This document shows, piece after piece, positions 1 to 64,000 of a DNA stretch of 64,000 nucleotides; position 1 is the first letter of the stretch; every line of letters begins with the position of its first letter. The notes beneath the pieces were generated by a model. That model made no database searches. It saw only the letters and a list, made by a program, of their open reading frames with translations, and was not told the origin of the DNA. The DNA comes from Chlorokybus atmophyticus (taxonomy: Eukaryota; Plantae; Mesostigma and Chlorokybus algae): contig RHPI01000385.1 of assembly GCA_009103225.1 (NCBI GenBank), forward strand, positions 120,175 to 184,174. The letters run 5' to 3'. Made by a program: the position numbers and the translations under genes.

Positions 1-329
1 AGTTGGATGCAAACTTTAGCTTTGGTTAAGTGCATGTATGTTGGCACACTAGGGTGCATGTGTACTGCCTCTGATTGCTAGCTAACTACTTGTTTTTTCT
101 TTTGGGGAGGTTGGTGTGGTTGAGGAGGAGGATGTGCGGGCGTGCATGCGAGACTTTATCGCGCGGGACGTGTGTACACGCGGTGTGGAGAGACTCGTAC
201 GAAAGATAGCGTGGCTACCGTACACGCCTCGCGTGAGACAAGTACGTGTTGTGTGGGTGTGGGTGTGGGTGTGAGTGTGGGTTATTTTACCTTCTGCGTA
301 CAACGTGTACAAAATGATACCGTGTATGT

Positions 330-1437
330 TGTAGAGTGTGAAGAAGGACAAAGTTGANTTGTTGGCCAACTTGCGCAGAATCTTGGTGGCAATAAATTGG
401 CAAAGGACACACGTATTATGGTCATCCAGAGTGGGCCGGCACATCTTGGTAAGACCGCACAGCTTTTTGGGAGGCAGGTTCGTCTCCAGCACATCAATAA
501 CAGCTGGCACCAGGGCTGGAGCCAGTGTCAAGCACTGTCAACAAAATATTGACATGAAGGGTTTATTTCAAAACAGGCCACATGCCAAAACAAGCACGAG
601 GTAGCAGTTCTTACGACAGGGTCTGTGAGTTGCATGCATAGCGACCAGCACAATTGCAATACCTGCTGCTGGATGTCACCACTGAGGCGACCGCACAGTT
701 GCTTGACCAGCTCATCGGTGATTTGGTCAATGGTTTCAGGGTCGCGCAAGGCACGCTCAACCTCAGCTGTGACAATCTCACAAGTCTCACAGGCAGCCTT
801 GCCGTTGACTGCTGGGTACGCTGAAGCTTTGAAAAGTGGCACCGCGGCAATCTTGGAGTCACCTTCAGCGTGTCAAAACACCGTCAACAGCTTGCTCAGA
901 ATAGTTCAAGTGACAACGATTGACATATGCTGCTGCCAATTCAACATCAACAGCAACCTTCAGGTCTCAGCAATGCGCACACTCGTTGCCGGCACTACTC
1001 GCAATGATATTCTTCTTGCACAAAGCCAACTGCTCCTGACCATAAGCTCTAGGAGTTGCTAGCGACTGCTATCATTTAGGGCAAACAAGACGTTCTGCCA
1101 TATGCACACTGCTCTAGTGTAGCGATGCGTGCGAACACAACAATGTTGTGAGAACTAAACGTCTGTTCCAGCAATGCCTCAACCATAACTCCAGTACTCG
1201 TCCAGCTCAATTGGCCGCACCACAACAGCCTTGCAGTATTTCCATATGGGCATGTGTCTTGACACCGCTCGGCGGCAACCACTACGTAAACGCAAGCAAT
1301 AAGCGCAACAATCAGTAGTCACCTGCGATATCCCGGACAGACAGCACCGGGGCGGGCACGGCCGCCAGCAGCAGCAGCAGGGCGCAGCAGAAGGCCATCA
1401 TCCCGCTGCGCCAGGCAAGCACGGAGCCGAGCGCCAT
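330..1437 (-). CDS. Secreted saposin-repeat (prosaposin/SapB-like) protein, multi-exon; 3' end unresolved and may run further left
   Basis: Signal-peptide-like start MALGSVLAWRSGMMAFCCALLLLLAAVPA (ATG 1437) with a GT donor near 1324. Exons encode ACETCEIVTAEVERAL...LVKQLCGRL, LPPKKLCGLTKMC and NTCVLCQFIATKILRKL, the typical CxxC / P..LC..L..C saposin pattern. Confidence 0.8.
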
Positions 1438-2504
1438 ACCGGCAAAGCGAGGGAAGGCAAGGTCACGGCCAGGGAAGGACACGCAAGCCTCCAACGACAG
1501 CGGCAACTACCGCCACCGCCACCGCCCGCGCCAAACCCTCGCCTACGTGGCACTCACACAAAGCTCCGTCGCAGTGTGTTGCCTTTTGTTGCCCTTTTGG
1601 CCCCGCGAGCATAGCACAGGCTCGCGCACTGCGAACTCCCAACCGGAACCCACACCGGGGCATTCTTTTGTACAGAGCACAAGGTTCAAGCTGACATGCA
1701 TGCTGACTGCTGCTGCGCTGAGTTGCTGCTGCGCTGAGTTGCTGCTGGTGGTAGGCGTCATTCACCTTGGCACAGCAAGGGCACGTCACAGTGCACGTGT
1801 GAGGCTAGTTCCCGGGTGGTGCAGCTGTGGGCTGCGTGGTGCATGCTGCGCTGGATGAGAAAACAGGTCTTTCGTGACCAGCCACAGGTTTGGCTGTCAA
1901 TACTTGCTGTCGAATGCTGCTTCAATGCCACTTCCCTGTCAAATATCGGCGCATGTAATGGCCTGCATACTCTCTGGCGGATCTCTGGAAGCGTTCGTGG
2001 CAGTGCAGGCTTCCCACGTTCCGAATGTGTACATGTACATTCCTGCTGTCAGCTTCTAATGCCAAGTTTACCGTGACAGCGTGTTTGAGTCGCTGTGAAG
2101 TCTCCTTTCAGCTGCAATGCACTTGTAATCGTCGTTGGAGCCTGCCCAGAAGAGAGTTCTGGCTTGCAACAAGCGTCGGATAACACATGACTTGCTGCCA
2201 ACAGTTGAACTAGTCAGGCCTTCACCTAGTGGCCCGGGGCGAGAGGCTCCTCGCGTGCAGTGTTGTCAAAGTGCTTGGCGCATCCTGAAAGGTAGCCTCA
2301 AGCGCATTAATCGAGTAGCCTCAATGCCAGATGAGTAACTTGTTTGCTACGTACTGAGAGTAACACAGCAACCTCTGTCCCAAGGCAGTAGCAGGCCAAA
2401 CAGTTTGCTCAGCAGGTTGCATACCCCTGCTGGCATTGATGTGCCCGCATGCATGTACATATATATGCAGCTTAGTTCAAACACTGCCAATCACAGGAGT
2501 GGCC

Positions 2505-5500
2505 ATGCTGCACTGGATGGGAGGCTTCCGCAAAAAGGCCAAGGAGGTGCGGAGACAGTGTGTGGCATGTTCGTGCTTGTGTGGGTCTGCGCACATATGT
2601 GATGGATGCTGCGCGAGGGGAGGGGGGGGGAAGAGGAGGGGGCGGGGGGCTGCGTGCAAGGTTGTTTTGTCGTGATCCGAGAGCGCACTGCTTGCATGGC
2701 ATGCAAGCACACATGCAACGCGCACCAACACATGCACATCCCGGGGCAGGCGGTGTTGTGTGTGTTGCGTGCGTACATGCGTGCGTGCGTGTATGTGTGA
2801 GGACGCTGAGTATGAGGCAGTTTGTAAGTGACTGACGCGGTACCTGCCCATGTATATATTTGAACAGCCGTGGTGACTTGTGTGCGTGTGTGGTGTGCTG
2901 TCATACAGTATAGTGTAGCAGCGCACGTGCAAACACAGGGCACAGCAACGGTTGGCTTGTCTGTCCACGCCTCCTGGATCCTCGCTGCTAGCATCATGAT
3001 GGTAACAATGACAAAATTGCAGAAGCAGACAGTGCAAGAGAAGCAGCGCAAGTTCTTTTCACAGAAACGCCAATCTGGAGGAATCAGTGGCAACCAAGTG
3101 ACAGTTGGCAGAGCGTCTCTACCCAAGCTTGGAAAGTTGGCGACTTCGCTAGATGTTGCTGCAATTCAAGCCTCTCTGCGCAAGTTGCCAGGCAGGTACC
3201 CAGCAACTCCGGTTGTAAATCGCAAGCAGAAGCGTGTGGAACGACCTACTACACCAGGTAACTGTCTTGGCATTGGCTGTTTACTTGGCTTGATTGGCAT
3301 GACACAATCGTCCCTTCGTCTGCAGCATCTCCTCCTCGCAATGAGTCAATGGAAAAAATTAAGCCGTGGGAGCAGCAGTATGATGCGCATCAGAGCCTGG
3401 AGGCAAATGACACAGACAATGCCTGCAGACCTGCCTCAAACAGGGTTGAGCCAAGGTAACTTTGATGTATTCCTTCACAACCATCATTAACCTTCCAGAA
3501 GACTGCACACCAGTTGCCTGCAAAACAGCAGCTACCAGACAATTGTCCGATGCACACAGACGCACCAGGATGCCATTGGGGATTGTGTCAATCCCCAAGT
3601 TTGAGTTGCCGCATCAGGATGACAGTGTTGGTGAACCAGTGCTTCAAGCAGCAACGAAACCAACAATTGCTCAGCGTGGGAGGTCAACAGCCCAGAACAA
3701 CCTGCGCACACACTTTCCTGCAGAGCGTACGCCAGTGCCAAAGCCAGCAAAACGAGGCTTCCCATTAGAACAACACCAAGGCTACAGAGGTCAGCAAAGT
3801 ACTGTCTTTGTCATGAACATGTGCAGCCAGCCGGTTGTGGCATCACAGACTGTGGTTGAATCACCATAGGTACAGAAACATTGCCTGCCGTCTCTAACTG
3901 CAATGGATCTGTTTCAGAGACAGCAAGAGACGTCTTCTCCATACTTGAAGCCAGTGCTGCAGCAGAACGCTCACAGCGCCAGACTGCTCAAAGTCTGGAG
4001 CGCCCAATTGGCCTACATACCGCGTACGACGGTTACCCAAAAGAGCGGACCAGCAACCAGCCTGAGCGAGTGTTGCAAACAGCTGCTGACCATGCATCCA
4101 GGTACACGGCATCGGACACAAGCTGAACCGCACTGCAGGTGCTGCTGTTGGTAATGCACATTATTCACACCGCTCACAACTGTACATGCAGCCAACCAGT
4201 GTCACGGCTAGCATCGCACTACCAGCCATCCCTACAAGAGTCGAGATACGCAGGTCATGTCCAGGTAGCCACATGGAACACTGTTGAGCATGCATGGCAT
4301 ATGCCATCTGTATGCATACTCCAGTCGTCACCCCTGCTGCGTAGAGGGTGGCGACTGGAATGGTAACCGTTTGTGAGCATGCATCCAGCAACTCAAATCG
4401 TGTACGCAGAATGCGCCTCCGCAAAGTGCTTTGCGGCAAGACTACGTCTCAGCAGGCAGTGACTTCCAGCCTGTCAAAAGCTATAGGTTTCACAACGATA
4501 CTGAGGCATCACACATGCCAGGAACGCCGCTGACCTGGCAGCTGAAGCCCTCTAGCAGAAGCCCAAATCTCAGCGACCACCGACGGCACGCGTTCATGTA
4601 CCAGGAGCACACACATGATGATAGCAACCTGCACATTGAGCAGCTGACACAACGGGACCACGAAGACAACACTGCATCACCAGCGCAGTCAGAATTGATA
4701 TCGTGCGCGTTCGGTGATAGAGATCGTTGGCAATTATTGTACACAACTGCTCCACTTCTGTCTTCTATGCATTGGTCTCCAGCTGGCCACTCGCCAAGTG
4801 CGAGACAATTTGGCGAAGCGGAGAGACATGTGGAGTCTGTGTACATGCCTGAAGCGCTGCTGTCCCCTGTACGGTGGTCTCCATCGTCTGCGCATCCGCT
4901 GCACACGAGAGTTGATGATGATCTGGTAGCACCACTTGACAGACGGTTAGCACATACTGAGGTCAACAACTTGGAGCACGATGCGCTGCACCAGCTCAAC
5001 TGCAGGTACCCTACCCATGAGGACAAAGCAGGTCATGGACGGTCAGCACTTGCACACCGCTCGCAGCACACATATGGCGGGAATTCCTTTCCACGGGGAA
5101 CCATTGATGCTCGGATCAGGATTGGCCAAGAATCACCCAACATGACACAACTTGATGACTACATGGAGACCCGTGTGCAGTCGCCGTACTTGCCTAAAAT
5201 GTTGCAGAATGCTAGTCAGCGCGCTTCATTGGTGCCCATCTCACCTCGCATGGTACATCACGCTGACTTCCTGTCACCCTTCAGTACACTTGACAAGCTG
5301 GACGACGAGCAAGATTTCGGAGTACCAGGTGACGGGTGCACTGCATGTCCTGAAGGCGATGCCTTTCTGCCATCAGCTATGCGAGTGGACCTCTTAGCAG
5401 GTCGGACCCACGACGAACCATGGCAAAACAGTGCTGGCGTGATGAACCCCGCCATCAGACCTAATCTTGACTCCTTGACCCCCCGAGAACGCAAGGCCAG

Positions 5501-7364
5501 AAGTTACTCTACTGAGGCTGTTCTCGATGCGTTCAACAGCAAGGCAGTGGACTCAGAGACATTCTCTGGTACTGGCACGTCTGGTGCAGGCAACACGCTC
5601 CCGATGACATCAGTTGTTCTGCATCATGCAGCTGCTGGCATGCAGGAGCCCGCCATCAGCCTTGGTCTCGACTCTCTAAGTCCCCATGGGGGCCACGCCA
5701 CAAGATACTCTACCGAGGCTGCATTGGATGTCTTCAACAGCAGAGTAGTGAACTTTGAGACCGGTGCTGGTACCACTTGTGTAGCCTCCAAGCTCGCAAC
5801 AACGCCAATTCGTTTGCGTGGTACAGTACGCTCAAAGTCTTCAAGTCCGTCATGGACTCAGCTGTATGCACGCGACAACGCAAAGTTGGCAGTGAAATCA
5901 AGTGGACCCTCGCCATACTCGCCTTCACTTACTCACACAGAGCAAGCTGCTTCTTGTCCTGTGGCTGAGCCCGGCGTTTCTACTTTTTGGTATGAAGACC
6001 TGAGGGCAGATGACGATGACCAACCAGTCGAGAATCAAGCAGATGTTGAAACAACGGCACCAACCTGGCAGCCTGGCAGCCTATCAACATTACTGAGACA
6101 CCAACACCATGCGGCTCAAGCAGCACATCCAGATCTTGTGCGCGAGCTCATGCGCTCACCGGCTAAAAGCCAAGACCAGCACGTTCTCAAGCACTTCCAC
6201 GCTGATCTCCAACCCGCGACGCTTCACTCTGGTTCATATCCCGCAAGTCCCTCATGGAGTCGGCTGTATGCTCACGACAGCTCAGGTCCGCCGGTGGCAC
6301 AGAAGCGACCAGTGTCATATGCACCGTCATTTGCCAACACAGTACAACCAGCTGCGCACATACACGCTACCAGTGCACTTGATGGGGCTAAGTCGCGTAG
6401 AGTGCTGCTGGAAGACCTGTTGCAGGCTGACGACCAAGCACAGAATGACACTGGAGGCTATACAAGAGAGGTGTTTCAACCTGAACAACTTGAGAGCTTT
6501 TCATACTTGCTACAATGCAACCCTGCTGCACCACACTTTGACACTGTCCAGGAGTCGCTACGCTCACCTCCCGCGTACATGCAAGTTGACTGCCAAGCTA
6601 CCGTATCGCGTATTTGCAACGCCTTCACTGATGCCCAGACGTCACTCAAGTCGAGTGATGACACAGAGACACAAAAGAGCTTTCGCATCCGACGGGGTCC
6701 ATGGCTGCACACTGATAGGGGAGGTTTTGCAGAGAGCGCTCAATCCAAGCCTTCCATCACAGCACGCACTAGCCCAACAGCCAACCCAATGTTGCCCAAC
6801 AACCTTCACCCTACAGCGCTGAAGGACAACAACATCAATGAGTACGGGACACACTTCCCATTGCAGAAGATGGCTGCAGTGGTCGCCAAACAGCATGCGA
6901 AAGTACTTCCTCCAACAGCACATCCTGCCAGCGAGCTGCCTGAAAAGCAGCAAAAAGTCGCCAAGGGAGCTGAGAAAGCTGTTTCTGAGCAACCTTCGAC
7001 GCAACGGGACACACAGTCAACAACCACATCAAAACCACCAGGTGGCAAATTGGATGTGGTATTGACCGCAGAGCCTGCAGCTGCTGAGATTCTACTTGAC
7101 GGCAGGCAAACGGACACGCCACAAGTAAATGCGCATGACGGACAGGTGCCACAACTGCAAGTTGACACGGCAAGCAGTGCTTGTATGCGCAATGCACAAG
7201 ACGCAGCGCCCGTCAACAAGCCAGACAACACACGCTCGGACTGCGATCACCATGAGTTGCCACCGCACCTGACTCAAACCAGGGGCCAACGTGCTGTAGC
7301 ATTAGCAAAAGCCGCATGTACAGAGTCAGCTGGTAGCAAGCAGACTGTTAATTCTGTATGTTGA
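2505..7364 (+). CDS. HEIP1/REDIC1 (C12orf40)-like protein: conserved N-terminal motif followed by a long low-complexity region
   Basis: Exon 1 (2505-2546, MLHWMGGFRKKAKE, GT donor) splices in phase 0 to 3023 (KQTVQEKQRKFFSQKRQ). This resembles the plant HEIP1 start MLQWMGGSRRKV...KRQKQYFEQRK, recalled from memory. Small middle exons were not fully resolved. The 977-codon ORF 4431-7364 is taken as the terminal exon by inference. Confidence 0.6.
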
Positions 7365-7618
7365 CCTTGCGAGGCAGCGGCCAACCACTTGCCTCGTGGA
7401 AAGCATACCCCAGTGAGCAAGCACATGTTGTTAACTCAATCAATATCTGCATCTAGAGTCCCAGACTACAGCGCAGAGTACAGAAAACTCTGCTATTCAG
7501 GTGGAGCGGAGTTATGTACAATTGAGCAATTGGTCTCAATTGGCTTGCGCAAACTGTGAACCTCTGAACAGAGGACCTGACTAGTGTACATACAAAAGAG
7601 GGACGCATCGAATGCTCA

Positions 7619-9452
7619 TCACCCGGACCAGAACAACGCCTGATTCTCCACCAGCATGCTGAGCAGTGTCTTGCGTGGCCATGACTGCCACACCACAGGC
7701 AACTGTCTCAGTGGTTGCAGCATGTGAGCTCGCATTTTGGCTTTGTTGAGGACAGTACAAACCTCCTTATAAGGGATTCCCTTTTGCCGCAATGCCTGCT
7801 TAATCGCTGATGCCGTGACCCTCCCGGTGTCAATCCCCACTACGTCGTGCAGAATCTGAATAACATGCAATGGCTGATCAAGTTTGCATAATGTAATTGT
7901 CAGGTGACAGCATGCAATGGTAGCAATACCGCTTTTTGCAAAATGGTATGGCCATTTATTACCATCTTCAACAGCATTGCATCATGCAACAGCTTGTGTA
8001 AGACAGTTGCGACCCGTACCTCTCTTGCGATACTCTCCTCGTCCTCTGGCGGTGTGTGCACAACCCCAAAGTCCTACATGTCACCAGCATAGCATGTAAC
8101 TCGTTGTCTTACATGACAACCACCAATGCCAAGTCCTCACTCTCTTACCTCAGATACCTCAGAAGTGAAGTCAAACGGGTCCTCCTCCTCCTCCTCCTCG
8201 TTGTCGTCGCCCAGGAGTTTGCGCCCTGCGCCAACCTCATCCTGACTGATGCCGACGGCAGTGACACCTTCTTCATCAACATCGTCGAGGAACGGGTCGT
8301 TGTCGTCCGCACCAGCATAAAATGCTTTGTCCTCGACCAGATGATAGCCCGTATCGGAAGCACTCACATCATCCTCATCTTGGCGCGCACCCGGGTTGCC
8401 AAGCGATGGCCTTTCGGGCTCAACATCCTCGTCAAAGTAGATCTGTACAACAACCAGTAAATGTATCAGACTCCACAACACTACGCACAACACCATACCA
8501 AACAGTATAACAAATACGCACCATGCCTCCATGCATGCACACTGCATGTACATGAAAAGGGTGTGCCATATTTTGATACTCTGGATCAACCTTAAGGCGC
8601 CCTGTTTGGTCATGTGCGACTGGCCTGATAGTGTTCGCTGCCGTCACCGTACTCGTCCAAGGCTTTCGAGTACAGGCTTTCAAGCTCCTCATCCTGCCAC
8701 GCTCCACGCGGCTGAGGTGCCAGCCGGTCCCTCAGTGTCATGGGTGGTACAGGCAATCGATCCTCCTGCTTGGCATTGTTCTTTCTCTTCTGCTTGCGTG
8801 TTACCTGCAACATGTTCAGAATGCAAAAGTCATTTAATGCTTCATGCGCGTGGCGGTCAAGAGCCTCTTTCCCAAAATCATCTTCAGGTGCGCTGAATCA
8901 ACCACACTAGGACAACTGTGCTGAGTTTGCAGTTCAGGAACACTCAAGACAATCAGTTATGCATGCATGCAGGCGTGTATATACATGCATACTGCAGTAT
9001 ATACACACCGCACACTCGTATCAGCAAACACTTGTGCACAGCTCTCTATAGTACAAGAGGTAACAATCAATCCAAATACGCAAATTACCACAAGAACCAC
9101 ATTCAGCAGCCACATGCGCTCACCCCATTGCTCTCCTCCAAATCGTCCATTGCGTCGGGCACCCCGCTAGCACGCACCGAGAACACTACTACCTTAGGGG
9201 GCACCATCCATCTCCTGTTGTTCTTCCTCATACTCCTCGCCGACATCGGTGACGACGTCACCGGTGTCGGCGCCCTCTTGCTGCTGGACAGCATGAACAC
9301 CTCCACCCTCTACACAGCACAACAGTCTCACTACAGTCACACACCATCAGAAAATAAGCAAGGTCTTGCCAAGACAGTGCAAATACCGTCGACAATAGTA
9401 CAAGAGACACATGGTGTACCTGGCCGACTCCCATCGCCGCCGCCGCCGCCAT
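7619..9452 (-). CDS. Unknown protein, probable chloroplast transit peptide, acidic middle, C-terminal helix-extension-helix (SAP/Rho_N-like) motif
   Basis: About eight exons join in frame through GT-AG introns: MAAAAAMGVGQ|RVEVFMLSSSKR...VVFSVRASG...|...DEYG|GRLKVDPEYQNMAHPFH|IYFDEDVE...|DFGVVHTPPEDEESIARE|ILHDVVGIDTGRVTASAIKQALRQKGIPYKE|SWPRKTLLSMLVE...*. Confidence 0.6.
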
Positions 9453-9592
9453 GTTGGCATGCACAGCGCTCTGCATGTGAGTGACAGCAGCAATGGTATG
9501 CTGACGCAAGGTCGGTTGTGCCGGTTCCGGATTTGAACAAATCAAAGTCGAAACAGGTCCACGGAACTAGGCTTTGCGAGATCGGGTTCGTA

Positions 9593-9608
9593 TTTGGGTT
9601 AGGGTTAG
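9593..9608. promoter_or_regulatory. Telomere-like repeat (telo-box-like) in the short divergent promoter
   Basis: TTTGGGTTAGGGTTAG lies in the 275-bp gap between head-to-head ATGs at 9452 and 9728. Confidence 0.35.
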
Positions 9609-9727
9609 CACTTGGTGGAACGTCGTGCATTTACTGTGGTGAGGCCGGACGAAGCGGCGGCGCTGGGGTGCCGTCGTGGTTGTGGTTGTAAGGGTGGTTG
9701 TTGGTTTAATTGTGCAGTTGAGTGGGG

Positions 9728-12623
9728 ATGGCTTCCTGGGCAGACAAGGCGGAGGAGTCTGAAGGGGACGAGCCGCTGCCGCCGCCTCCGCCTCCTGGGT
9801 TTGAGGACGTCCTGGCTGGGACGCATAAGCCTGATGAAGAAGCGCTGGCTCGTGAGGTATGGCGTTAACGATGAGGGTCGACGTCTGCCACGTTTAGTAC
9901 TTGATGACGTGACGCACTTTGTTCATCTAGTCAATTGCAAGCTATGAATCGATTGTAGGAGCATCCACCTCTGCATGCATGTGTGCAATCTTAGTATATA
10001 CATGTCACACCGTATTTCAGTTGGTGTAATTGGTTATTGCTTTTGTATTCAGGTGGAGAGTTTGGGCGTCTCAGAAGATAAAGGAGCTGTAGATGAGCCC
10101 ACCATGAACCTCCCTAGCGACAAGTTGAATCCCGACACAGAAACACCTGAGACGGAGATAAAGAAGGTGTCTATGCTATTGTATTTATTGCCCCGGTAGC
10201 CCTCTATAGGGCGCCCAAGCAGTCTATGACTTCTGCCCTGCGTACTGGTTGTCATGCATGCCTGCTTGTGCTTCCCACAGTGCAAACATACACGTAGTTT
10301 CTGCTGCTTACTGTAGTGTCTCTGTCACGCATGGACTCTTGTGCAAATGCCTTGGCAGGGTTTGAGAGTTTTCTCTGCGTCTATACGTAGGTTTACGCCA
10401 ATGACACACCATATACGTCCGCCAAGAGTTTTGAGGACCTGTCCTTGAGTGAGGAGTTGCTGAGGGGACTCTACTCGGAGATGAACTTTGAACGGCCGTC
10501 GCGGATCCAAGCGGATACCCTTCCTATGATTCTCAACCCTCCGTATGCAAACCTCATTGCACAGGTACAGTTATTTGGGGGTTTAGTCAAATGGCGGGTT
10601 GCATGCATGCTCCTGCAGCTTTGAATAACGCTACTTGAACACATGCAGGCGCACAATGGCAGCGGGAAGACCACATGCTTTGTGTTGGGCATGCTAAGTA
10701 GAGTGGACCCCAAGTTGAGGCAACCACAAGCACTGTGCATATGCCCGACACGTGAACTAGTCCTGCAGGTGCGATGCGCGTGCACACGTTCCTGGCCCGT
10801 TGTTGTTTTGTAAACGTTGTGTGAGGCATTGCTGCACATGGTATGTTGGCAGTAGTAGCGAGCATTGTCAACCACTCATGTGCCTTGTCGCAGAACAGCG
10901 CCGTGTTGAGTAAGATGGGCAAATATACGGGCATCACCTGTCACATCACCGCAGATGATGACAGTTCCAGGCCATCCTACTCAAGGTCGGAAAAGATTGC
11001 GGATCAGATTGTGATTGGCACGCCGGGCAAGTTGAAAAACTGGATAACGAAAACCCGCACCCTCCCCACCAAATACATCAAAGTGTTGGTCTTTGACGAG
11101 GCTGATCAGATGATGGATCGTGTATGTATGAAGTAGATTGTGTACTCTTTGCTTGTTGCGTCTGCCGTGCACGCTTGCAACTCACATCAAATGTATAAAC
11201 AGGAGGGCTTTGCCGATGACTCGATACGAATGATGCGTGAGATCCAAAAGAACAGCAGCCAGTGCCAGGTAAATGCATATGCTGCTATCTGCCTTTCTGG
11301 ATGCCTAGCTTGTATGTCGCTGAACACCAATCTTTCCCGTCATTAGGTCTGCTGATGGACTCTTCTGCATCAGGTGTTGCTGTTCTCTGCTACATTCAAT
11401 GATAAAGTCAAGAGCTTTGCGCTGCGGCATGTCCCAAATGCTAACAATGTGAGTCATATGCTCGCGTGTGCAGTTGCCTTTGTTTGCTCCTTGTTCACGG
11501 TGTCTGTGCAGGTGTTTGTACCCAAAGAAGACCTATCGCTGGATGTTATCAAGCAGTATAGAGTGGTAAGCCTTGCACCGTGTCCTTAGCGCATGTGCCA
11601 TAACTTGCATATTACGGCTGCATGAGATTTGCCCTCAATTGAACTGGCTTGCCTGCTATTGCAGGTCTGCCCAACTCCACAAGCCAAGGGCGATGTTCTA
11701 AAGAACACCATCCTTCCCTTATGTGAAAATCTGGGCCAAACCATCATCTTTGTGCGAACACGAGAAAATGCACGACTGCTGCACAGAGAGTAAGCGAGCA
11801 TAGTAGCCATGACCGTTCTCAGTCGGCAGAGTCTTAACAAACTGCATCATCAGGATGACAGCGGAAGGCCATAAAGTTACTTCAATAGAGGGAGGGATGC
11901 AATTTGAGGACAGGGATCGTGTGGTTAATGAGTTCAGGGCAGGCACCACCAAGGTATTGCATGCTAAGCACAGTAAGTTCTGAGCCTGCTTTGGGTAAGT
12001 ACTGTCGGGCGAGCCTGCAGCTTACTTCTATCTGTACTTGTCACTTGGTCAGATTCTCATCTCAACAGATGTGTTGGCTCGCGGCTTTGACCAAGCCCAG
12101 GTACGTGCATTCTGCCAGCATTAGCACTCGCACTGTTACTCGTGCGAATTGTCATAACATGATTGGGGACACTGCTCAGGTCACCCTTGTCATCAACTAT
12201 GATGTCCCAGTGGATCGGAACTTCCAACATCCAGCGTACGAGACGTATCTTCATAGGATAGGTCGCAGTGGGCGCTTCGGGCGCAAAGGTATGTTAACGA
12301 ACCCAGCATGCATGCGAGATACCTGTGCAGTTCAAAGTCAAAGTCAGCTTGACGGACTAAGGGGTGCTGTGCAGGTGCGGCGTTTAATTTGGTGACAGGC
12401 AACAAAGAAGTTGCCATCCTCAACCAAATCGAACAATACTTTCAACACGCCATTCCCGAGGTAAGCGGTTGACAGCATGGGTACTTGCTTCGTTGTGAGC
12501 AAGAGTCCGCTGCCGAAGTGAGCTAGCACGCATGGTTCCAACCATGCCCCGTACTTTATGCAGGTTCCATTTGGGGACGATGATGCATTTGAGCGTGTTT
12601 TGAAAGAAGCTGGACTGGCATAG
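9728..12623 (+). CDS. DBP5: DEAD-box RNA helicase Dbp5/DDX19/LOS4 (mRNA export)
   Basis: Spliced exons give [20 protein letters not shown] (Q motif), [38 protein letters not shown] and [18 protein letters not shown]. The Dbp5-specific [13 protein letters not shown] and [10 protein letters not shown] are present. Ends EAGLA-TAG at 12623. Confidence 0.95.
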
Positions 12624-13499
12624 TTCTTGCTATGGTTGAGTTGTTGTTCCCTGAGGTGCATGCGCCTGCTTCATTCTGTGTTGCAGTGGCTGCACGGTAA
12701 CGCACGTTGGTTGAGCTGCTTGACCTTCAAGTCCAACCAATGTCATCACAGTCAATATGTCAGTCGTGCATGGCTTGTGGTGGTTGCTGCTGTAATCAAT
12801 CACTTGCTACCACCGTCCCCTCTGCCTTTCTGATGCCTTGCATGCTCTCAACATGAGTTTTTGCATACAAAGCATGCGATGTGGTGCATGTGAACATGCA
12901 GTCATGCACTGCAACAGTCAGCAAGCAGGCAGTCACAGCCATTGTATTGCACCATCGGGCTATACAATTCAACTCTACTTATCTTCACTACTGCCCCACC
13001 TCGTTCATGCATCATGTTATATGCATGATGTTGGCGGTTATATTTACTTACCCATAACTTGGTTGCGGTAGTTCAGCATGCAGCGGTGTCAACAATAAGC
13101 GAGACTTCCTCTCCCTCCGCTCCATCCCTCTCCATGTCCCTCTCCGCCCTCTTTTCCCCACTTGTCGTCACTCGCTGCTCCGCCATTGAAATGCTTGTCC
13201 AGCTGCTGAAGGCCCGGGGCAGGCCCGAGAGGGGCCCCTCTGCCCAACAAACTGTATCATCAGTGACATAAGCGTTCGCTATCAGCGCTGCAACCATAGC
13301 TTAACTATGCCCAACGGCACACCACAAACACACTACCCATCATGCTAAGCGAGCGATGTGTCTGCCTCAGTATTTGGAAGGCCTTGAGCCACAGGACCCC
13401 ATCCCGGTACCGCTGCCACCGCCGCAACCCCACGCTCCTATATCGTTAGCGCATGTGCCCGTTGTAAGGCGCATGCCACACGCTGAAGGCTGATGCGGA

Positions 13500-13950
13500 A
13501 GAAGCCCCTCAGACGTTGTGGCTCCGCCCCTCGCACTGTGGCGCACACAAACACAGCACATGCTTGAAGTCCGCTCCCCGCGTCCTCTGCGTCTCCATCG
13601 CGAGCGGGTAGAAGGTGTCTCCTGGCGGATAATCACCATACTTGCGATGCTTCGCCGCTTCCGGCATATGCACAGCCGCACGAGCTCGATCCCCACACAC
13701 CGTGACTATGACGTCCAGCAGCAGCTTCCTGTCGCGGCCTGGCACGGATGCCACCAGGTCCAACCGTGCGGCCCTGCCCCTCTGCCCCGCCCTTCTGCCC
13801 CGCTCCTCCGCCTCGCCCCTTTCCTCGCGCCTCAACTGTCATGTGCGACAGCTGCGTGACTGGCTGCACTGCATCAGTGCCGTTGCTGGCAGTTGGATGG
13901 TGGGGTTGGTGTCTGTATGTCCTTTGCACGGGCACGTGTAATGAATGGCC
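13500..13950 (-). mobile_element. Remnant of a non-LTR retrotransposon C-terminus (restriction-like endonuclease, CRE/NeSL-type)
   Basis: RAARLDLVASVPGRDRKLLLDVIV...AAKHRKYGDYPPGDTFYPLAMET matches the R-x-D...D-V...K..KY...F-PLA-ET pattern of RLE domains. No RT remains. Confidence 0.55.
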
Positions 13951-14189
13951 TGCTCCCCATGCAGTGCCAATGCGTGATGCGTCATGCGCGTCACCGTTGG
14001 GGATGTTGCAAGTACTTCACCGTCCATCATGTCCAGTAGTACTGCTGCGCAACACCCTTTGCCTTAGAGTCGATAGGAGCTTCTTCATTGGATGGCCATC
14101 ACACTGCATGCATCGATCAAGTCCGCCATGGCCATCGCAAGATGTAATCCATAAGTACTGATATGTAAGTACACACGCGTATGAAGCGT

Positions 14190-15656
14190 GCTATGTACTA
14201 TGTAAGTACTACTATGTAGTACACATGCGTATGAAGCGTGCATAGTGCGAATCAATCACGCCCAACTTCATTGTTGTTGGAGTGGACTCGAGACTGGTAA
14301 TGACGCACAATTTCTGGCTAGGCCAGTATAGAAGGGTAGGTCCCTTTTGCTGTACAGTCGCGTGCAAAACCCCTCCCTCGTGTAAACCACTGCCAAGACC
14401 AAAAAGGGAAGCAAGGTGCTCTGCGCTGTTTGCGCGACAGTCATGTGGCGAATGCAACCGTCCTCCTGGCACATGTGGGGCTGTATATAGCAAGCAGGCA
14501 TGTCCGCCACAAAGACATCATTGATGCAACGCAAGACTCCGCGTGCCAATTTTGACAGCAGCTGTGTGTTGCCTTGCCAGCTAGTAACCTCAAATAGTAG
14601 CCTCAATTGCTGCATGAACTCCAATTCACACGATAGCAATTAGCCATTGGCTAAATGCACAGCTACATTATTTTACCTAAAATGCATATGCGCTGCCTAT
14701 ACAGCTCGTCGGCTCGGCAGCAGTGCGCAAGTACAAGTTGTTCAACAGAAACTTTAGCATGTCATACAGGCACTGCGCAGTGAATGGGCGCCAGTCATCA
14801 TCATTGTTTGAGATTGCTGCTATTGTCCAGTGGTGCTGCACATATCTATTTAACTGTACATTCACATGCGGACACGTTGCTCGCACCTTCGCCGCTTGCA
14901 TGTGAAAAATAGCGTTCACTAGGCGCGTCATGCGCTGCAGTAACTCAGCGGGCTGTATCTTTGTATACAGGGTGGTGAAACCCCATATTTGCAGCTGCAC
15001 GTGTTGTCGCTTGTCACTGATTGTGCTTGTGGTGTTGAACACTTTTTGCAATCGGCAAAATGCCATTGTGTCCGTCATGATCCCATTGTTGCGTATCGCC
15101 GGCAGTCCTACTGTCTTTGACCAAAGATCGTGCCACACTTGCTGCATGCATTAGTACGCCCCCCNNNNNNNNNNNNNNNNNNNNNNNNNNNNNNNNNNNN
15201 NNNNNNNNNNNNNNNNNNNNNNNNNNNNNNNNNNNNNNNNNNNNNNNNNNNNNNNNNNNNNNNNNNNNNNNNNNNNNNNNNNNNNNNNNNNNNNNNNNNN
15301 NNNNNNNNNNNNNNNNNNNNNNNNNNNNNNNNNNNNNNNNNNNNNNNNNNNNNNNNNNNNNNNNNNNNNNNNNNNNNNNNNNNNNNNNNNNNNNNNNNNN
15401 NNNNNNNNNNNNNNNNNNNNNNNNNNNNNNNNNNNNNNNNNNNNNNNNNNNNNNNNNNNNNNNNNNNNNNNNNCCCTTTGTCAGCCGGATGCTGGCATCT
15501 AACAATGATGTGCGCGACGCTGCTGTTATGAAACGCGGCTTGGGCAAGTCGTTATGCCGTTTGTACATCATGTATATATGCGGCAATCTTGCTAATTATC
15601 GTGACATGGTTGTTTGACAGGCATGTGCTTCGTTCCATGGAGCATAGTGCTACAGC
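14190..15656 (-). mobile_element. Penelope-like element RT (Naiad/Chlamys-type), degenerate; 3' half left of the giant insertion
   Basis: Fragments LPHIYMMYKRH..PKPRFITAAS..LTK, FTTLYTKI, MLKFLLNNLYL, AVHLAN..ELEFM, RCINDVF (RYIDD equivalent), LYSKRD and LGVIDSHYARFIRMC occur in the correct order, with stops, frameshifts and an assembly gap. Confidence 0.75.
15165..15473. other. Assembly gap (N run)
   Basis: Run of N flanked by C tracts. Confidence 1.
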
Positions 15657-15661
15657 TGATG

Positions 15662-15726
15662 TGTCAAGGTGAAAACCTTAATAAGGGAAAAGCCCTTGAC
15701 ATTGTTGGCATTTCTCCCCCGTTACA
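15662..15726 (+). repeat. 5' LTR, internally deleted (65 bp)
   Basis: 15662-15701 is the near-exact reverse complement (about 38/41) of 36308-36348. 15704-15726 matches the 3' LTR end at 36618-36638. Confidence 0.65.
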
Positions 15727-15728
15727 TT

Positions 15729-15740
15729 TGGTATCGGAGC
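15729..15740 (+). other. Primer-binding site, initiator tRNA-Met type
   Basis: TGGTATCGGAGC (consensus TGGTATCAGAGC) lies 2 nt after the ...GTTACA LTR end. Confidence 0.8.
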
Positions 15741-16493
15741 AAGGTCCTCCTTGTGGGTGGGCCTTATTGTGTTGTGGTTATTTATTGTGGTAGAGCAACG
15801 CCGCCAGCAAGCCACTAGGCCGCTAGCGGCGCCGCCGTTCACATCCTCCAGGTCAGAAGCCTGGCAAGCCATCTACTGCGCAGCCTCCTGCGCAACAGCC
15901 TGCGACGCAGCAGGTACCATCGTATCGGCCGCCGGACTGACTGCCGCGCGTCAGTTCCTGCCCCCTTGCGGTCGACCGCCGCCAGGCCAGCGGCAACCAA
16001 AGCCTGGCAAGTCGCCACGACTAGCCAGACTTTCAACATAAACAAGCAACAAATTAGCTTGAATAGGTTGTTTTGTGCTAATCTGGCCCCTCTTCCTTGT
16101 GGAGAGGTGGATGTGCGTGAGTGTTTGCTGGCTCGCGTGCATTGTGTGCGTATTTGTGCACAATTAATAGCAAAAAGTGCCTCTCGAGATAATCCCCTCA
16201 ATAATTGAGGGAGCCTCTCGGATGTTCCTCTGCGCTGCAATAGAGCACTTGGTCATTGTGTTGCTTTGCTTTGCATCGCAATCGGTGACAGCACTCACTC
16301 ACACGTTAACACCATTCTTTGAGTGGCATTACACTCAATTTTACAACACGAGCAGCCCCAGGCATCGTTGCAATATGTTTTCCCTGCCAGCCGACGAAAT
16401 ATCGGCAGCGGCCGTGCACCTGAGGATATTAATTTAGACTGTCGTGGCTCAGTGCGCCTGTAATCTCGATACAGGGACGTAATAGTAACTTCC

Positions 16494-16885
16494 GTTACTA
16501 TCAGGCCCTTTTTGTTACAATTCGGTCTTTAACAGTTGACTATGCCTAGTTAACAGGCGCTTGTTAGTTACCTATCAGGCCTTAACAGGTGACTTTATAT
16601 AATTAACAGGCACCTGTTAGTCACACATCAGGCCTTAACATGTGACTTTATATAATTAACAGGCACCTGTTAGTTACACATCCGGCCTTACGAGGTGACT
16701 ACAACTAATCAACGGGCACCTGTAAGTTACACATCAGGCCTTAACGGGTAATTACACCTAATTAGCAGGCACTTGCAAATTACATATCAGTCCTACTTAG
16801 GTGACTCAGCCTATGTGACAGGCACTTGCAGGTTACACACCAGTCCAGCGCAGGCGACTAAGCCTAATTCACAAGCACCAACTAG
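16494..16885. repeat. Tandem array of about seven 53-bp units, each with a TAACAGG-CA-CCTGTTA palindrome
   Basis: Unit starts at 16551, 16604, 16657, 16710, 16763, 16816 and 16869 (period 53). Units diverge progressively to the right. Confidence 0.9.
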
Positions 16886-17239
16886 GTAATTATTAACAAA
16901 ATAAGGCATTCTTTAACAACTGAAGGTGATCAATGCCTAACTGTCGTCATATGTGTTTGCATAGCTTAACCACACGCGACTGTTACTGACTGCCAGCATT
17001 GTTATGTGCCTGTGTTGTGTACATGTACCTGAAATGTGTACAGTGCCTCTCAGTCACTTGCCAAGGCTTGTAGTTCAATTATGTGACTTGAATGCAGTTC
17101 TGTTGTATATCATAGGGATGCAAGTATTGACATGCATGAGCATAATAACGATTGACTAAGCTGGTTTAAGATGCACAACACTCAGTCACAAGAGCCTTGT
17201 AGCTATGTACACTACCAGCTAAACGGACTACAAACTGCG

Positions 17240-19073
17240 CTACAGCTCCTTTCTATCATCGCTTTGCTCGTCATCATGGAACAAAGCACCATGCGCTGGG
17301 GCCTGTGGAGGAGACACTGGAGCTTGCTCTTCCTCCTCAAACGGTTGTGCCAGCCAATCAAATGCCGCTTCTGCCTCAGCGAGCGTGTCACGAGCTGCTG
17401 CCTCTTGCGGCCGGCGCTGATTGGGATCTTTCATGTATTCGACACAAGATGCAGTGCGGCGTTTCACAAGGGTGAATGGCTGGAGGGCTGCGTACCGTTG
17501 CCTCATCTCCCGCTTCATTAACATGAGCATGGTGTTGATTTCGCTAAGATACTCTTCATGTGTGTCGATGCTGGCAGCTAGAAGAGGGTCTCCATCTTTG
17601 CCCTTTATGATGCGCTCCACCTGCGTAGTTTACAAGCATGTCTTAATGGCGTCGAAAGCCACTATTCACTGCAACGCGTCTGCAAGCCTGTAGTTTAGGG
17701 CTACAACATTCCTGAATTGCTAATGATGGATTTCAGAGTGCTCAGCGTAAACAACAGGTATGCGAGGTGGTTGACTGTCAGTTGCCGGCGACCAGGTGTA
17801 GTGACGGCGTAAGACCAGCATTGCACGATCATTTGCCAGATTATGGGATTACCCCATTCATGGAAGTATTTCCTCCGCTCCGGGTCTGCATTGTCGGTCA
17901 CCTCAAATCTCCGCCATGACTTGTCTGCGACGGTCATGTAAACAAGGCATCAGTCACAATATGGATAGTTCAAGTTGAGCCTGCACCTGGCTAGAATAGT
18001 GCCTTTGTCTTACTTTGGAGCGCGCTGCGCATCTGGGCTTTTGGGGTCTCGGGGTCCATTAAGGCGTCGATGTGCCTGATTGAATCTGATTGCGTTACAA
18101 TAGGCGAGATGCGTATGTGTGTATGGAGGCTGAGTAAGAAGGCAGTGTTGCATAGCAGACATGGTGGTGAGGGATCCAACTCACTTGCACTTGTTGCTGT
18201 TAAACAGTGTCCACTTGTACTCCTTCTCAAGGACATGCTTGATCTTGGTGACGTTCTCAGACCCGACCTGCGTAGCTTTCTTCAAGGCGACACTCCAGTG
18301 GAAGGGGCACTCCTTGGGCGTCCAGTACACCTCATAGAACTTGGCCGCATCGGCCTCGTCGCCATGGTCGAAGCCAACTACCTGTCATCGGCAGGTTGGT
18401 CAGTGTCACGGTGCAGTGCGGTAATGAAGCATTCACAGCACCTGACACATGACGTTACGAATAGTGTCCTCCTTGGGATAAATGTGGCTCTCTACCCAAT
18501 GGCCGTTTATGATTTCGACGACGGCATCTCGCAAATGCTGACCACAGAAGAACAATCCATTACACACATACACACAGTGTCACAGTGTCACACAGTGCTT
18601 ACCTCGCTGCCACTCTTCCACTTGCTTGGGGAAGGGTTGCTGACGGCCGAGGTTGCCACGTCACGGCCAAATGCGTTTGGGTTGGGGGTTCCAATCGACC
18701 CTCTACAAGCACAACCACATGAGTCATGCTGCCAGCCATGAAAGATGCAACCCTCACAGTTGAGAAAGAAGAACAACGTGCACAGTGTATCCAGAACGCA
18801 CGCAGTGAGTCACTGTGCCAGTCTTGAAAGAAGCAAGCATCCAAGTTGGAAGTTGAGCAAGAAGCAACGTGCACAGTGCATCAAAAACGCATGCAATCTA
18901 GCTTGCCCTTGCGACTGCGGTGTCAGGTGGAGTTGTTGTGATGTGCTGGGCATCAGCGCGGGGTCTTGCTGCGATTGGTTGGCGACGGTTGCCTGGTTGA
19001 ACACTGGGGGCAATGTGGACAGTTGGCGCCGACCTCCACGACGAAGTGCACCTACGGATGGACCACGAGGCAT
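17240..19073 (-). pseudogene. Intron-containing orphan cargo gene A (unknown function, probably slightly degraded)
   Basis: GT-AG introns restore one frame over consecutive exons: ...PSKWKSGSE|HLRDAVVEIINGHWVESHIYPKEDTIRNVMCQ|VVGFDHGDEADAAKFYEVYWTPKECPFHW...NKCK|HIDALMDPE...LQ|NKSWRRFEVTDN...; last exon VERIIKGKDG...DRKEL*. One junction near 17650-17700 could not be resolved without a stop. Confidence 0.55.
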
Positions 19074-19459
19074 CTCTCTAACTGATAGTCGGTTGCCGCC
19101 TGTTTAGCTGATAGTGGCGCCTCCAACGCTGCCGCCGCCGGTTGGCCCGCCCGAATGTACGAGGCGCGAAAACGAAAATGAGGCGGTTTTGAACGTCTAG
19201 TGTCCCGCACTAGAGTCGCACTTGTAGTGCGTCCTTGCTCCTATGGTTGATGGTACGTCTTATGCATTCGTGCCATCCATGCTTCGTACAACCATTAATA
19301 CCAATGGTTGTGTCGTAACATTTATGGTACGACAGAGGCATCTCTCGTCCAACCCCAACCATTGCCGTACAATGGCTCAATGAATGGTACGACAGAGCCA
19401 TTGTACAGAGGCATTGCTCAGCCCAAATGGGAGTTAGCGTGCACTCACCCAAACACGCT

Positions 19460-22400
19460 TCATTGATGGCCGGATGATGGCACGCAGGGGCACTAGGTCG
19501 ATGATGGGTCGAATGTTAGGCATAATGGGCCTGGGTTTGAGTAGGAGGCGGAGGACCAGGAGTCGGAGGCGGCGGCGGTGGCGGCGTGGCACATCTTGCG
19601 AGAAGTTGTAGTCGTAAGAGTTCAAGCAGCGAAGCCAGCTACTACCGGGCGCCACGTCATGGATCATGGCAGGCGTCAGCAATGGGGCTGTCCAACATGC
19701 ATCACCAATATTGGACAAACCAGCAGGCAAGCCATTAAGGACCATCTTTACACAGAGAGCTGCTTGGTGGCTCGCTTTCTGCAACAAGGAGTGGATTACG
19801 AGCTGCACTCCTTGGAGCCTCTTATCAGAACCATGCGAGACCAATTGCGGCTATGGGAACAAGCACAAAGGAATGCAGAGGTACGCTCAACAGTCACATG
19901 CATTTCCTTGCAAGAGCAATTTATTTTTTAGCGCAGTCCATGTGATACATGTAGCGTGGCTGCAGGCCTCCACTATTCACCCATACCCACCCTACAGTCA
20001 AGCCAACATTGCGAAAGCCAGAGCAGATAGACAGAGCTGGGCGGTATGTTGTTGCCAATCTCGCTGTGCATGTTGACTGCATGCACCTCCAATGCATGCC
20101 TACCTTTGCATACTAGGATGTGCGTGAGCGTGCGAAGTCGCGCGCGCGTGCCGAACGAAGTAGGCTGGGTTTGAGCACATGAGCGTGTGGCCATTTGTCC
20201 GGCATTCAACCAATAGTGCATCAACTAGCAATGACGCAATCCATGCAATCATTTGTGCATCAACCAGCAATGCCGCAGGTGACTGTTCGAAGCAACCAAC
20301 TGATGACGGTGTGACGCAGTTGACTATTGCAATTGCAGTGTCGCAAGCATGCAGCTAACCCACATGTAATTGGTTGACAGCACCACAGTACACTAGGTCC
20401 TGTTGGAGCTCCTATGCAAGCCTGGCTTCAATCCCATCAACTAGTCCTTCAATCCCACTTGCTGATGTGCGCGGCGTCAATGCGGCATCAGTTTAATGTG
20501 CATGTTGGCCTGTTGAATCCCGACATGTCCATTGGGGCAGTGGCGCATAATGTGCCCATGGCTCACGAGCTCCGTGACGAGTCTGCGATCGAGGGTGGCG
20601 GGGAGAGTGCACCCAATACCACATTGTCAGCCCCCATGGCTTCCCCTGCTCCATGCAGCCCACGGGCCACTGAGGTAAGTCGCTGCCTTTTTTGCTCGTG
20701 CCTTGGTAACAAGTGCGTTAGGCACTGCACAAGCTTATATTCGTCCTTTGCAACATTGTGAGCCATCTCATCCTGGGTCCTGTATACAACCCCCCTTGCT
20801 GCATGCACAAGTGGTCTCACCTGCCGCTCTCTTGCTCCCCTCGCAGCCAGAGCGCAACCACCTTCCGCGGCACCAGTCCTTCATGCACTGCCATCTCCTC
20901 CACAAGAAGCACCGGTGATTGCGGGGCAACAATCCTTCTTGCCGCCACCGGCGAGACCACAGCACAATGCAACAATCGATGTGGCTTCTGCACCTACCTT
21001 ACCCCACCCGCTGCAAGTTGAAGCCGGCAGTCTGCCCCAAGCTTTGGTACTTTATCAGTCACTGTGACTCTTGCCGTCCACATTTGGACACACCATTTGA
21101 GTGCTGTATGCGCATGCAGCAGGGGTCACCACCTGCCAGCGAGTCATCAGAGGAGCTAGACGCAACCCGCATACGGCCATCAATCATGTTAGGTGGCCAG
21201 CTCGCCTCATGGGACCACTTCAATGCGCCAACGGATGGTAATTGCTTGTATCATTGTGCATTTCGCGCCAGGCCATCCATAGCGCAAAGGGTCCTGGATG
21301 ATCATAAATGCCCCAGCTCGAGCAGATTTTGGGCCATGCTGGACACCATGGACGACGACGGCACGGGGGACACTCTCCGCAAAATCACCGCCAAGGTTGT
21401 CAATGCAGGCGTGGCGAGCAGAATCCTAGACTTCTGCAGAGCCACTGGTGCCGCGGGAGAGATGGCGCAGTATTATGACGAACTGCCTGCGACCATGTTG
21501 GCTGATGTCAATTGCAACATTGACATAGCCATGACCAAAGTGCAACAGATCGTGCGGAGAAAAGATGTGTGCGTCAAGCACCTGCAGATGACCATGTTTG
21601 CCAACAAGCTGGGCTTGTTGATTGGTTGCGTGACCGTTTAGCGCGAGCATGGGGAGTGGATGCCATGGCCCAGCAGCGCAGTTTGGGTTGGAAATAAAGA
21701 AGCCCCCAACTCAGTCCTGGTGGTGGGCAACACTGCTCCTGATGAGCCAGAAGCACACTTTTGGCTCCTCAAGCCTGCAAGCACCGAACACTGGTCGTGG
21801 CCTATGCATGAAGTGCCACCGGAGGTAACAGACCAGATCGGAGAGTGGCGGAATGGCGTTGCACAACAATTCAGCACCCTCCCTTCATGCCGCGGAGACT
21901 CACTTGCCACCGCACTCTAACCATCTGGAGGCATCTCCATCAAGAAGCAGCTGTAGCTCGCCCTCTCCCTCTAAGCTTGCCACATTGATCCCAGCCTGTC
22001 TTGTTGGTAAAGAGATTGATCGAGGTGTCCTGAAAGCTGCGCTGAAAGACAAAGGCTTCATGCGCGACCTCATGAAGCAACATGAGGTCGTAGAGGAACG
22101 GGAGGCAACCAACAAGCGCAAGGCTGTGGAGCAAGAAGAGAACGCCTTACCTCCTCTCAGTGACAGTGCCACGGAGAGCGCCTGCCAGGATGTGCAGGTT
22201 GACAAAAAAAGAAGAAGAAGGTTGTTGGAACAAAGGACGCTGACAGGATTAAATAAGGAAAGGTGAGGCATTGTTACAACGTTAGAAGAAGCACAGCGCC
22301 TTGAAGCCTCAATGGGGCTGACTGTGTGTCCTGAGTAGGCACAGGCGGGTTTACAGCGTCAAGTGGCTGCTCAGCATCCTCCAGAGAGACAGCCGGTGAG

Positions 22401-23363
22401 GCACGAGCTGCCTAAGCTCAAAGCACCGACGCGCAGACGCTTTGAGGGGCTGACTCGTAGTGCAAAGGAGTTGATCGCCCTGCAATACGCCCAAGACGCG
22501 CTGCATCACCGCATGCGGCATGCCTCGAGGTGGGTGACGAAAGTATGCAATAAGTGGGAGCAAACGCGGAGAGTGCGGTCTGAACAGACCTCTGAGGGTT
22601 GGCCATGGTTGGAACCCATACACGATATGGACCTCCGTAGTACGTTGTTGCCCCTCGCCGTCCTCGATATGATGGTGTTGTTGCTGCCGCAGATGTGCAA
22701 GAGCTATCCGCGGAGCAAAATTTCGACCTGCTGCAGCAGATGTACCTGTCGATGTCGACTAATGCGGGTTGAGATGTGTGCCACTACCTAAGCAAACATA
22801 CTGGGTGGCAAGTAAAACCATTCGAGCTGTACTTGGCATGCTTTGACTGGCAGTGGCTGTATGTCATACGGCACGTCGAGCTGATTCTGTGGAAGCGCGA
22901 AGAAAATGACGATGCGGGGGAGTACACGAGTGACGACAGCCATGTCGAGGGCCTGGATGAACGCATGCTTGACGAGACCATCAAGACCAGCAGGTGGTGT
23001 ATGGCGGCAGATGGGCAACAGGTGATCAAGCAGGCAGTGGAGCGTTATGCTGCGCCATTCAGATGGGAGTCGCTACGCCTGCGACGCGATAACAGAGTTT
23101 GGTGGCAGAGGCAGCTTGCACACCCGCGTGCACCATGTGTGCTGATTTGTCGCATTGAAGAGCCACCCCCCCCAGCGGATGGGGAGACGCCCTGTTGCAA
23201 GAAAGCGATGTGCCATGTCTGCATCATAGCACATCAGAAGACTGTGGCAAACAAATCAAAGAATCTACAAGCGTGTCCATTCTGCAAGCAACCTCACCCG
23301 TTTTGGTCGCCACGCCTGATGCAAGACGCCAACGTGTCGGCGGTGATTTGGCCCCCGTCTTAA
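19460..23363 (+). pseudogene. Cargo gene B: C2HC Zn finger - OTU-like cysteine protease - charged coil - C-terminal RING finger (degraded, possibly more than one gene)
   Basis: WGCPTCITN..IKDHLYTESC (about 19685-19765). OTU motif FNAPTDGNCLYHCA (Cys codon 21243) with distal AHFWLL His (21756) in the same frame across one TAG (21639). RING-like TPCCKKAMCHVC...CPFC (about 23185-23290). Confidence 0.6.
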
Positions 23364-23826
23364 TGCCAATTGTGCATGTATTGTAGTTTTGTGTTGGCTT
23401 CCTGTGAACCATGTAGGTACATGTATAGTTGCAGCATGGTGCATGGTGCACCAGAGATCTGCTGTTGTTAGAAGCATTGGCTGTACATGTGTATGATGAC
23501 TGCCCGGCGCATGAGTCAGTGCATGGCTTGCATACCTCGCTGGTTTAGAGCGTGGTTGACAGCAACAAACTCGGACAGCGCTCTGGGTTCCATGGCATGA
23601 CAGCACAGTATTACTCTACGATCGTGGTAGTATGCGAGTATCCTTGTACTGTAGTACCATTAACAGATGGAGTACCATGCATGATACTGCAATAGCGTAT
23701 CAGGTACAGTCGTGCTTCACTTGAAGTTTGACCCATTTATGGTTCGTAAGCTGGCAACCCTAAATTGATGCCCATACCCTAAAGTCTCGCTCAGTTTGTG
23801 GGCAGCCGTGCCAATTCCTATTTTAC

Positions 23827-25554
23827 ATGATGTCGGCGGCAGCAGTTGAATCCCCCTCACCTAGGAGACCATGCTTGGTGTGCCCACAATGCAATGCGTA
23901 CGTATGTGCCAATGGCCGTAGGCAGCAAATGCGAGCACACTTGACCGAATGCCAGCGAGTGCAGACAGTGTGCCACGGTTTTAGTGCTGCTTGCTGGCAT
24001 CACACCACACACAATGTCGACGTGTTTGGCTGCCGCCTCGGCCAAGTGCTGTGCAAGGAACCCGAGTTTTTCCATTGCGTGCAGTGCGTGTGCGAATCGT
24101 GCTCGCGCTCATGCTTCGAGTGGCGAGGGGAACCCATGCGCTTCTTCACATGGACAACACCGGGACATGTGGTTAGTGGACAGGTGGTGGATGCTGTGGA
24201 GGTAATCCACAAGAGTGGACCGCGACGTATCACTGCATGTTATGTTGGGCGTATGCTTATTTCATGCATGTTGAAGCTGTTGTCGCATTCAGAGCAGTCT
24301 TGCACGGTGTGGGCGTGGGCAGTTCCATCCCCTGGCCGCTGTAGAGGAGGCAGACCATCGATTGTTGGACAGCGCACTGCATCGGCTGCGAAAGGTAGTT
24401 AAGTTGGGATGCGAGCAACTGATCGGCGTGAGTGTCATGATGCATTAGCCGCTGAATGGGGAATGGTATGCGGGCGTTGTGGAATCATTCAAGCAAGCGT
24501 CAGGTCAGCATCGCTTCGTGGCGCGCGAGATTGAGGACGCATCATATATGCATGGTGCAATGGAAAATGTCTTTGCAGGGCAGCACCATACAGTATTCGA
24601 TGACGGTGATCGACCACAAACCATCAACTTCAAAGGGCACAACGTATTCGCGTACACATCAGTTGACGGGGCACGCCATGTTCAGCGCGCCGAAGGGGAG
24701 AACGTCAGTCGCAAAGTAAGCCCGGACGGCATCATTGCGAGTCCCTGGCCAGCACCACGGCCAGCCTTGACCACATACACGCCATTTGACAACAAGCTTG
24801 GACGCACACGCAGACCAAGGGCACTCGACCTATTCTGCGGCGGTGGCGGTGCCAGTGTCGGTCTATACCATGCAGGCTTTGACGTGACCGGGATGGACAT
24901 AAGTCCTCCTCTGAGTACCCGCTGCCCTTCATACACCGCGATGTATGCACCCTGAGTGCAGAAGAACTGAGCAAGTACGAGCTCATTTGGGCCAGTCCAC
25001 CATGCCAGGCCTATTTAGGTGCTATCTCGGCACCTCAACGGGCGGCACATGGCACATCCAGGAGACACCAGGATATGATACCGCTCGTCCAACGTCTGCT
25101 GCTTGCAAGCCAGGTCAAGTTTGTGATTGAGAATGTGCCAGGAGCAGCTTCCTCATTCAAACCCAATCTGTCCCTTTGTGGCACAATGTTTGGCCTATCA
25201 ACTTTCCGACACCGTCTGTTTGAGACACAACCAATGGTAGCTACCCCACCAGCACGCTGCTCGCACACGGGCAAGGCAGTTGGACTGCTATCGCCGCACC
25301 TGTCCGCTAGCGCGAAGAAGACAATTGTGACATCAAATGCGCCGCAGCAAATGTACCCGGTCTATGGCCTTCCAAGCACCAGGGGCGGCATTGCTGCGTG
25401 GCAAACAGCGCTAGGAGTGCCATGGATGACCTCGGCCGTTACCATAGCGAATGCAGTTTCTCCCGCAATGGTGGAGTGCATAGGGCGTCTCATGCTTGAA
25501 ACAATGGGTATGCGCTGTGACTACCCTCATGTGTCATGGAACTATGAGGCTTGA
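23827..25554 (+). pseudogene. Cargo gene C: Cys-rich region - Tudor/Agenet-like domain - C5 cytosine DNA methyltransferase of compact phage/actinobacterial type (one TAG, at least one frameshift)
   Basis: Motif I ALDLFCGGGGAS, II/III GFDVTGMDI..EYPLPFIHRDV, IV IWASPPCQAY, VI VIENVPG, VIII LCGTMFGL..FRHRLFET, X PWM..TIANAVSPAMVECIG. A 1-nt deletion in a CCT run near 24910 separates motifs I and IV. Upstream in the same frame: LIGVSVMMH*PLNGEWYAGVVESF...QH...TVFDDGD (Tudor-like). Confidence 0.85.
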
Positions 25555-25753
25555 GTGTGGTGCACTGTATTGATGCTTAATGCCACACGGCGGATTGATT
25601 GTTGAATGTTGCATGACACATTCGATTGTGGTGATAGTTGTGCAGTGACAGCTGCCCGGTACTGTACACGTCCACATGAGTCTTAACATACGATTAGCAG
25701 TGCCTAACTGACTGATATGCTCCAAACTCAGAGTAGTGAGACAAATACATGTG

Positions 25754-28700
25754 TCACGTGGAAGTGCAACGAACGTTCCCCCAATACTTGCCCTCTTGTA
25801 CACGGGCGCTGTCCTTGTCAAACATGGGGAGCAGCTGGACAATGCCTTTTACTTGCTCCAGAGTCACGACATCGAGATGTGGACCCCCTCGACGCTTTTC
25901 CCATTCCAGAGCGATGCACTTTGTGTCGCTCGTCACATCGAGCTTCGTGTACCAGCGGACAAACACGACCTCCTTCCACACGCGCTCGCCGCTACCACCC
26001 CACACCACCACGCGCAGAACAAGGAGTGCCCGAGCCCACCACGTCACATACACACCGTCCTCATCACCTTCCAACTCAAGTGTAGCGAACCAAGGCAGCC
26101 CATGGAACATCCCAGTTGCGCGTGCCATGCTGACTCCAGATGTCATGTACACCGCTGCGCCTCCGTTCACCACGCGAACGTCACGCCACCTGTCGGCCAA
26201 CTTCAGTTGTTCCACCCTCAACCAGTTGTTCAGGGTGGCAGGCAGCTTGTCGGCGAATGGAGTCTTCACGGCGACTTGGCGGCTACGCGCAGATCCGCTC
26301 TAGTACAGGCTGGACTCCCTCTTTGTCAGCACATCCATCCGTAGCAACTTGTCCGTGTTCTCTATTACATTACAGCACTGCTGCCGCGCCTGCGCCATGA
26401 CCGAGCGCATCTCGAGATCCACGACCATGCCATCCTCTCTCACATATTCCGCACAGCTCCATGCCTTCAGGATACGTGCTTGGTAGTCCCGGTTGTTGCC
26501 ACCACGCGCCCACCGTTTGATGTTTTGAGCGTGCGTCTGCTCCATACGGTTGGCGCGAACCAGTCTGGGTGTCCACTGCTGACAATTGCCGGCCTAAAAT
26601 AAGTGAGATGATGCATCCTCTCGATCTTCCAACCTGACTTCTGTGCAGAATATGACGACAGTAGCGGATGCAACACTGCAGCTTTGAAGGCAGCCAGCTC
26701 GTTGTCGGCTGTGGTCAGGGTCTCTATTGTGTGTTCATGCGCCTTGAGCAACTTCTTGTTCCATTGGGCAAGCGATGCGGCTGCAATAGTGAAAAAATCG
26801 TTGCCCTCACTGTCGAGCAGCAAACCGTCTGCAAGGACCGGCAGTAGCTGCAGCACCGCCGCTTTCTCGACCATACCTGAAAGGAGTGGTCGTACAGGAA
26901 AAAATCTACTGTGCTTGTGGGTGCCTTCAAGTGCGGAACCTGTAAAGTCGCTTTGCATGCATTCAGCCTGTGCAAATCTGCTTATGAGCACGTGTCGTTG
27001 GCTTTTGTGTTCAACACAAAAGCAACACCAAAGACGTGCTTGGCCTGCAGAACCTGTCTTGTGGATGGACGCATTCGTTCTTTTGCAGCGTCGTACAAAG
27101 CAGCAAGCAAGTGGTCAATGATGCCTCCCAGCACATGCATTGCGTCAGGGGCAAGACGAGAGTAGCAGTCAGCTCCCGGCACCCGCGACTGTCGCCAACT
27201 CCACAGTGCATTCCGTTGCCAAACCCATTGCCTGGTTTCACGGAAAGCCATTCATCCTTACAAATGCCGGTAATTTGACCATTACCTCCTCGACATGCAT
27301 GGAGTGCTGCTCTTTGAAAGCCTTGGCTGTCTGGCGTGTATTTTTAACACCGCTATGCAAGTCCGCCCGCAGCTGACATATTGCTGGTGTGTAGAAGGCC
27401 TCGGTCCACAATTCCCGGTCCTCATCCATTTCCAACAGAGCTGATTTGGTGACGAGACAAACATTGCAAGGATGTCGTGTTTGGTTGCCCGACACAGTGC
27501 GTGCGAGTGTGGCAGTCTTCTACTACACGACAAGCTCAAATGCTCTACTGACAACATCCTCCATGCACTTTGCTGGCAGGCTACATCCGGTTACAACCAT
27601 GCATGCCCACTACCTGCAAATCGCTGATGTAGTTGGCAAGCGCGGGAAACACACGACGCTCGATGCCATTCGGGTCGATAAGCTGCAGACCTTCCAAACT
27701 CGGCCGCTTCACATCCCCTAACACTACATCCAAAGCGTCATGAAAAATCTCACGTTTCTGAAGGGAGAACGATTCCTTGCCCTGCGCCCAGGTGGGATGC
27801 CCGGCGACTGTGTGAACCACCGGCAGAAGCGCTATCATAACAACCCCCATGTTGCTAGCATACATGTCCCAATTGTTGGCAAGCGATGCCATCAGAGGGT
27901 AGCCAGAGCGCTTGCCCGCGCTGTCCAGCGTGGTCTTGTCACTGTACACAATGGCAGGCGCCAACTACGACGCTTCCCCCACCTCTCTCCTCAAATCCAC
28001 CTCCACATCCTTTCACCAATCGCCCGTGGAAGGATGGCCAAAGCTGTGCTCGTCACCACTGTACTGAAGATTGAAGCCATTGGCGGCATGTGGATTGCCA
28101 TACAACCACGCGAGCCATACCTGCTCCGACCAAGAACATTAACAGGCATGCTGGCCTCAAAATAGATACTGCATCGATACTGCACTGGGTACTGCATTTC
28201 ACAGACCTTGGACGGCATATATGTGACGCTGATGTCCTAATCCTCGGGGTCTCCAGGCTTGCGCAGGTCAGCCGTCACGTAGTTCTGATATGGCAGCACA
28301 CTCGCATGTGCATATGTGACATGGCTCTAATGGTTGAAGCACATGCACCGCACACCGTGAACAAACCTCAGATTGAGAGAAAGCAATTGTGGTCCAGAGG
28401 TAGCTGGCCACATGCACACCGGTCTCCCAGCTCTTCCGTCAGGAAGTGTGCACATCGGATGCACTTGATGATCCGCCCCATGTCGGAGGCTGACAGGCTT
28501 TGGCCGTTGTTCCACTGCACGAATGCCACTGCAAGACCATGCTCCGAGCCATACCACCTGGATTCCGATGCGTGCGAAGGGACGCCTCCACTTCCATGTT
28601 GGTGTGCCACAGGTTGCTTAGGCACACGCACACATTGAAAGCCCTCGTTCACTTCCTCCTCCTCCTGTTGCTGCTGTGCGTGTGTCTCCTGGAGGAATCC

Positions 28701-29038
28701 TTCAGCATTAAGTATGTGCGCATCCTGGATCGAATCCCCCGACTCAACACTGACCCGCATCGTACTGTCATGGACGCTGGCCGACATACAGCTTGATTTG
28801 CTTGCACACCCTGCTGCTAATGATGTGCATGTAGACCGAGCTGCATGTGGCGAAGCGCATGTGGCAATACGAACAAAGGACTCCCATATCTCACTACTAA
28901 CGTCAACACAGGTGCCGCCAATGCAACCTGCATCATATCCAGCAACACGCACACCCGCCGCCGCCGCCGCCACCGCCACCGCCACCGCTACCCTTGCATG
29001 CCAGAGGCGGGAAACTTGGCCGCCACTCACTGGCTCCA
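25754..29038 (-). mobile_element. Plavaka-type (CACTA/EnSpm-related) transposase, degenerate
   Basis: Ordered motifs: LYGNP..., HPSTGDW*K (TGDWW), PAIVYSDKTTLD..SGYPL, ALLP, FHDALDVVL, DPNGIERRVFPALANYISD, PCNVC, LAPDAMHVL-GGIIDHL, HTIETL..L..F, WKIERMHHL, EQTHAQNIKR..RGGNNRDY, and C-terminal RATGMFHG..W..VRWY..GIVQLLPMF. Multiple frameshifts and stops. The 5' end is approximate. Confidence 0.8.
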
Positions 29039-29325
29039 TTGTACCATTATTATAGTACGATCGAGCCATTGCACGTCTAGGGTGAGTCTCTGCATGTATA
29101 TCCTGATTGAACCGTTTCAATGATACGAAGATGCCTTTGCCAAAAGGTACCATTGAAATGGTACCTTTGTACAGTGGCAATGGCAGTTCGTACCATTGAC
29201 AAGTGCTGTGCCTGCGCATGAAAACACCATTGATAGCTCCGCCAAGCTATGCTCTTACAGGGGCGTGATGCCGAGGGTATGTGGCGTTTGGTGGATCGTT
29301 GGCGCTGCCAGGGGCGTAGTGGGCA

Positions 29326-30214
29326 TTGTGGTCGATGTCCGGGTTGAATTCCATGTTCGCACAGGGCGGGCAGGGTGCCGGAGGGGTGTCCTTGGTGTCA
29401 AACCCCACCATGCCTACCAAGGGCACAGCCAATGACAACAGTGACTCGAGCGATATCTTACAGGGCTCCCCCTCCGAGTGGGCAAAGGCACACCACAATA
29501 CTGCCTCTAAGAACATCCGACCCACCAGCAGCTGCGACCACGGCGACATGATTGAAGGGACCAAACAAGATTGGCATAAACAAAGTGGGTTACGATGTGC
29601 TGTTAATGCCACATGCTAGGGTTCTTTTATCTTGCACATGCACAGCCTCAAGTATCTTGCACATGACATACACTGTCAATACCACCACATGCACACCCTC
29701 ATGCACAACCTCCAGTGTCATGCACATGAACAGCATGCCCAATCTCGCAAATGCACAGCCTATTTCTACTTGCGGGAGCTCACAAGCCGCAAAAGCGAAG
29801 CTGCGGAGTACCACGAACGGGTAATCCATGACCTAGTTTAAGGTTTCCAGCGGTGCTTAAGCGCTATGCTTGCAGATTGCCATGTTGGTCAGAGTAAACC
29901 GAGAGCAGCGTGGGAGGCTGACTGTTTGCGTGGCGGAGTGCAACAAAGCGGAAGACGAGGTAAGCATGTGTAAGCTGATGGGCTAGTCCTCTTGCAGCAC
30001 GCCACTCTTATAGCATTACCAAATGCAGGTGGTCACTCTCAAAGCGACCATCAAGCGCATGCGCGTGCACAGCGAGGCGCTGACATTCAAGCTGAAGGAC
30101 GAAGTAGCCGCTGTACTGTCAGCGAGCCAGGCAGCGGATGAAGATGACTCCGATGTTGAAGCAGAAGACTTGTTGGAGGAGGACATGAGGAGAAGGTTTG
30201 AGGAGGAGTTCTGA
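29326..30214 (+). CDS. Intron-containing orphan cargo gene E (coiled-coil, acidic C-terminus), divergent from the transposase
   Basis: In-frame GT-AG joined exons AYFYLRELTSRKSEAAEYHER|IAMLVRVNREQRGRLTVCVAECNKAEDE|VVTLKATIKRMR...EEDMRRRFEEEF*. The 5' exon is uncertain. Confidence 0.5.
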
Positions 30215-30853
30215 GGCAGGCACCATGGGTTGACAAGCTGCGCATGAGTGCCACAGCTAGACTCAATGTTATAGGGTAGTTTTATGCGCAAGTCAGCTGC
30301 TCAGTTGCAAGTGGACATACTCTCACCACTGCCGGTACATTGTATATATTGTGGGCTTATAGGTGCAAGACCAAACAATCAGTCCAAGGTTTGTACAAGC
30401 TGCATGGCATGTTAGTGTTGGCTTACGGCAAGAATTGCCAACTTTTGTCAAATGGCAAGGGTCACATATTAACAGCTATGTAACGGCAAAGAAACTGCCG
30501 GCTATTGATGTCAGCTGCCCGTAACTACCGGCTAATGGCCGTCTGTGCACATCGAACAAAGGGTAACAAACCTCGGCCGGTTAGTGCCACTGACAACCAC
30601 TTTCGGCCCGCGGCCGTCTGCGTCAGTCCGCTCAAGCCAACGGCAAACCCAACAGTCCAAAAGTAACATTTTAGGCAGCGGCAGGCAGGCTCAGGCAGGC
30701 TCAGGCACCAGTCAGTCCCTCAGTTCCTAGTCAGTCATCGTGTAAAATTTGCAATGATAAGACTTGTTGTTGATTGTTGTTGCAAGCTTTGCTTGCACAA
30801 CTCTTTGTGCTTACACAAATTCGTTGTTACAAGCTGTATTGCTGTGTTCAAAC

Positions 30854-32220
30854 ATGGCAAAAGGCAAGTCAAAAAAGACATCTCAGCGCACTGAGTATCC
30901 CCCGCTACGCAAGTAGAGGGGCAACAAGAGGATACAATTGACCCACAGGATGAGATTGAAGGGGCCATTCACCTCCTTCCTGGTGAACGGTTTGACAAAC
31001 TTGAACCCGCTAGGCAGCAGCGCCTTATACTTGATGTAGAGAAGCGGTTGAAAGATGTTGAACTGGGGGCAACCCCGTTAAAGTTGCCTGCAGACCCTAC
31101 TCAGATTGTGCATGTTGATATCAATGAGCCTGGGGAGAAAACTACACAGCAACAACCTGCACCAGCAGCTACTCGCACCACTTCAGAGGGAGCTCAACAA
31201 AACCAACTTTTTGTGTTGCACCCACTGAGACTAATGATGACTCAGAATTTTCTGCGCGTCCTTGACGCTGCTTTTAATGGCCCGCGTTGCGCATTACAAT
31301 CTTTAGCACAGTAATGTCGCCATTAGGAAGCGTTCACGCGAGGCGTTGCATCTGGATTGGAGAATGCAGAGTCATTAATCTCTCATCTGTCGCAGCAAGT
31401 TACGGCATTGCGCTCTGCACCCGCCACAAGCAGTATGTCTGCCAATGCCAAGATGGCATTGGTCAAGCCATCCAAGTTTGATCCCATTGACAGGAAGACT
31501 ACTGTTAACAAGTGGATTGTGTCCATTAACAAGTGGTTGGCCTTAGCCAATGACATGTCAGGGGGGGACAACTTTAACATTCATCTCAATTTGGCACCAG
31601 CAGAGGTGCAGATGCAGCATGAGAAGGGCAAGTTTGCAAGTACCATGCAAGCACTGCTGAACTACATGCGCAGTCACTACCAGAGTGTTGCGTCTTGGGT
31701 GGAAGCAGATGAGAAGTTGGCCCAACTTCGAATGGGCAACAAGAGTGCTGATGTGTATGCGCGCGAGTGGCGCCTGTTGGTTGATGCAGTCAACCAAGGA
31801 CCACTTCCGTAAGATGCGGCTGCACAGATGCGCTCCATTCGCAGTGGATTACGCAAGAATCTCGTCACCAGCTTGCAGCTAAGAGGGGACAACACTGTGA
31901 GGGGGCCTGGGGATCTGGATGAGTACCTCAAGGCTGTCATCAGTATCGACCACTCTCTACGATCTACCAAAGCAACTCACTCCTGAGGATACAGCTGCAG
32001 TGTCAGTGCAAAAGTAGAAAGAGCGCACGGACGGCAAACGTGAAGCACCTGAGCAATCCAAGAGGTCCCGCTTCAATAAGCCCAAGATGACTTGTGCTTC
32101 TTGCAGGAAGCCTGGTCACACGGCAGATCATTGTTGGCAGCTGCACCCTGCGCTTAAGGCCTCTGCGTCTCAAATGGTCAAGGGCAAAGGCCAGAAGAGT
32201 CAGCTGCAGCCGTAGGGATT
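30854..32220 (+). pseudogene. Gag of the Gypsy element, degraded
   Basis: KPSKFDP..W...AxEKLAQLRMG..ADVY retrotransposon gag-like core and a CCHC knuckle CASCRKPGHTADHCWQLHP; several stops and frameshifts. Confidence 0.75.
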
Positions 32221-32224
32221 AGCC

Positions 32225-35200
32225 ATGGCCACTGTGCCAAGAGACATTGGTTTGGACATTATATCTGTTTTACGTATTCATGGTATTGCACATGCTTGGT
32301 TTGATCATCATACGTTGCCTGTATTGCGGCGTGATGAACCAGTGCATGATGCGCGTGTGTTACTTTCATGCAAACCAGCTGACTTAGCAACTAATTTAGC
32401 AGAGTTTGCTATGTTTCAAAAACATCATCATGATATCATAGGGTATGTCCTCATGCCATGCTATAATGACTCATGGTTCAAATGGACATGGACATTACAT
32501 AAAGACCATATGGACACCTTGTGGCTAAGTTCAAGCGGACAACCGACATGCCTACTTCCATGAAGTTGGTGGTGCTTCCGCCGCACAGTGACCATGTGTA
32601 ACGATGCTCGTGCTGATTGAACACCTCACCAGAGCTACCAGCCTGATGAACGAGCTAGGATGCAACTGAGCACACTATGGCGCTATCACATGTGCACCTA
32701 CTCGCAATCAATCAACAACAGTATTCGCACTGTGGGGTGAACACCTTGAGGGCAATGTAGGCGCCTCAAAGCTTGTGGGGGCAGTCTGGTCCGTGCAAGA
32801 GCTGTAGCAAAAGCAAACCCGCGCGCACACTCGTACCGTGGATGCAAACTATACAAGCACGCACACACCGTCCACAACAAGGGCAAATAACTTAATTTCC
32901 GCTTGGTCCAACCTCCCTAAAGGCAGTATACTAGCTACTTATATACCTAAGAGGCTACACTATCATTGTAGAAGTTAACTATGTTGACTCCACCGCGAAC
33001 ACATGCTCGAAAACACGTGAATTAGCTGTTTAAACTGCGTCGGCGCATAGAAACTGTCAACGGTGGTCAAATGTCAACGCATAACGCTCGCGTGACCTTT
33101 TACACGCGCGCCCTTGTTGTATTAATAACCCGGCGTCTTGGGACTTTATATAAGCATAACGCGTCAGGCCTGTTAAACAGGGCTGTTTTGGGGTAAAAGG
33201 GCTAGAAACGTAGCTTAAAAGCAAGTGTAACACCAACTTTGTTACACCATGCGCTTGTGGCCGCATTTGAAGGTGATCTTATTCCCTTACTATGGACCTT
33301 TCAGGGTTCTTTAGCGGGTTATTATGCTTCATTTGTGTTGGACACCGCTGCTACGCATAGCTTCATTAATCATTTCTTAGTGAAACGCTTATCGTTGGCT
33401 ACGTCACAAGCAAACATGCTGTTGCATGCCGCAGCGCGTAACGCTTTGCCTCTATATGGCGTGGTCAATGCATGCGCATTGGTGCATACTCGGGCGTGTT
33501 GAAGCTGTTAGTCACAGATCTTGGGATTGACAATGCTGATGTTATACTGGGGCTTGGTTGGCAACAAGCTGTGCGTCTGACTCTAGACACATTTGCAAAA
33601 ACATGTTCTGTACGCAAAGGTAAGCGTAAAGTTACGCTCACCACGCAATTGCGACAAACTTTGCCTGAGCCTGCAGGGCTTTTTGATGCTTTGCAAGCCA
33701 CACGTGTGTATCGCAGCCATAAATTAATGGCCTTTTGGGCTCATGTACATGCTGCTTCCTATGCCAACAGCGCTGCAATAAATAGCATTCCTGAAATGCA
33801 ACAAGTGGTGAATACATTTCATCGATGTTTGCTGACGCTTTGCCGGAACTACCACCGGATAGAGGTATTGGTCATACCGGTTTTATTGAACCAGGATTTG
33901 CCCCTCCGTCACGACCTACCTATAGGCTAAGTCCTGTAGAGAGGGTGGAAATGGAAAAGCAGATCACTGAGTTATTGGCCAAAGGTTTCATGAGCCGAGT
34001 AAAACTCCATACGGCTCTCCCATTCTCTTGGTGAGAAAGAAAAACGGGAAGCTACGCATGTGTGTGGATTATTGTGCATTGAACAAGATCGAAAAGTCAA
34101 AGTTAGGTACCCTTTACCACGCATTGATGACATGCTGGACTCATTATCGGGGAGTAAGTACTTTACACCACTCGACTTGACTGGTGGTTGTCATCAGATC
34201 CGGTTGCATCCCAATGATGTAAATAAGAATGCTTTCAGAACGCCGATTGGCCATCATGAATTCAAGGTGTTGCCGTTTGGTTTGACCAACGCACCCGCAG
34301 TCTTTCAAGCCGAGATGAATGTTGTGTTTGGCGACTTGCTTAGCAAGTTTGTAAAGGTGCACCTGGATGACATCATTGTTCATAGTAATGACTTGGATGA
34401 ATATCAACAACATGTGGCAATCGTTCGTGAGCGGTTGCAAAAGCACATGTTGTTTGCCAACCTCAGCAAATGCAATTTAGGTAAGCAGGAGTTGCCATAC
34501 TTGGGGCACATTGTTGATATTGATGGCATCAAGCCTGATCCTACCAAAGTTAAGATCGTGGAAGATTGGCCTACGCCTCGCAATCAGCATGAGCTGATGT
34601 CATTTTTGGGCCTGGCTAACTACTTTCGACAGTTTTTATTCTGTTACAGTTCATTGACTTTGTCGTTGACAACATTGTTGCGGAAAGGACAGTGCTTTAC
34701 ATGGGATGCAAAACACGACGAATCCATGCGCCTGATCAAGCGTGCACTAATATCAGCACTTGTACTGGTAATGCTGGATTGGAAGACACAATTCACCGTG
34801 ATAAGTGATGCTTCCAAGTTGGGGTGTGGGGCGGTGCTCGTGCAAAACGATCGTGTGTGCGTATGAGTCTCGCAAGTTCATTCCGGCTGAGGTAAAATAT
34901 ACCACTACTGAGCAAGAACTATTAAGGGTGGTGCATGCACTGAAAACGTGGCATTGCTATCCTGAGGGCGTACACTTTACAGTGATAACAGACCACAACC
35001 CTCTCGTGTTCTTACAGACTCAGCCAATGCTTTCTCGTTGTCAGGCACGCTGGAATGAGATTTTGTCTCATTTTAATTCCGAATGGTGCTATCGTCCTGG
35101 TCGTACAAATGTGGCGGATCCATTAAGCTGCATACCGGTGATGATTAACAGCATTCAGGCAAACGTCAATGCCGTTGTCGCTGTTACACCGGACATGTCA

Positions 35201-36167
35201 TTCTTGTCACGTGTCAAGACGGGGTACAAGTGTGACTCTTGGTTTAACAACCATGAACACGTGACGGGCTTTGAATTGGGGGATGGACCATGGTATAAGG
35301 GCAATGCTCTTGTCATACCTGATCATGATGGCTTGCGCATTGAGTGTGTTACTACTGTGCATGACCCCCCACATGCTGGTTATTTTGGGCGGTTCAAGAC
35401 TACTGCTGCAACTCAACGACACTTTTATTGGCTCGGGTTGACAGTGGATGTTGATAGGTATGTTGCAACATGCGATGCATGTCAGCGCAACAAGCCGAGA
35501 CGGCAAAGAATGTCCGGCCTTTTACAGCCATTGCCCATGCCATCGCTCAGTTGGGAGAGTGTCAGTATGGACCTCATCACTGCACTGCCTGAGACTACCT
35601 CAGGTTATACAGCGATTGTGGTGTTTGTAGATTGTCTGACTAAGATGGTTCACCAAGTCACGCACGCAACAAGCACGTGAGTGCATGCGTGCGGCGCAAG
35701 ATCAATATAAAGTGTATGCTGATGAGCATCGGCGTAATGTTGAGTTTGAAATTGGTGACATGGTGTAGCTAAACACCAAGTACTTATCACTCAAAGCAAA
35801 GGGTACCCGCAAACTCATGCCACGCTTTGTGGGACCGTTCGCAATACGCGAGCCAGTTGGCAAACTTGCATACCGGTTGGAGTTGCCAGCATCGATGGGA
35901 AAGATACATGATGTATTTCCTGTGAGCCTCCTTGCGGCCTATCGTGCTGATGGACGGACTCAACCACCACCTCCTGCTGTTGTCTTGGATGATAGTGCGG
36001 GCTCAGAACATGAGGTGGAGAATATACTTAATCATAGAAAGGATAAATGTGGACGCACATCTTATCAAGTCAAGTAGAAAGGGTATGGTGTTGAGCACAA
36101 CACGTGGGAGACCAAAAGGAACTTGACAAACTGCCAGCAGGTTCTTCGGGATTACAACTCTCGCTAA
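32225..36167 (+). pseudogene. Pol of the Gypsy element: extra N-terminal domain - protease - RT - RNase H - integrase (core deleted) - chromodomain
   Basis: Protease VLDTAATHSF. RT YPLPRIDDML..DL..G.HQI..F.VLPFGLTNAP..LDDII. RNase H SDASKLGCGAVL..EQELL..TDHNPL. Integrase HHCC and SMDLITALP, then jumps to YADEHRR..PRFVGPF. Chromodomain EVENILNHR..YQVK*KGY..HNTWE. Confidence 0.92.
32597..33246. mobile_element. Solo LTR (650 bp) nested in pol
   Basis: TGTAAC...GTTACA termini with 5-bp TSD CCATG on both sides (32592-32596, 33247-33251). Excision rejoins the frame LVVLPPHSDH|ALVAAFEG..LDTAATH. Confidence 0.85.
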
Positions 36168-36295
36168 CGTGTGTGCCCACCGCACTACTGACAGGGCGTG
36201 AGGCAGCATGTCTTTAATGTGCAACCCTCGTCCCTCTTCGAAATCGGATCCGGCTGTTAGATGATTTACTAACGGCGCCGGCAGCCACCTTTTTC

Positions 36296-36304
36296 GAGGG
36301 GGGG
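36296..36304 (+). other. Polypurine tract
   Basis: GAGGGGGGG lies 3 nt before the TG start of the 3' LTR. Confidence 0.8.
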
Positions 36305-36307
36305 CAA

Positions 36308-36638
36308 TGTCAAGGGCTTTTCCCTTATTTAAGGTTTTTACCTTGATATCATTATATATGACCTTAATTGGTCAATTATATGCCAAGCTCTATTGGTTCC
36401 TCGCTCTATGCTCAATTAAGACCCTTATATGAGTCTTATTCATGAGTCATAACGGGTGATATCCGCGATTCTTACCCTAATTGGTTGATATCAACCAAAC
36501 TGGTCAAAGCTATGGCTGACAGTGAGTGAGGGAACGGGGGTTCTTGACATGTCAGTCACGGTGGCGGCATGGGTAGGGTCGTTGGCGTGGGTGTTGGGGT
36601 AGAGGATTAAAGGGGGAGTTGGCATTTCTCCCTTTACA
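36308..36638 (+). repeat. 3' LTR (331 bp; two modules: TGTCAAG..CTTGACA 36308-36549 and TG..TTACA 36550-36638)
   Basis: Follows the PPT, shares both terminal segments with the left terminus, and is followed by the TSD. Confidence 0.7.
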
Positions 36639-36643
36639 TGATG

Positions 36644-37280
36644 GCTGTTGCAAACAGCAGGGGCCAAGTAGGGTCACAGAGCAAGTGGCATTACACGGCA
36701 AACATCACCATACAATACAAGAACGCCTAACACAGACTGGGTGGGGGCCCACTAAGCTTAGCTGAGTGAGCTAGATACGCTCGACTAGAGAGGTTGGGGG
36801 TGTGTGGGGCAAGGGGTGGGGGAAGGCGAAGACACGGGGAACAATTCACTTGCCAACACCGCGCAGAGCATGTTGTGTTCGCACCACTGCCGGGGGTGTG
36901 TCAATGCGTTTGTACGTGGCTGTGTGGAGTTCTTCCATCAAACACTACAGATAATGTTTTTTGCACACTAGCACTAGTGTGCCCTTGCACTCCATGACTT
37001 GTCAAGTTCTGTGATTACGGATTGAGGCTGTAACAGCTTCCGTGTATGGCAGCGGTTGTTAAGTAGTGGTGACACTTATCATTGGTCATTGATCTGTTGC
37101 AAGCCAATCAGTGACATTCGGGGTCTCAGCTTCTCATTGCTGATGTATGCACCCTTTTCTGCGAGATCGTCGAAACAAATATACACCTCTATTATTGTTG
37201 ACATGTCATTGTTGGCGGTCAGTGCCGCACCATGCCCAACCGCACTCATCATATACACCCGTAGGCGCACACCCACACGC
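36644..37280 (-). mobile_element. Penelope-like element, 5' part of the RT that continues at 15656
   Basis: Minus-strand translation KLLQPQSVITELDK-(8-nt insertion)-CKGTLVLVCKKHYL*CLMEELHTATYKRI matches the V..DK..N.V.VCKKYY...EL..TY segment that precedes LP.LY..K.HK in Naiad/Chlamys-type RTs. Confidence 0.65.
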
Positions 37281-37721
37281 TACTACGCTACGCGAGCGCT
37301 GCGTCCGCCTTACTCGTTGGAGGGCGTTGCGCCACCAGTGATCGTCAAAACTGCCATAGCTGATTTTTGGCAATGCTGTTTGCCAGGCCTTCATGTCTAT
37401 TATCTCTTTAAAAACAATGTGCGGGCCACAATAGGGCCCATGTGCATTAGTTCATGATGATGGTTGATAGATATTTCTCGTACACTTGCACTGATGCTGA
37501 CACCTACCTTGAATCTGTGTAGGTTTTATTACTGTACGCATGTACAAGCACACTGAGCTAGTCACACGTTGATCACATGTCACAGTCGCAGGGAGTTACA
37601 ATGCGCATGCAATGCCATCACTGCGCACCAACATTGTTTGTCATATGCCCGTAACAAATGCTGCCAGGATTGTACCATGGCAGTCATGCACAATACAAAA
37701 ACTCACAATCTATCTATGATG

Positions 37722-40700
37722 CTACTGCACCCACGCCCATAGTAGAACATAGCTGAGCATAACAAGTTGTCCAGCAGCAGCTAAAGCACGCGCTACTGGT
37801 GGTGACAAGGTGGTTTGTTCCGGAGCGCCTGCTCTACCCAGAGCGTGCCACCGACTGCACATGCACAAGGGAGCTGCGGAACTCGGAACTTGGGACCGCA
37901 TTTGTTTACAAGGACCGTCTTCACTCGACAAAGCTTAGCAGCAGACACACATGGGACCTTGACCAAGTCCCTGGACCTTGAAGCCAGAAAATCCCGCCTT
38001 GGTTCCAGGCGGCATCCCACTGGCCAGCAGTCGAACTTTCCTGTGGCACAGGCACTTGCAAGGGCGACTGCACTTGCAAGGGCGACTGCCAGTTGAGTAC
38101 CATGGCGCTTGCCGTGGAGGACTCAAAGGCAGTTCACGAACTCTGCGCTTCGAGTGCCTCAACCTGACCATGTCGCTGTACTCCGGATGGCCAGCGAGTA
38201 GTGCATACTCTGCTGGGGACTTGCGGTTGACATCCAGCGCAGTGTACCAAGCTTGGAACCCGTCCTGCCAAGGCGGTCAAGCACAAACATGTCAGAACAT
38301 TGCGATAAAAGATACTCATGATAATTGCGCAAGCATGCGACTGACACTCTGATAGAGTGCTTAGCCTGGCAAGCAGGGATGCACAGGGCTGTGCAACGAG
38401 TACCTGAGAGTATTGACTTAGCAGCATTGAAACCATTGCACCCTTGTCATCCAGCAACGCAGCCAGGTGCAAGGGAGTGATGCCATCCGGTCCGTCTGTG
38501 TGTGCCAGTTGCTGGCCCCACCATCGCCGACAGTCAGCGGTTGTAGTGGGGTCGGTCGCATGCTGCAGCAAGACGCGCACAACAGCTGGACTCCGAGACC
38601 TGACTGCCTTGTGCAATAAAGACAGCTTATCCGCCGAGCGGCTGCTGCCGTCAGTCACAGCGTCTGACTGCGCATATGCCTGCTGGATGACAGCGAGCAG
38701 CTGTGCCACCACCGCACACCATCCGCGCTCAACAGCAAAGTGAAGTACATCTTCCACAACTGGCAGATGGCACGATCTTCGCCAGTGATGGAGCTGTTGA
38801 GTTGACACTAAAGGCTTACACTCTTCCGCCATACCAACTGGCTTGCCACAGTCACACGGTGCACCGGTCTGGGCCTTGCACTCCCACTGGGGATGACTGT
38901 TGCGACGTGGTGCTGACAATGCGTGCCCGAGGGCGTACAGCAGCGCGTCCACAGTTTCAGATTGCTTCCTGCAGGCTGTTTGCGCATCTTGCATGGAAGA
39001 TACTTCCACACACACTTCTGGACTTGCAAACAGGACTGGCTTCGGGTTGCTGAGAACTTCACCACGCACGACCTGCACACGAGACACTAATTACGCATGT
39101 TCCAAGCAGAAGACCACTAAGCAAGTGCTGGTGGCGTGCTGCTGGCAACCACTCGTCAGCATGCACTCAATGTTCGCGACTGAACCTCCAAGGCCGCTAC
39201 TCCGTCGCCATCATGAGTTGCACATTTATGGACATGGCAAAGAACGGACTGCTTGCTGCTGTCCTGCGCAGACGCTTTGCTGGCTTTGCTGGGACCTCCG
39301 CAACAGCAAGCTGACGAGGTTGCCGCCTCCACCACCAACATGGGATATCTCCCGCGATGCCGGCACACTATTTGACTGCAGGGTGTTTCAACAACAAAGT
39401 CATGTACCAGTCACAGCAAAACATATGCGACTCAGTCACTGGCAAAGTTGGCATAGGCCACGACACACTTCATCAACATAAGATTTGCAGCCAAACCGCA
39501 AATGCCATGCATACCTCTCGCAGCCTGAAAGCCCTTGACCCTCTACAGTAAATACAGTTGTCGCACCACGAGGTGCGCAAATAGGTGAAATTTTCTGTAC
39601 AACTGGCGCTTGGTATAATTTGGAGGTGTCTACGATATCCGTAATCACACCTGCCAAGAACCGGTGGTTAAGCCAATAGGTCAACTTATTATTGCTGGTA
39701 ACCCTTACCCAAGCAATACTAACTGCGCAACAACAACACTTGAACAAAGGGAGATGCCAGCTTGACAGAACACATGTACCTCCAAACACAACGGCGACCA
39801 TCTCTTCAATTTGCAGATTCAGACGGGAACGTGGCTCCTTCCAGAAACTCTTGCCGCGACCATTGAGCAGCTTCTTCACAGTACTTGTCATGTCTTTCTT
39901 GAGCTGTACGTCGCCACGTCACGCTCTTAGCAAACAGCTGGCAATATCGCTTTAACGAGTACGAATGCAACAGGGGACATTACCTGTTGCCATTGGGTCC
40001 TTGGCATGATTGCTTCCAATGTCAGCAGGACGCAGCCGGGCCGTATGTACGAATCAACCGTGAATGGAAAACCAGAAAGCCAGTCCAACACCTGCGTGCA
40101 TACCAATGCAATATCAAACTTTCCGGCACTTGAGAATACAGGAATGGCACGGCAACATGCCACAAGAGCAGCACCCATGCGCAAGTCGCAATGGCAAAGG
40201 ACCACTTGCCTGCTCTCGCACGTCATATGGCAAATCAGAGGGCGCACGCCCAAACAATTTGAAGGAGATTCGCCCAGCACGGTCCTGCATTGCATGATAG
40301 TCAGTCATGTCATATGCAATGACGCAGCCTAGCACAAAGTGGTGAGGTGGGGCGAACCTGTGACAAAAATTGCGCACGCTGGCCACCATCGATGAGGATG
40401 CGCTGCGCCTCCAGCAAGGCCGGCAGAATCGCAGCAGCTCCCGTGTTGTGCGACCCCGCCATGAGAGACCCGGACATGGCGCCTTGCATGGCGGCATTCA
40501 CTTGTGCTTGAGCCAGTGTGGACAGCAACTGCGCCTGGGTTGACAGCAAAGCCTGCGCGTGCAAGTACATGTTGTCACATGCGTTGCTATCGCAGGGCAA
40601 GTCCAAATGAAGTTGAACTGGCCAAGAAAGAACCTGATTCAAGGTGGCAGACGCAGCGGCTTGAGTCCCACTGAGCACACGGTCCTGAGGCATCAAGTCC

Positions 40701-42457
40701 AGAACCACAGGTAGGCGAGGCACTGCAGCTCCGCCGCCCACGCCAGCAAGCAAGAGCATCTGCATCTGTGAACCACACAGCATGTTGATTGTTACCTACG
40801 GCGATTGCACGCATGAGTGCATCGTGCCGGTTGCTGGGAAGGGTACCTGCTGCATGGATAGGGCGGGCACAGGCACCCCAGGTGAGGCAGTTGCGGCCGT
40901 CGCTGCAGCATCACCTGCAGGTGCAGCCGCCACTGGTTCCGCCGGCTTCCCCTCTGCTGTCGGGGCTGGGAACAGCTGCTGTGTAGTCAAGTTCTTGCCA
41001 GCCGCTGGCCCTTGTGAAGCTGCATTCAATATACACAGTAACGTCCCTTATATTTCAAGAAGTATACTGCAAAACACGCACCAAGGCTTCTATAGCAAAC
41101 CTAAAGTCTCTACAAGCATGTGCAGCAGGCAACTTGCGACATGTACATTATTACATCACCAGCAACACCACATACAAACACCTGGGCCAGCCGTTGTAGC
41201 CGCAGATGCTGCGCCCTGCGCTTTGGGTTCCGGTTCCTCAGAGCCTTCTCTAGTCTTCCGCCTCCTCCGATTGTGTCCTTTGAGGCGCATGCGACAGCTC
41301 CTTTTGTCAGCATCAAAATCAACCAGCGGCTGGAACCTGCAGATGGCGTTTTTGTCAGCAACTTTATGACATGAGTACAACTATTGATAACATGGCAGAC
41401 ACACAAGCATGCTCATGCGCATGCGAACAGCAAGGTCACAGCAAGACTGGCCTTGCCATACCGACTGCATTGCTGGCAGAAGCGCTGCAGGAACCCTCCA
41501 GAAAGAACGGCATCCCCTTTGGCATGCTGCGGGCAGACACGGTGGCGCTTGTAATACTCCTTTTCGCTCGCCAAGCCCACACCACAACCATCGACCTGCA
41601 ATATGCATACAAGAGAAACTGCTGTGTTACCACGACTCACTGACCAGAAAGCAGCTTCTGCTTTGGTTGTGCACAATGCAGCACACCTGGCATTCCATAG
41701 GAGCTCGCGCAGCACCGCCGCCGCGGGAGCGCTTTGCCGCCGGCGCATGCGCAACGCTGTCTTCGCCAGTGTGGGAGGAGGCCGGCCCGGACATGGTTCT
41801 CTCAGGTGGGGCAACATCACTCGGCCCACCTGCTGTAGCTGTACTTTGAGAGGGCGCTGCTGGCTCTCCTGCTGGAGCGCTGCCAGCTGCCAGAGACACT
41901 GCGCCTTCTTGTATCGAACGCGAGGCCTGCGCATTCACAGGGAAGTCCGACATTGGCTGCATACCGTCCCCGACCACAGGTGTGGCAGGATCCATTGCTG
42001 TTGCGTTCCAGAACAAGTGGACATTGGAAGCGACGTCCACTGGCGGAAAGTCCGTGGTGCTATCCGTGTCATCATGGGCCTCCTCGGTCTCGTGCCCATG
42101 CTCGGCATAATCCATGGGCGGCAGGTACATGGACACGCCGTGGTCTTGCACCCACGCCGTGTGCTTGCATATGGGCTGCACCAGCTGCCCTCCTAGCGTC
42201 CCGGATGTGACCGCCTGGTCGGTGTGTGCGCTCTTGTGCATAGGAGCAGGGCTCGCAAGCATCGCATGGCTGTCCCACGTCCACGGCTTTGCTCCCCATT
42301 CCAAAACCTCAAATGCGTTGCCCAGTGAACTGATGACAGGCTCCGGCTCCGCCTCTGTTTGAGTCACTGCCTCCACCAGGCGCGGTGGTGCGTGCTGGCG
42401 CAACTGCTGCTGCTGGTGGCGCTCCGCCATGAGAACAGGCCCATTTATAATTGCCAT
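37722..42457 (-). CDS. Large SBP-box transcription factor with ankyrin repeats (SPL1/SPL7/CRR1 class), multi-exon
   Basis: SBP domain CQVDGC..YYKRHRVC..H..QRFCQQCSR|FQPLVDFDADKRSCRMRLKGHNRRRRK; RISFKLF..P.DLP..|VLDWL..SYIRPGCVLL; ankyrins LLHKAV and GITPLHLAA; hydrophobic C-terminus. Start at 42457 or 42430. Confidence 0.92.
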
Positions 42458-44765
42458 GACCGCTGCTGGTAGCTTACGCTACACTAGATACTACCACCTA
42501 AGCTGTGCGATAAAACAGAACGCATTGCCGACACGCCTGCAACACGGCACCACAATGCACAGATTTAAGCCAAAACAAGCGAGTTTGTAAGCAACAACCT
42601 TGCAGGCGACGTGCAACACTCACACTCTCTCGTGGCATCAGACCAGAACGTACTCATAGTGGTAGAATGCACAAGCACTTCTGTGCAAGAGCATTCTTTG
42701 TCATCCAGCTGAAAGAGTAGCGACAAGGCAATTATCTACACAAAATAACTTCCAGCCTGCAGGTGCAATGCATTATATAGTTGGACGGTGTCGTGACAAC
42801 GCAAGTGTGCACAATTTCAGTGAAACAAATGAACCCTAACACTCAACGCTGGCACTGTTGGACATCCAACCGACATGACAGCCGCTTCCTGAGCAAGGGG
42901 CTAGGGTTTTGCACTCTCAAACGGCACCTTCGTGTGTTAAGGCAACAAGAACGAACTACCAAGCACCTGTGCCGGACGGCGCCTCCAAGCAAGCTTTCTC
43001 TCCCTGTTCTGCTATACCCACGCCCTCGCTCCCGCCCAAGTAATGCCAAAGCGTTACGGCAGTCAGGGGCAGAGGCGGCGACCTGCACCTCCTCCTCCGT
43101 CTCCACCTGACGGCCATGCGCATCCCAATATTGCTTGTTAGGGTTGGTACCGTACAGCGGTACGAAGGGCAAGCGCCGTTCTTGGGGTGCGCCAATCAAA
43201 TGCGGCAAACACAAGCACGTTTTGAATCTTTTCCGCGTGTTTGTCAGACGACAAGACTTACTCCTGCTGGGGAAGCGAAGCCCAATCTATGCATTTGTAC
43301 AATGCAGGTTGTATTCGCAAGAGTTTGGCCGGTGGTAGCTACTATGGTATGTACATGAATTAGCATCCATCCAATATAAACCATTGTTCAGCATCAATTA
43401 TGAGTTGGTATAAGCGCTCTAGTAGAGCTGATGCAACAAAAAACGATATACATATAGAGAGGGCGAATACCAATAGCGCATAAAAAGCTGTAACGTATGG
43501 TTTATCAACATGCACAATGTCATTACATAAGTGTCGTACTTTATCAAGTTTTCTTAAAAACTCTATTGAGTGACATAAAAAATATCAATCCTTCGGATAA
43601 ACACAACATGAAATATTTATTGAAATTCACTCACATTGCGATTTTCTAACACACAATCTTTTTACAAAGTGGCTCATTCATGTTGGTATTGCAATAATAG
43701 TAACATCGCACGCATTACGTGATAATCATTGTGTATCTTCAGGACGCTGAGGGATGTACAATAAAGGCGCGACATATTTATCAGCATAAGTTATCACAAC
43801 ATATCAGCATTGATTAAACATCAAGCTGTAAGATAATATTAAGGAATTCACATTGAGAATTTTGTATCAATGAGCTTGATGTTGTGAATAGCTACCATGT
43901 ATACCAATGCTGGGTTATCTGCAAATCTTGTTTATGTCAGTGCTTTGATAGCACTAAGTAAGCTTATGTTGTTTTCGTGTGCATGCAGCGGATTGATAGG
44001 ATCGCCCTCGTGCATGCACAATCCAGCAATGTATCTTGCTACATTTGTAAACATTTTCTTGTTTGTTGCATGTTTTTTGAACAAACGAAGTACCAATACC
44101 TTTCTTGTATCCCAATGGTATGTACCTAGGCAGGCGAGGTTTTCAAATGCTGGTAACTTCACTTGGGCTACACAACAATCCGCGACTACAACAATGGACT
44201 TGAAGGAGCTTTACTTGCAGCATGCTTACAGAACATTGCTGAACATACAGAGAGCGGGAGAGGGAGAGAGGGGAGAGCGAGGGAGTGCAGTCAGCACAAT
44301 AGCGTTAGTCTGTGCATCTGTTTCGCTGCTATGGTGCCTGCCGTAAAACTGACCTACCACTACGCGCTGTGTGCAGGTGAAACATTGTGTATGCACATGC
44401 ATGTATGTCTAGTGGCAAGTAGTAGAGGTAGAGTAGTGATGCATAGAGAGTGTTTGATGCAGACGCACCTTGCGCGGGCATGCATGTTCATCAGTAGGTA
44501 GCAGCGGTAGAGTAGCGGATGCATAGGTAAGGACTATGGCACCACCATGCATAGAGAGAGTGTGTGACGCCGATGCACCTCGCGGCATAGACATCAACAT
44601 ACAGGCTTATATTACCAACAACAATTGACTACCGTTACCACAATGCAAGGCGAGACTTGGGCCATACACCATGTTGCCGGTTGGTACACTATGCACAACA
44701 GCCACATTTTGTACCTGACCTGGCTGTTATTGACTTCAATCCCTATACACACAATGTATGTAGCG

Positions 44766-47700
44766 TCATACGTACTCTGATAGAACTACGAGCGTGTCCC
44801 CTTTCAACCAGGTAATTTGTGCCATTTTGTCAGGAGGATTCAAGAACGGGCCTTGCGACTTGTCGTGCTTCAGCTTGTAACTGCAAACACATTATGGTAT
44901 TGAGTGGCATTGCAGTGGTTACTGCATCACTGCAATGGAGCTACCTGCTACTACACTCACCCGATGACTACTTCCGGACGGTCTAACAACCTTGCGCGCT
45001 TGACAAGCTGCAAAAAACTGAGGCGCTCTCCATGAGACGCATATCTAGGGACCACAGGCTTGATGTAGATTTCACACCTGCATGTGCAGGTGTGTTCACA
45101 AACACTAACTGTACAATACATTGAGAATGTAGCAGTGCCTGATGCTAATGTCTTATCCTTGGTTACATGGCATGTAGTCAACTTACCCAACAGGCTCGAA
45201 CAAATAGCGAAGCAGTTTGTACATCTCAATGTTTTCGGAAACCATGCCGAGCGCCATGCTTGTGAGTTCCGAGAAGTGCACAAAATCATTGCTCCTTGCA
45301 ACCTGGAGCAAGCAGGTGATCACCACAATGTTTAGCAGACTTTACAGACTCAGAGGCTTGAGCAAGACAACGGACGTTTTGGATGAGAACCATAGTTCAT
45401 AACGTTGACTCTATTGATTCTTTCACGTAAGAATCATAACATTAGCTGGTGAAAAGGCGCTGTTGTGGAGTACCTGAACCATGGACTTGGTGCGTTCATC
45501 TTTTATCTCATTAACTAGGATGGAGTTTGTCCTTCCCCTTCGTTCTGCAACACAGCAAAGCAACACCGTCAGACATTGAGCGATTTGTAGTTAACTGACT
45601 GCGCCGGTGTTGCAGCAATAGTGTGCTGACCTTGAATGTCCCGAATCAGCAAAGTGCTGAACAGTGAGCGGGAATCACTGCCCACAAAATCGGTGTGCCA
45701 AGTCTCGTCGACAAGCACCATTACAGCCTGCAGCAATATAGACCATGCCTTTGAGATAACTGCATGCCAGTGCACAAAAGAATGCACGCATAAAGCTATA
45801 AAACAAAGCATTTGCAGCTTCACAAAGTACCCAACGACCCGTAACTCTGAAGTCCTTACAAGGCTCTCTTATAGTGCAACCATTTGCCACTTGTACCATC
45901 AAGCAGGCATGAAACACATGGCAGGTAACACATGCAAACCTGCAATTCGTGTAGCGGTGTAGCTGTGATTCATTGCACAAAGAAACTTGCACAGATGGAC
46001 TCGCCTGATACGTCTCGAGAGGTAGTACTTCAAGCTCACGACGCTGCAATGGATTTCCGGAGTGTAACCGCAATGTGCAATTGTTGAGGCCCTGCTCATA
46101 GAATCCGCTCATGTGCAGCCGCGCTTCCATTTGTTGCACGGAAAGTGGAGTCATCAAGACAATCTGTCCACAGGCGTATCAACGTATACGCACAGGTGTT
46201 TACAAGTGATCTTCAGCCATGCAGAAAATTGCGGCAAGTCACAAGTGAGACTGCACACAACAAACCTCTGAGCCTTTTGCAAGATAGCCATCAAGGAGTA
46301 GAATCATGTCTTCAACATCCCGTCGCCAGCCGCAAATTAGCACATTCTGCGGGTCATACCACTGCAGAGGAAGAGAGGTGAGATCAATGTGGCTCAATGT
46401 GGCCAACCATGCAGCGTGACTTTAGCTAAGGCACATCTGTGGCGAACATGCCAGCAGTGGCACGGTGGATGCTGGAGGGACTACTAAATGCAGGTACAGG
46501 TTTCAACGAGCACGGTCAGCAAACAACTACGATGTTTTGAGGCGGGAGTCTCACAAGCTGGTAAGATACATGCATCACATTCAGCAGCACAGCTGCTGAA
46601 TGTGATGCATGTACCTTGACAGTGTCGTCCTCGGCCATTTCTTGAAACATCACGGGGTCTCGCACCCAGTCGGGCGGTGCCACCTGTTTGCGAGCATGGT
46701 GCAGGGGAGTTTCTGGGATAATGTGGGGCTCAGGAGAGGAAGACACCAGCCGTGGCTGGAACAGACTATCGCCGTCGGGAGTGTACACGGGTCTGCAAAC
46801 CTCGTTTGCTACATCCTGTGATGCCTGCGGTGCCGGCATAAGCGGCAGCTGGTCTGCATGCTCCACAGTGGGGTTCTGAAACATAGGCCACACCCAATCG
46901 CCCAGATTGGACTCCACCACGTCCGCGCCATTGATGGTAGGGTTGGGTGTGGGTAAATTGGGTGCCGGTGACTTGGGTGCAGCGGGTGCAGTTGGGGTCG
47001 CCGTGGCAGTCGCAAAGTGTGCAGCCAGATGATGCGACTGTACGCACTGATTGGTTGGTCGCCAGTTGTCTTCCGGGGTCTGCAAAGCCCACATTGGTAC
47101 ATGACGCCATGCTTGTGCTGGACACTAGCGCCATTGAATTGTGACATATACTGCGGACTAGTGTACCTGCAACAATGTAAAAAGAAAGGCTCACCTCACA
47201 ACAGAGAGCCGCTGGTTTGTATGACGAGTCATCCTCAGCAATGACAATGATACGATCTCCGGGCTCAATGATTCTATCATCGTCCGCATTCACGGCAAGA
47301 TCACCATTGCCTGAGAAGATGCCAGCTACAACAGCGTCTGGAAATCTCAACAACACTTCACTGAACTTGCAACCAGTCAGCTCAGGCCATTCCCTGAAAT
47401 AGAACTCGCTGTCCTGAAAGCTTAACAACTCTTCGTACACCTGGACCATGCAAATTAACACACGTGCACAAAGAGACGGACACTGTAAATGACAAACAGC
47501 GGATTGCTGTTGTGTTAGAAGTTGTGGAAGGAATACAGTCCAACACACCCACCGTTGCAATGCCAGGAGTAAAGATGCACTGCACCATAAGGCGGCCCAT
47601 CAGGTCATGTGATACCAAGGGCAAGATGTCGCTCCCAAGCTTCAAGACGTCGATGTTGTCAAGGTCCAGTATTTCCACCACAACGTGGCCCTTGCGGTTC

Positions 47701-50227
47701 TTTAACTGGTTCAAACCCAATGCAACACGGATGACCTGAGAGGGGTATTTTCAGTTATTTAGCGTTCTGAACAGGTTGGGCAGGCCGCTGACGGAGCATA
47801 GCAAGTGTGAAACCAGCTTTCCCCAGACACCACAGAGCATTTTTTTCGAGTGCATACAAGCCAAACAGTCATGCTGCAAGGTGCTCAGAGCACCTGAGCA
47901 TCAGACTCATTAGCTTCTTCTAGGGAGGCGAGGACGACAATGGAACGAGCATGTGATGCCGAGACCAAGTTTAGATCCCTCTGCTGCAACACATCGCCTT
48001 GTCGACACACCACAGTGCTGCCCAAGGTGTCTGGGACAGCTCGTCTAAACAAAAGCTCCATTTCTCGCTTGGGCTTGGATGACATGACCACAACAGTTCT
48101 ACCACCTTCACTTTCATTGGCAACGCACCTGCCACCACAAATATTGTCATGCAAGCAACGTAATGGCATACTTCGCCATACATCTCAACACCCATTGGCC
48201 AGCTTTGCCATGAATGGGACGACCAAGTTACATGTTTCACAAGCAACCGCCAGCTAATCTGCTTGTTTATATGCGCGTCATGGGCGTGCATGTCCCGCGC
48301 CACACGCGTGGCAAACACATATGCAAAAGAGGGGGGGGGGGGGGNNNNNNNNNNNNNNNNNNNNNNNNNNNNNNNNNNNNNNNNNNNNNNNNNNNNNNNN
48401 NNNNNNNNNNNNNNNNNNNNNNNNNNNNNNNNNNNNNNNNNNNNNNNNNNNNNNNNNNNNNNNNNNNNNNNNNNNNNNNNNNNNNNNNNNNNNNNNNNNN
48501 NNNNNNNNNNNNNNNNNNNNNNNNNNNNNNNNNNNNNNNNNNNNNNNNNNNNNNNNNNNNNNNNNNNNNNNNNNNNNNNNNNNNNNNNNNNNNNNNNNNN
48601 NNNNNNNNNNNNNNNNNNNNNNNNNNNNNNNNNNNGGCGGGGGGGAGGGGGCTTACAGCTCTTTGACAAGGGGAATGATCTTGGAACTCCAGCCAAGTAT
48701 CAGCGTATGCCCCGTTTCCACCACATCAGAAAAGCCAGCATCGAGCTGTTGGACTTTCGCATTGATGGCTTCACCAACAAGTCCAATCAAGACAGCAAAG
48801 TTTAACATGCCGAGCACCGTGAGGACGAAAGCAACCACACGCATTTTTGGGTTGGCCTCCACTTCTGATTGTGTCCCAGGGTCCGCCAGGAACAGCCATG
48901 CATTCCATAAAGCTTCAGGCCTGCAAAGGCACTGTTGCTCTACAGAGGAGCAGATGCCCGGCATGCGCAACAACACCCCAGTGATACAACCACAAGCTAT
49001 ACTGGACACAACAAGTACTTACACACTCACAGCACCAGCACCACTTGTAAAGTATGCCCAAGCACCCGCAAACACCAGCGTGCACGTCACCAGGAGGAGC
49101 AACAGAATTCGGTTGTATGGAGACGACGAATACATCTTGTCCAAAGTGTAATATAGCTTGTCGCGCGCAGTAGGCTTATGGTATCGCATGTTTAGAGGCC
49201 CAACCTGTAGTGACATCTTCGCAAAGTTTCAGCTGCTGTAGCCATGCAAACGTGGACGTAACATTACATGCTTGCAGCTTATGTCAAGTAACTATTTGCC
49301 AACATGCTGTTGCTGAACTTACAATGTCATGCACATGCCACTTAGACATGTACACAACCTGCCTTTCGTGGCTATCCACATGCAGCTGCCTGTACTGAGC
49401 ACTGGCATAGCTTACCCGACGCTGCTTGGCTTCTTTCTTTTTGACGGATGCTGGCGTGTCCCTCAGATCTGGAGAATCCCAGCTCGTCTCATCCTGGATT
49501 AGCCCACAACATAAGCAGCATACATACACAACTAGAATTGCTGTGACACTGACATTTTTACATATTCCAGTGACAAGACACAAGTCCCCCAGTTCCAATA
49601 AATAATGACTTGGAACGAGCTACAGTGTTTGCCCTTTCATTTACTGCTTTACTGCTTTGTTTGAGTGACATTGCATGTGGTGGCATGCCATCTGATCTAC
49701 ACGCGCTGCCCTCTCACTCAGGTGTAAACATTTCGCCAAACGACAGCAATTTCACAGCGGGCAGCAGCAAAGTGGCATACCTCTTCATCAACTTCATAGT
49801 CATCCAGAAGCTGTCCTGTCGACGCTTGGATTGCTTTTGTAGCCGCCTGGATAAACATCTCCGCGGGCGAACTGGGTCGTTCGAGGACGAGCCCGTTTTC
49901 ATCTGGCGGATTGTGGCTCTGAGAACTGGATTTTTGCGCATTGCCAGTTGACGAATCAGTCTCATATGTTGCTTGTGCATGCCGGTGTCTCCACCGCACG
50001 CTCGGTGGCCCCTTTGATTGCTTGAACAGCTGCAATGTCAACAAGGCATCATCAAGGCACAAGATCAGGCTGCCACTTCTTGCAAGCAAAGAAAGTAACA
50101 TTGGCTGAGCAGCCGCGCAAGCAACTTCGCACAGTGGCCGGTTGTACCTTGCGAAGATGTCGTTGTCTTCCAACAACAACCTTACGACTGGCATGTGGCG
50201 AGAACTCAAGTCTGCAAACAAATCCAA
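44766..50227 (-). CDS. DMI1: CASTOR/POLLUX (DMI1)-like cation channel with RCK domains and an N-terminal extension; further 5' exons probably reach about 51150
   Basis: Exons: KLYYTLD..PYNRILLLL, LWNAWLFLADPGTQ, GHTLILGWS, VVCRQGD..ARSIVVLA, GHVVVE..HDLMGRLMVQC, EFYFREWPEL..FPDAV..VIAEDD, ICGWRRDVEDMI, SDSRSL..LLIRDIQ, ELTSMALGMV, EVVIG|YKL..LNPPDK..TLVVLSEYV*. Confidence 0.88.
48345..48635. other. Assembly gap (N run) inside a channel-gene intron
   Basis: Run of N flanked by G tracts. Confidence 1.
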
Positions 50228-51688
50228 CGATTTTACCGCATAGTAACAACCTCTGTTGATTTAACTTTGGAATGGTCAAACAATACCAAAAACAGCAAAG
50301 CACGTGCCTGTGCGAGGATGTAGAAGTTGAAGGCTGTGACGCCAAAAGCGGCGGCAAAACGGCAGTCAGCATGGTGCACAGGCGGATGCCAGTGTAACAC
50401 GCACGCCTTGCCTCAGCTGCTTACGAGCTGCTTGACCACTCTATTACCAGCACGAGTAGTTGCCGAAGTATGCGCATGCGAGCTTCTCTACAACCCTAGC
50501 TGGATGCCTGCGAGTGCTGACATATTCGGACAGGTCAAGCACCTTGGCATGCAGACTGTTGTGCTTCACTCTAGCAAGTGCATGGCGCTCGTATTGTGCG
50601 CTCTTGGTGCATTGACGGGCATCAGTCACATCACTCAGCAAGCCTTCCTGCAATGCACGAATATGCCATCCGCCGTTCAGTCACGCAGTGCAATGAAGGC
50701 AAGAGTGATGAACAACAGCAAGCAGCCTCAGCACGTTGATATGCAGCTGTAGAGCACAGAGATGAGTATACGAATCGCTGTGATGCAATTCTTGTTTACA
50801 ATTGTTGCAATGCCAGAGGTTCTATTCACTGCTGGCATTACTCAACCCTGTGCCAGTCGCAGAGACAGCCCCATACACAGCCAGCTGCAGCGAGAGATCC
50901 GCACCTGCTGCGCATGCCAGCAAGCTTTGCCACAATCCGCCGGCGACGCCCGACTGAGCGGCCCACTGGCTATGTGACGACTCCTCTGACCTCACATCCT
51001 CCACCTCCTCGACCTCCGCCTCCGCCGCCGCCGCCGCCGCCGCTAACGACCCAATGTGGTAGCTCAAGGTACTTCGTCGCTTGTCGTGCGGTTCTTCGGC
51101 ATAACTTATGTCTTGTGACTCACAAGACCTTAACCGAGATTCACAGTCACGCTGCAACTTGCGATACAGTGTGAACTACTGACAGTATCCGGCGGTCCCG
51201 TCTAACGTAGTCAGTTTGCACCTACAATCCGAGTGCGGTTAAAGCAATCTGGAGCGATGATTGCTACTGGCAAAGCTGCCAGGTTACCTGGGCCCCGGGC
51301 ACAACAGCAACTTATCCCTACGGGTGAACTAATCTGGTTTGAGCAACCATTTGTGGTTTCGTCAAAAGTTTGGACGAAATGCGACCACAAATCGTGCAGC
51401 ATACGGTGAGTTAAACTTACCGAGGATACCGGTAGCTGCGCAACCTCAACCCTAACTACTGTAACTTTAAACGTGACTGACTAAAATTACAATAATTAAC
51501 TGTTGTCTGTTTCTGTTGAGCAGGCGACGTGACTTGAAGGTGGCTTCAGGACCAATGGCTTTTATGCTGCGCAAGCAAATCGCGCCGCCAATTCTTGTGG
51601 TACTAATTAGTACTGCACGTGGTTCCAACGTACAGACTGATGACAGTATACCCTTGCTAAGAGCATACTGTGTAGCGTACGTCATCTT

Positions 51689-52021
51689 ATGCTCTTGGCG
51701 GGGCGATGCACTCAACGCCTAACGGCATAGTATGCTCGTGAACTCGGGATACTTTCATTATATCACGCTTAACACGTCACGCTCATTACGCCATCACGCC
51801 CATTGTGCGTACCAGCTTACCCATCACGCCCTACGCGTCAAGCTTAATATCCTGCCCTACGCGTCACCCTGCGCATCATGTGTGACACCCCTTTTACGGG
51901 CATACCTCTCACTACAACCTGCGCAATCTACATGAATAAATATTATGCTTCTACCGGTTAATTATATTCTTTTGAAGAACAGTGTTTGCCTCCGAGGCAA
52001 TTTACAAGCGGAGTTATTCTC
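51689..52021. repeat. Diverged dispersed repeat, copy 1 (CCATCACG-rich)
   Basis: Shares ATGCTCTTGGCGGGG, a CCATCACG cluster and GCGGRGTTATTCTC, in the same order, with 61040-61421. Confidence 0.55.
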
Positions 52022-53006
52022 CTAATACGTAAACCTACTTAATTATGTAAACGTAGCCGCCTAAAGCGAAACCTATTACAAGGATTTGGCAATTATACAT
52101 AAGTATAAGTTTCAAGCATCTTGAGTTTTACAATATTTCAACAACAACGTCAAAAGCTTTTTGTAAAATGTAAAATGTAAAATGAAATGGGACAGCAACT
52201 ATATGGTAAGCCGACATATCACGTTAATCACTTACATGTTGTGTACCAATATTTTTGTGCCATTTGCACAAGCATATAATGGCATGTTGTTCAGTTGTGA
52301 ATAATAATACCACTTGCACGCAATGAGGCTTAACATCTTCTGTACACTCTGTTTATGTGTATATAAGTCCCCAAAATCATAGATAATTGGTGCACTGAAC
52401 AATGCACATGTCATTCGCAATGTGCAAGCGAAGCTAGCTTCGAAGTTGCTTGTTACATCAATAATAATGCAATATAAAATGCGTCAATGCAAAATACAAC
52501 ATGGATTGTGGTTTGCGGATTGCAAAGCAGTAGGAGAAGTCATCACATTTTTTTTACTTCATGCATTTGTCAAGTCTTTGCCAATTGTGTGATATCAATT
52601 ATCAATTGTGCAACAATCATTATCTCCATCAATGTAATGATCTTTTTGCTGTAGTTGAGTAACAACCACACCAAGGCATGCGATAATGTGATTACTATTG
52701 TATTCGTTTATGCGTACAAATAATGGTCAAAGTGTACAATTGTAGTGGGCGCGGCATTACAAACAAGTGCGTTGTGTCAACTTGCGCTTATCACCTTTCC
52801 CTGATTCTATTAACAAACTTTTGGCTGGAGTCAAACTGATTCTTTTTTGTGTATGAACGAGGTACACTAGCTACTTGAACACAAGTTGAAGGCCACATTA
52901 AAGTAGTCAAAACTGATGTCAATCAGCGGGAGGGGATATCATACATGTATAAGCATTGAACACCAACTACCCATGCATGGCGTCGTGCAATGGCCAACCT
53001 GCGCGC

Positions 53007-53839
53007 TCATGCGTCGCTGCTGCTTTCTCTTTCTCCCATGCGTTTGATGAGCAGCGCAACTGCGGCATTGGCGGAGGTAAAAGCGGAGTGAAAACTTTCC
53101 TTGAAGCTCATCGTCTCCAAGTCCCGCACCATCGCCAGCAGCACCTCGCCAGCATCGCGCTGGTCTTCAAATAAACAATACCTGCTTACATGCGCCGTCA
53201 CAGCTTTCTGTCTGGTGCAGGTGCGTACAATCCATCCCATTAGGCCCAATATAGAGCTCAAGGTAGGTCACCCATGTCAGCACTGCACATGTAAGCGCAC
53301 ATGCAGCTCGTGCGGCGTGACCACAGTACCTATAAACGCGTGCGCAGCGCTTTGCTATCTCTATGTTTGCCGGCTCTGGACAGTACTCGTTGTCAAGCCA
53401 CTGCTGCAAGGCTGCCCGCAGCCATTCTGCCTCCTGTTTCCAACTGAACTGAACAGATATCTCCCTCCAAACATGCAGACTCTAGCCCATACACACACTG
53501 TATGCGAGGTGCTCAACACGACTCTACGCTTCTCCATGCATAAAACCTTTCCGGCGGAACTAGCAAGCTCAGCGAGTTACTCACCGCATTGACTGCAGCC
53601 TCAGTCACTTGCGCAGGCAGCAGCACGTCCTCAACAGCCTGTATGTCTTCAGATGATGATGAATCGTCTGCCACCGCTCTACACACGTGCCGATTGTATG
53701 TGCTGGAACCTTCCACCCTTGGCGAACGCCTTCTGACGTGCAATGCATGTACTGTGTGCCGCCGCAGCTGCTTCCTGCGACAAGTTTTCGATGACAATGC
53801 CACTCGATGCCCTGCTTGACAGCTCACCGTTGGAAGCAT
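53007..53839 (-). CDS. Conserved uncharacterised plastid protein (plant/cyanobacterial family)
   Basis: Transit-peptide-like exon (..HVCRAVADD..), then FSWKQEAEWLRAALQQWLDNEYCPEPANIEIAKRCARVY|..EDQRDAGEVLLAMVRDLETMSFKESFHSAFTSANAAVALL. This resembles the EWLR.AL..WLD.EY.PE..F.ESF family recalled from plants and cyanobacteria. The start codon is uncertain. Confidence 0.7.
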
Positions 53840-54297
53840 GGCAGACACAAGCACAACATTGAGATTCCACACAACCCCATGCACTGTACTTTGCTCTAGA
53901 AGCGTTAGCCCAGTGCCGGCGCACAGCTCCTTCCTTGCAATGTTACCTTGCCCACAGCTGGGAGAACGGTGTGCCGCATGCTGTCAGCGACTTTGTCTGG
54001 CTGGCTAATTGAAAGGATACCCACGGACACCTCAGGGCCAACGTAGCCATCGCTTGCACCTCCGCCTCCGCCTCCTACTTCCGCCGCCAGAGCCCAGCTA
54101 GGAAAACGCAGTGCATGTGTAGGCATATTGCACAATTGTCGTGAGGGGCAGTTTCGCAGCGTACTGCTCGCAACTGAAGCGGCGGCGGCGGCGGCAGGTT
54201 CGGAGACGGTGGTGGCGGCGCGGTGGCTGAGAAGATGGTCGATAGGCGTTGCATGTGGTGAGGAGGGGAGAGATATCCTGGTGTTCAGGGCGCAGGC

Positions 54298-57225
54298 ATG
54301 GCGGCTCTTACAGGGTTGGCAAGGCTGCAGGCGAGGCTGTTGGCCGCAGGCCGGCTGGCGGCAGCGAGCTGCGGCGGCGAGCAGTCATCATGGGCGGCAG
54401 CTGGGGGTACCGCTGCTGCTACGCGCAGCTGGCATTCGTCGGGAGTTGCTTCTGGGTCGGAGCCCAGGCCTGCTCAGGCAGCAGAGCGGGCTGAGCCCAC
54501 GTTTGCTGAGCCGCAGCTGGCGCAAAGCACCCCTGCAATGACCGCAGCAGATGGTGCCAGATTCACGGCCAGGCTCACACCCAATAAAAGGATCAAGCTT
54601 AGGTACGAGAAATTCAGACCCAAGCAGCAACGTGTTTGAGCTCAACTCGTAAAACTTACCGATGTATGAGCGGCGTGTGGCGCACCTCCCTCAACTGAGC
54701 ATGTGGCTGGTTTCCTGCTGCGCTACAATGCCTGGTGCATCTTATATGATGTTGTGCTTTGCTTGGAAGCACTGTCCGAATCGGGAGTGTCATATTTATG
54801 CATGACTTGGCGGTTGTTTGTGACAATTGGTTGTCGTACAAGCCTCAGCTGGCATTGTGCAATGCGCAATGCGCAATTCTGCTCCCGCATACGGATTGGA
54901 GAGAAGCGCATGCAGTGTGCAATATGTGCAATGCATGTGTGACGCGGACATAACCAGCACTGCAGGTAGCGGCGTAGTCATTGCAATATATCCGTTTCAA
55001 CTAGTCGGTGCTTGGTGCTTAGCGCCAGCATCAAACGTGTTATACTACGGTTGCTTCATGTGTATGTATAATGTCCAGTGTTGCCCATGGTCACATTCTC
55101 TGGTCACGCTGCTTGGCCAAAACTGAGACATATAACAGGTTGCAAGCAGCGCTGCAGAATGAACACTTTAGGGATGTAATCAGCATGTTCAGAGATGCAG
55201 TGGACAGTGGACAGCTGTTACCAGACACAGATTGCTACAATTACTACATCATTGCGCTCCTTCGCACTGGGTAAGGCTTCTTACAAAGCCACTTCGCTGG
55301 CGGTTTCAATATTGTCTGTTTACTGACTTGCTACTGCTTGCAGCGCTCATTACACAAAAGGCTTGAGCATGTTGGAGCAGATGAATGCAAATGGCGTTCC
55401 ACCATCGCCAACCACGTACAACACGCTGATTAAGATGTGCACGCGGTACAGGGGAGGACAGGTTGCTGAAAAGCTGGTGGCAGAGATGGAAAGTAATGGC
55501 ATCAGCCCATTATATCAAGTGTACTCTCAACTCGTTACAGCATTTTGCTTGGACAGCAAGCTTGACAAGGCCATGCGTTACTTCCTGGTGAGTGTTCAGC
55601 ACGTCATTAAGATTAGCACGCCACTGTGCTAAGAATGTTATTTGCAGCGCTGAGCAATGAGAGCTCAGACCGTCCGTGTCGTTCAATAGGACATGAAAAA
55701 CAAGGGGTTTGTGCCCACCCGGTCGGCATACAATGAACTGGTGCAAAGTTTGGTTCGCGAGCGACAAATGGACACAGCACAGCTGGTCATTCGCCACATG
55801 CGCGAAGATCGGATGCCTGTAAGCTACATTAGAGCTTGCATGTGATCTTTACTGCGCAGTTGTGTCTGTGATTGGATTTGCACTGTGTGACATTGTTGAC
55901 GGCATGACTGGTGATGCTGCAGATGTCCGTTGCTGCACATGGTGACTTAATATCCCAGGCTGCAGAACTGCACTTGGCTGCACCAATGCACGAATCACTT
56001 CAAGCTCTTTATGAAGACACTTACTTGTCCATGGATGAGGGCACTATTCAAGCTGTTTTGGGTGCCGCCGTGCGTGCGGTAAGTAAACTTGTTTCAAGCA
56101 TGACTTCTTCCTTTACCGACCTCCGCGCAGCGTGTTGAAGGTGGTGTGTATTGTGACAGGCTGACGTAAAGCTTGCAAAACTAGCATGGAACGTGCTGAA
56201 GCGGTCTTTCCAGATGAGCAGAAAGCCGCTTGCCAGCACGTATCATGCGTACATAGCAGCGCTATCAGCTGGCAGAGACTTTGAGGCAGCATTTCCAGCT
56301 CTACAGGAGCTGCTGGCTGATTACCCGGAAGAGCGAAATGAAACCGCATCCCCGTTGCGCCTTGGCAGTCTAGTCAATGCATGTTGCCACAGCTTGGCCA
56401 CGATTGACCAAGTAAGCCAGCTTTTGGACCCCCTTGGCGCGAGCATTTCTGACGTGATAGTGTCGCGAATCAATCACTTGGTCAACAACAACTATTGTGC
56501 AATGCAGGCCTATTTCAGCTTGGAGCAGCTCAACCTAAAAGGCAACATTATTGACGTTGCTTGCTTGAATGCCATTGTTGCTGCCTGCGCTCAAGCGCGT
56601 GACATGGATCGAGCATTTCAGACCTTCGATGAGTATGAGCGGACGTTTAATGTTCAGCCAGACTTGGGCACGTTTCATGCTTTGATGTATGGCTGCGGGC
56701 AACTTGGTCAGGTAAGTCAAGCCATAGAGTCTTTCACCTCCACCGTGCAGTCACCTGACTAACATGCACCATTGCAGTCACCTCGCCAACATGCAGTTGC
56801 CCTCTGCACTTTATGTTGGCCTGAAAGCTGTCTGTTGGCAGCCGGACAGTGTGTTTGCACTGTTTGACGATTTGAGAGCTGCGGGCATGGAGCCAACGGG
56901 TACAACATACGATCTGATAGCCGAAGCGTGCTTGGTAGTTGGTGACAATAAGGCGGCTGTTGCCGCGGTTGACGACATGCTGGGTAAAGGCTTGTTTCCC
57001 TCAAGAAGAGTGGTTGTAGCGCTTCTGGACAGGTGTCGCAGGAATGAGGATCAGGAGAGCCTCCAGCACCTTGCTCCCTTGTCTCACAGGTTGAAGCATC
57101 GTGATTTCTCTGAAACAATTCACCAGCGGCGCGTGGAGATAGAACACCTGGTGGCTAACACCAGCAACGGTCATCTTCATCACGAGCGAAGACCACATGG
57201 TGGTCGGTACAATGACTACAATTGA
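54298..57225 (+). CDS. Pentatricopeptide-repeat (P-class PPR) protein, probably mitochondrial
   Basis: Arg/Ala-rich presequence. 35-aa repeats PDTDCYNYYIIAL, PSPTTYNTLIKMC, VYSQLVTAFC, SAYNELVQSL, TYHAYIAAL, CLNAIVAACA, PDLGTFHALMYGC and TYDLIAEAC across GT-AG exons. TGA at 57225. Confidence 0.9.
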
Positions 57226-58471
57226 GCTTAACACTGTTGAAGTATGCTGATATCACGTTGGCTAATCCTGCGCCATGCCAGCCTGCATGGAGTCGTGCGC
57301 TTGAACCCAGGCGTAACATGCCTACGTACGGGTGTTGATGTTTTGCTGCGCTGGCATGGTTGATGTGCTTGGACTGTCATGTAGCCATGCTGCGCATTGC
57401 GGAAGCAGACAGGTATGTGGACTGATGGTTTTTCTGGACAAACATGAATGGGCTGCATTGATTTCCAGTGCAAGAGGTAATCTTGTAATTGTTTTTGCGT
57501 TGTGGTCGCAAAGATGGAATTGCTGTGATGCAGACACTGTCCCTCCACTGCTTCGTGCACATGGAATTGAGTGTTGTTTCTCATAAAAGTTTGATGCGCA
57601 CAGCAGGGGCAAAGCTCCATCATTCAGTGTACAAAAGAACGACGAGGGAATTGCCTGCGCAACGCATGGTACACGCAATAAACACAACACAGCATTGCCA
57701 GCGGCTGCATGCCACCAGTCAGCGCCACAAATCAACATGCATAAAGCGCTAGAATGCAAGCAATGTGCAAGGCAACAGTAGTAAAGCACACCAAGCAGGC
57801 CAATCACATTACACATCAGCAAACGATTTGGGGGGGCCCAGAGCACAGCCTACTAGACACATACAACTGACTAGACCTAGCGGCACTAACAGGACCAGCA
57901 GGGCAGGGCAGGACAAGGCAAGGAGAGGACTTGCATGCATGTCCTTCACACATACGCACCTTCAACACGACCACCGGGCTTAACTATGCTCACTACTGCT
58001 ACCCCACCCTGTTAGCCATGCATGCATGCAACTGGCAGACTCAATCACCTGCACAGCGGCCGTGTGCAGATGTTATCCATTCCTGTGAGCAGGCGCACAC
58101 GCGCTGTGCACGCGCCTGTGCACCCATCACTTCACTGTTTTTTCAGTGTGGTTAAATCAGCTGTCCCTGGGGAAAACAACCCCATTAATAACCATGGCGT
58201 TCACCTGTCACAACCGCAGGAATACCGCATGGTGCAATTCAACCATGCATGTGTACACATCGAGAGATCTTGCACAGTCTACCATACTATCTCTTGTACA
58301 CTAGTTTTTGACTGGACTAGTGTGCAACAGCAACCACAGGTGCAGTGGCCGTGCGCGCGAATGCGCACCAACACTGGCTGGAACATCTACCGTACCTACA
58401 AGGTGACAACTATGCCTACTAGTAGCAGCTAACAGAACCATGTCAGATCTTCAACATCACCTTCAACATCA

Positions 58472-59730
58472 TTACAGATAAAACCGACGGTTTAGGTCAA
58501 ATGGAGTTGTAGAAGACAGCTGTGGAATCTGCGTAAACCGCTGGCGGCCATTTTGCAGAGCAGATTGCATAGCATCCAACAATAAGAGGTAACTCTGGCC
58601 TTGCCCTCGCTCAATGGCCTCTATGAAACAATACGACATGGCACCCGTCGCCACATTGGTGCCGGAGAGAACGGACGTATCGGCGGATGTCTGGTCATCT
58701 CTGCAGCCGCTAAAGCAGTAGGCCTCACCGCCCCTTGTGCCCTTGTGGATACCCGGGGTGCTGTGGTCCTCCCAAGCATTGCGCCCGTACTTGTCCCGGC
58801 CCAGGCTCACGTAGGGCAGGTCGAGGGCGGTTCCACTGTGGCAGGCGTCCACGACGCAGTGCAGCCTCGCGTTCAGCACGAGCGGCTTGACCAGAAAGTC
58901 ATTGACGGTGTCGTCCACAATCATGCCAGCCATGCGGAAGTCCAGTGGCACGAGGGTCTCGTTGTACCCATCGGCCTCATCCCCTGTGTGGTCCGCCACC
59001 TGCGAGCCGTGCCCCGAGAACTGGAAAAACAATGAGTCCCCCGCCATGCAACTCTCTGTGAGCCACCGCATCCCTTGCAGAATGTTGAACTTTGTCGGCA
59101 GCTGCAGCGGGTTGGGCTCGTCATCATTCATCATCAGAATGTCCTGCTCCCGAAACCCGAATTTCGTTATCAACAAGTATCGCATGCACTTGGTGTCGTT
59201 AATGCATCCCTGCAGTGCCTGTTGCGTCCCCCTATAGTTGATGCCCACTAACAGGGCCTTCCTGCGCACGGTCCCCGCATAAGGTGCTGCTGGCGGAGCG
59301 TACCCCGGCGCCATGCCGTAGGGAGAAGGCGCAGGCGCAGGTGGTGCGTACGGCGCGGGTACTGGCGGCGCGTACGCTGCTGCGGGTGGCATATATCCAC
59401 CGACAGCAGCCGCCCCACCACTGCAGCAAAAACACCTCTCAGCATTGGAACATGCAAGAACAAAATGACACTGCACGAGAGCTGTAACCCATAGCATGCA
59501 CTTGCCCGTGCGTGCAAGGGTTGCCATTCTTCAGCTTGATGCCTGTGCCGTTGCATTTTGAGCATCCCGCTGCACCCCCTCCTGCAGCAGACAATGTGGC
59601 CAATGTTACTCACAATTGTTAGTCACGATTGTACGGCACAAACACACAGCGCACATGGCAAGAAAGAAACCATACACATCACTGGTGGCAAACTACCACA
59701 CCTGCAGCTGGAGGATACGCTGGCGCATAA
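58472..59730 (-). CDS. Type I metacaspase with Pro/Tyr/Ala-rich prodomain (5' end unresolved)
   Basis: RKALLVGINY..LQGCINDT..SLFFQFSGHGSQ..DGYNETLVPLD..VDACHSGTALDLPY..SGCRDDQTSADT..GAMS..QIPQLSS. The His-Cys dyad is intact. Confidence 0.95.
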
Positions 59731-61039
59731 CCTGCCAAGCAAGAACGCAATCTTTAAGCAAGCAAGCTGTATGTAAACCAATGCTCCAGCTACAAGCATA
59801 TTTCGGTAAATAGAACAATAGCAGCGACCCTCATTCCTGAGACTGCTATCCGTCATAAGCTGTAGCACGGACGATGCCAACGACAATACATTGTCAGACC
59901 ACACAGACACAGCACAACTTGACAACACTGCACAACCGCCATCTGTCTTCAACAATGCAAACAGCTGCAACCTGTATGTATACAGAGCGCCTACTCATGC
60001 AGTACACCCTACTAGAGCGAGGTACAGGTCATCATAAGCATCAGTATCAACATCACCTCCTTGCGGTGGGGGAGGGTAATAAGGCTGCTGTGGGTAGTAC
60101 GACATGCTTAGAACTCAAGCAGTGAGATCACTCCGCAGCGACCTGGCCGTCAACTACGCAAAATGTGCCCCCGCCTGATCTGATCGGCGATGGCGACAGC
60201 GAGGGCGGCGGCAACGCTGACAACCACAGCGACTAGCACACGAAACTCCAGCCGCCTATCCGCTGCCAAGCAGCAATGAACGGTCGGACGGACGACAGGA
60301 CTGCAGCACTCCAGCAGATCACCGCCAACCCAGCCCACGGCAGGTCCACGCCAAGGTCCCCGCCGCCGCCCGCAATGACAAGACCGCCCTCGCCGCCGCC
60401 CTCACAGCCGTACGTGGCAAATTGTACAATCCTAACGTACGAACTTGTAATTTTGGCGTACGAAGCGTGCGGGTCATTGAGCGGCAGCCTGCCGCCTGCA
60501 GGCACAAAGATCTCGCTAAGCCAATGATGACTTGCCGTCCACAATGTCTTTATTAAAAAAAGACATCGTCGACTCAATTCGACACCTACATCATGATTGA
60601 GGTGTCGAGTTGAGCGCCTCGAGTTGAGTGAATGGAGACAATGAGTGATAACATTACCTGTCATGATGCCCCATGCATCGGTGTTGCGTGTCGTTTTCCG
60701 ACGACAGACTTCGAGCCGACACCACCTTAACTATAAGAACATTTGTCGCCTAGCAGGCGTCCTACCGGTACTGTGTGTACTCTACTCTACTGTAATGCCC
60801 GTGTCATCAATGCCGTCTCCTACGGTAGCGAGTCGACTTGAGTTTAAGAACTCTAAAGAACGAGGACATGTCATGATGCGCCATATGGGTGTTGTTTGAC
60901 GCTTTCCGGCTACAGACTTAAAGTTACTGCCGCACAGGTCACTACAGTCTACCCTCGCTGTAATCACACTCGTTCCTGTGACACCCTCCCAATACAGGCT
61001 ACCCCCTTAAAGCTCATACTGTTTATCCTCCACTATCGT

Positions 61040-61421
61040 ATGCTCTTGGCGGGGTTATTCGCTTGGCGTTTAAGAGCATAACATGCGCTGTAATGTCCTG
61101 AGCAAAGTATGCTATTCACGCGATGATGCCCATCATCTCGCGCCCATCACGTCATGCGCCCATCACGTCATGCCCATCGCGCCATCATGCTCATTACGCA
61201 TCACACCTTGCCCATCACGCTTAAATCATCACGCTCATCACGTTTCATGCCACACCCATTACGCACTATTCCCCCGACCTTTACTCTTATACGAATATTG
61301 AAAGAATAACATGAACTGAAAATGTGCTCACTCCGTTGAAGAAAACTCTTTTGAGCATTATTATTTGCATGTATTCCCTTTGGTAATCACATATTCTATA
61401 CCGTTAGCGGGGTTATTCTCT
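61040..61421. repeat. Diverged dispersed repeat, copy 2
   Basis: Colinear motif matches with 51689-52021. Confidence 0.55.
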
Positions 61422-61674
61422 TGGAGCAAAGTCGCTTAACGCCGCCAAGTTACCCCCGCGCAGTTGCCCCTGCTAAGTTAGCGGGGGTAGACTGCAATGA
61501 CAATTTTTAAGTCAACCAATTTACATGTGTCAAAATACGCCTTTTGTGTCGACTGTCACACTTGCTGTAAGGACCAATAGCGCCGATATGGAGCGTCATT
61601 ATTGTTACTGCAAGTTCTACGTCCAAGCATCAAACGGAGTCGGAACCCTTCCTACTAAGGCTCGAATTAGGTAA

Positions 61675-61785
61675 GTCGGGACACAAAACGGGGAAACCCG
61701 GGTCGGGACGCGAAAAACGAGAGGAAAAGGTTGCGTCGGGACGCAAAACACGGCAAGAAAGTGCCGCGTCGGGACATAAAAACAA
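61675..61785. repeat. Spaced array of four GTCGGGAC-n-AAAA motifs
   Basis: Motifs at 61675, 61702, 61735 and 61768 (spacing 27, 33, 33); a partial GTCGGAAC at 61639. Confidence 0.8.
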
Positions 61786-62826
61786 CGGACGACCCGATAT
61801 AGTGGTATCAAGTATGGAAGGTGGGGAACGCGATCCGAGGTAATCCCAATTTCCATCGCCGCGTCCCTGCTCAGCCATTACGCGCCGACGATGTTCATCA
61901 CCGTCGACTGGTCATGTCGGCGTCGGCGTGGCTCACGTGAGCCAACCATACTGAACGACGCTCAACGGTCAACTACATTGAAGTCAACTATACTATATAT
62001 ATTCAAGACAATTGGGCTGGCGTTATGTGACATTGATAGTGTGCTTGTTCACACTTCCTATACTTTGCATGTTGGTATAGTGTAGCACACAATGATTGAT
62101 AAGTGTGTCAATATCATTACAAAGTTTTAAATACTTGCACGGCATCACTCTCACATGCATATACATATACATTTATATGAAAAAAACTTGACAGTTGCAA
62201 GCACACAGATATTTACAACTTCAAGTCACATAAATGGAAGAAATGTATTGCAGTCTATACGTGTATAAACGAAGCTTAATCACTTCTACTAATACATTTA
62301 AGTCATTACATAGGATTGAAGGTCACTCACTCCGCGTGTCAACTACTGCACGCACGTGCGTGTGTATGTACATGCACGCATCCGTTGCACGTAGCTGTAT
62401 TTGGGTAGGTATAATTGCGTTATTGTAAGCGGCTGTAAGCTTTACACCCCAGCTAGATGAATTGTTCCTATCTGTGTGTTCGTTATGCTTGTTGTGAGTG
62501 TTTCTTACCTACATTGTGCATGATCCTTTATGTATACTGACGGGTTGTGCCGCACGCTTGAACGCACGCTTAGAGCGCACCCACACTTACACCATCACAC
62601 ACACATATGAGACAAACACTAACACGCACATCAATGTGAGTGCTTCATGGTGTAGTGAGTTGACTTGTTCCGCGTGTCACACTCTCGTGCATGCCGTAAT
62701 CCTTGCATTCTATATATCATACATGCAGCACAAACACACGCACACATGCACAAAACCCACCAAGTCAACATCCTTTACACAACTAGATCTAAGGGGCTGG
62801 CTAGGGAGACATGGGTGGTGGTGGNT

Positions 62827-63830
62827 GTGCATGCATGTATGTGTGGCGTGTATATGCGTGTTCGTGTTCGTGTGTGTTGACACATGCATGAGCGTGTGTG
62901 CATGTATGTGCTAGGTTATGTGTATATCGCGTGCGTGTGTGGCGTGCGGGTTGGCACCTGCATGTGTGTGCATGACGTTTTGTATATGTGGCGCATGAGT
63001 GTGCGTGCGTGTATGTGCAGGCATGGGTGAGGCTGTGCATGTGTGGTGTGCATGTGCGTGTGTGTGTGCGCGTGCATGTGTGTGCGTGTTGGCACATGCA
63101 CGTGCGTGGGTGTGTGCGTGCGTGTATGTGTGAGGCTGTGTGTTTATGGCATGCGCGTGCGTGCGTGCGTGCGTGTATGCTTGAGACTGCGTATGTGTGG
63201 CGTGCATGTGCCAACACGCACATGCGCACATGCGTGCGTGTGCGCATGCGTGTACATATGTGCATGCATGCGTGCGTGAGGCTGCGTGTATGCAGCGTGC
63301 GTGAGTGGGAGTGTGTGCACTTGCATGTGCGTGTGTGTATGTGTGTGCATTCATACGTGCGTGCTTGCGTGCATGTGTGAGGCTGTGTGCGTGTTGGCTC
63401 ATGCGCGTACGAGTGCGTGCGTGTGCGTGCGTGCTTGTATGCGTGAGACTGCGTATGTGTGGCGTGCATGTGCGCGTGCGCATGCGTGTATGTATGTGCA
63501 TGCGTGCGAGCATGAGGCTGCGTTTCTGTAGCGTGCGTGAGCGGGAGTGTGTGCACTTGCGTGTGCGTGTGTGTATGTGTGTGCATTCGTGCGTGCGTGC
63601 TTGCGTGTATGTGTGAGGCTGTGTGCGTGTTGGCTCATGCGCGTACAAGTGCGTGCACGTGTGCATGCGCATGCGTTCGCGTGTGCGTGTGTGTGAGGCT
63701 GCGTATGTGTGGCGTGCGCGTGCGTGCGTACGTGTGCGTGCGTACGTGTGCGTGCGTGCATGCGTGCGTGCGTACGCGTGCGTGCGTGCATGTGTGTGCG
63801 CGTATGTGTGTGCGTGTGCGAGTGTGCGGA
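62827..63830. repeat. About 1 kb alternating purine-pyrimidine (TG/CG/CA) tract with higher-order repeats
   Basis: Near-continuous (RY)n. The block GAGGCTGTGTGCGTGTTGGCTCATGCGCGTAC recurs at a 236-bp spacing (TTGGCTC at 63394 and 63630). Confidence 0.95.
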
Positions 63831-64000
63831 TGTTGTCACATACCTCCCGCGCTCCACATGCCACTCTTGCAATGCTTGCGGATCTTCATGTGCTTCGTTG
63901 AAGCAATCACGGCAAAACCACATCTTCACGCCTTCTCTCACACTTGTGGCGGTGCGATACACGCATTGTGAGCAATGGTAGACGGTGTCATAGCGACATA

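Follow-up and report, generated by a model that had tools for sequence, protein, structure and literature searches.

Transposon insertions nested inside LTR retrotransposons are a general pattern in plant and fungal genomes. Fungal Plavaka and KDZ DNA transposons carry genes for TET/JBP dioxygenases, and the published Plavaka families have three to five defined terminal bases (TGT..ACA or CATCA..TGATG) and target duplications (TSDs) of 2-3 bp (PMC12730594). A DNA methyltransferase (DNMT) is encoded within the element's own open reading frame (ORF) in KnitGypsy-Dnmt3 of Klebsormidium nitens and in retrotransposons of Symbiodinium; these enzymes are Dnmt3-type or of other eukaryotic types and are under purifying selection across many copies (PMC5890265).

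We analysed a 64,000-nucleotide stretch of DNA from Chlorokybus atmophyticus (the window), in which the ends of a Ty3/Gypsy chromovirus-type element enclose a Plavaka-type transposase gene and a gene for a C5 cytosine DNA methyltransferase, both located in the roughly 15 kb between the primer-binding site (PBS) and gag (Table 1). As in nested insertions, a mobile element lies in the non-coding part of an LTR element that is apparently old and flanked by matching target duplications; unlike in those, the inner ends here are undefinable, and the insert is about 2.5 times the size of the retroelement itself.

Table 1. Features of the locus, in window coordinates
Feature	Position	Strand	Remarks
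Assembly gap, 309 N	15165-15473		left flank, 184 bp from the element
Left TSD copy, TGATG	15657-15661		direct reading; identical to 36639-36643
5' LTR remnant, 65 bp	15662-15726	+	TG, 41 nt inverted, about 22 nt of LTR 3' end, ending ACA
PBS-like 12-mer starting TGG	15729-15740	+	direct reading; 2 nt past the left terminal ACA
Tandem array, 53-bp unit	16507-16877		repeat detection; about 6-7 copies
Orphan ORFs, possibly two exons of one gene	17243-17938	-	ORF tables; no Pfam family
Chain of orphan ORFs, including Cys-rich stretches	17995-24399	+	ORF tables; no Pfam family
C5 cytosine DNA methyltransferase gene	24449-25554	+	one frameshift
Methyltransferase domain	24779-25527	+	uncharacterised N-terminal stretch ahead of the domain
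Plavaka-type DDE transposase gene, broken	25757-29246	-	5' limit uncertain, perhaps up to 29615
Small ORF with acidic tail	29882-30214	+	candidate GT..AG intron (by eye); no Pfam family
gag-pol with candidate C-terminal chromodomain, heavily broken	30854-36167	+	Pfam
Protease	about 33305-33469	+	Pfam aspartyl protease, under cut-off
RT	34093-34515	+	Pfam RVT_1, above cut-off
RNase H	34702-35074	+	Pfam RT_RNaseH and RT_RNaseH_2, above cut-off
Integrase zinc domain	35330-35500	+	Pfam Integrase_H2C2, above cut-off
Integrase SH3	35820-35945	+	Pfam SH3_Tf2-1, above cut-off, strong
Chromodomain, partial	from 36012	+	Pfam Chromo, under cut-off
Polypurine tract (PPT)	36296-36307	+	direct reading; 12-nt purine run abutting the 3' LTR
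3' LTR, 331 bp, complete, TG..CA	36308-36638	+	quasi-palindrome at its start; unique in the window
Right TSD copy, TGATG	36639-36643		direct reading

The outer ends of the element can be read directly, with TG at 15662 and CA at 36638. Given boundaries fixed by TG and CA, a 5-bp match between the flanks would arise by chance about once in 1000 cases. A TSD within the 4-6 bp range, a PBS at the 5' LTR and a PPT at the 3' LTR are those of a Ty3/Gypsy element. A tRNA scan found no tRNA genes in the window, and an Rfam scan gave no match. The outer boundaries given in the first-pass annotation, namely the TGATG pair, the TG..CA termini, the PBS-like site on the left, and the PPT and LTR on the right, were all recovered. 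Because the 5-bp duplication is matched, the termini are TG..CA, and PBS and PPT are correctly placed, there is good support for a single integration event of an LTR element that brought in both outer ends.

Sequence shared between the two termini had also been reported. Short matches at the LTR ends are indeed present, but of the left LTR no more than a 65-bp stub remains, with its first 41 nt inverted. Positions 15664-15704 match 36346-36305 in inverted orientation (95% over 42 columns), the inverted 41 nt reading as the reverse complement of the start of the right LTR plus 3 nt lying upstream of that LTR. In direct orientation, the stub matches the LTR 3' end only over an exact 15 nt and the terminal TTACA. 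Most of the LTR is gone, with the proper TG and CA ends kept, and both versions of the quasi-palindrome, that in the 5' stub and that in the 3' LTR, fold into hairpins (z about -3.2). The perfected quasi-palindrome of the stub and its 3 extra nt from the PPT side both point to a probable template switch during the making of the DNA copy. Comparison of the window with itself revealed no further copy of the LTR. The rearranged stub is a small curiosity of a Gypsy element that is otherwise ordinary.

Domains of the retroelement, as detected with Pfam, are confined to 33.3-36.2 kb, and the order in pol of protease (under cut-off), RT, RNase H and integrase is that of Ty3/Gypsy. The element shares with plant and algal chromoviruses the succession of protease, RT, RNase H, integrase zinc and SH3, followed here by a candidate chromodomain, as well as a TG..CA LTR, a PPT and a 5-bp TSD. 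It departs from them in its rearranged 65-bp 5' LTR stub, its lack of a detectable integrase core and its identity of 50% or less to the relatives found. Those relatives, collected with a piece of the RT, are mostly plant chromovirus-type pol fragments. Of the gag-pol-chromodomain unit originally described, the RT, RNase H, integrase zinc and SH3 domains were confirmed, whereas gag has no Pfam match, the chromodomain falls below threshold, and no rve integrase core was detectable in gag-pol with Pfam. The Chromo match (E=0.013, 15.9 bits against a cut-off of 25.1) lies just downstream of SH3_Tf2-1, covers only profile positions 2-22, the N-terminal half, and is broken by one in-frame stop. From RT to integrase zinc alone there are two or three frame changes and one in-frame stop, and a minimum-cost frame path through the whole gag-pol stretch contains at least 23 breaks.

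The assembly is a scaffold with N gaps, one of which lies 184 bp from the left end, and an artefact would combine ends from one locus with 15 kb of which some part had been wrongly joined. There is no gap across 15474-48344, so the element and its cargo lie in one contiguous contig; moreover, the window is without internal repeats able to mislead an assembler, and two compensating misjoins would be required because both ends match. We regard such an artefact as highly improbable. The two flanks had been taken for consecutive parts of one Penelope-like RT, a claim that neither Pfam nor PDB supports: at E<=10, the flank ORFs on both sides matched no Pfam family at all, hence neither an RT nor a GIY-YIG domain, and no PDB relative was found. 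By eye, the minus strand of the flanks shows only motif-like stretches.

The transposase reported in the cargo is of Plavaka (CMCT) type, an enzyme diagnostic of autonomous DNA transposons. Pfam PF18759 matches at 27617-27961 (E=6.6e-17, 62.2 bits against a cut-off of 26.3), and the alignments of full-length relatives, among them one in a charophyte genome entry, run from 28114 to 25820. A search with the transposase core returned 46 matches among 1.84 billion representatives, the closest on a 552-bp metagenome contig. The gene, which has at least two in-frame stops, is not obviously young, because the catalytic core alone carries two or three. It is antisense to gag-pol and convergent with the methyltransferase gene, the two 3' ends being about 200 bp apart.

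The DNA methyltransferase claimed for the cargo likewise proved real and, through its relatives, of C5 type. We collected 1581 relatives at E<=1e-3 (best E=7.5e-35), most of which contain PF00145; their identity is 35-47%, and they belong to the prokaryote or giant-virus type. Relatives of 216-248 amino acids can be aligned over nearly their whole length; the alignments cross a single frame change and contain neither a stop nor a gap large enough for an intron. The SAM-binding motif region matches methyltransferases in the PDB, and FCGGGG-type and PPCQ motifs can be read in the translation; against the separate pieces of the gene, the PF00145 model did not reach E<0.01. The best relatives are short (about 200-390 amino acids) and come from metagenomes, one of them adjoining a giant-virus capsid gene and another carrying an MBD domain. 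A Tudor-like reader domain upstream of the methyltransferase, suggested by eye, received no support from Pfam or PDB.

The setting of this gene differs from that of methyltransferases in known retrotransposons. As in KnitGypsy-Dnmt3 and the Symbiodinium elements, a cytosine methyltransferase gene lies inside Gypsy-type bounds. Here, in contrast, it is a separate, frameshifted gene beside a transposase, outside gag-pol and known in one copy, and the enzyme appears, from similarity to its relatives, to be a short one of prokaryote or giant-virus type. Its end is 5.3 kb upstream of gag, with the transposase gene in between, and it is not inside a retroelement ORF. The closer parallel in gene content is with fungal Plavaka and KDZ elements, which likewise set a DDE transposase gene beside a gene for a cytosine-modifying enzyme and are sizeable elements nearly devoid of terminal inverted repeats. 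Unlike in those, the enzyme here is a methylation writer (C5 methyltransferase) rather than a TET/JBP eraser, the host is green-lineage-like and non-fungal, and termini of the form TGT..ACA or CATCA..TGATG with a 2-3 bp TSD are not significant.

Most other cargo ORFs are orphans, and the ORFs behind the putatively spliced genes first described do exist. The plus-strand block 17995-26341 contains five ORFs of more than 200 codons, three of them within the orphan chain, and frame breaks over 17995-25554 amount to half of the shuffled count. A Pfam search of 67 small cargo ORFs found no further domains. The ubiquitin-pathway domain that had been assigned to the cargo traces to an OTU-like Cys motif, seen by eye in an ORF within 20919-21638 (+). 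An OTU deubiquitinase there lacks support from every approach: no Pfam match at E<=10, a sole PDB match at E=0.87, no homologues, and a single-sequence structure model of pLDDT 33, which is unusable.

The composition and state of the cargo also set it apart from the retroelement. GC content is 0.54 in the cargo, like the host flanks, and 0.48 in gag-pol. Frame breaks per kb number 2.6 in the transposase gene and 1.8 in the methyltransferase gene against 4.3 in gag-pol, a modest difference in absolute terms (p about 0.02 in a crude Poisson comparison).

These features bear on whether the transposase and methyltransferase arrived together. A stepwise, unrelated accretion, by host DNA capture, small insertions and rearrangements, would leave the two genes as neighbours by accident. 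It would suit a cargo in which most ORFs are orphan, composition is host-like and element ends are not found. In two genome records that contain distant relatives of the transposase, no methyltransferase gene adjoins these, and the closest relatives of the methyltransferase lie on compact prokaryote- or virus-like contigs whose neighbouring genes are unrelated to the transposase. Comparison of the cargo with the two Plavaka-relative genome loci or a giant-virus contig recovered only the single homologous gene in each. Against accident stand the tight convergence of two genes that are both foreign to the retroelement and the known pattern of DNA-modification cargo beside Plavaka and KDZ transposases (PMC12730594). 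We consider unrelated accretion decidedly unlikely.

We searched the cargo extensively for the ends of an inner element. Neither blastn-short, run between the left and right leader regions, nor a local alignment of the two, judged by shuffles, gave anything above chance; an exhaustive scan for paired TIRs and TSDs found nothing significant; and the motifs of the 53-bp array have no mirror copies on the cargo's right-hand side. A scan for the termini published for Plavaka A and B yielded candidate pairs in the cargo at chance frequency only. The best pair, of Plavaka-B type, lies at 17948 and 29980 (chance probability about 0.2), and a candidate spliced ORF crosses its right end. The earlier statement that no inner TIR or TSD can be found is thus borne out by the alignments, the TIR and TSD scan, and the terminus scan. 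We treat this absence as weak counter-evidence to a separate inner element, because published Plavaka families have three to five terminal bases and 2-3 bp TSDs; with ends so minimal, a single decayed copy is not expected to show them clearly.

The first-pass annotation held that the 21 kb had moved as one cargo-loaded unit. Its joint outer ends stand, but movement of the whole is unlikely, and the cargo is centred on a DDE transposase of a cut-and-paste family. Retrotransposition of the whole 21 kb, whether as a member of a giant Gypsy family or from a progenitor that already had the Plavaka insert, the composite being copied via RNA, would account for the enclosure of everything by a single TSD pair, for the absence of an inner TIR or TSD, and for the shared orientation of the orphan ORF chain, the methyltransferase gene and gag-pol; retrotransposons encoding DNA methyltransferases are, moreover, known (PMC5890265). 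On the other hand, an antisense DDE transposase is of no use to a retroelement, the methyltransferase lies outside gag-pol and beside the transposase, unlike in the known cases, the cargo composition is unlike that of gag-pol, and breaks are more frequent per kb in gag-pol than in the two cargo genes that can be identified. We know of no precedent for a 15-kb insert between PBS and gag, which also counts against movement as one unit.

Nor was a second copy found. Self-comparison of the window revealed no sister copies, and a search with the RT piece found no sister Gypsy copy above 50% identity among proteins of 158-502 amino acids, a range that the full-length pol of a sister copy would escape. 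In JGI metagenomes there was none by protein and one chance match by LTR pattern, and exact look-ups of two window ORFs gave no match. Neither element, therefore, has a sister copy in the window or in the protein and metagenome databases searched. Retrotransposition of the whole as one unit is unlikely. Rather more doubtful still is its specific form, in which a chromovirus RNA with a 15-kb module of transposase, methyltransferase and orphan genes, placed after the PBS and ahead of gag, was reverse-transcribed and the 21 kb integrated together.

The likeliest reading, and in our judgement a probable one, is that a Plavaka-based transposon entered the leader at a later time. Of the two readings originally left open, this is favoured because the transposase is a DDE cut-and-paste enzyme, antisense to gag-pol and convergent with the methyltransferase gene, and because the host-like cargo is unlike gag-pol in composition and has fewer breaks per kb. 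It has against it the lack of a significant inner TIR/TSD pair and the unmirrored 53-bp array; elements may also be defective already on inserting, which weakens the argument from break density. Under a later insertion, a Ty3/Gypsy chromovirus-type element would have integrated once, creating the TGATG duplication. That copy would by now be defunct and of great age, with a 5' LTR cut to a stub and rearranged where a quasi-palindrome forms a hairpin, a gag-pol full of frameshifts and stops, and no remaining integrase core. The roughly 15 kb between PBS and gag would be non-retroelement DNA that came into the leader later, in one insertion or several. We infer that the main insert was a Plavaka-type (CACTA-related) cut-and-paste transposon, whose cargo would comprise the DDE transposase, the convergent short C5 methyltransferase of prokaryote or giant-virus type and several of the orphan ORFs.

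A single 21-kb retroelement, if true, would matter much more, as a retroelement would then have transported both a DNA transposon and an epigenetic writer; its basis is one decayed copy. If instead the transposase and methyltransferase form one Plavaka-type transposon, it would set a methylation "writer" beside the TET/JBP "erasers" that fungal Plavaka and KDZ elements carry, and an apparent green-lineage genome would host an enzyme nearest to prokaryotic and giant-virus proteins. Such a transposon would bear on how DNA-modification enzymes are acquired and spread by mobile elements.

The element is bounded by TGATG on both sides (15657-15661 and 36639-36643), and direct reading of the sequence between these copies gave TG as the first bases (15662) and CA as the last (36638). 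With the boundaries already set by TG and CA, a 5-bp flank match would be expected by chance about once in 1000 cases, and we therefore accept that a single integration brought both ends to this site. These termini and flanks, like the purine tract and LTR at the right end, agree on direct reading with a first-pass annotation of the same DNA. The PBS-like 12-mer lies where a primer-binding site is expected. Its assignment to initiator tRNA-Met is best taken as an assumption, since a tRNA scan found no tRNA gene in the window.

Features of the window and of the element
Feature	Position	Strand	Basis or remark
Assembly gap	15165-15473		309 N; 184 bp left of element
Left LTR stub	15662-15726		65 bp
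PBS-like 12-mer	15729-15740		TGG first; 2 nt past left terminal ACA
Cargo	~15741-30853		Two protein families verified only: transposase, methyltransferase
Tandem array	16507-16877		53-bp unit
Orphan ORF pair	17243-17938	-	
Chain of orphan ORFs	17995-24399	+	
Uncharacterised N-terminal stretch before methyltransferase domain	from 24449	+	
Transposase gene including upstream ORF	roughly 29246 to 25757	-	
PF18759 domain	27617-27961	-	Pfam
Small acidic ORF	29882-30214		Candidate intron by eye
gag-pol body	30854-36167	+	Pfam domains, in the order below
Aspartyl protease	~33305-33469	+	Pfam, below cut-off
RVT_1	34093-34515	+	Pfam E=4e-25
RNase H	34702-35074	+	Pfam, above cut-off
Integrase zinc domain	35330-35500	+	Pfam, above cut-off
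Tf2-type integrase SH3	35820-35945	+	Pfam E=4.5e-14
Chromodomain, first half	from 36012	+	Pfam E=0.013, below cut-off
Purine run	36296-36307		12 nt; directly adjoins right LTR
Right (3') LTR	36308-36638		331 bp
Ankyrin-repeat ORF	38137-39090	-	Profile search
Castor/Pollux channel fragment	46766-47557	-	E=2e-23
Second assembly gap	48345-48635		~300 N; single N also at 358 and 62825
Metacaspase (Peptidase_C14)	58472-59527	-	E=1e-32

The window is a scaffold, probably built from short reads; 15474 to 48344 is one contig without gaps, and misassembly seems a highly improbable explanation of the arrangement. The flanks had been read as consecutive parts of one Penelope-like reverse transcriptase. 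This was not substantiated: ORFs on both sides gave no such Pfam match even at E<=10 and nothing relevant in PDB. Minus-strand stretches of the flanks resemble RT and GIY-YIG motifs by eye, which we take as a lead only. The longest ORF in the window by far (977 codons, 4431-7364, plus strand) matched no Pfam family at E<=0.01. The metacaspase, the channel fragment and the ankyrin-repeat ORF look like host genes and, with the plant-like pol relatives and a transposase relative from a presumed charophyte record (both below), hint that the host may be a green-lineage-like eukaryote. Throughout the window, flanks and cargo alike share a strong dinucleotide bias (TpG+CpA about 1.5 times expected, CpG about 0.7), to which the 3' LTR is an exception (TpG+CpA 1.0). 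At the right end of the window (62807-63826), minus-strand ORFs overlap diverged tandem repeats whose period is roughly 210-240 bp.

The terminal sequence said to be shared by the two ends is present in direct orientation for about 22 nt of the LTR 3' end (an exact 15-nt match and the terminal TTACA), but the left LTR lacks about 265 bp and its start is inverted. Specifically, 15664-15704 of the stub is an inverted match to the start of the right LTR (95% over 42 columns), while direct agreement at the LTR start is confined to the paired 8-nt arms of a quasi-palindrome. These arms are perfect in the stub and imperfect in the right LTR, and both versions fold into hairpins better than shuffled sequences (z ~ -3.2). 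The inverted match also extends 3 nt past the LTR start, into the bases after the purine tract, which adjoin the LTR at the 3' LTR junction only. The perfected arms and this extension suggest that the stub arose by a template switch at the hairpin rather than by simple decay; as a sign of such a switch, the extension is only suggestive, because its chance is 1/64.

The retroelement body is heavily decayed. Within the gag-pol-chromodomain series of the first-pass annotation, Pfam recovered RVT_1, RNase H, the integrase zinc domain and SH3; the chromodomain was only half matched, below cut-off, and nothing in Pfam matched gag. An integrase catalytic core was not detected in gag-pol, and we infer that it was lost by deletion, since the spacing from zinc domain to SH3 is too short to hold it. 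Alignment with relatives revealed two to three frame changes and one in-frame stop between RT and the integrase zinc domain alone, and the chromodomain contains another in-frame stop. A minimum-cost frame path through the 5.3-kb gag-pol required at least 23 breaks, about half the number in shuffled sequence. A search of proteins of 158-502 aa gave as best relatives mainly pol fragments of the plant chromovirus type, none above 50% identity. No sister copies of the Gypsy element, its LTR or the cargo were found in the window or the databases searched; intact full-length pol proteins of such copies would fall outside the size range of the RT search.

The transposase reported in the cargo is confirmed as a minus-strand, Plavaka-type DDE gene (PF18759, E=6.6e-17; score 62 bits, cut-off 26). 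Relatives of full length (840-2125 aa) align with it from 28114 down to 25820. Its catalytic core contains at least two in-frame stops, and further frame changes could reflect introns or frameshifts. The lineage is sparsely represented: 46 of 1.84 billion representatives matched at E<=1e-3. The closest is a 552-bp metagenome contig (L003, ENA ERZ27253056), matching 28285-27713 with 73% identity in nucleotides and 66% in protein. Its Plavaka-core ORF is uninterrupted, in contrast to the broken window copy, which indicates that a living relative of the lineage exists somewhere. More distant matches include a locus in assembly GCA_003427395.1, which we take to be the charophyte Chara braunii. Just upstream of the probable transposase start, a 20-nt motif rich in TGCACATG occurs in three to four copies (29629-29761).

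The plus-strand C5 cytosine methyltransferase also stood, with 1581 relatives (best E=7.5e-35, 35-47% identity), most carrying PF00145. Relatives of 216-248 aa cover 24779-25527 nearly end to end with one frame change, no stops and no intron-sized gap, so this is a complete short enzyme bearing one frameshift. The closest relative carries a methyl-CpG-binding domain. The second closest lies in a 5.3 kb metagenome contig (L001, ENA ERZ28548091), where a giant-virus (NCLDV) major capsid gene stands two genes upstream of it; a similarity check of the other genes of that contig gave no match to the window. Other relatives reside in compact contigs with unrelated neighbours. The methyltransferase and transposase genes are convergent and end about 200 bp apart. 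Four metagenome contigs with close methyltransferase relatives (L006-L009) likewise each have a convergent gene 1-5 bp on, which is unrelated to the transposase.

Elsewhere in the cargo, long plus-strand ORFs far exceed the chance number, and no orphan ORF, searched as separate pieces, matched a Pfam family. The ubiquitin-pathway domains proposed there could not be confirmed, because the ORF concerned had no homologues, a sole PDB match at E=0.87 and an unusable structure model (pLDDT 33). Its OTU-like Cys motif is a by-eye likeness and a lead only.

Integration of both ends together leaves the history of the cargo to be considered. The first-pass annotation, which also allowed a later Plavaka insertion, had the whole 21 kb moving as one unit, a reading that would include a progenitor copy already nested. 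A single TSD pair surrounds everything, most cargo ORFs are oriented as gag-pol, and, as that annotation also noted, no TIR or TSD marks an inner element: all scans for inner ends in the cargo and leader were at chance level. The best Plavaka-B-type end pair (17948 and 29980) had p ~0.2, and a candidate spliced ORF crosses its right end. However, the core of the cargo is a cut-and-paste transposon enzyme antisense to gag-pol, and cargo GC (0.54) is like that of the host flanks and unlike that of gag-pol (0.48). The identifiable cargo genes are also less broken (2.6 frame breaks per kb in the transposase and 1.8 in the methyltransferase, against 4.3 in gag-pol; p ~0.02 by a crude Poisson comparison), a weak argument because elements may be defective before insertion and the numbers are small. 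We consider movement of the whole as one unit unlikely, and accretion of the cargo in multiple unrelated steps quite improbable. Known retroelement-borne methyltransferases form part of the ORF of their element and show conservation from copy to copy (PMC5890265), whereas neither holds for the window enzyme, known here in one copy. We lean instead towards a Plavaka-based cargo that would have inserted later into the Gypsy element, as the enzyme at its core, its composition and, weakly, its break density suggest. Plavaka families in the literature are defined at their termini by only 3-5 bases and duplicate 2-3 bp of target, so that missing ends in one decayed copy say little, and these families often carry DNA-modification genes (PMC12730594).
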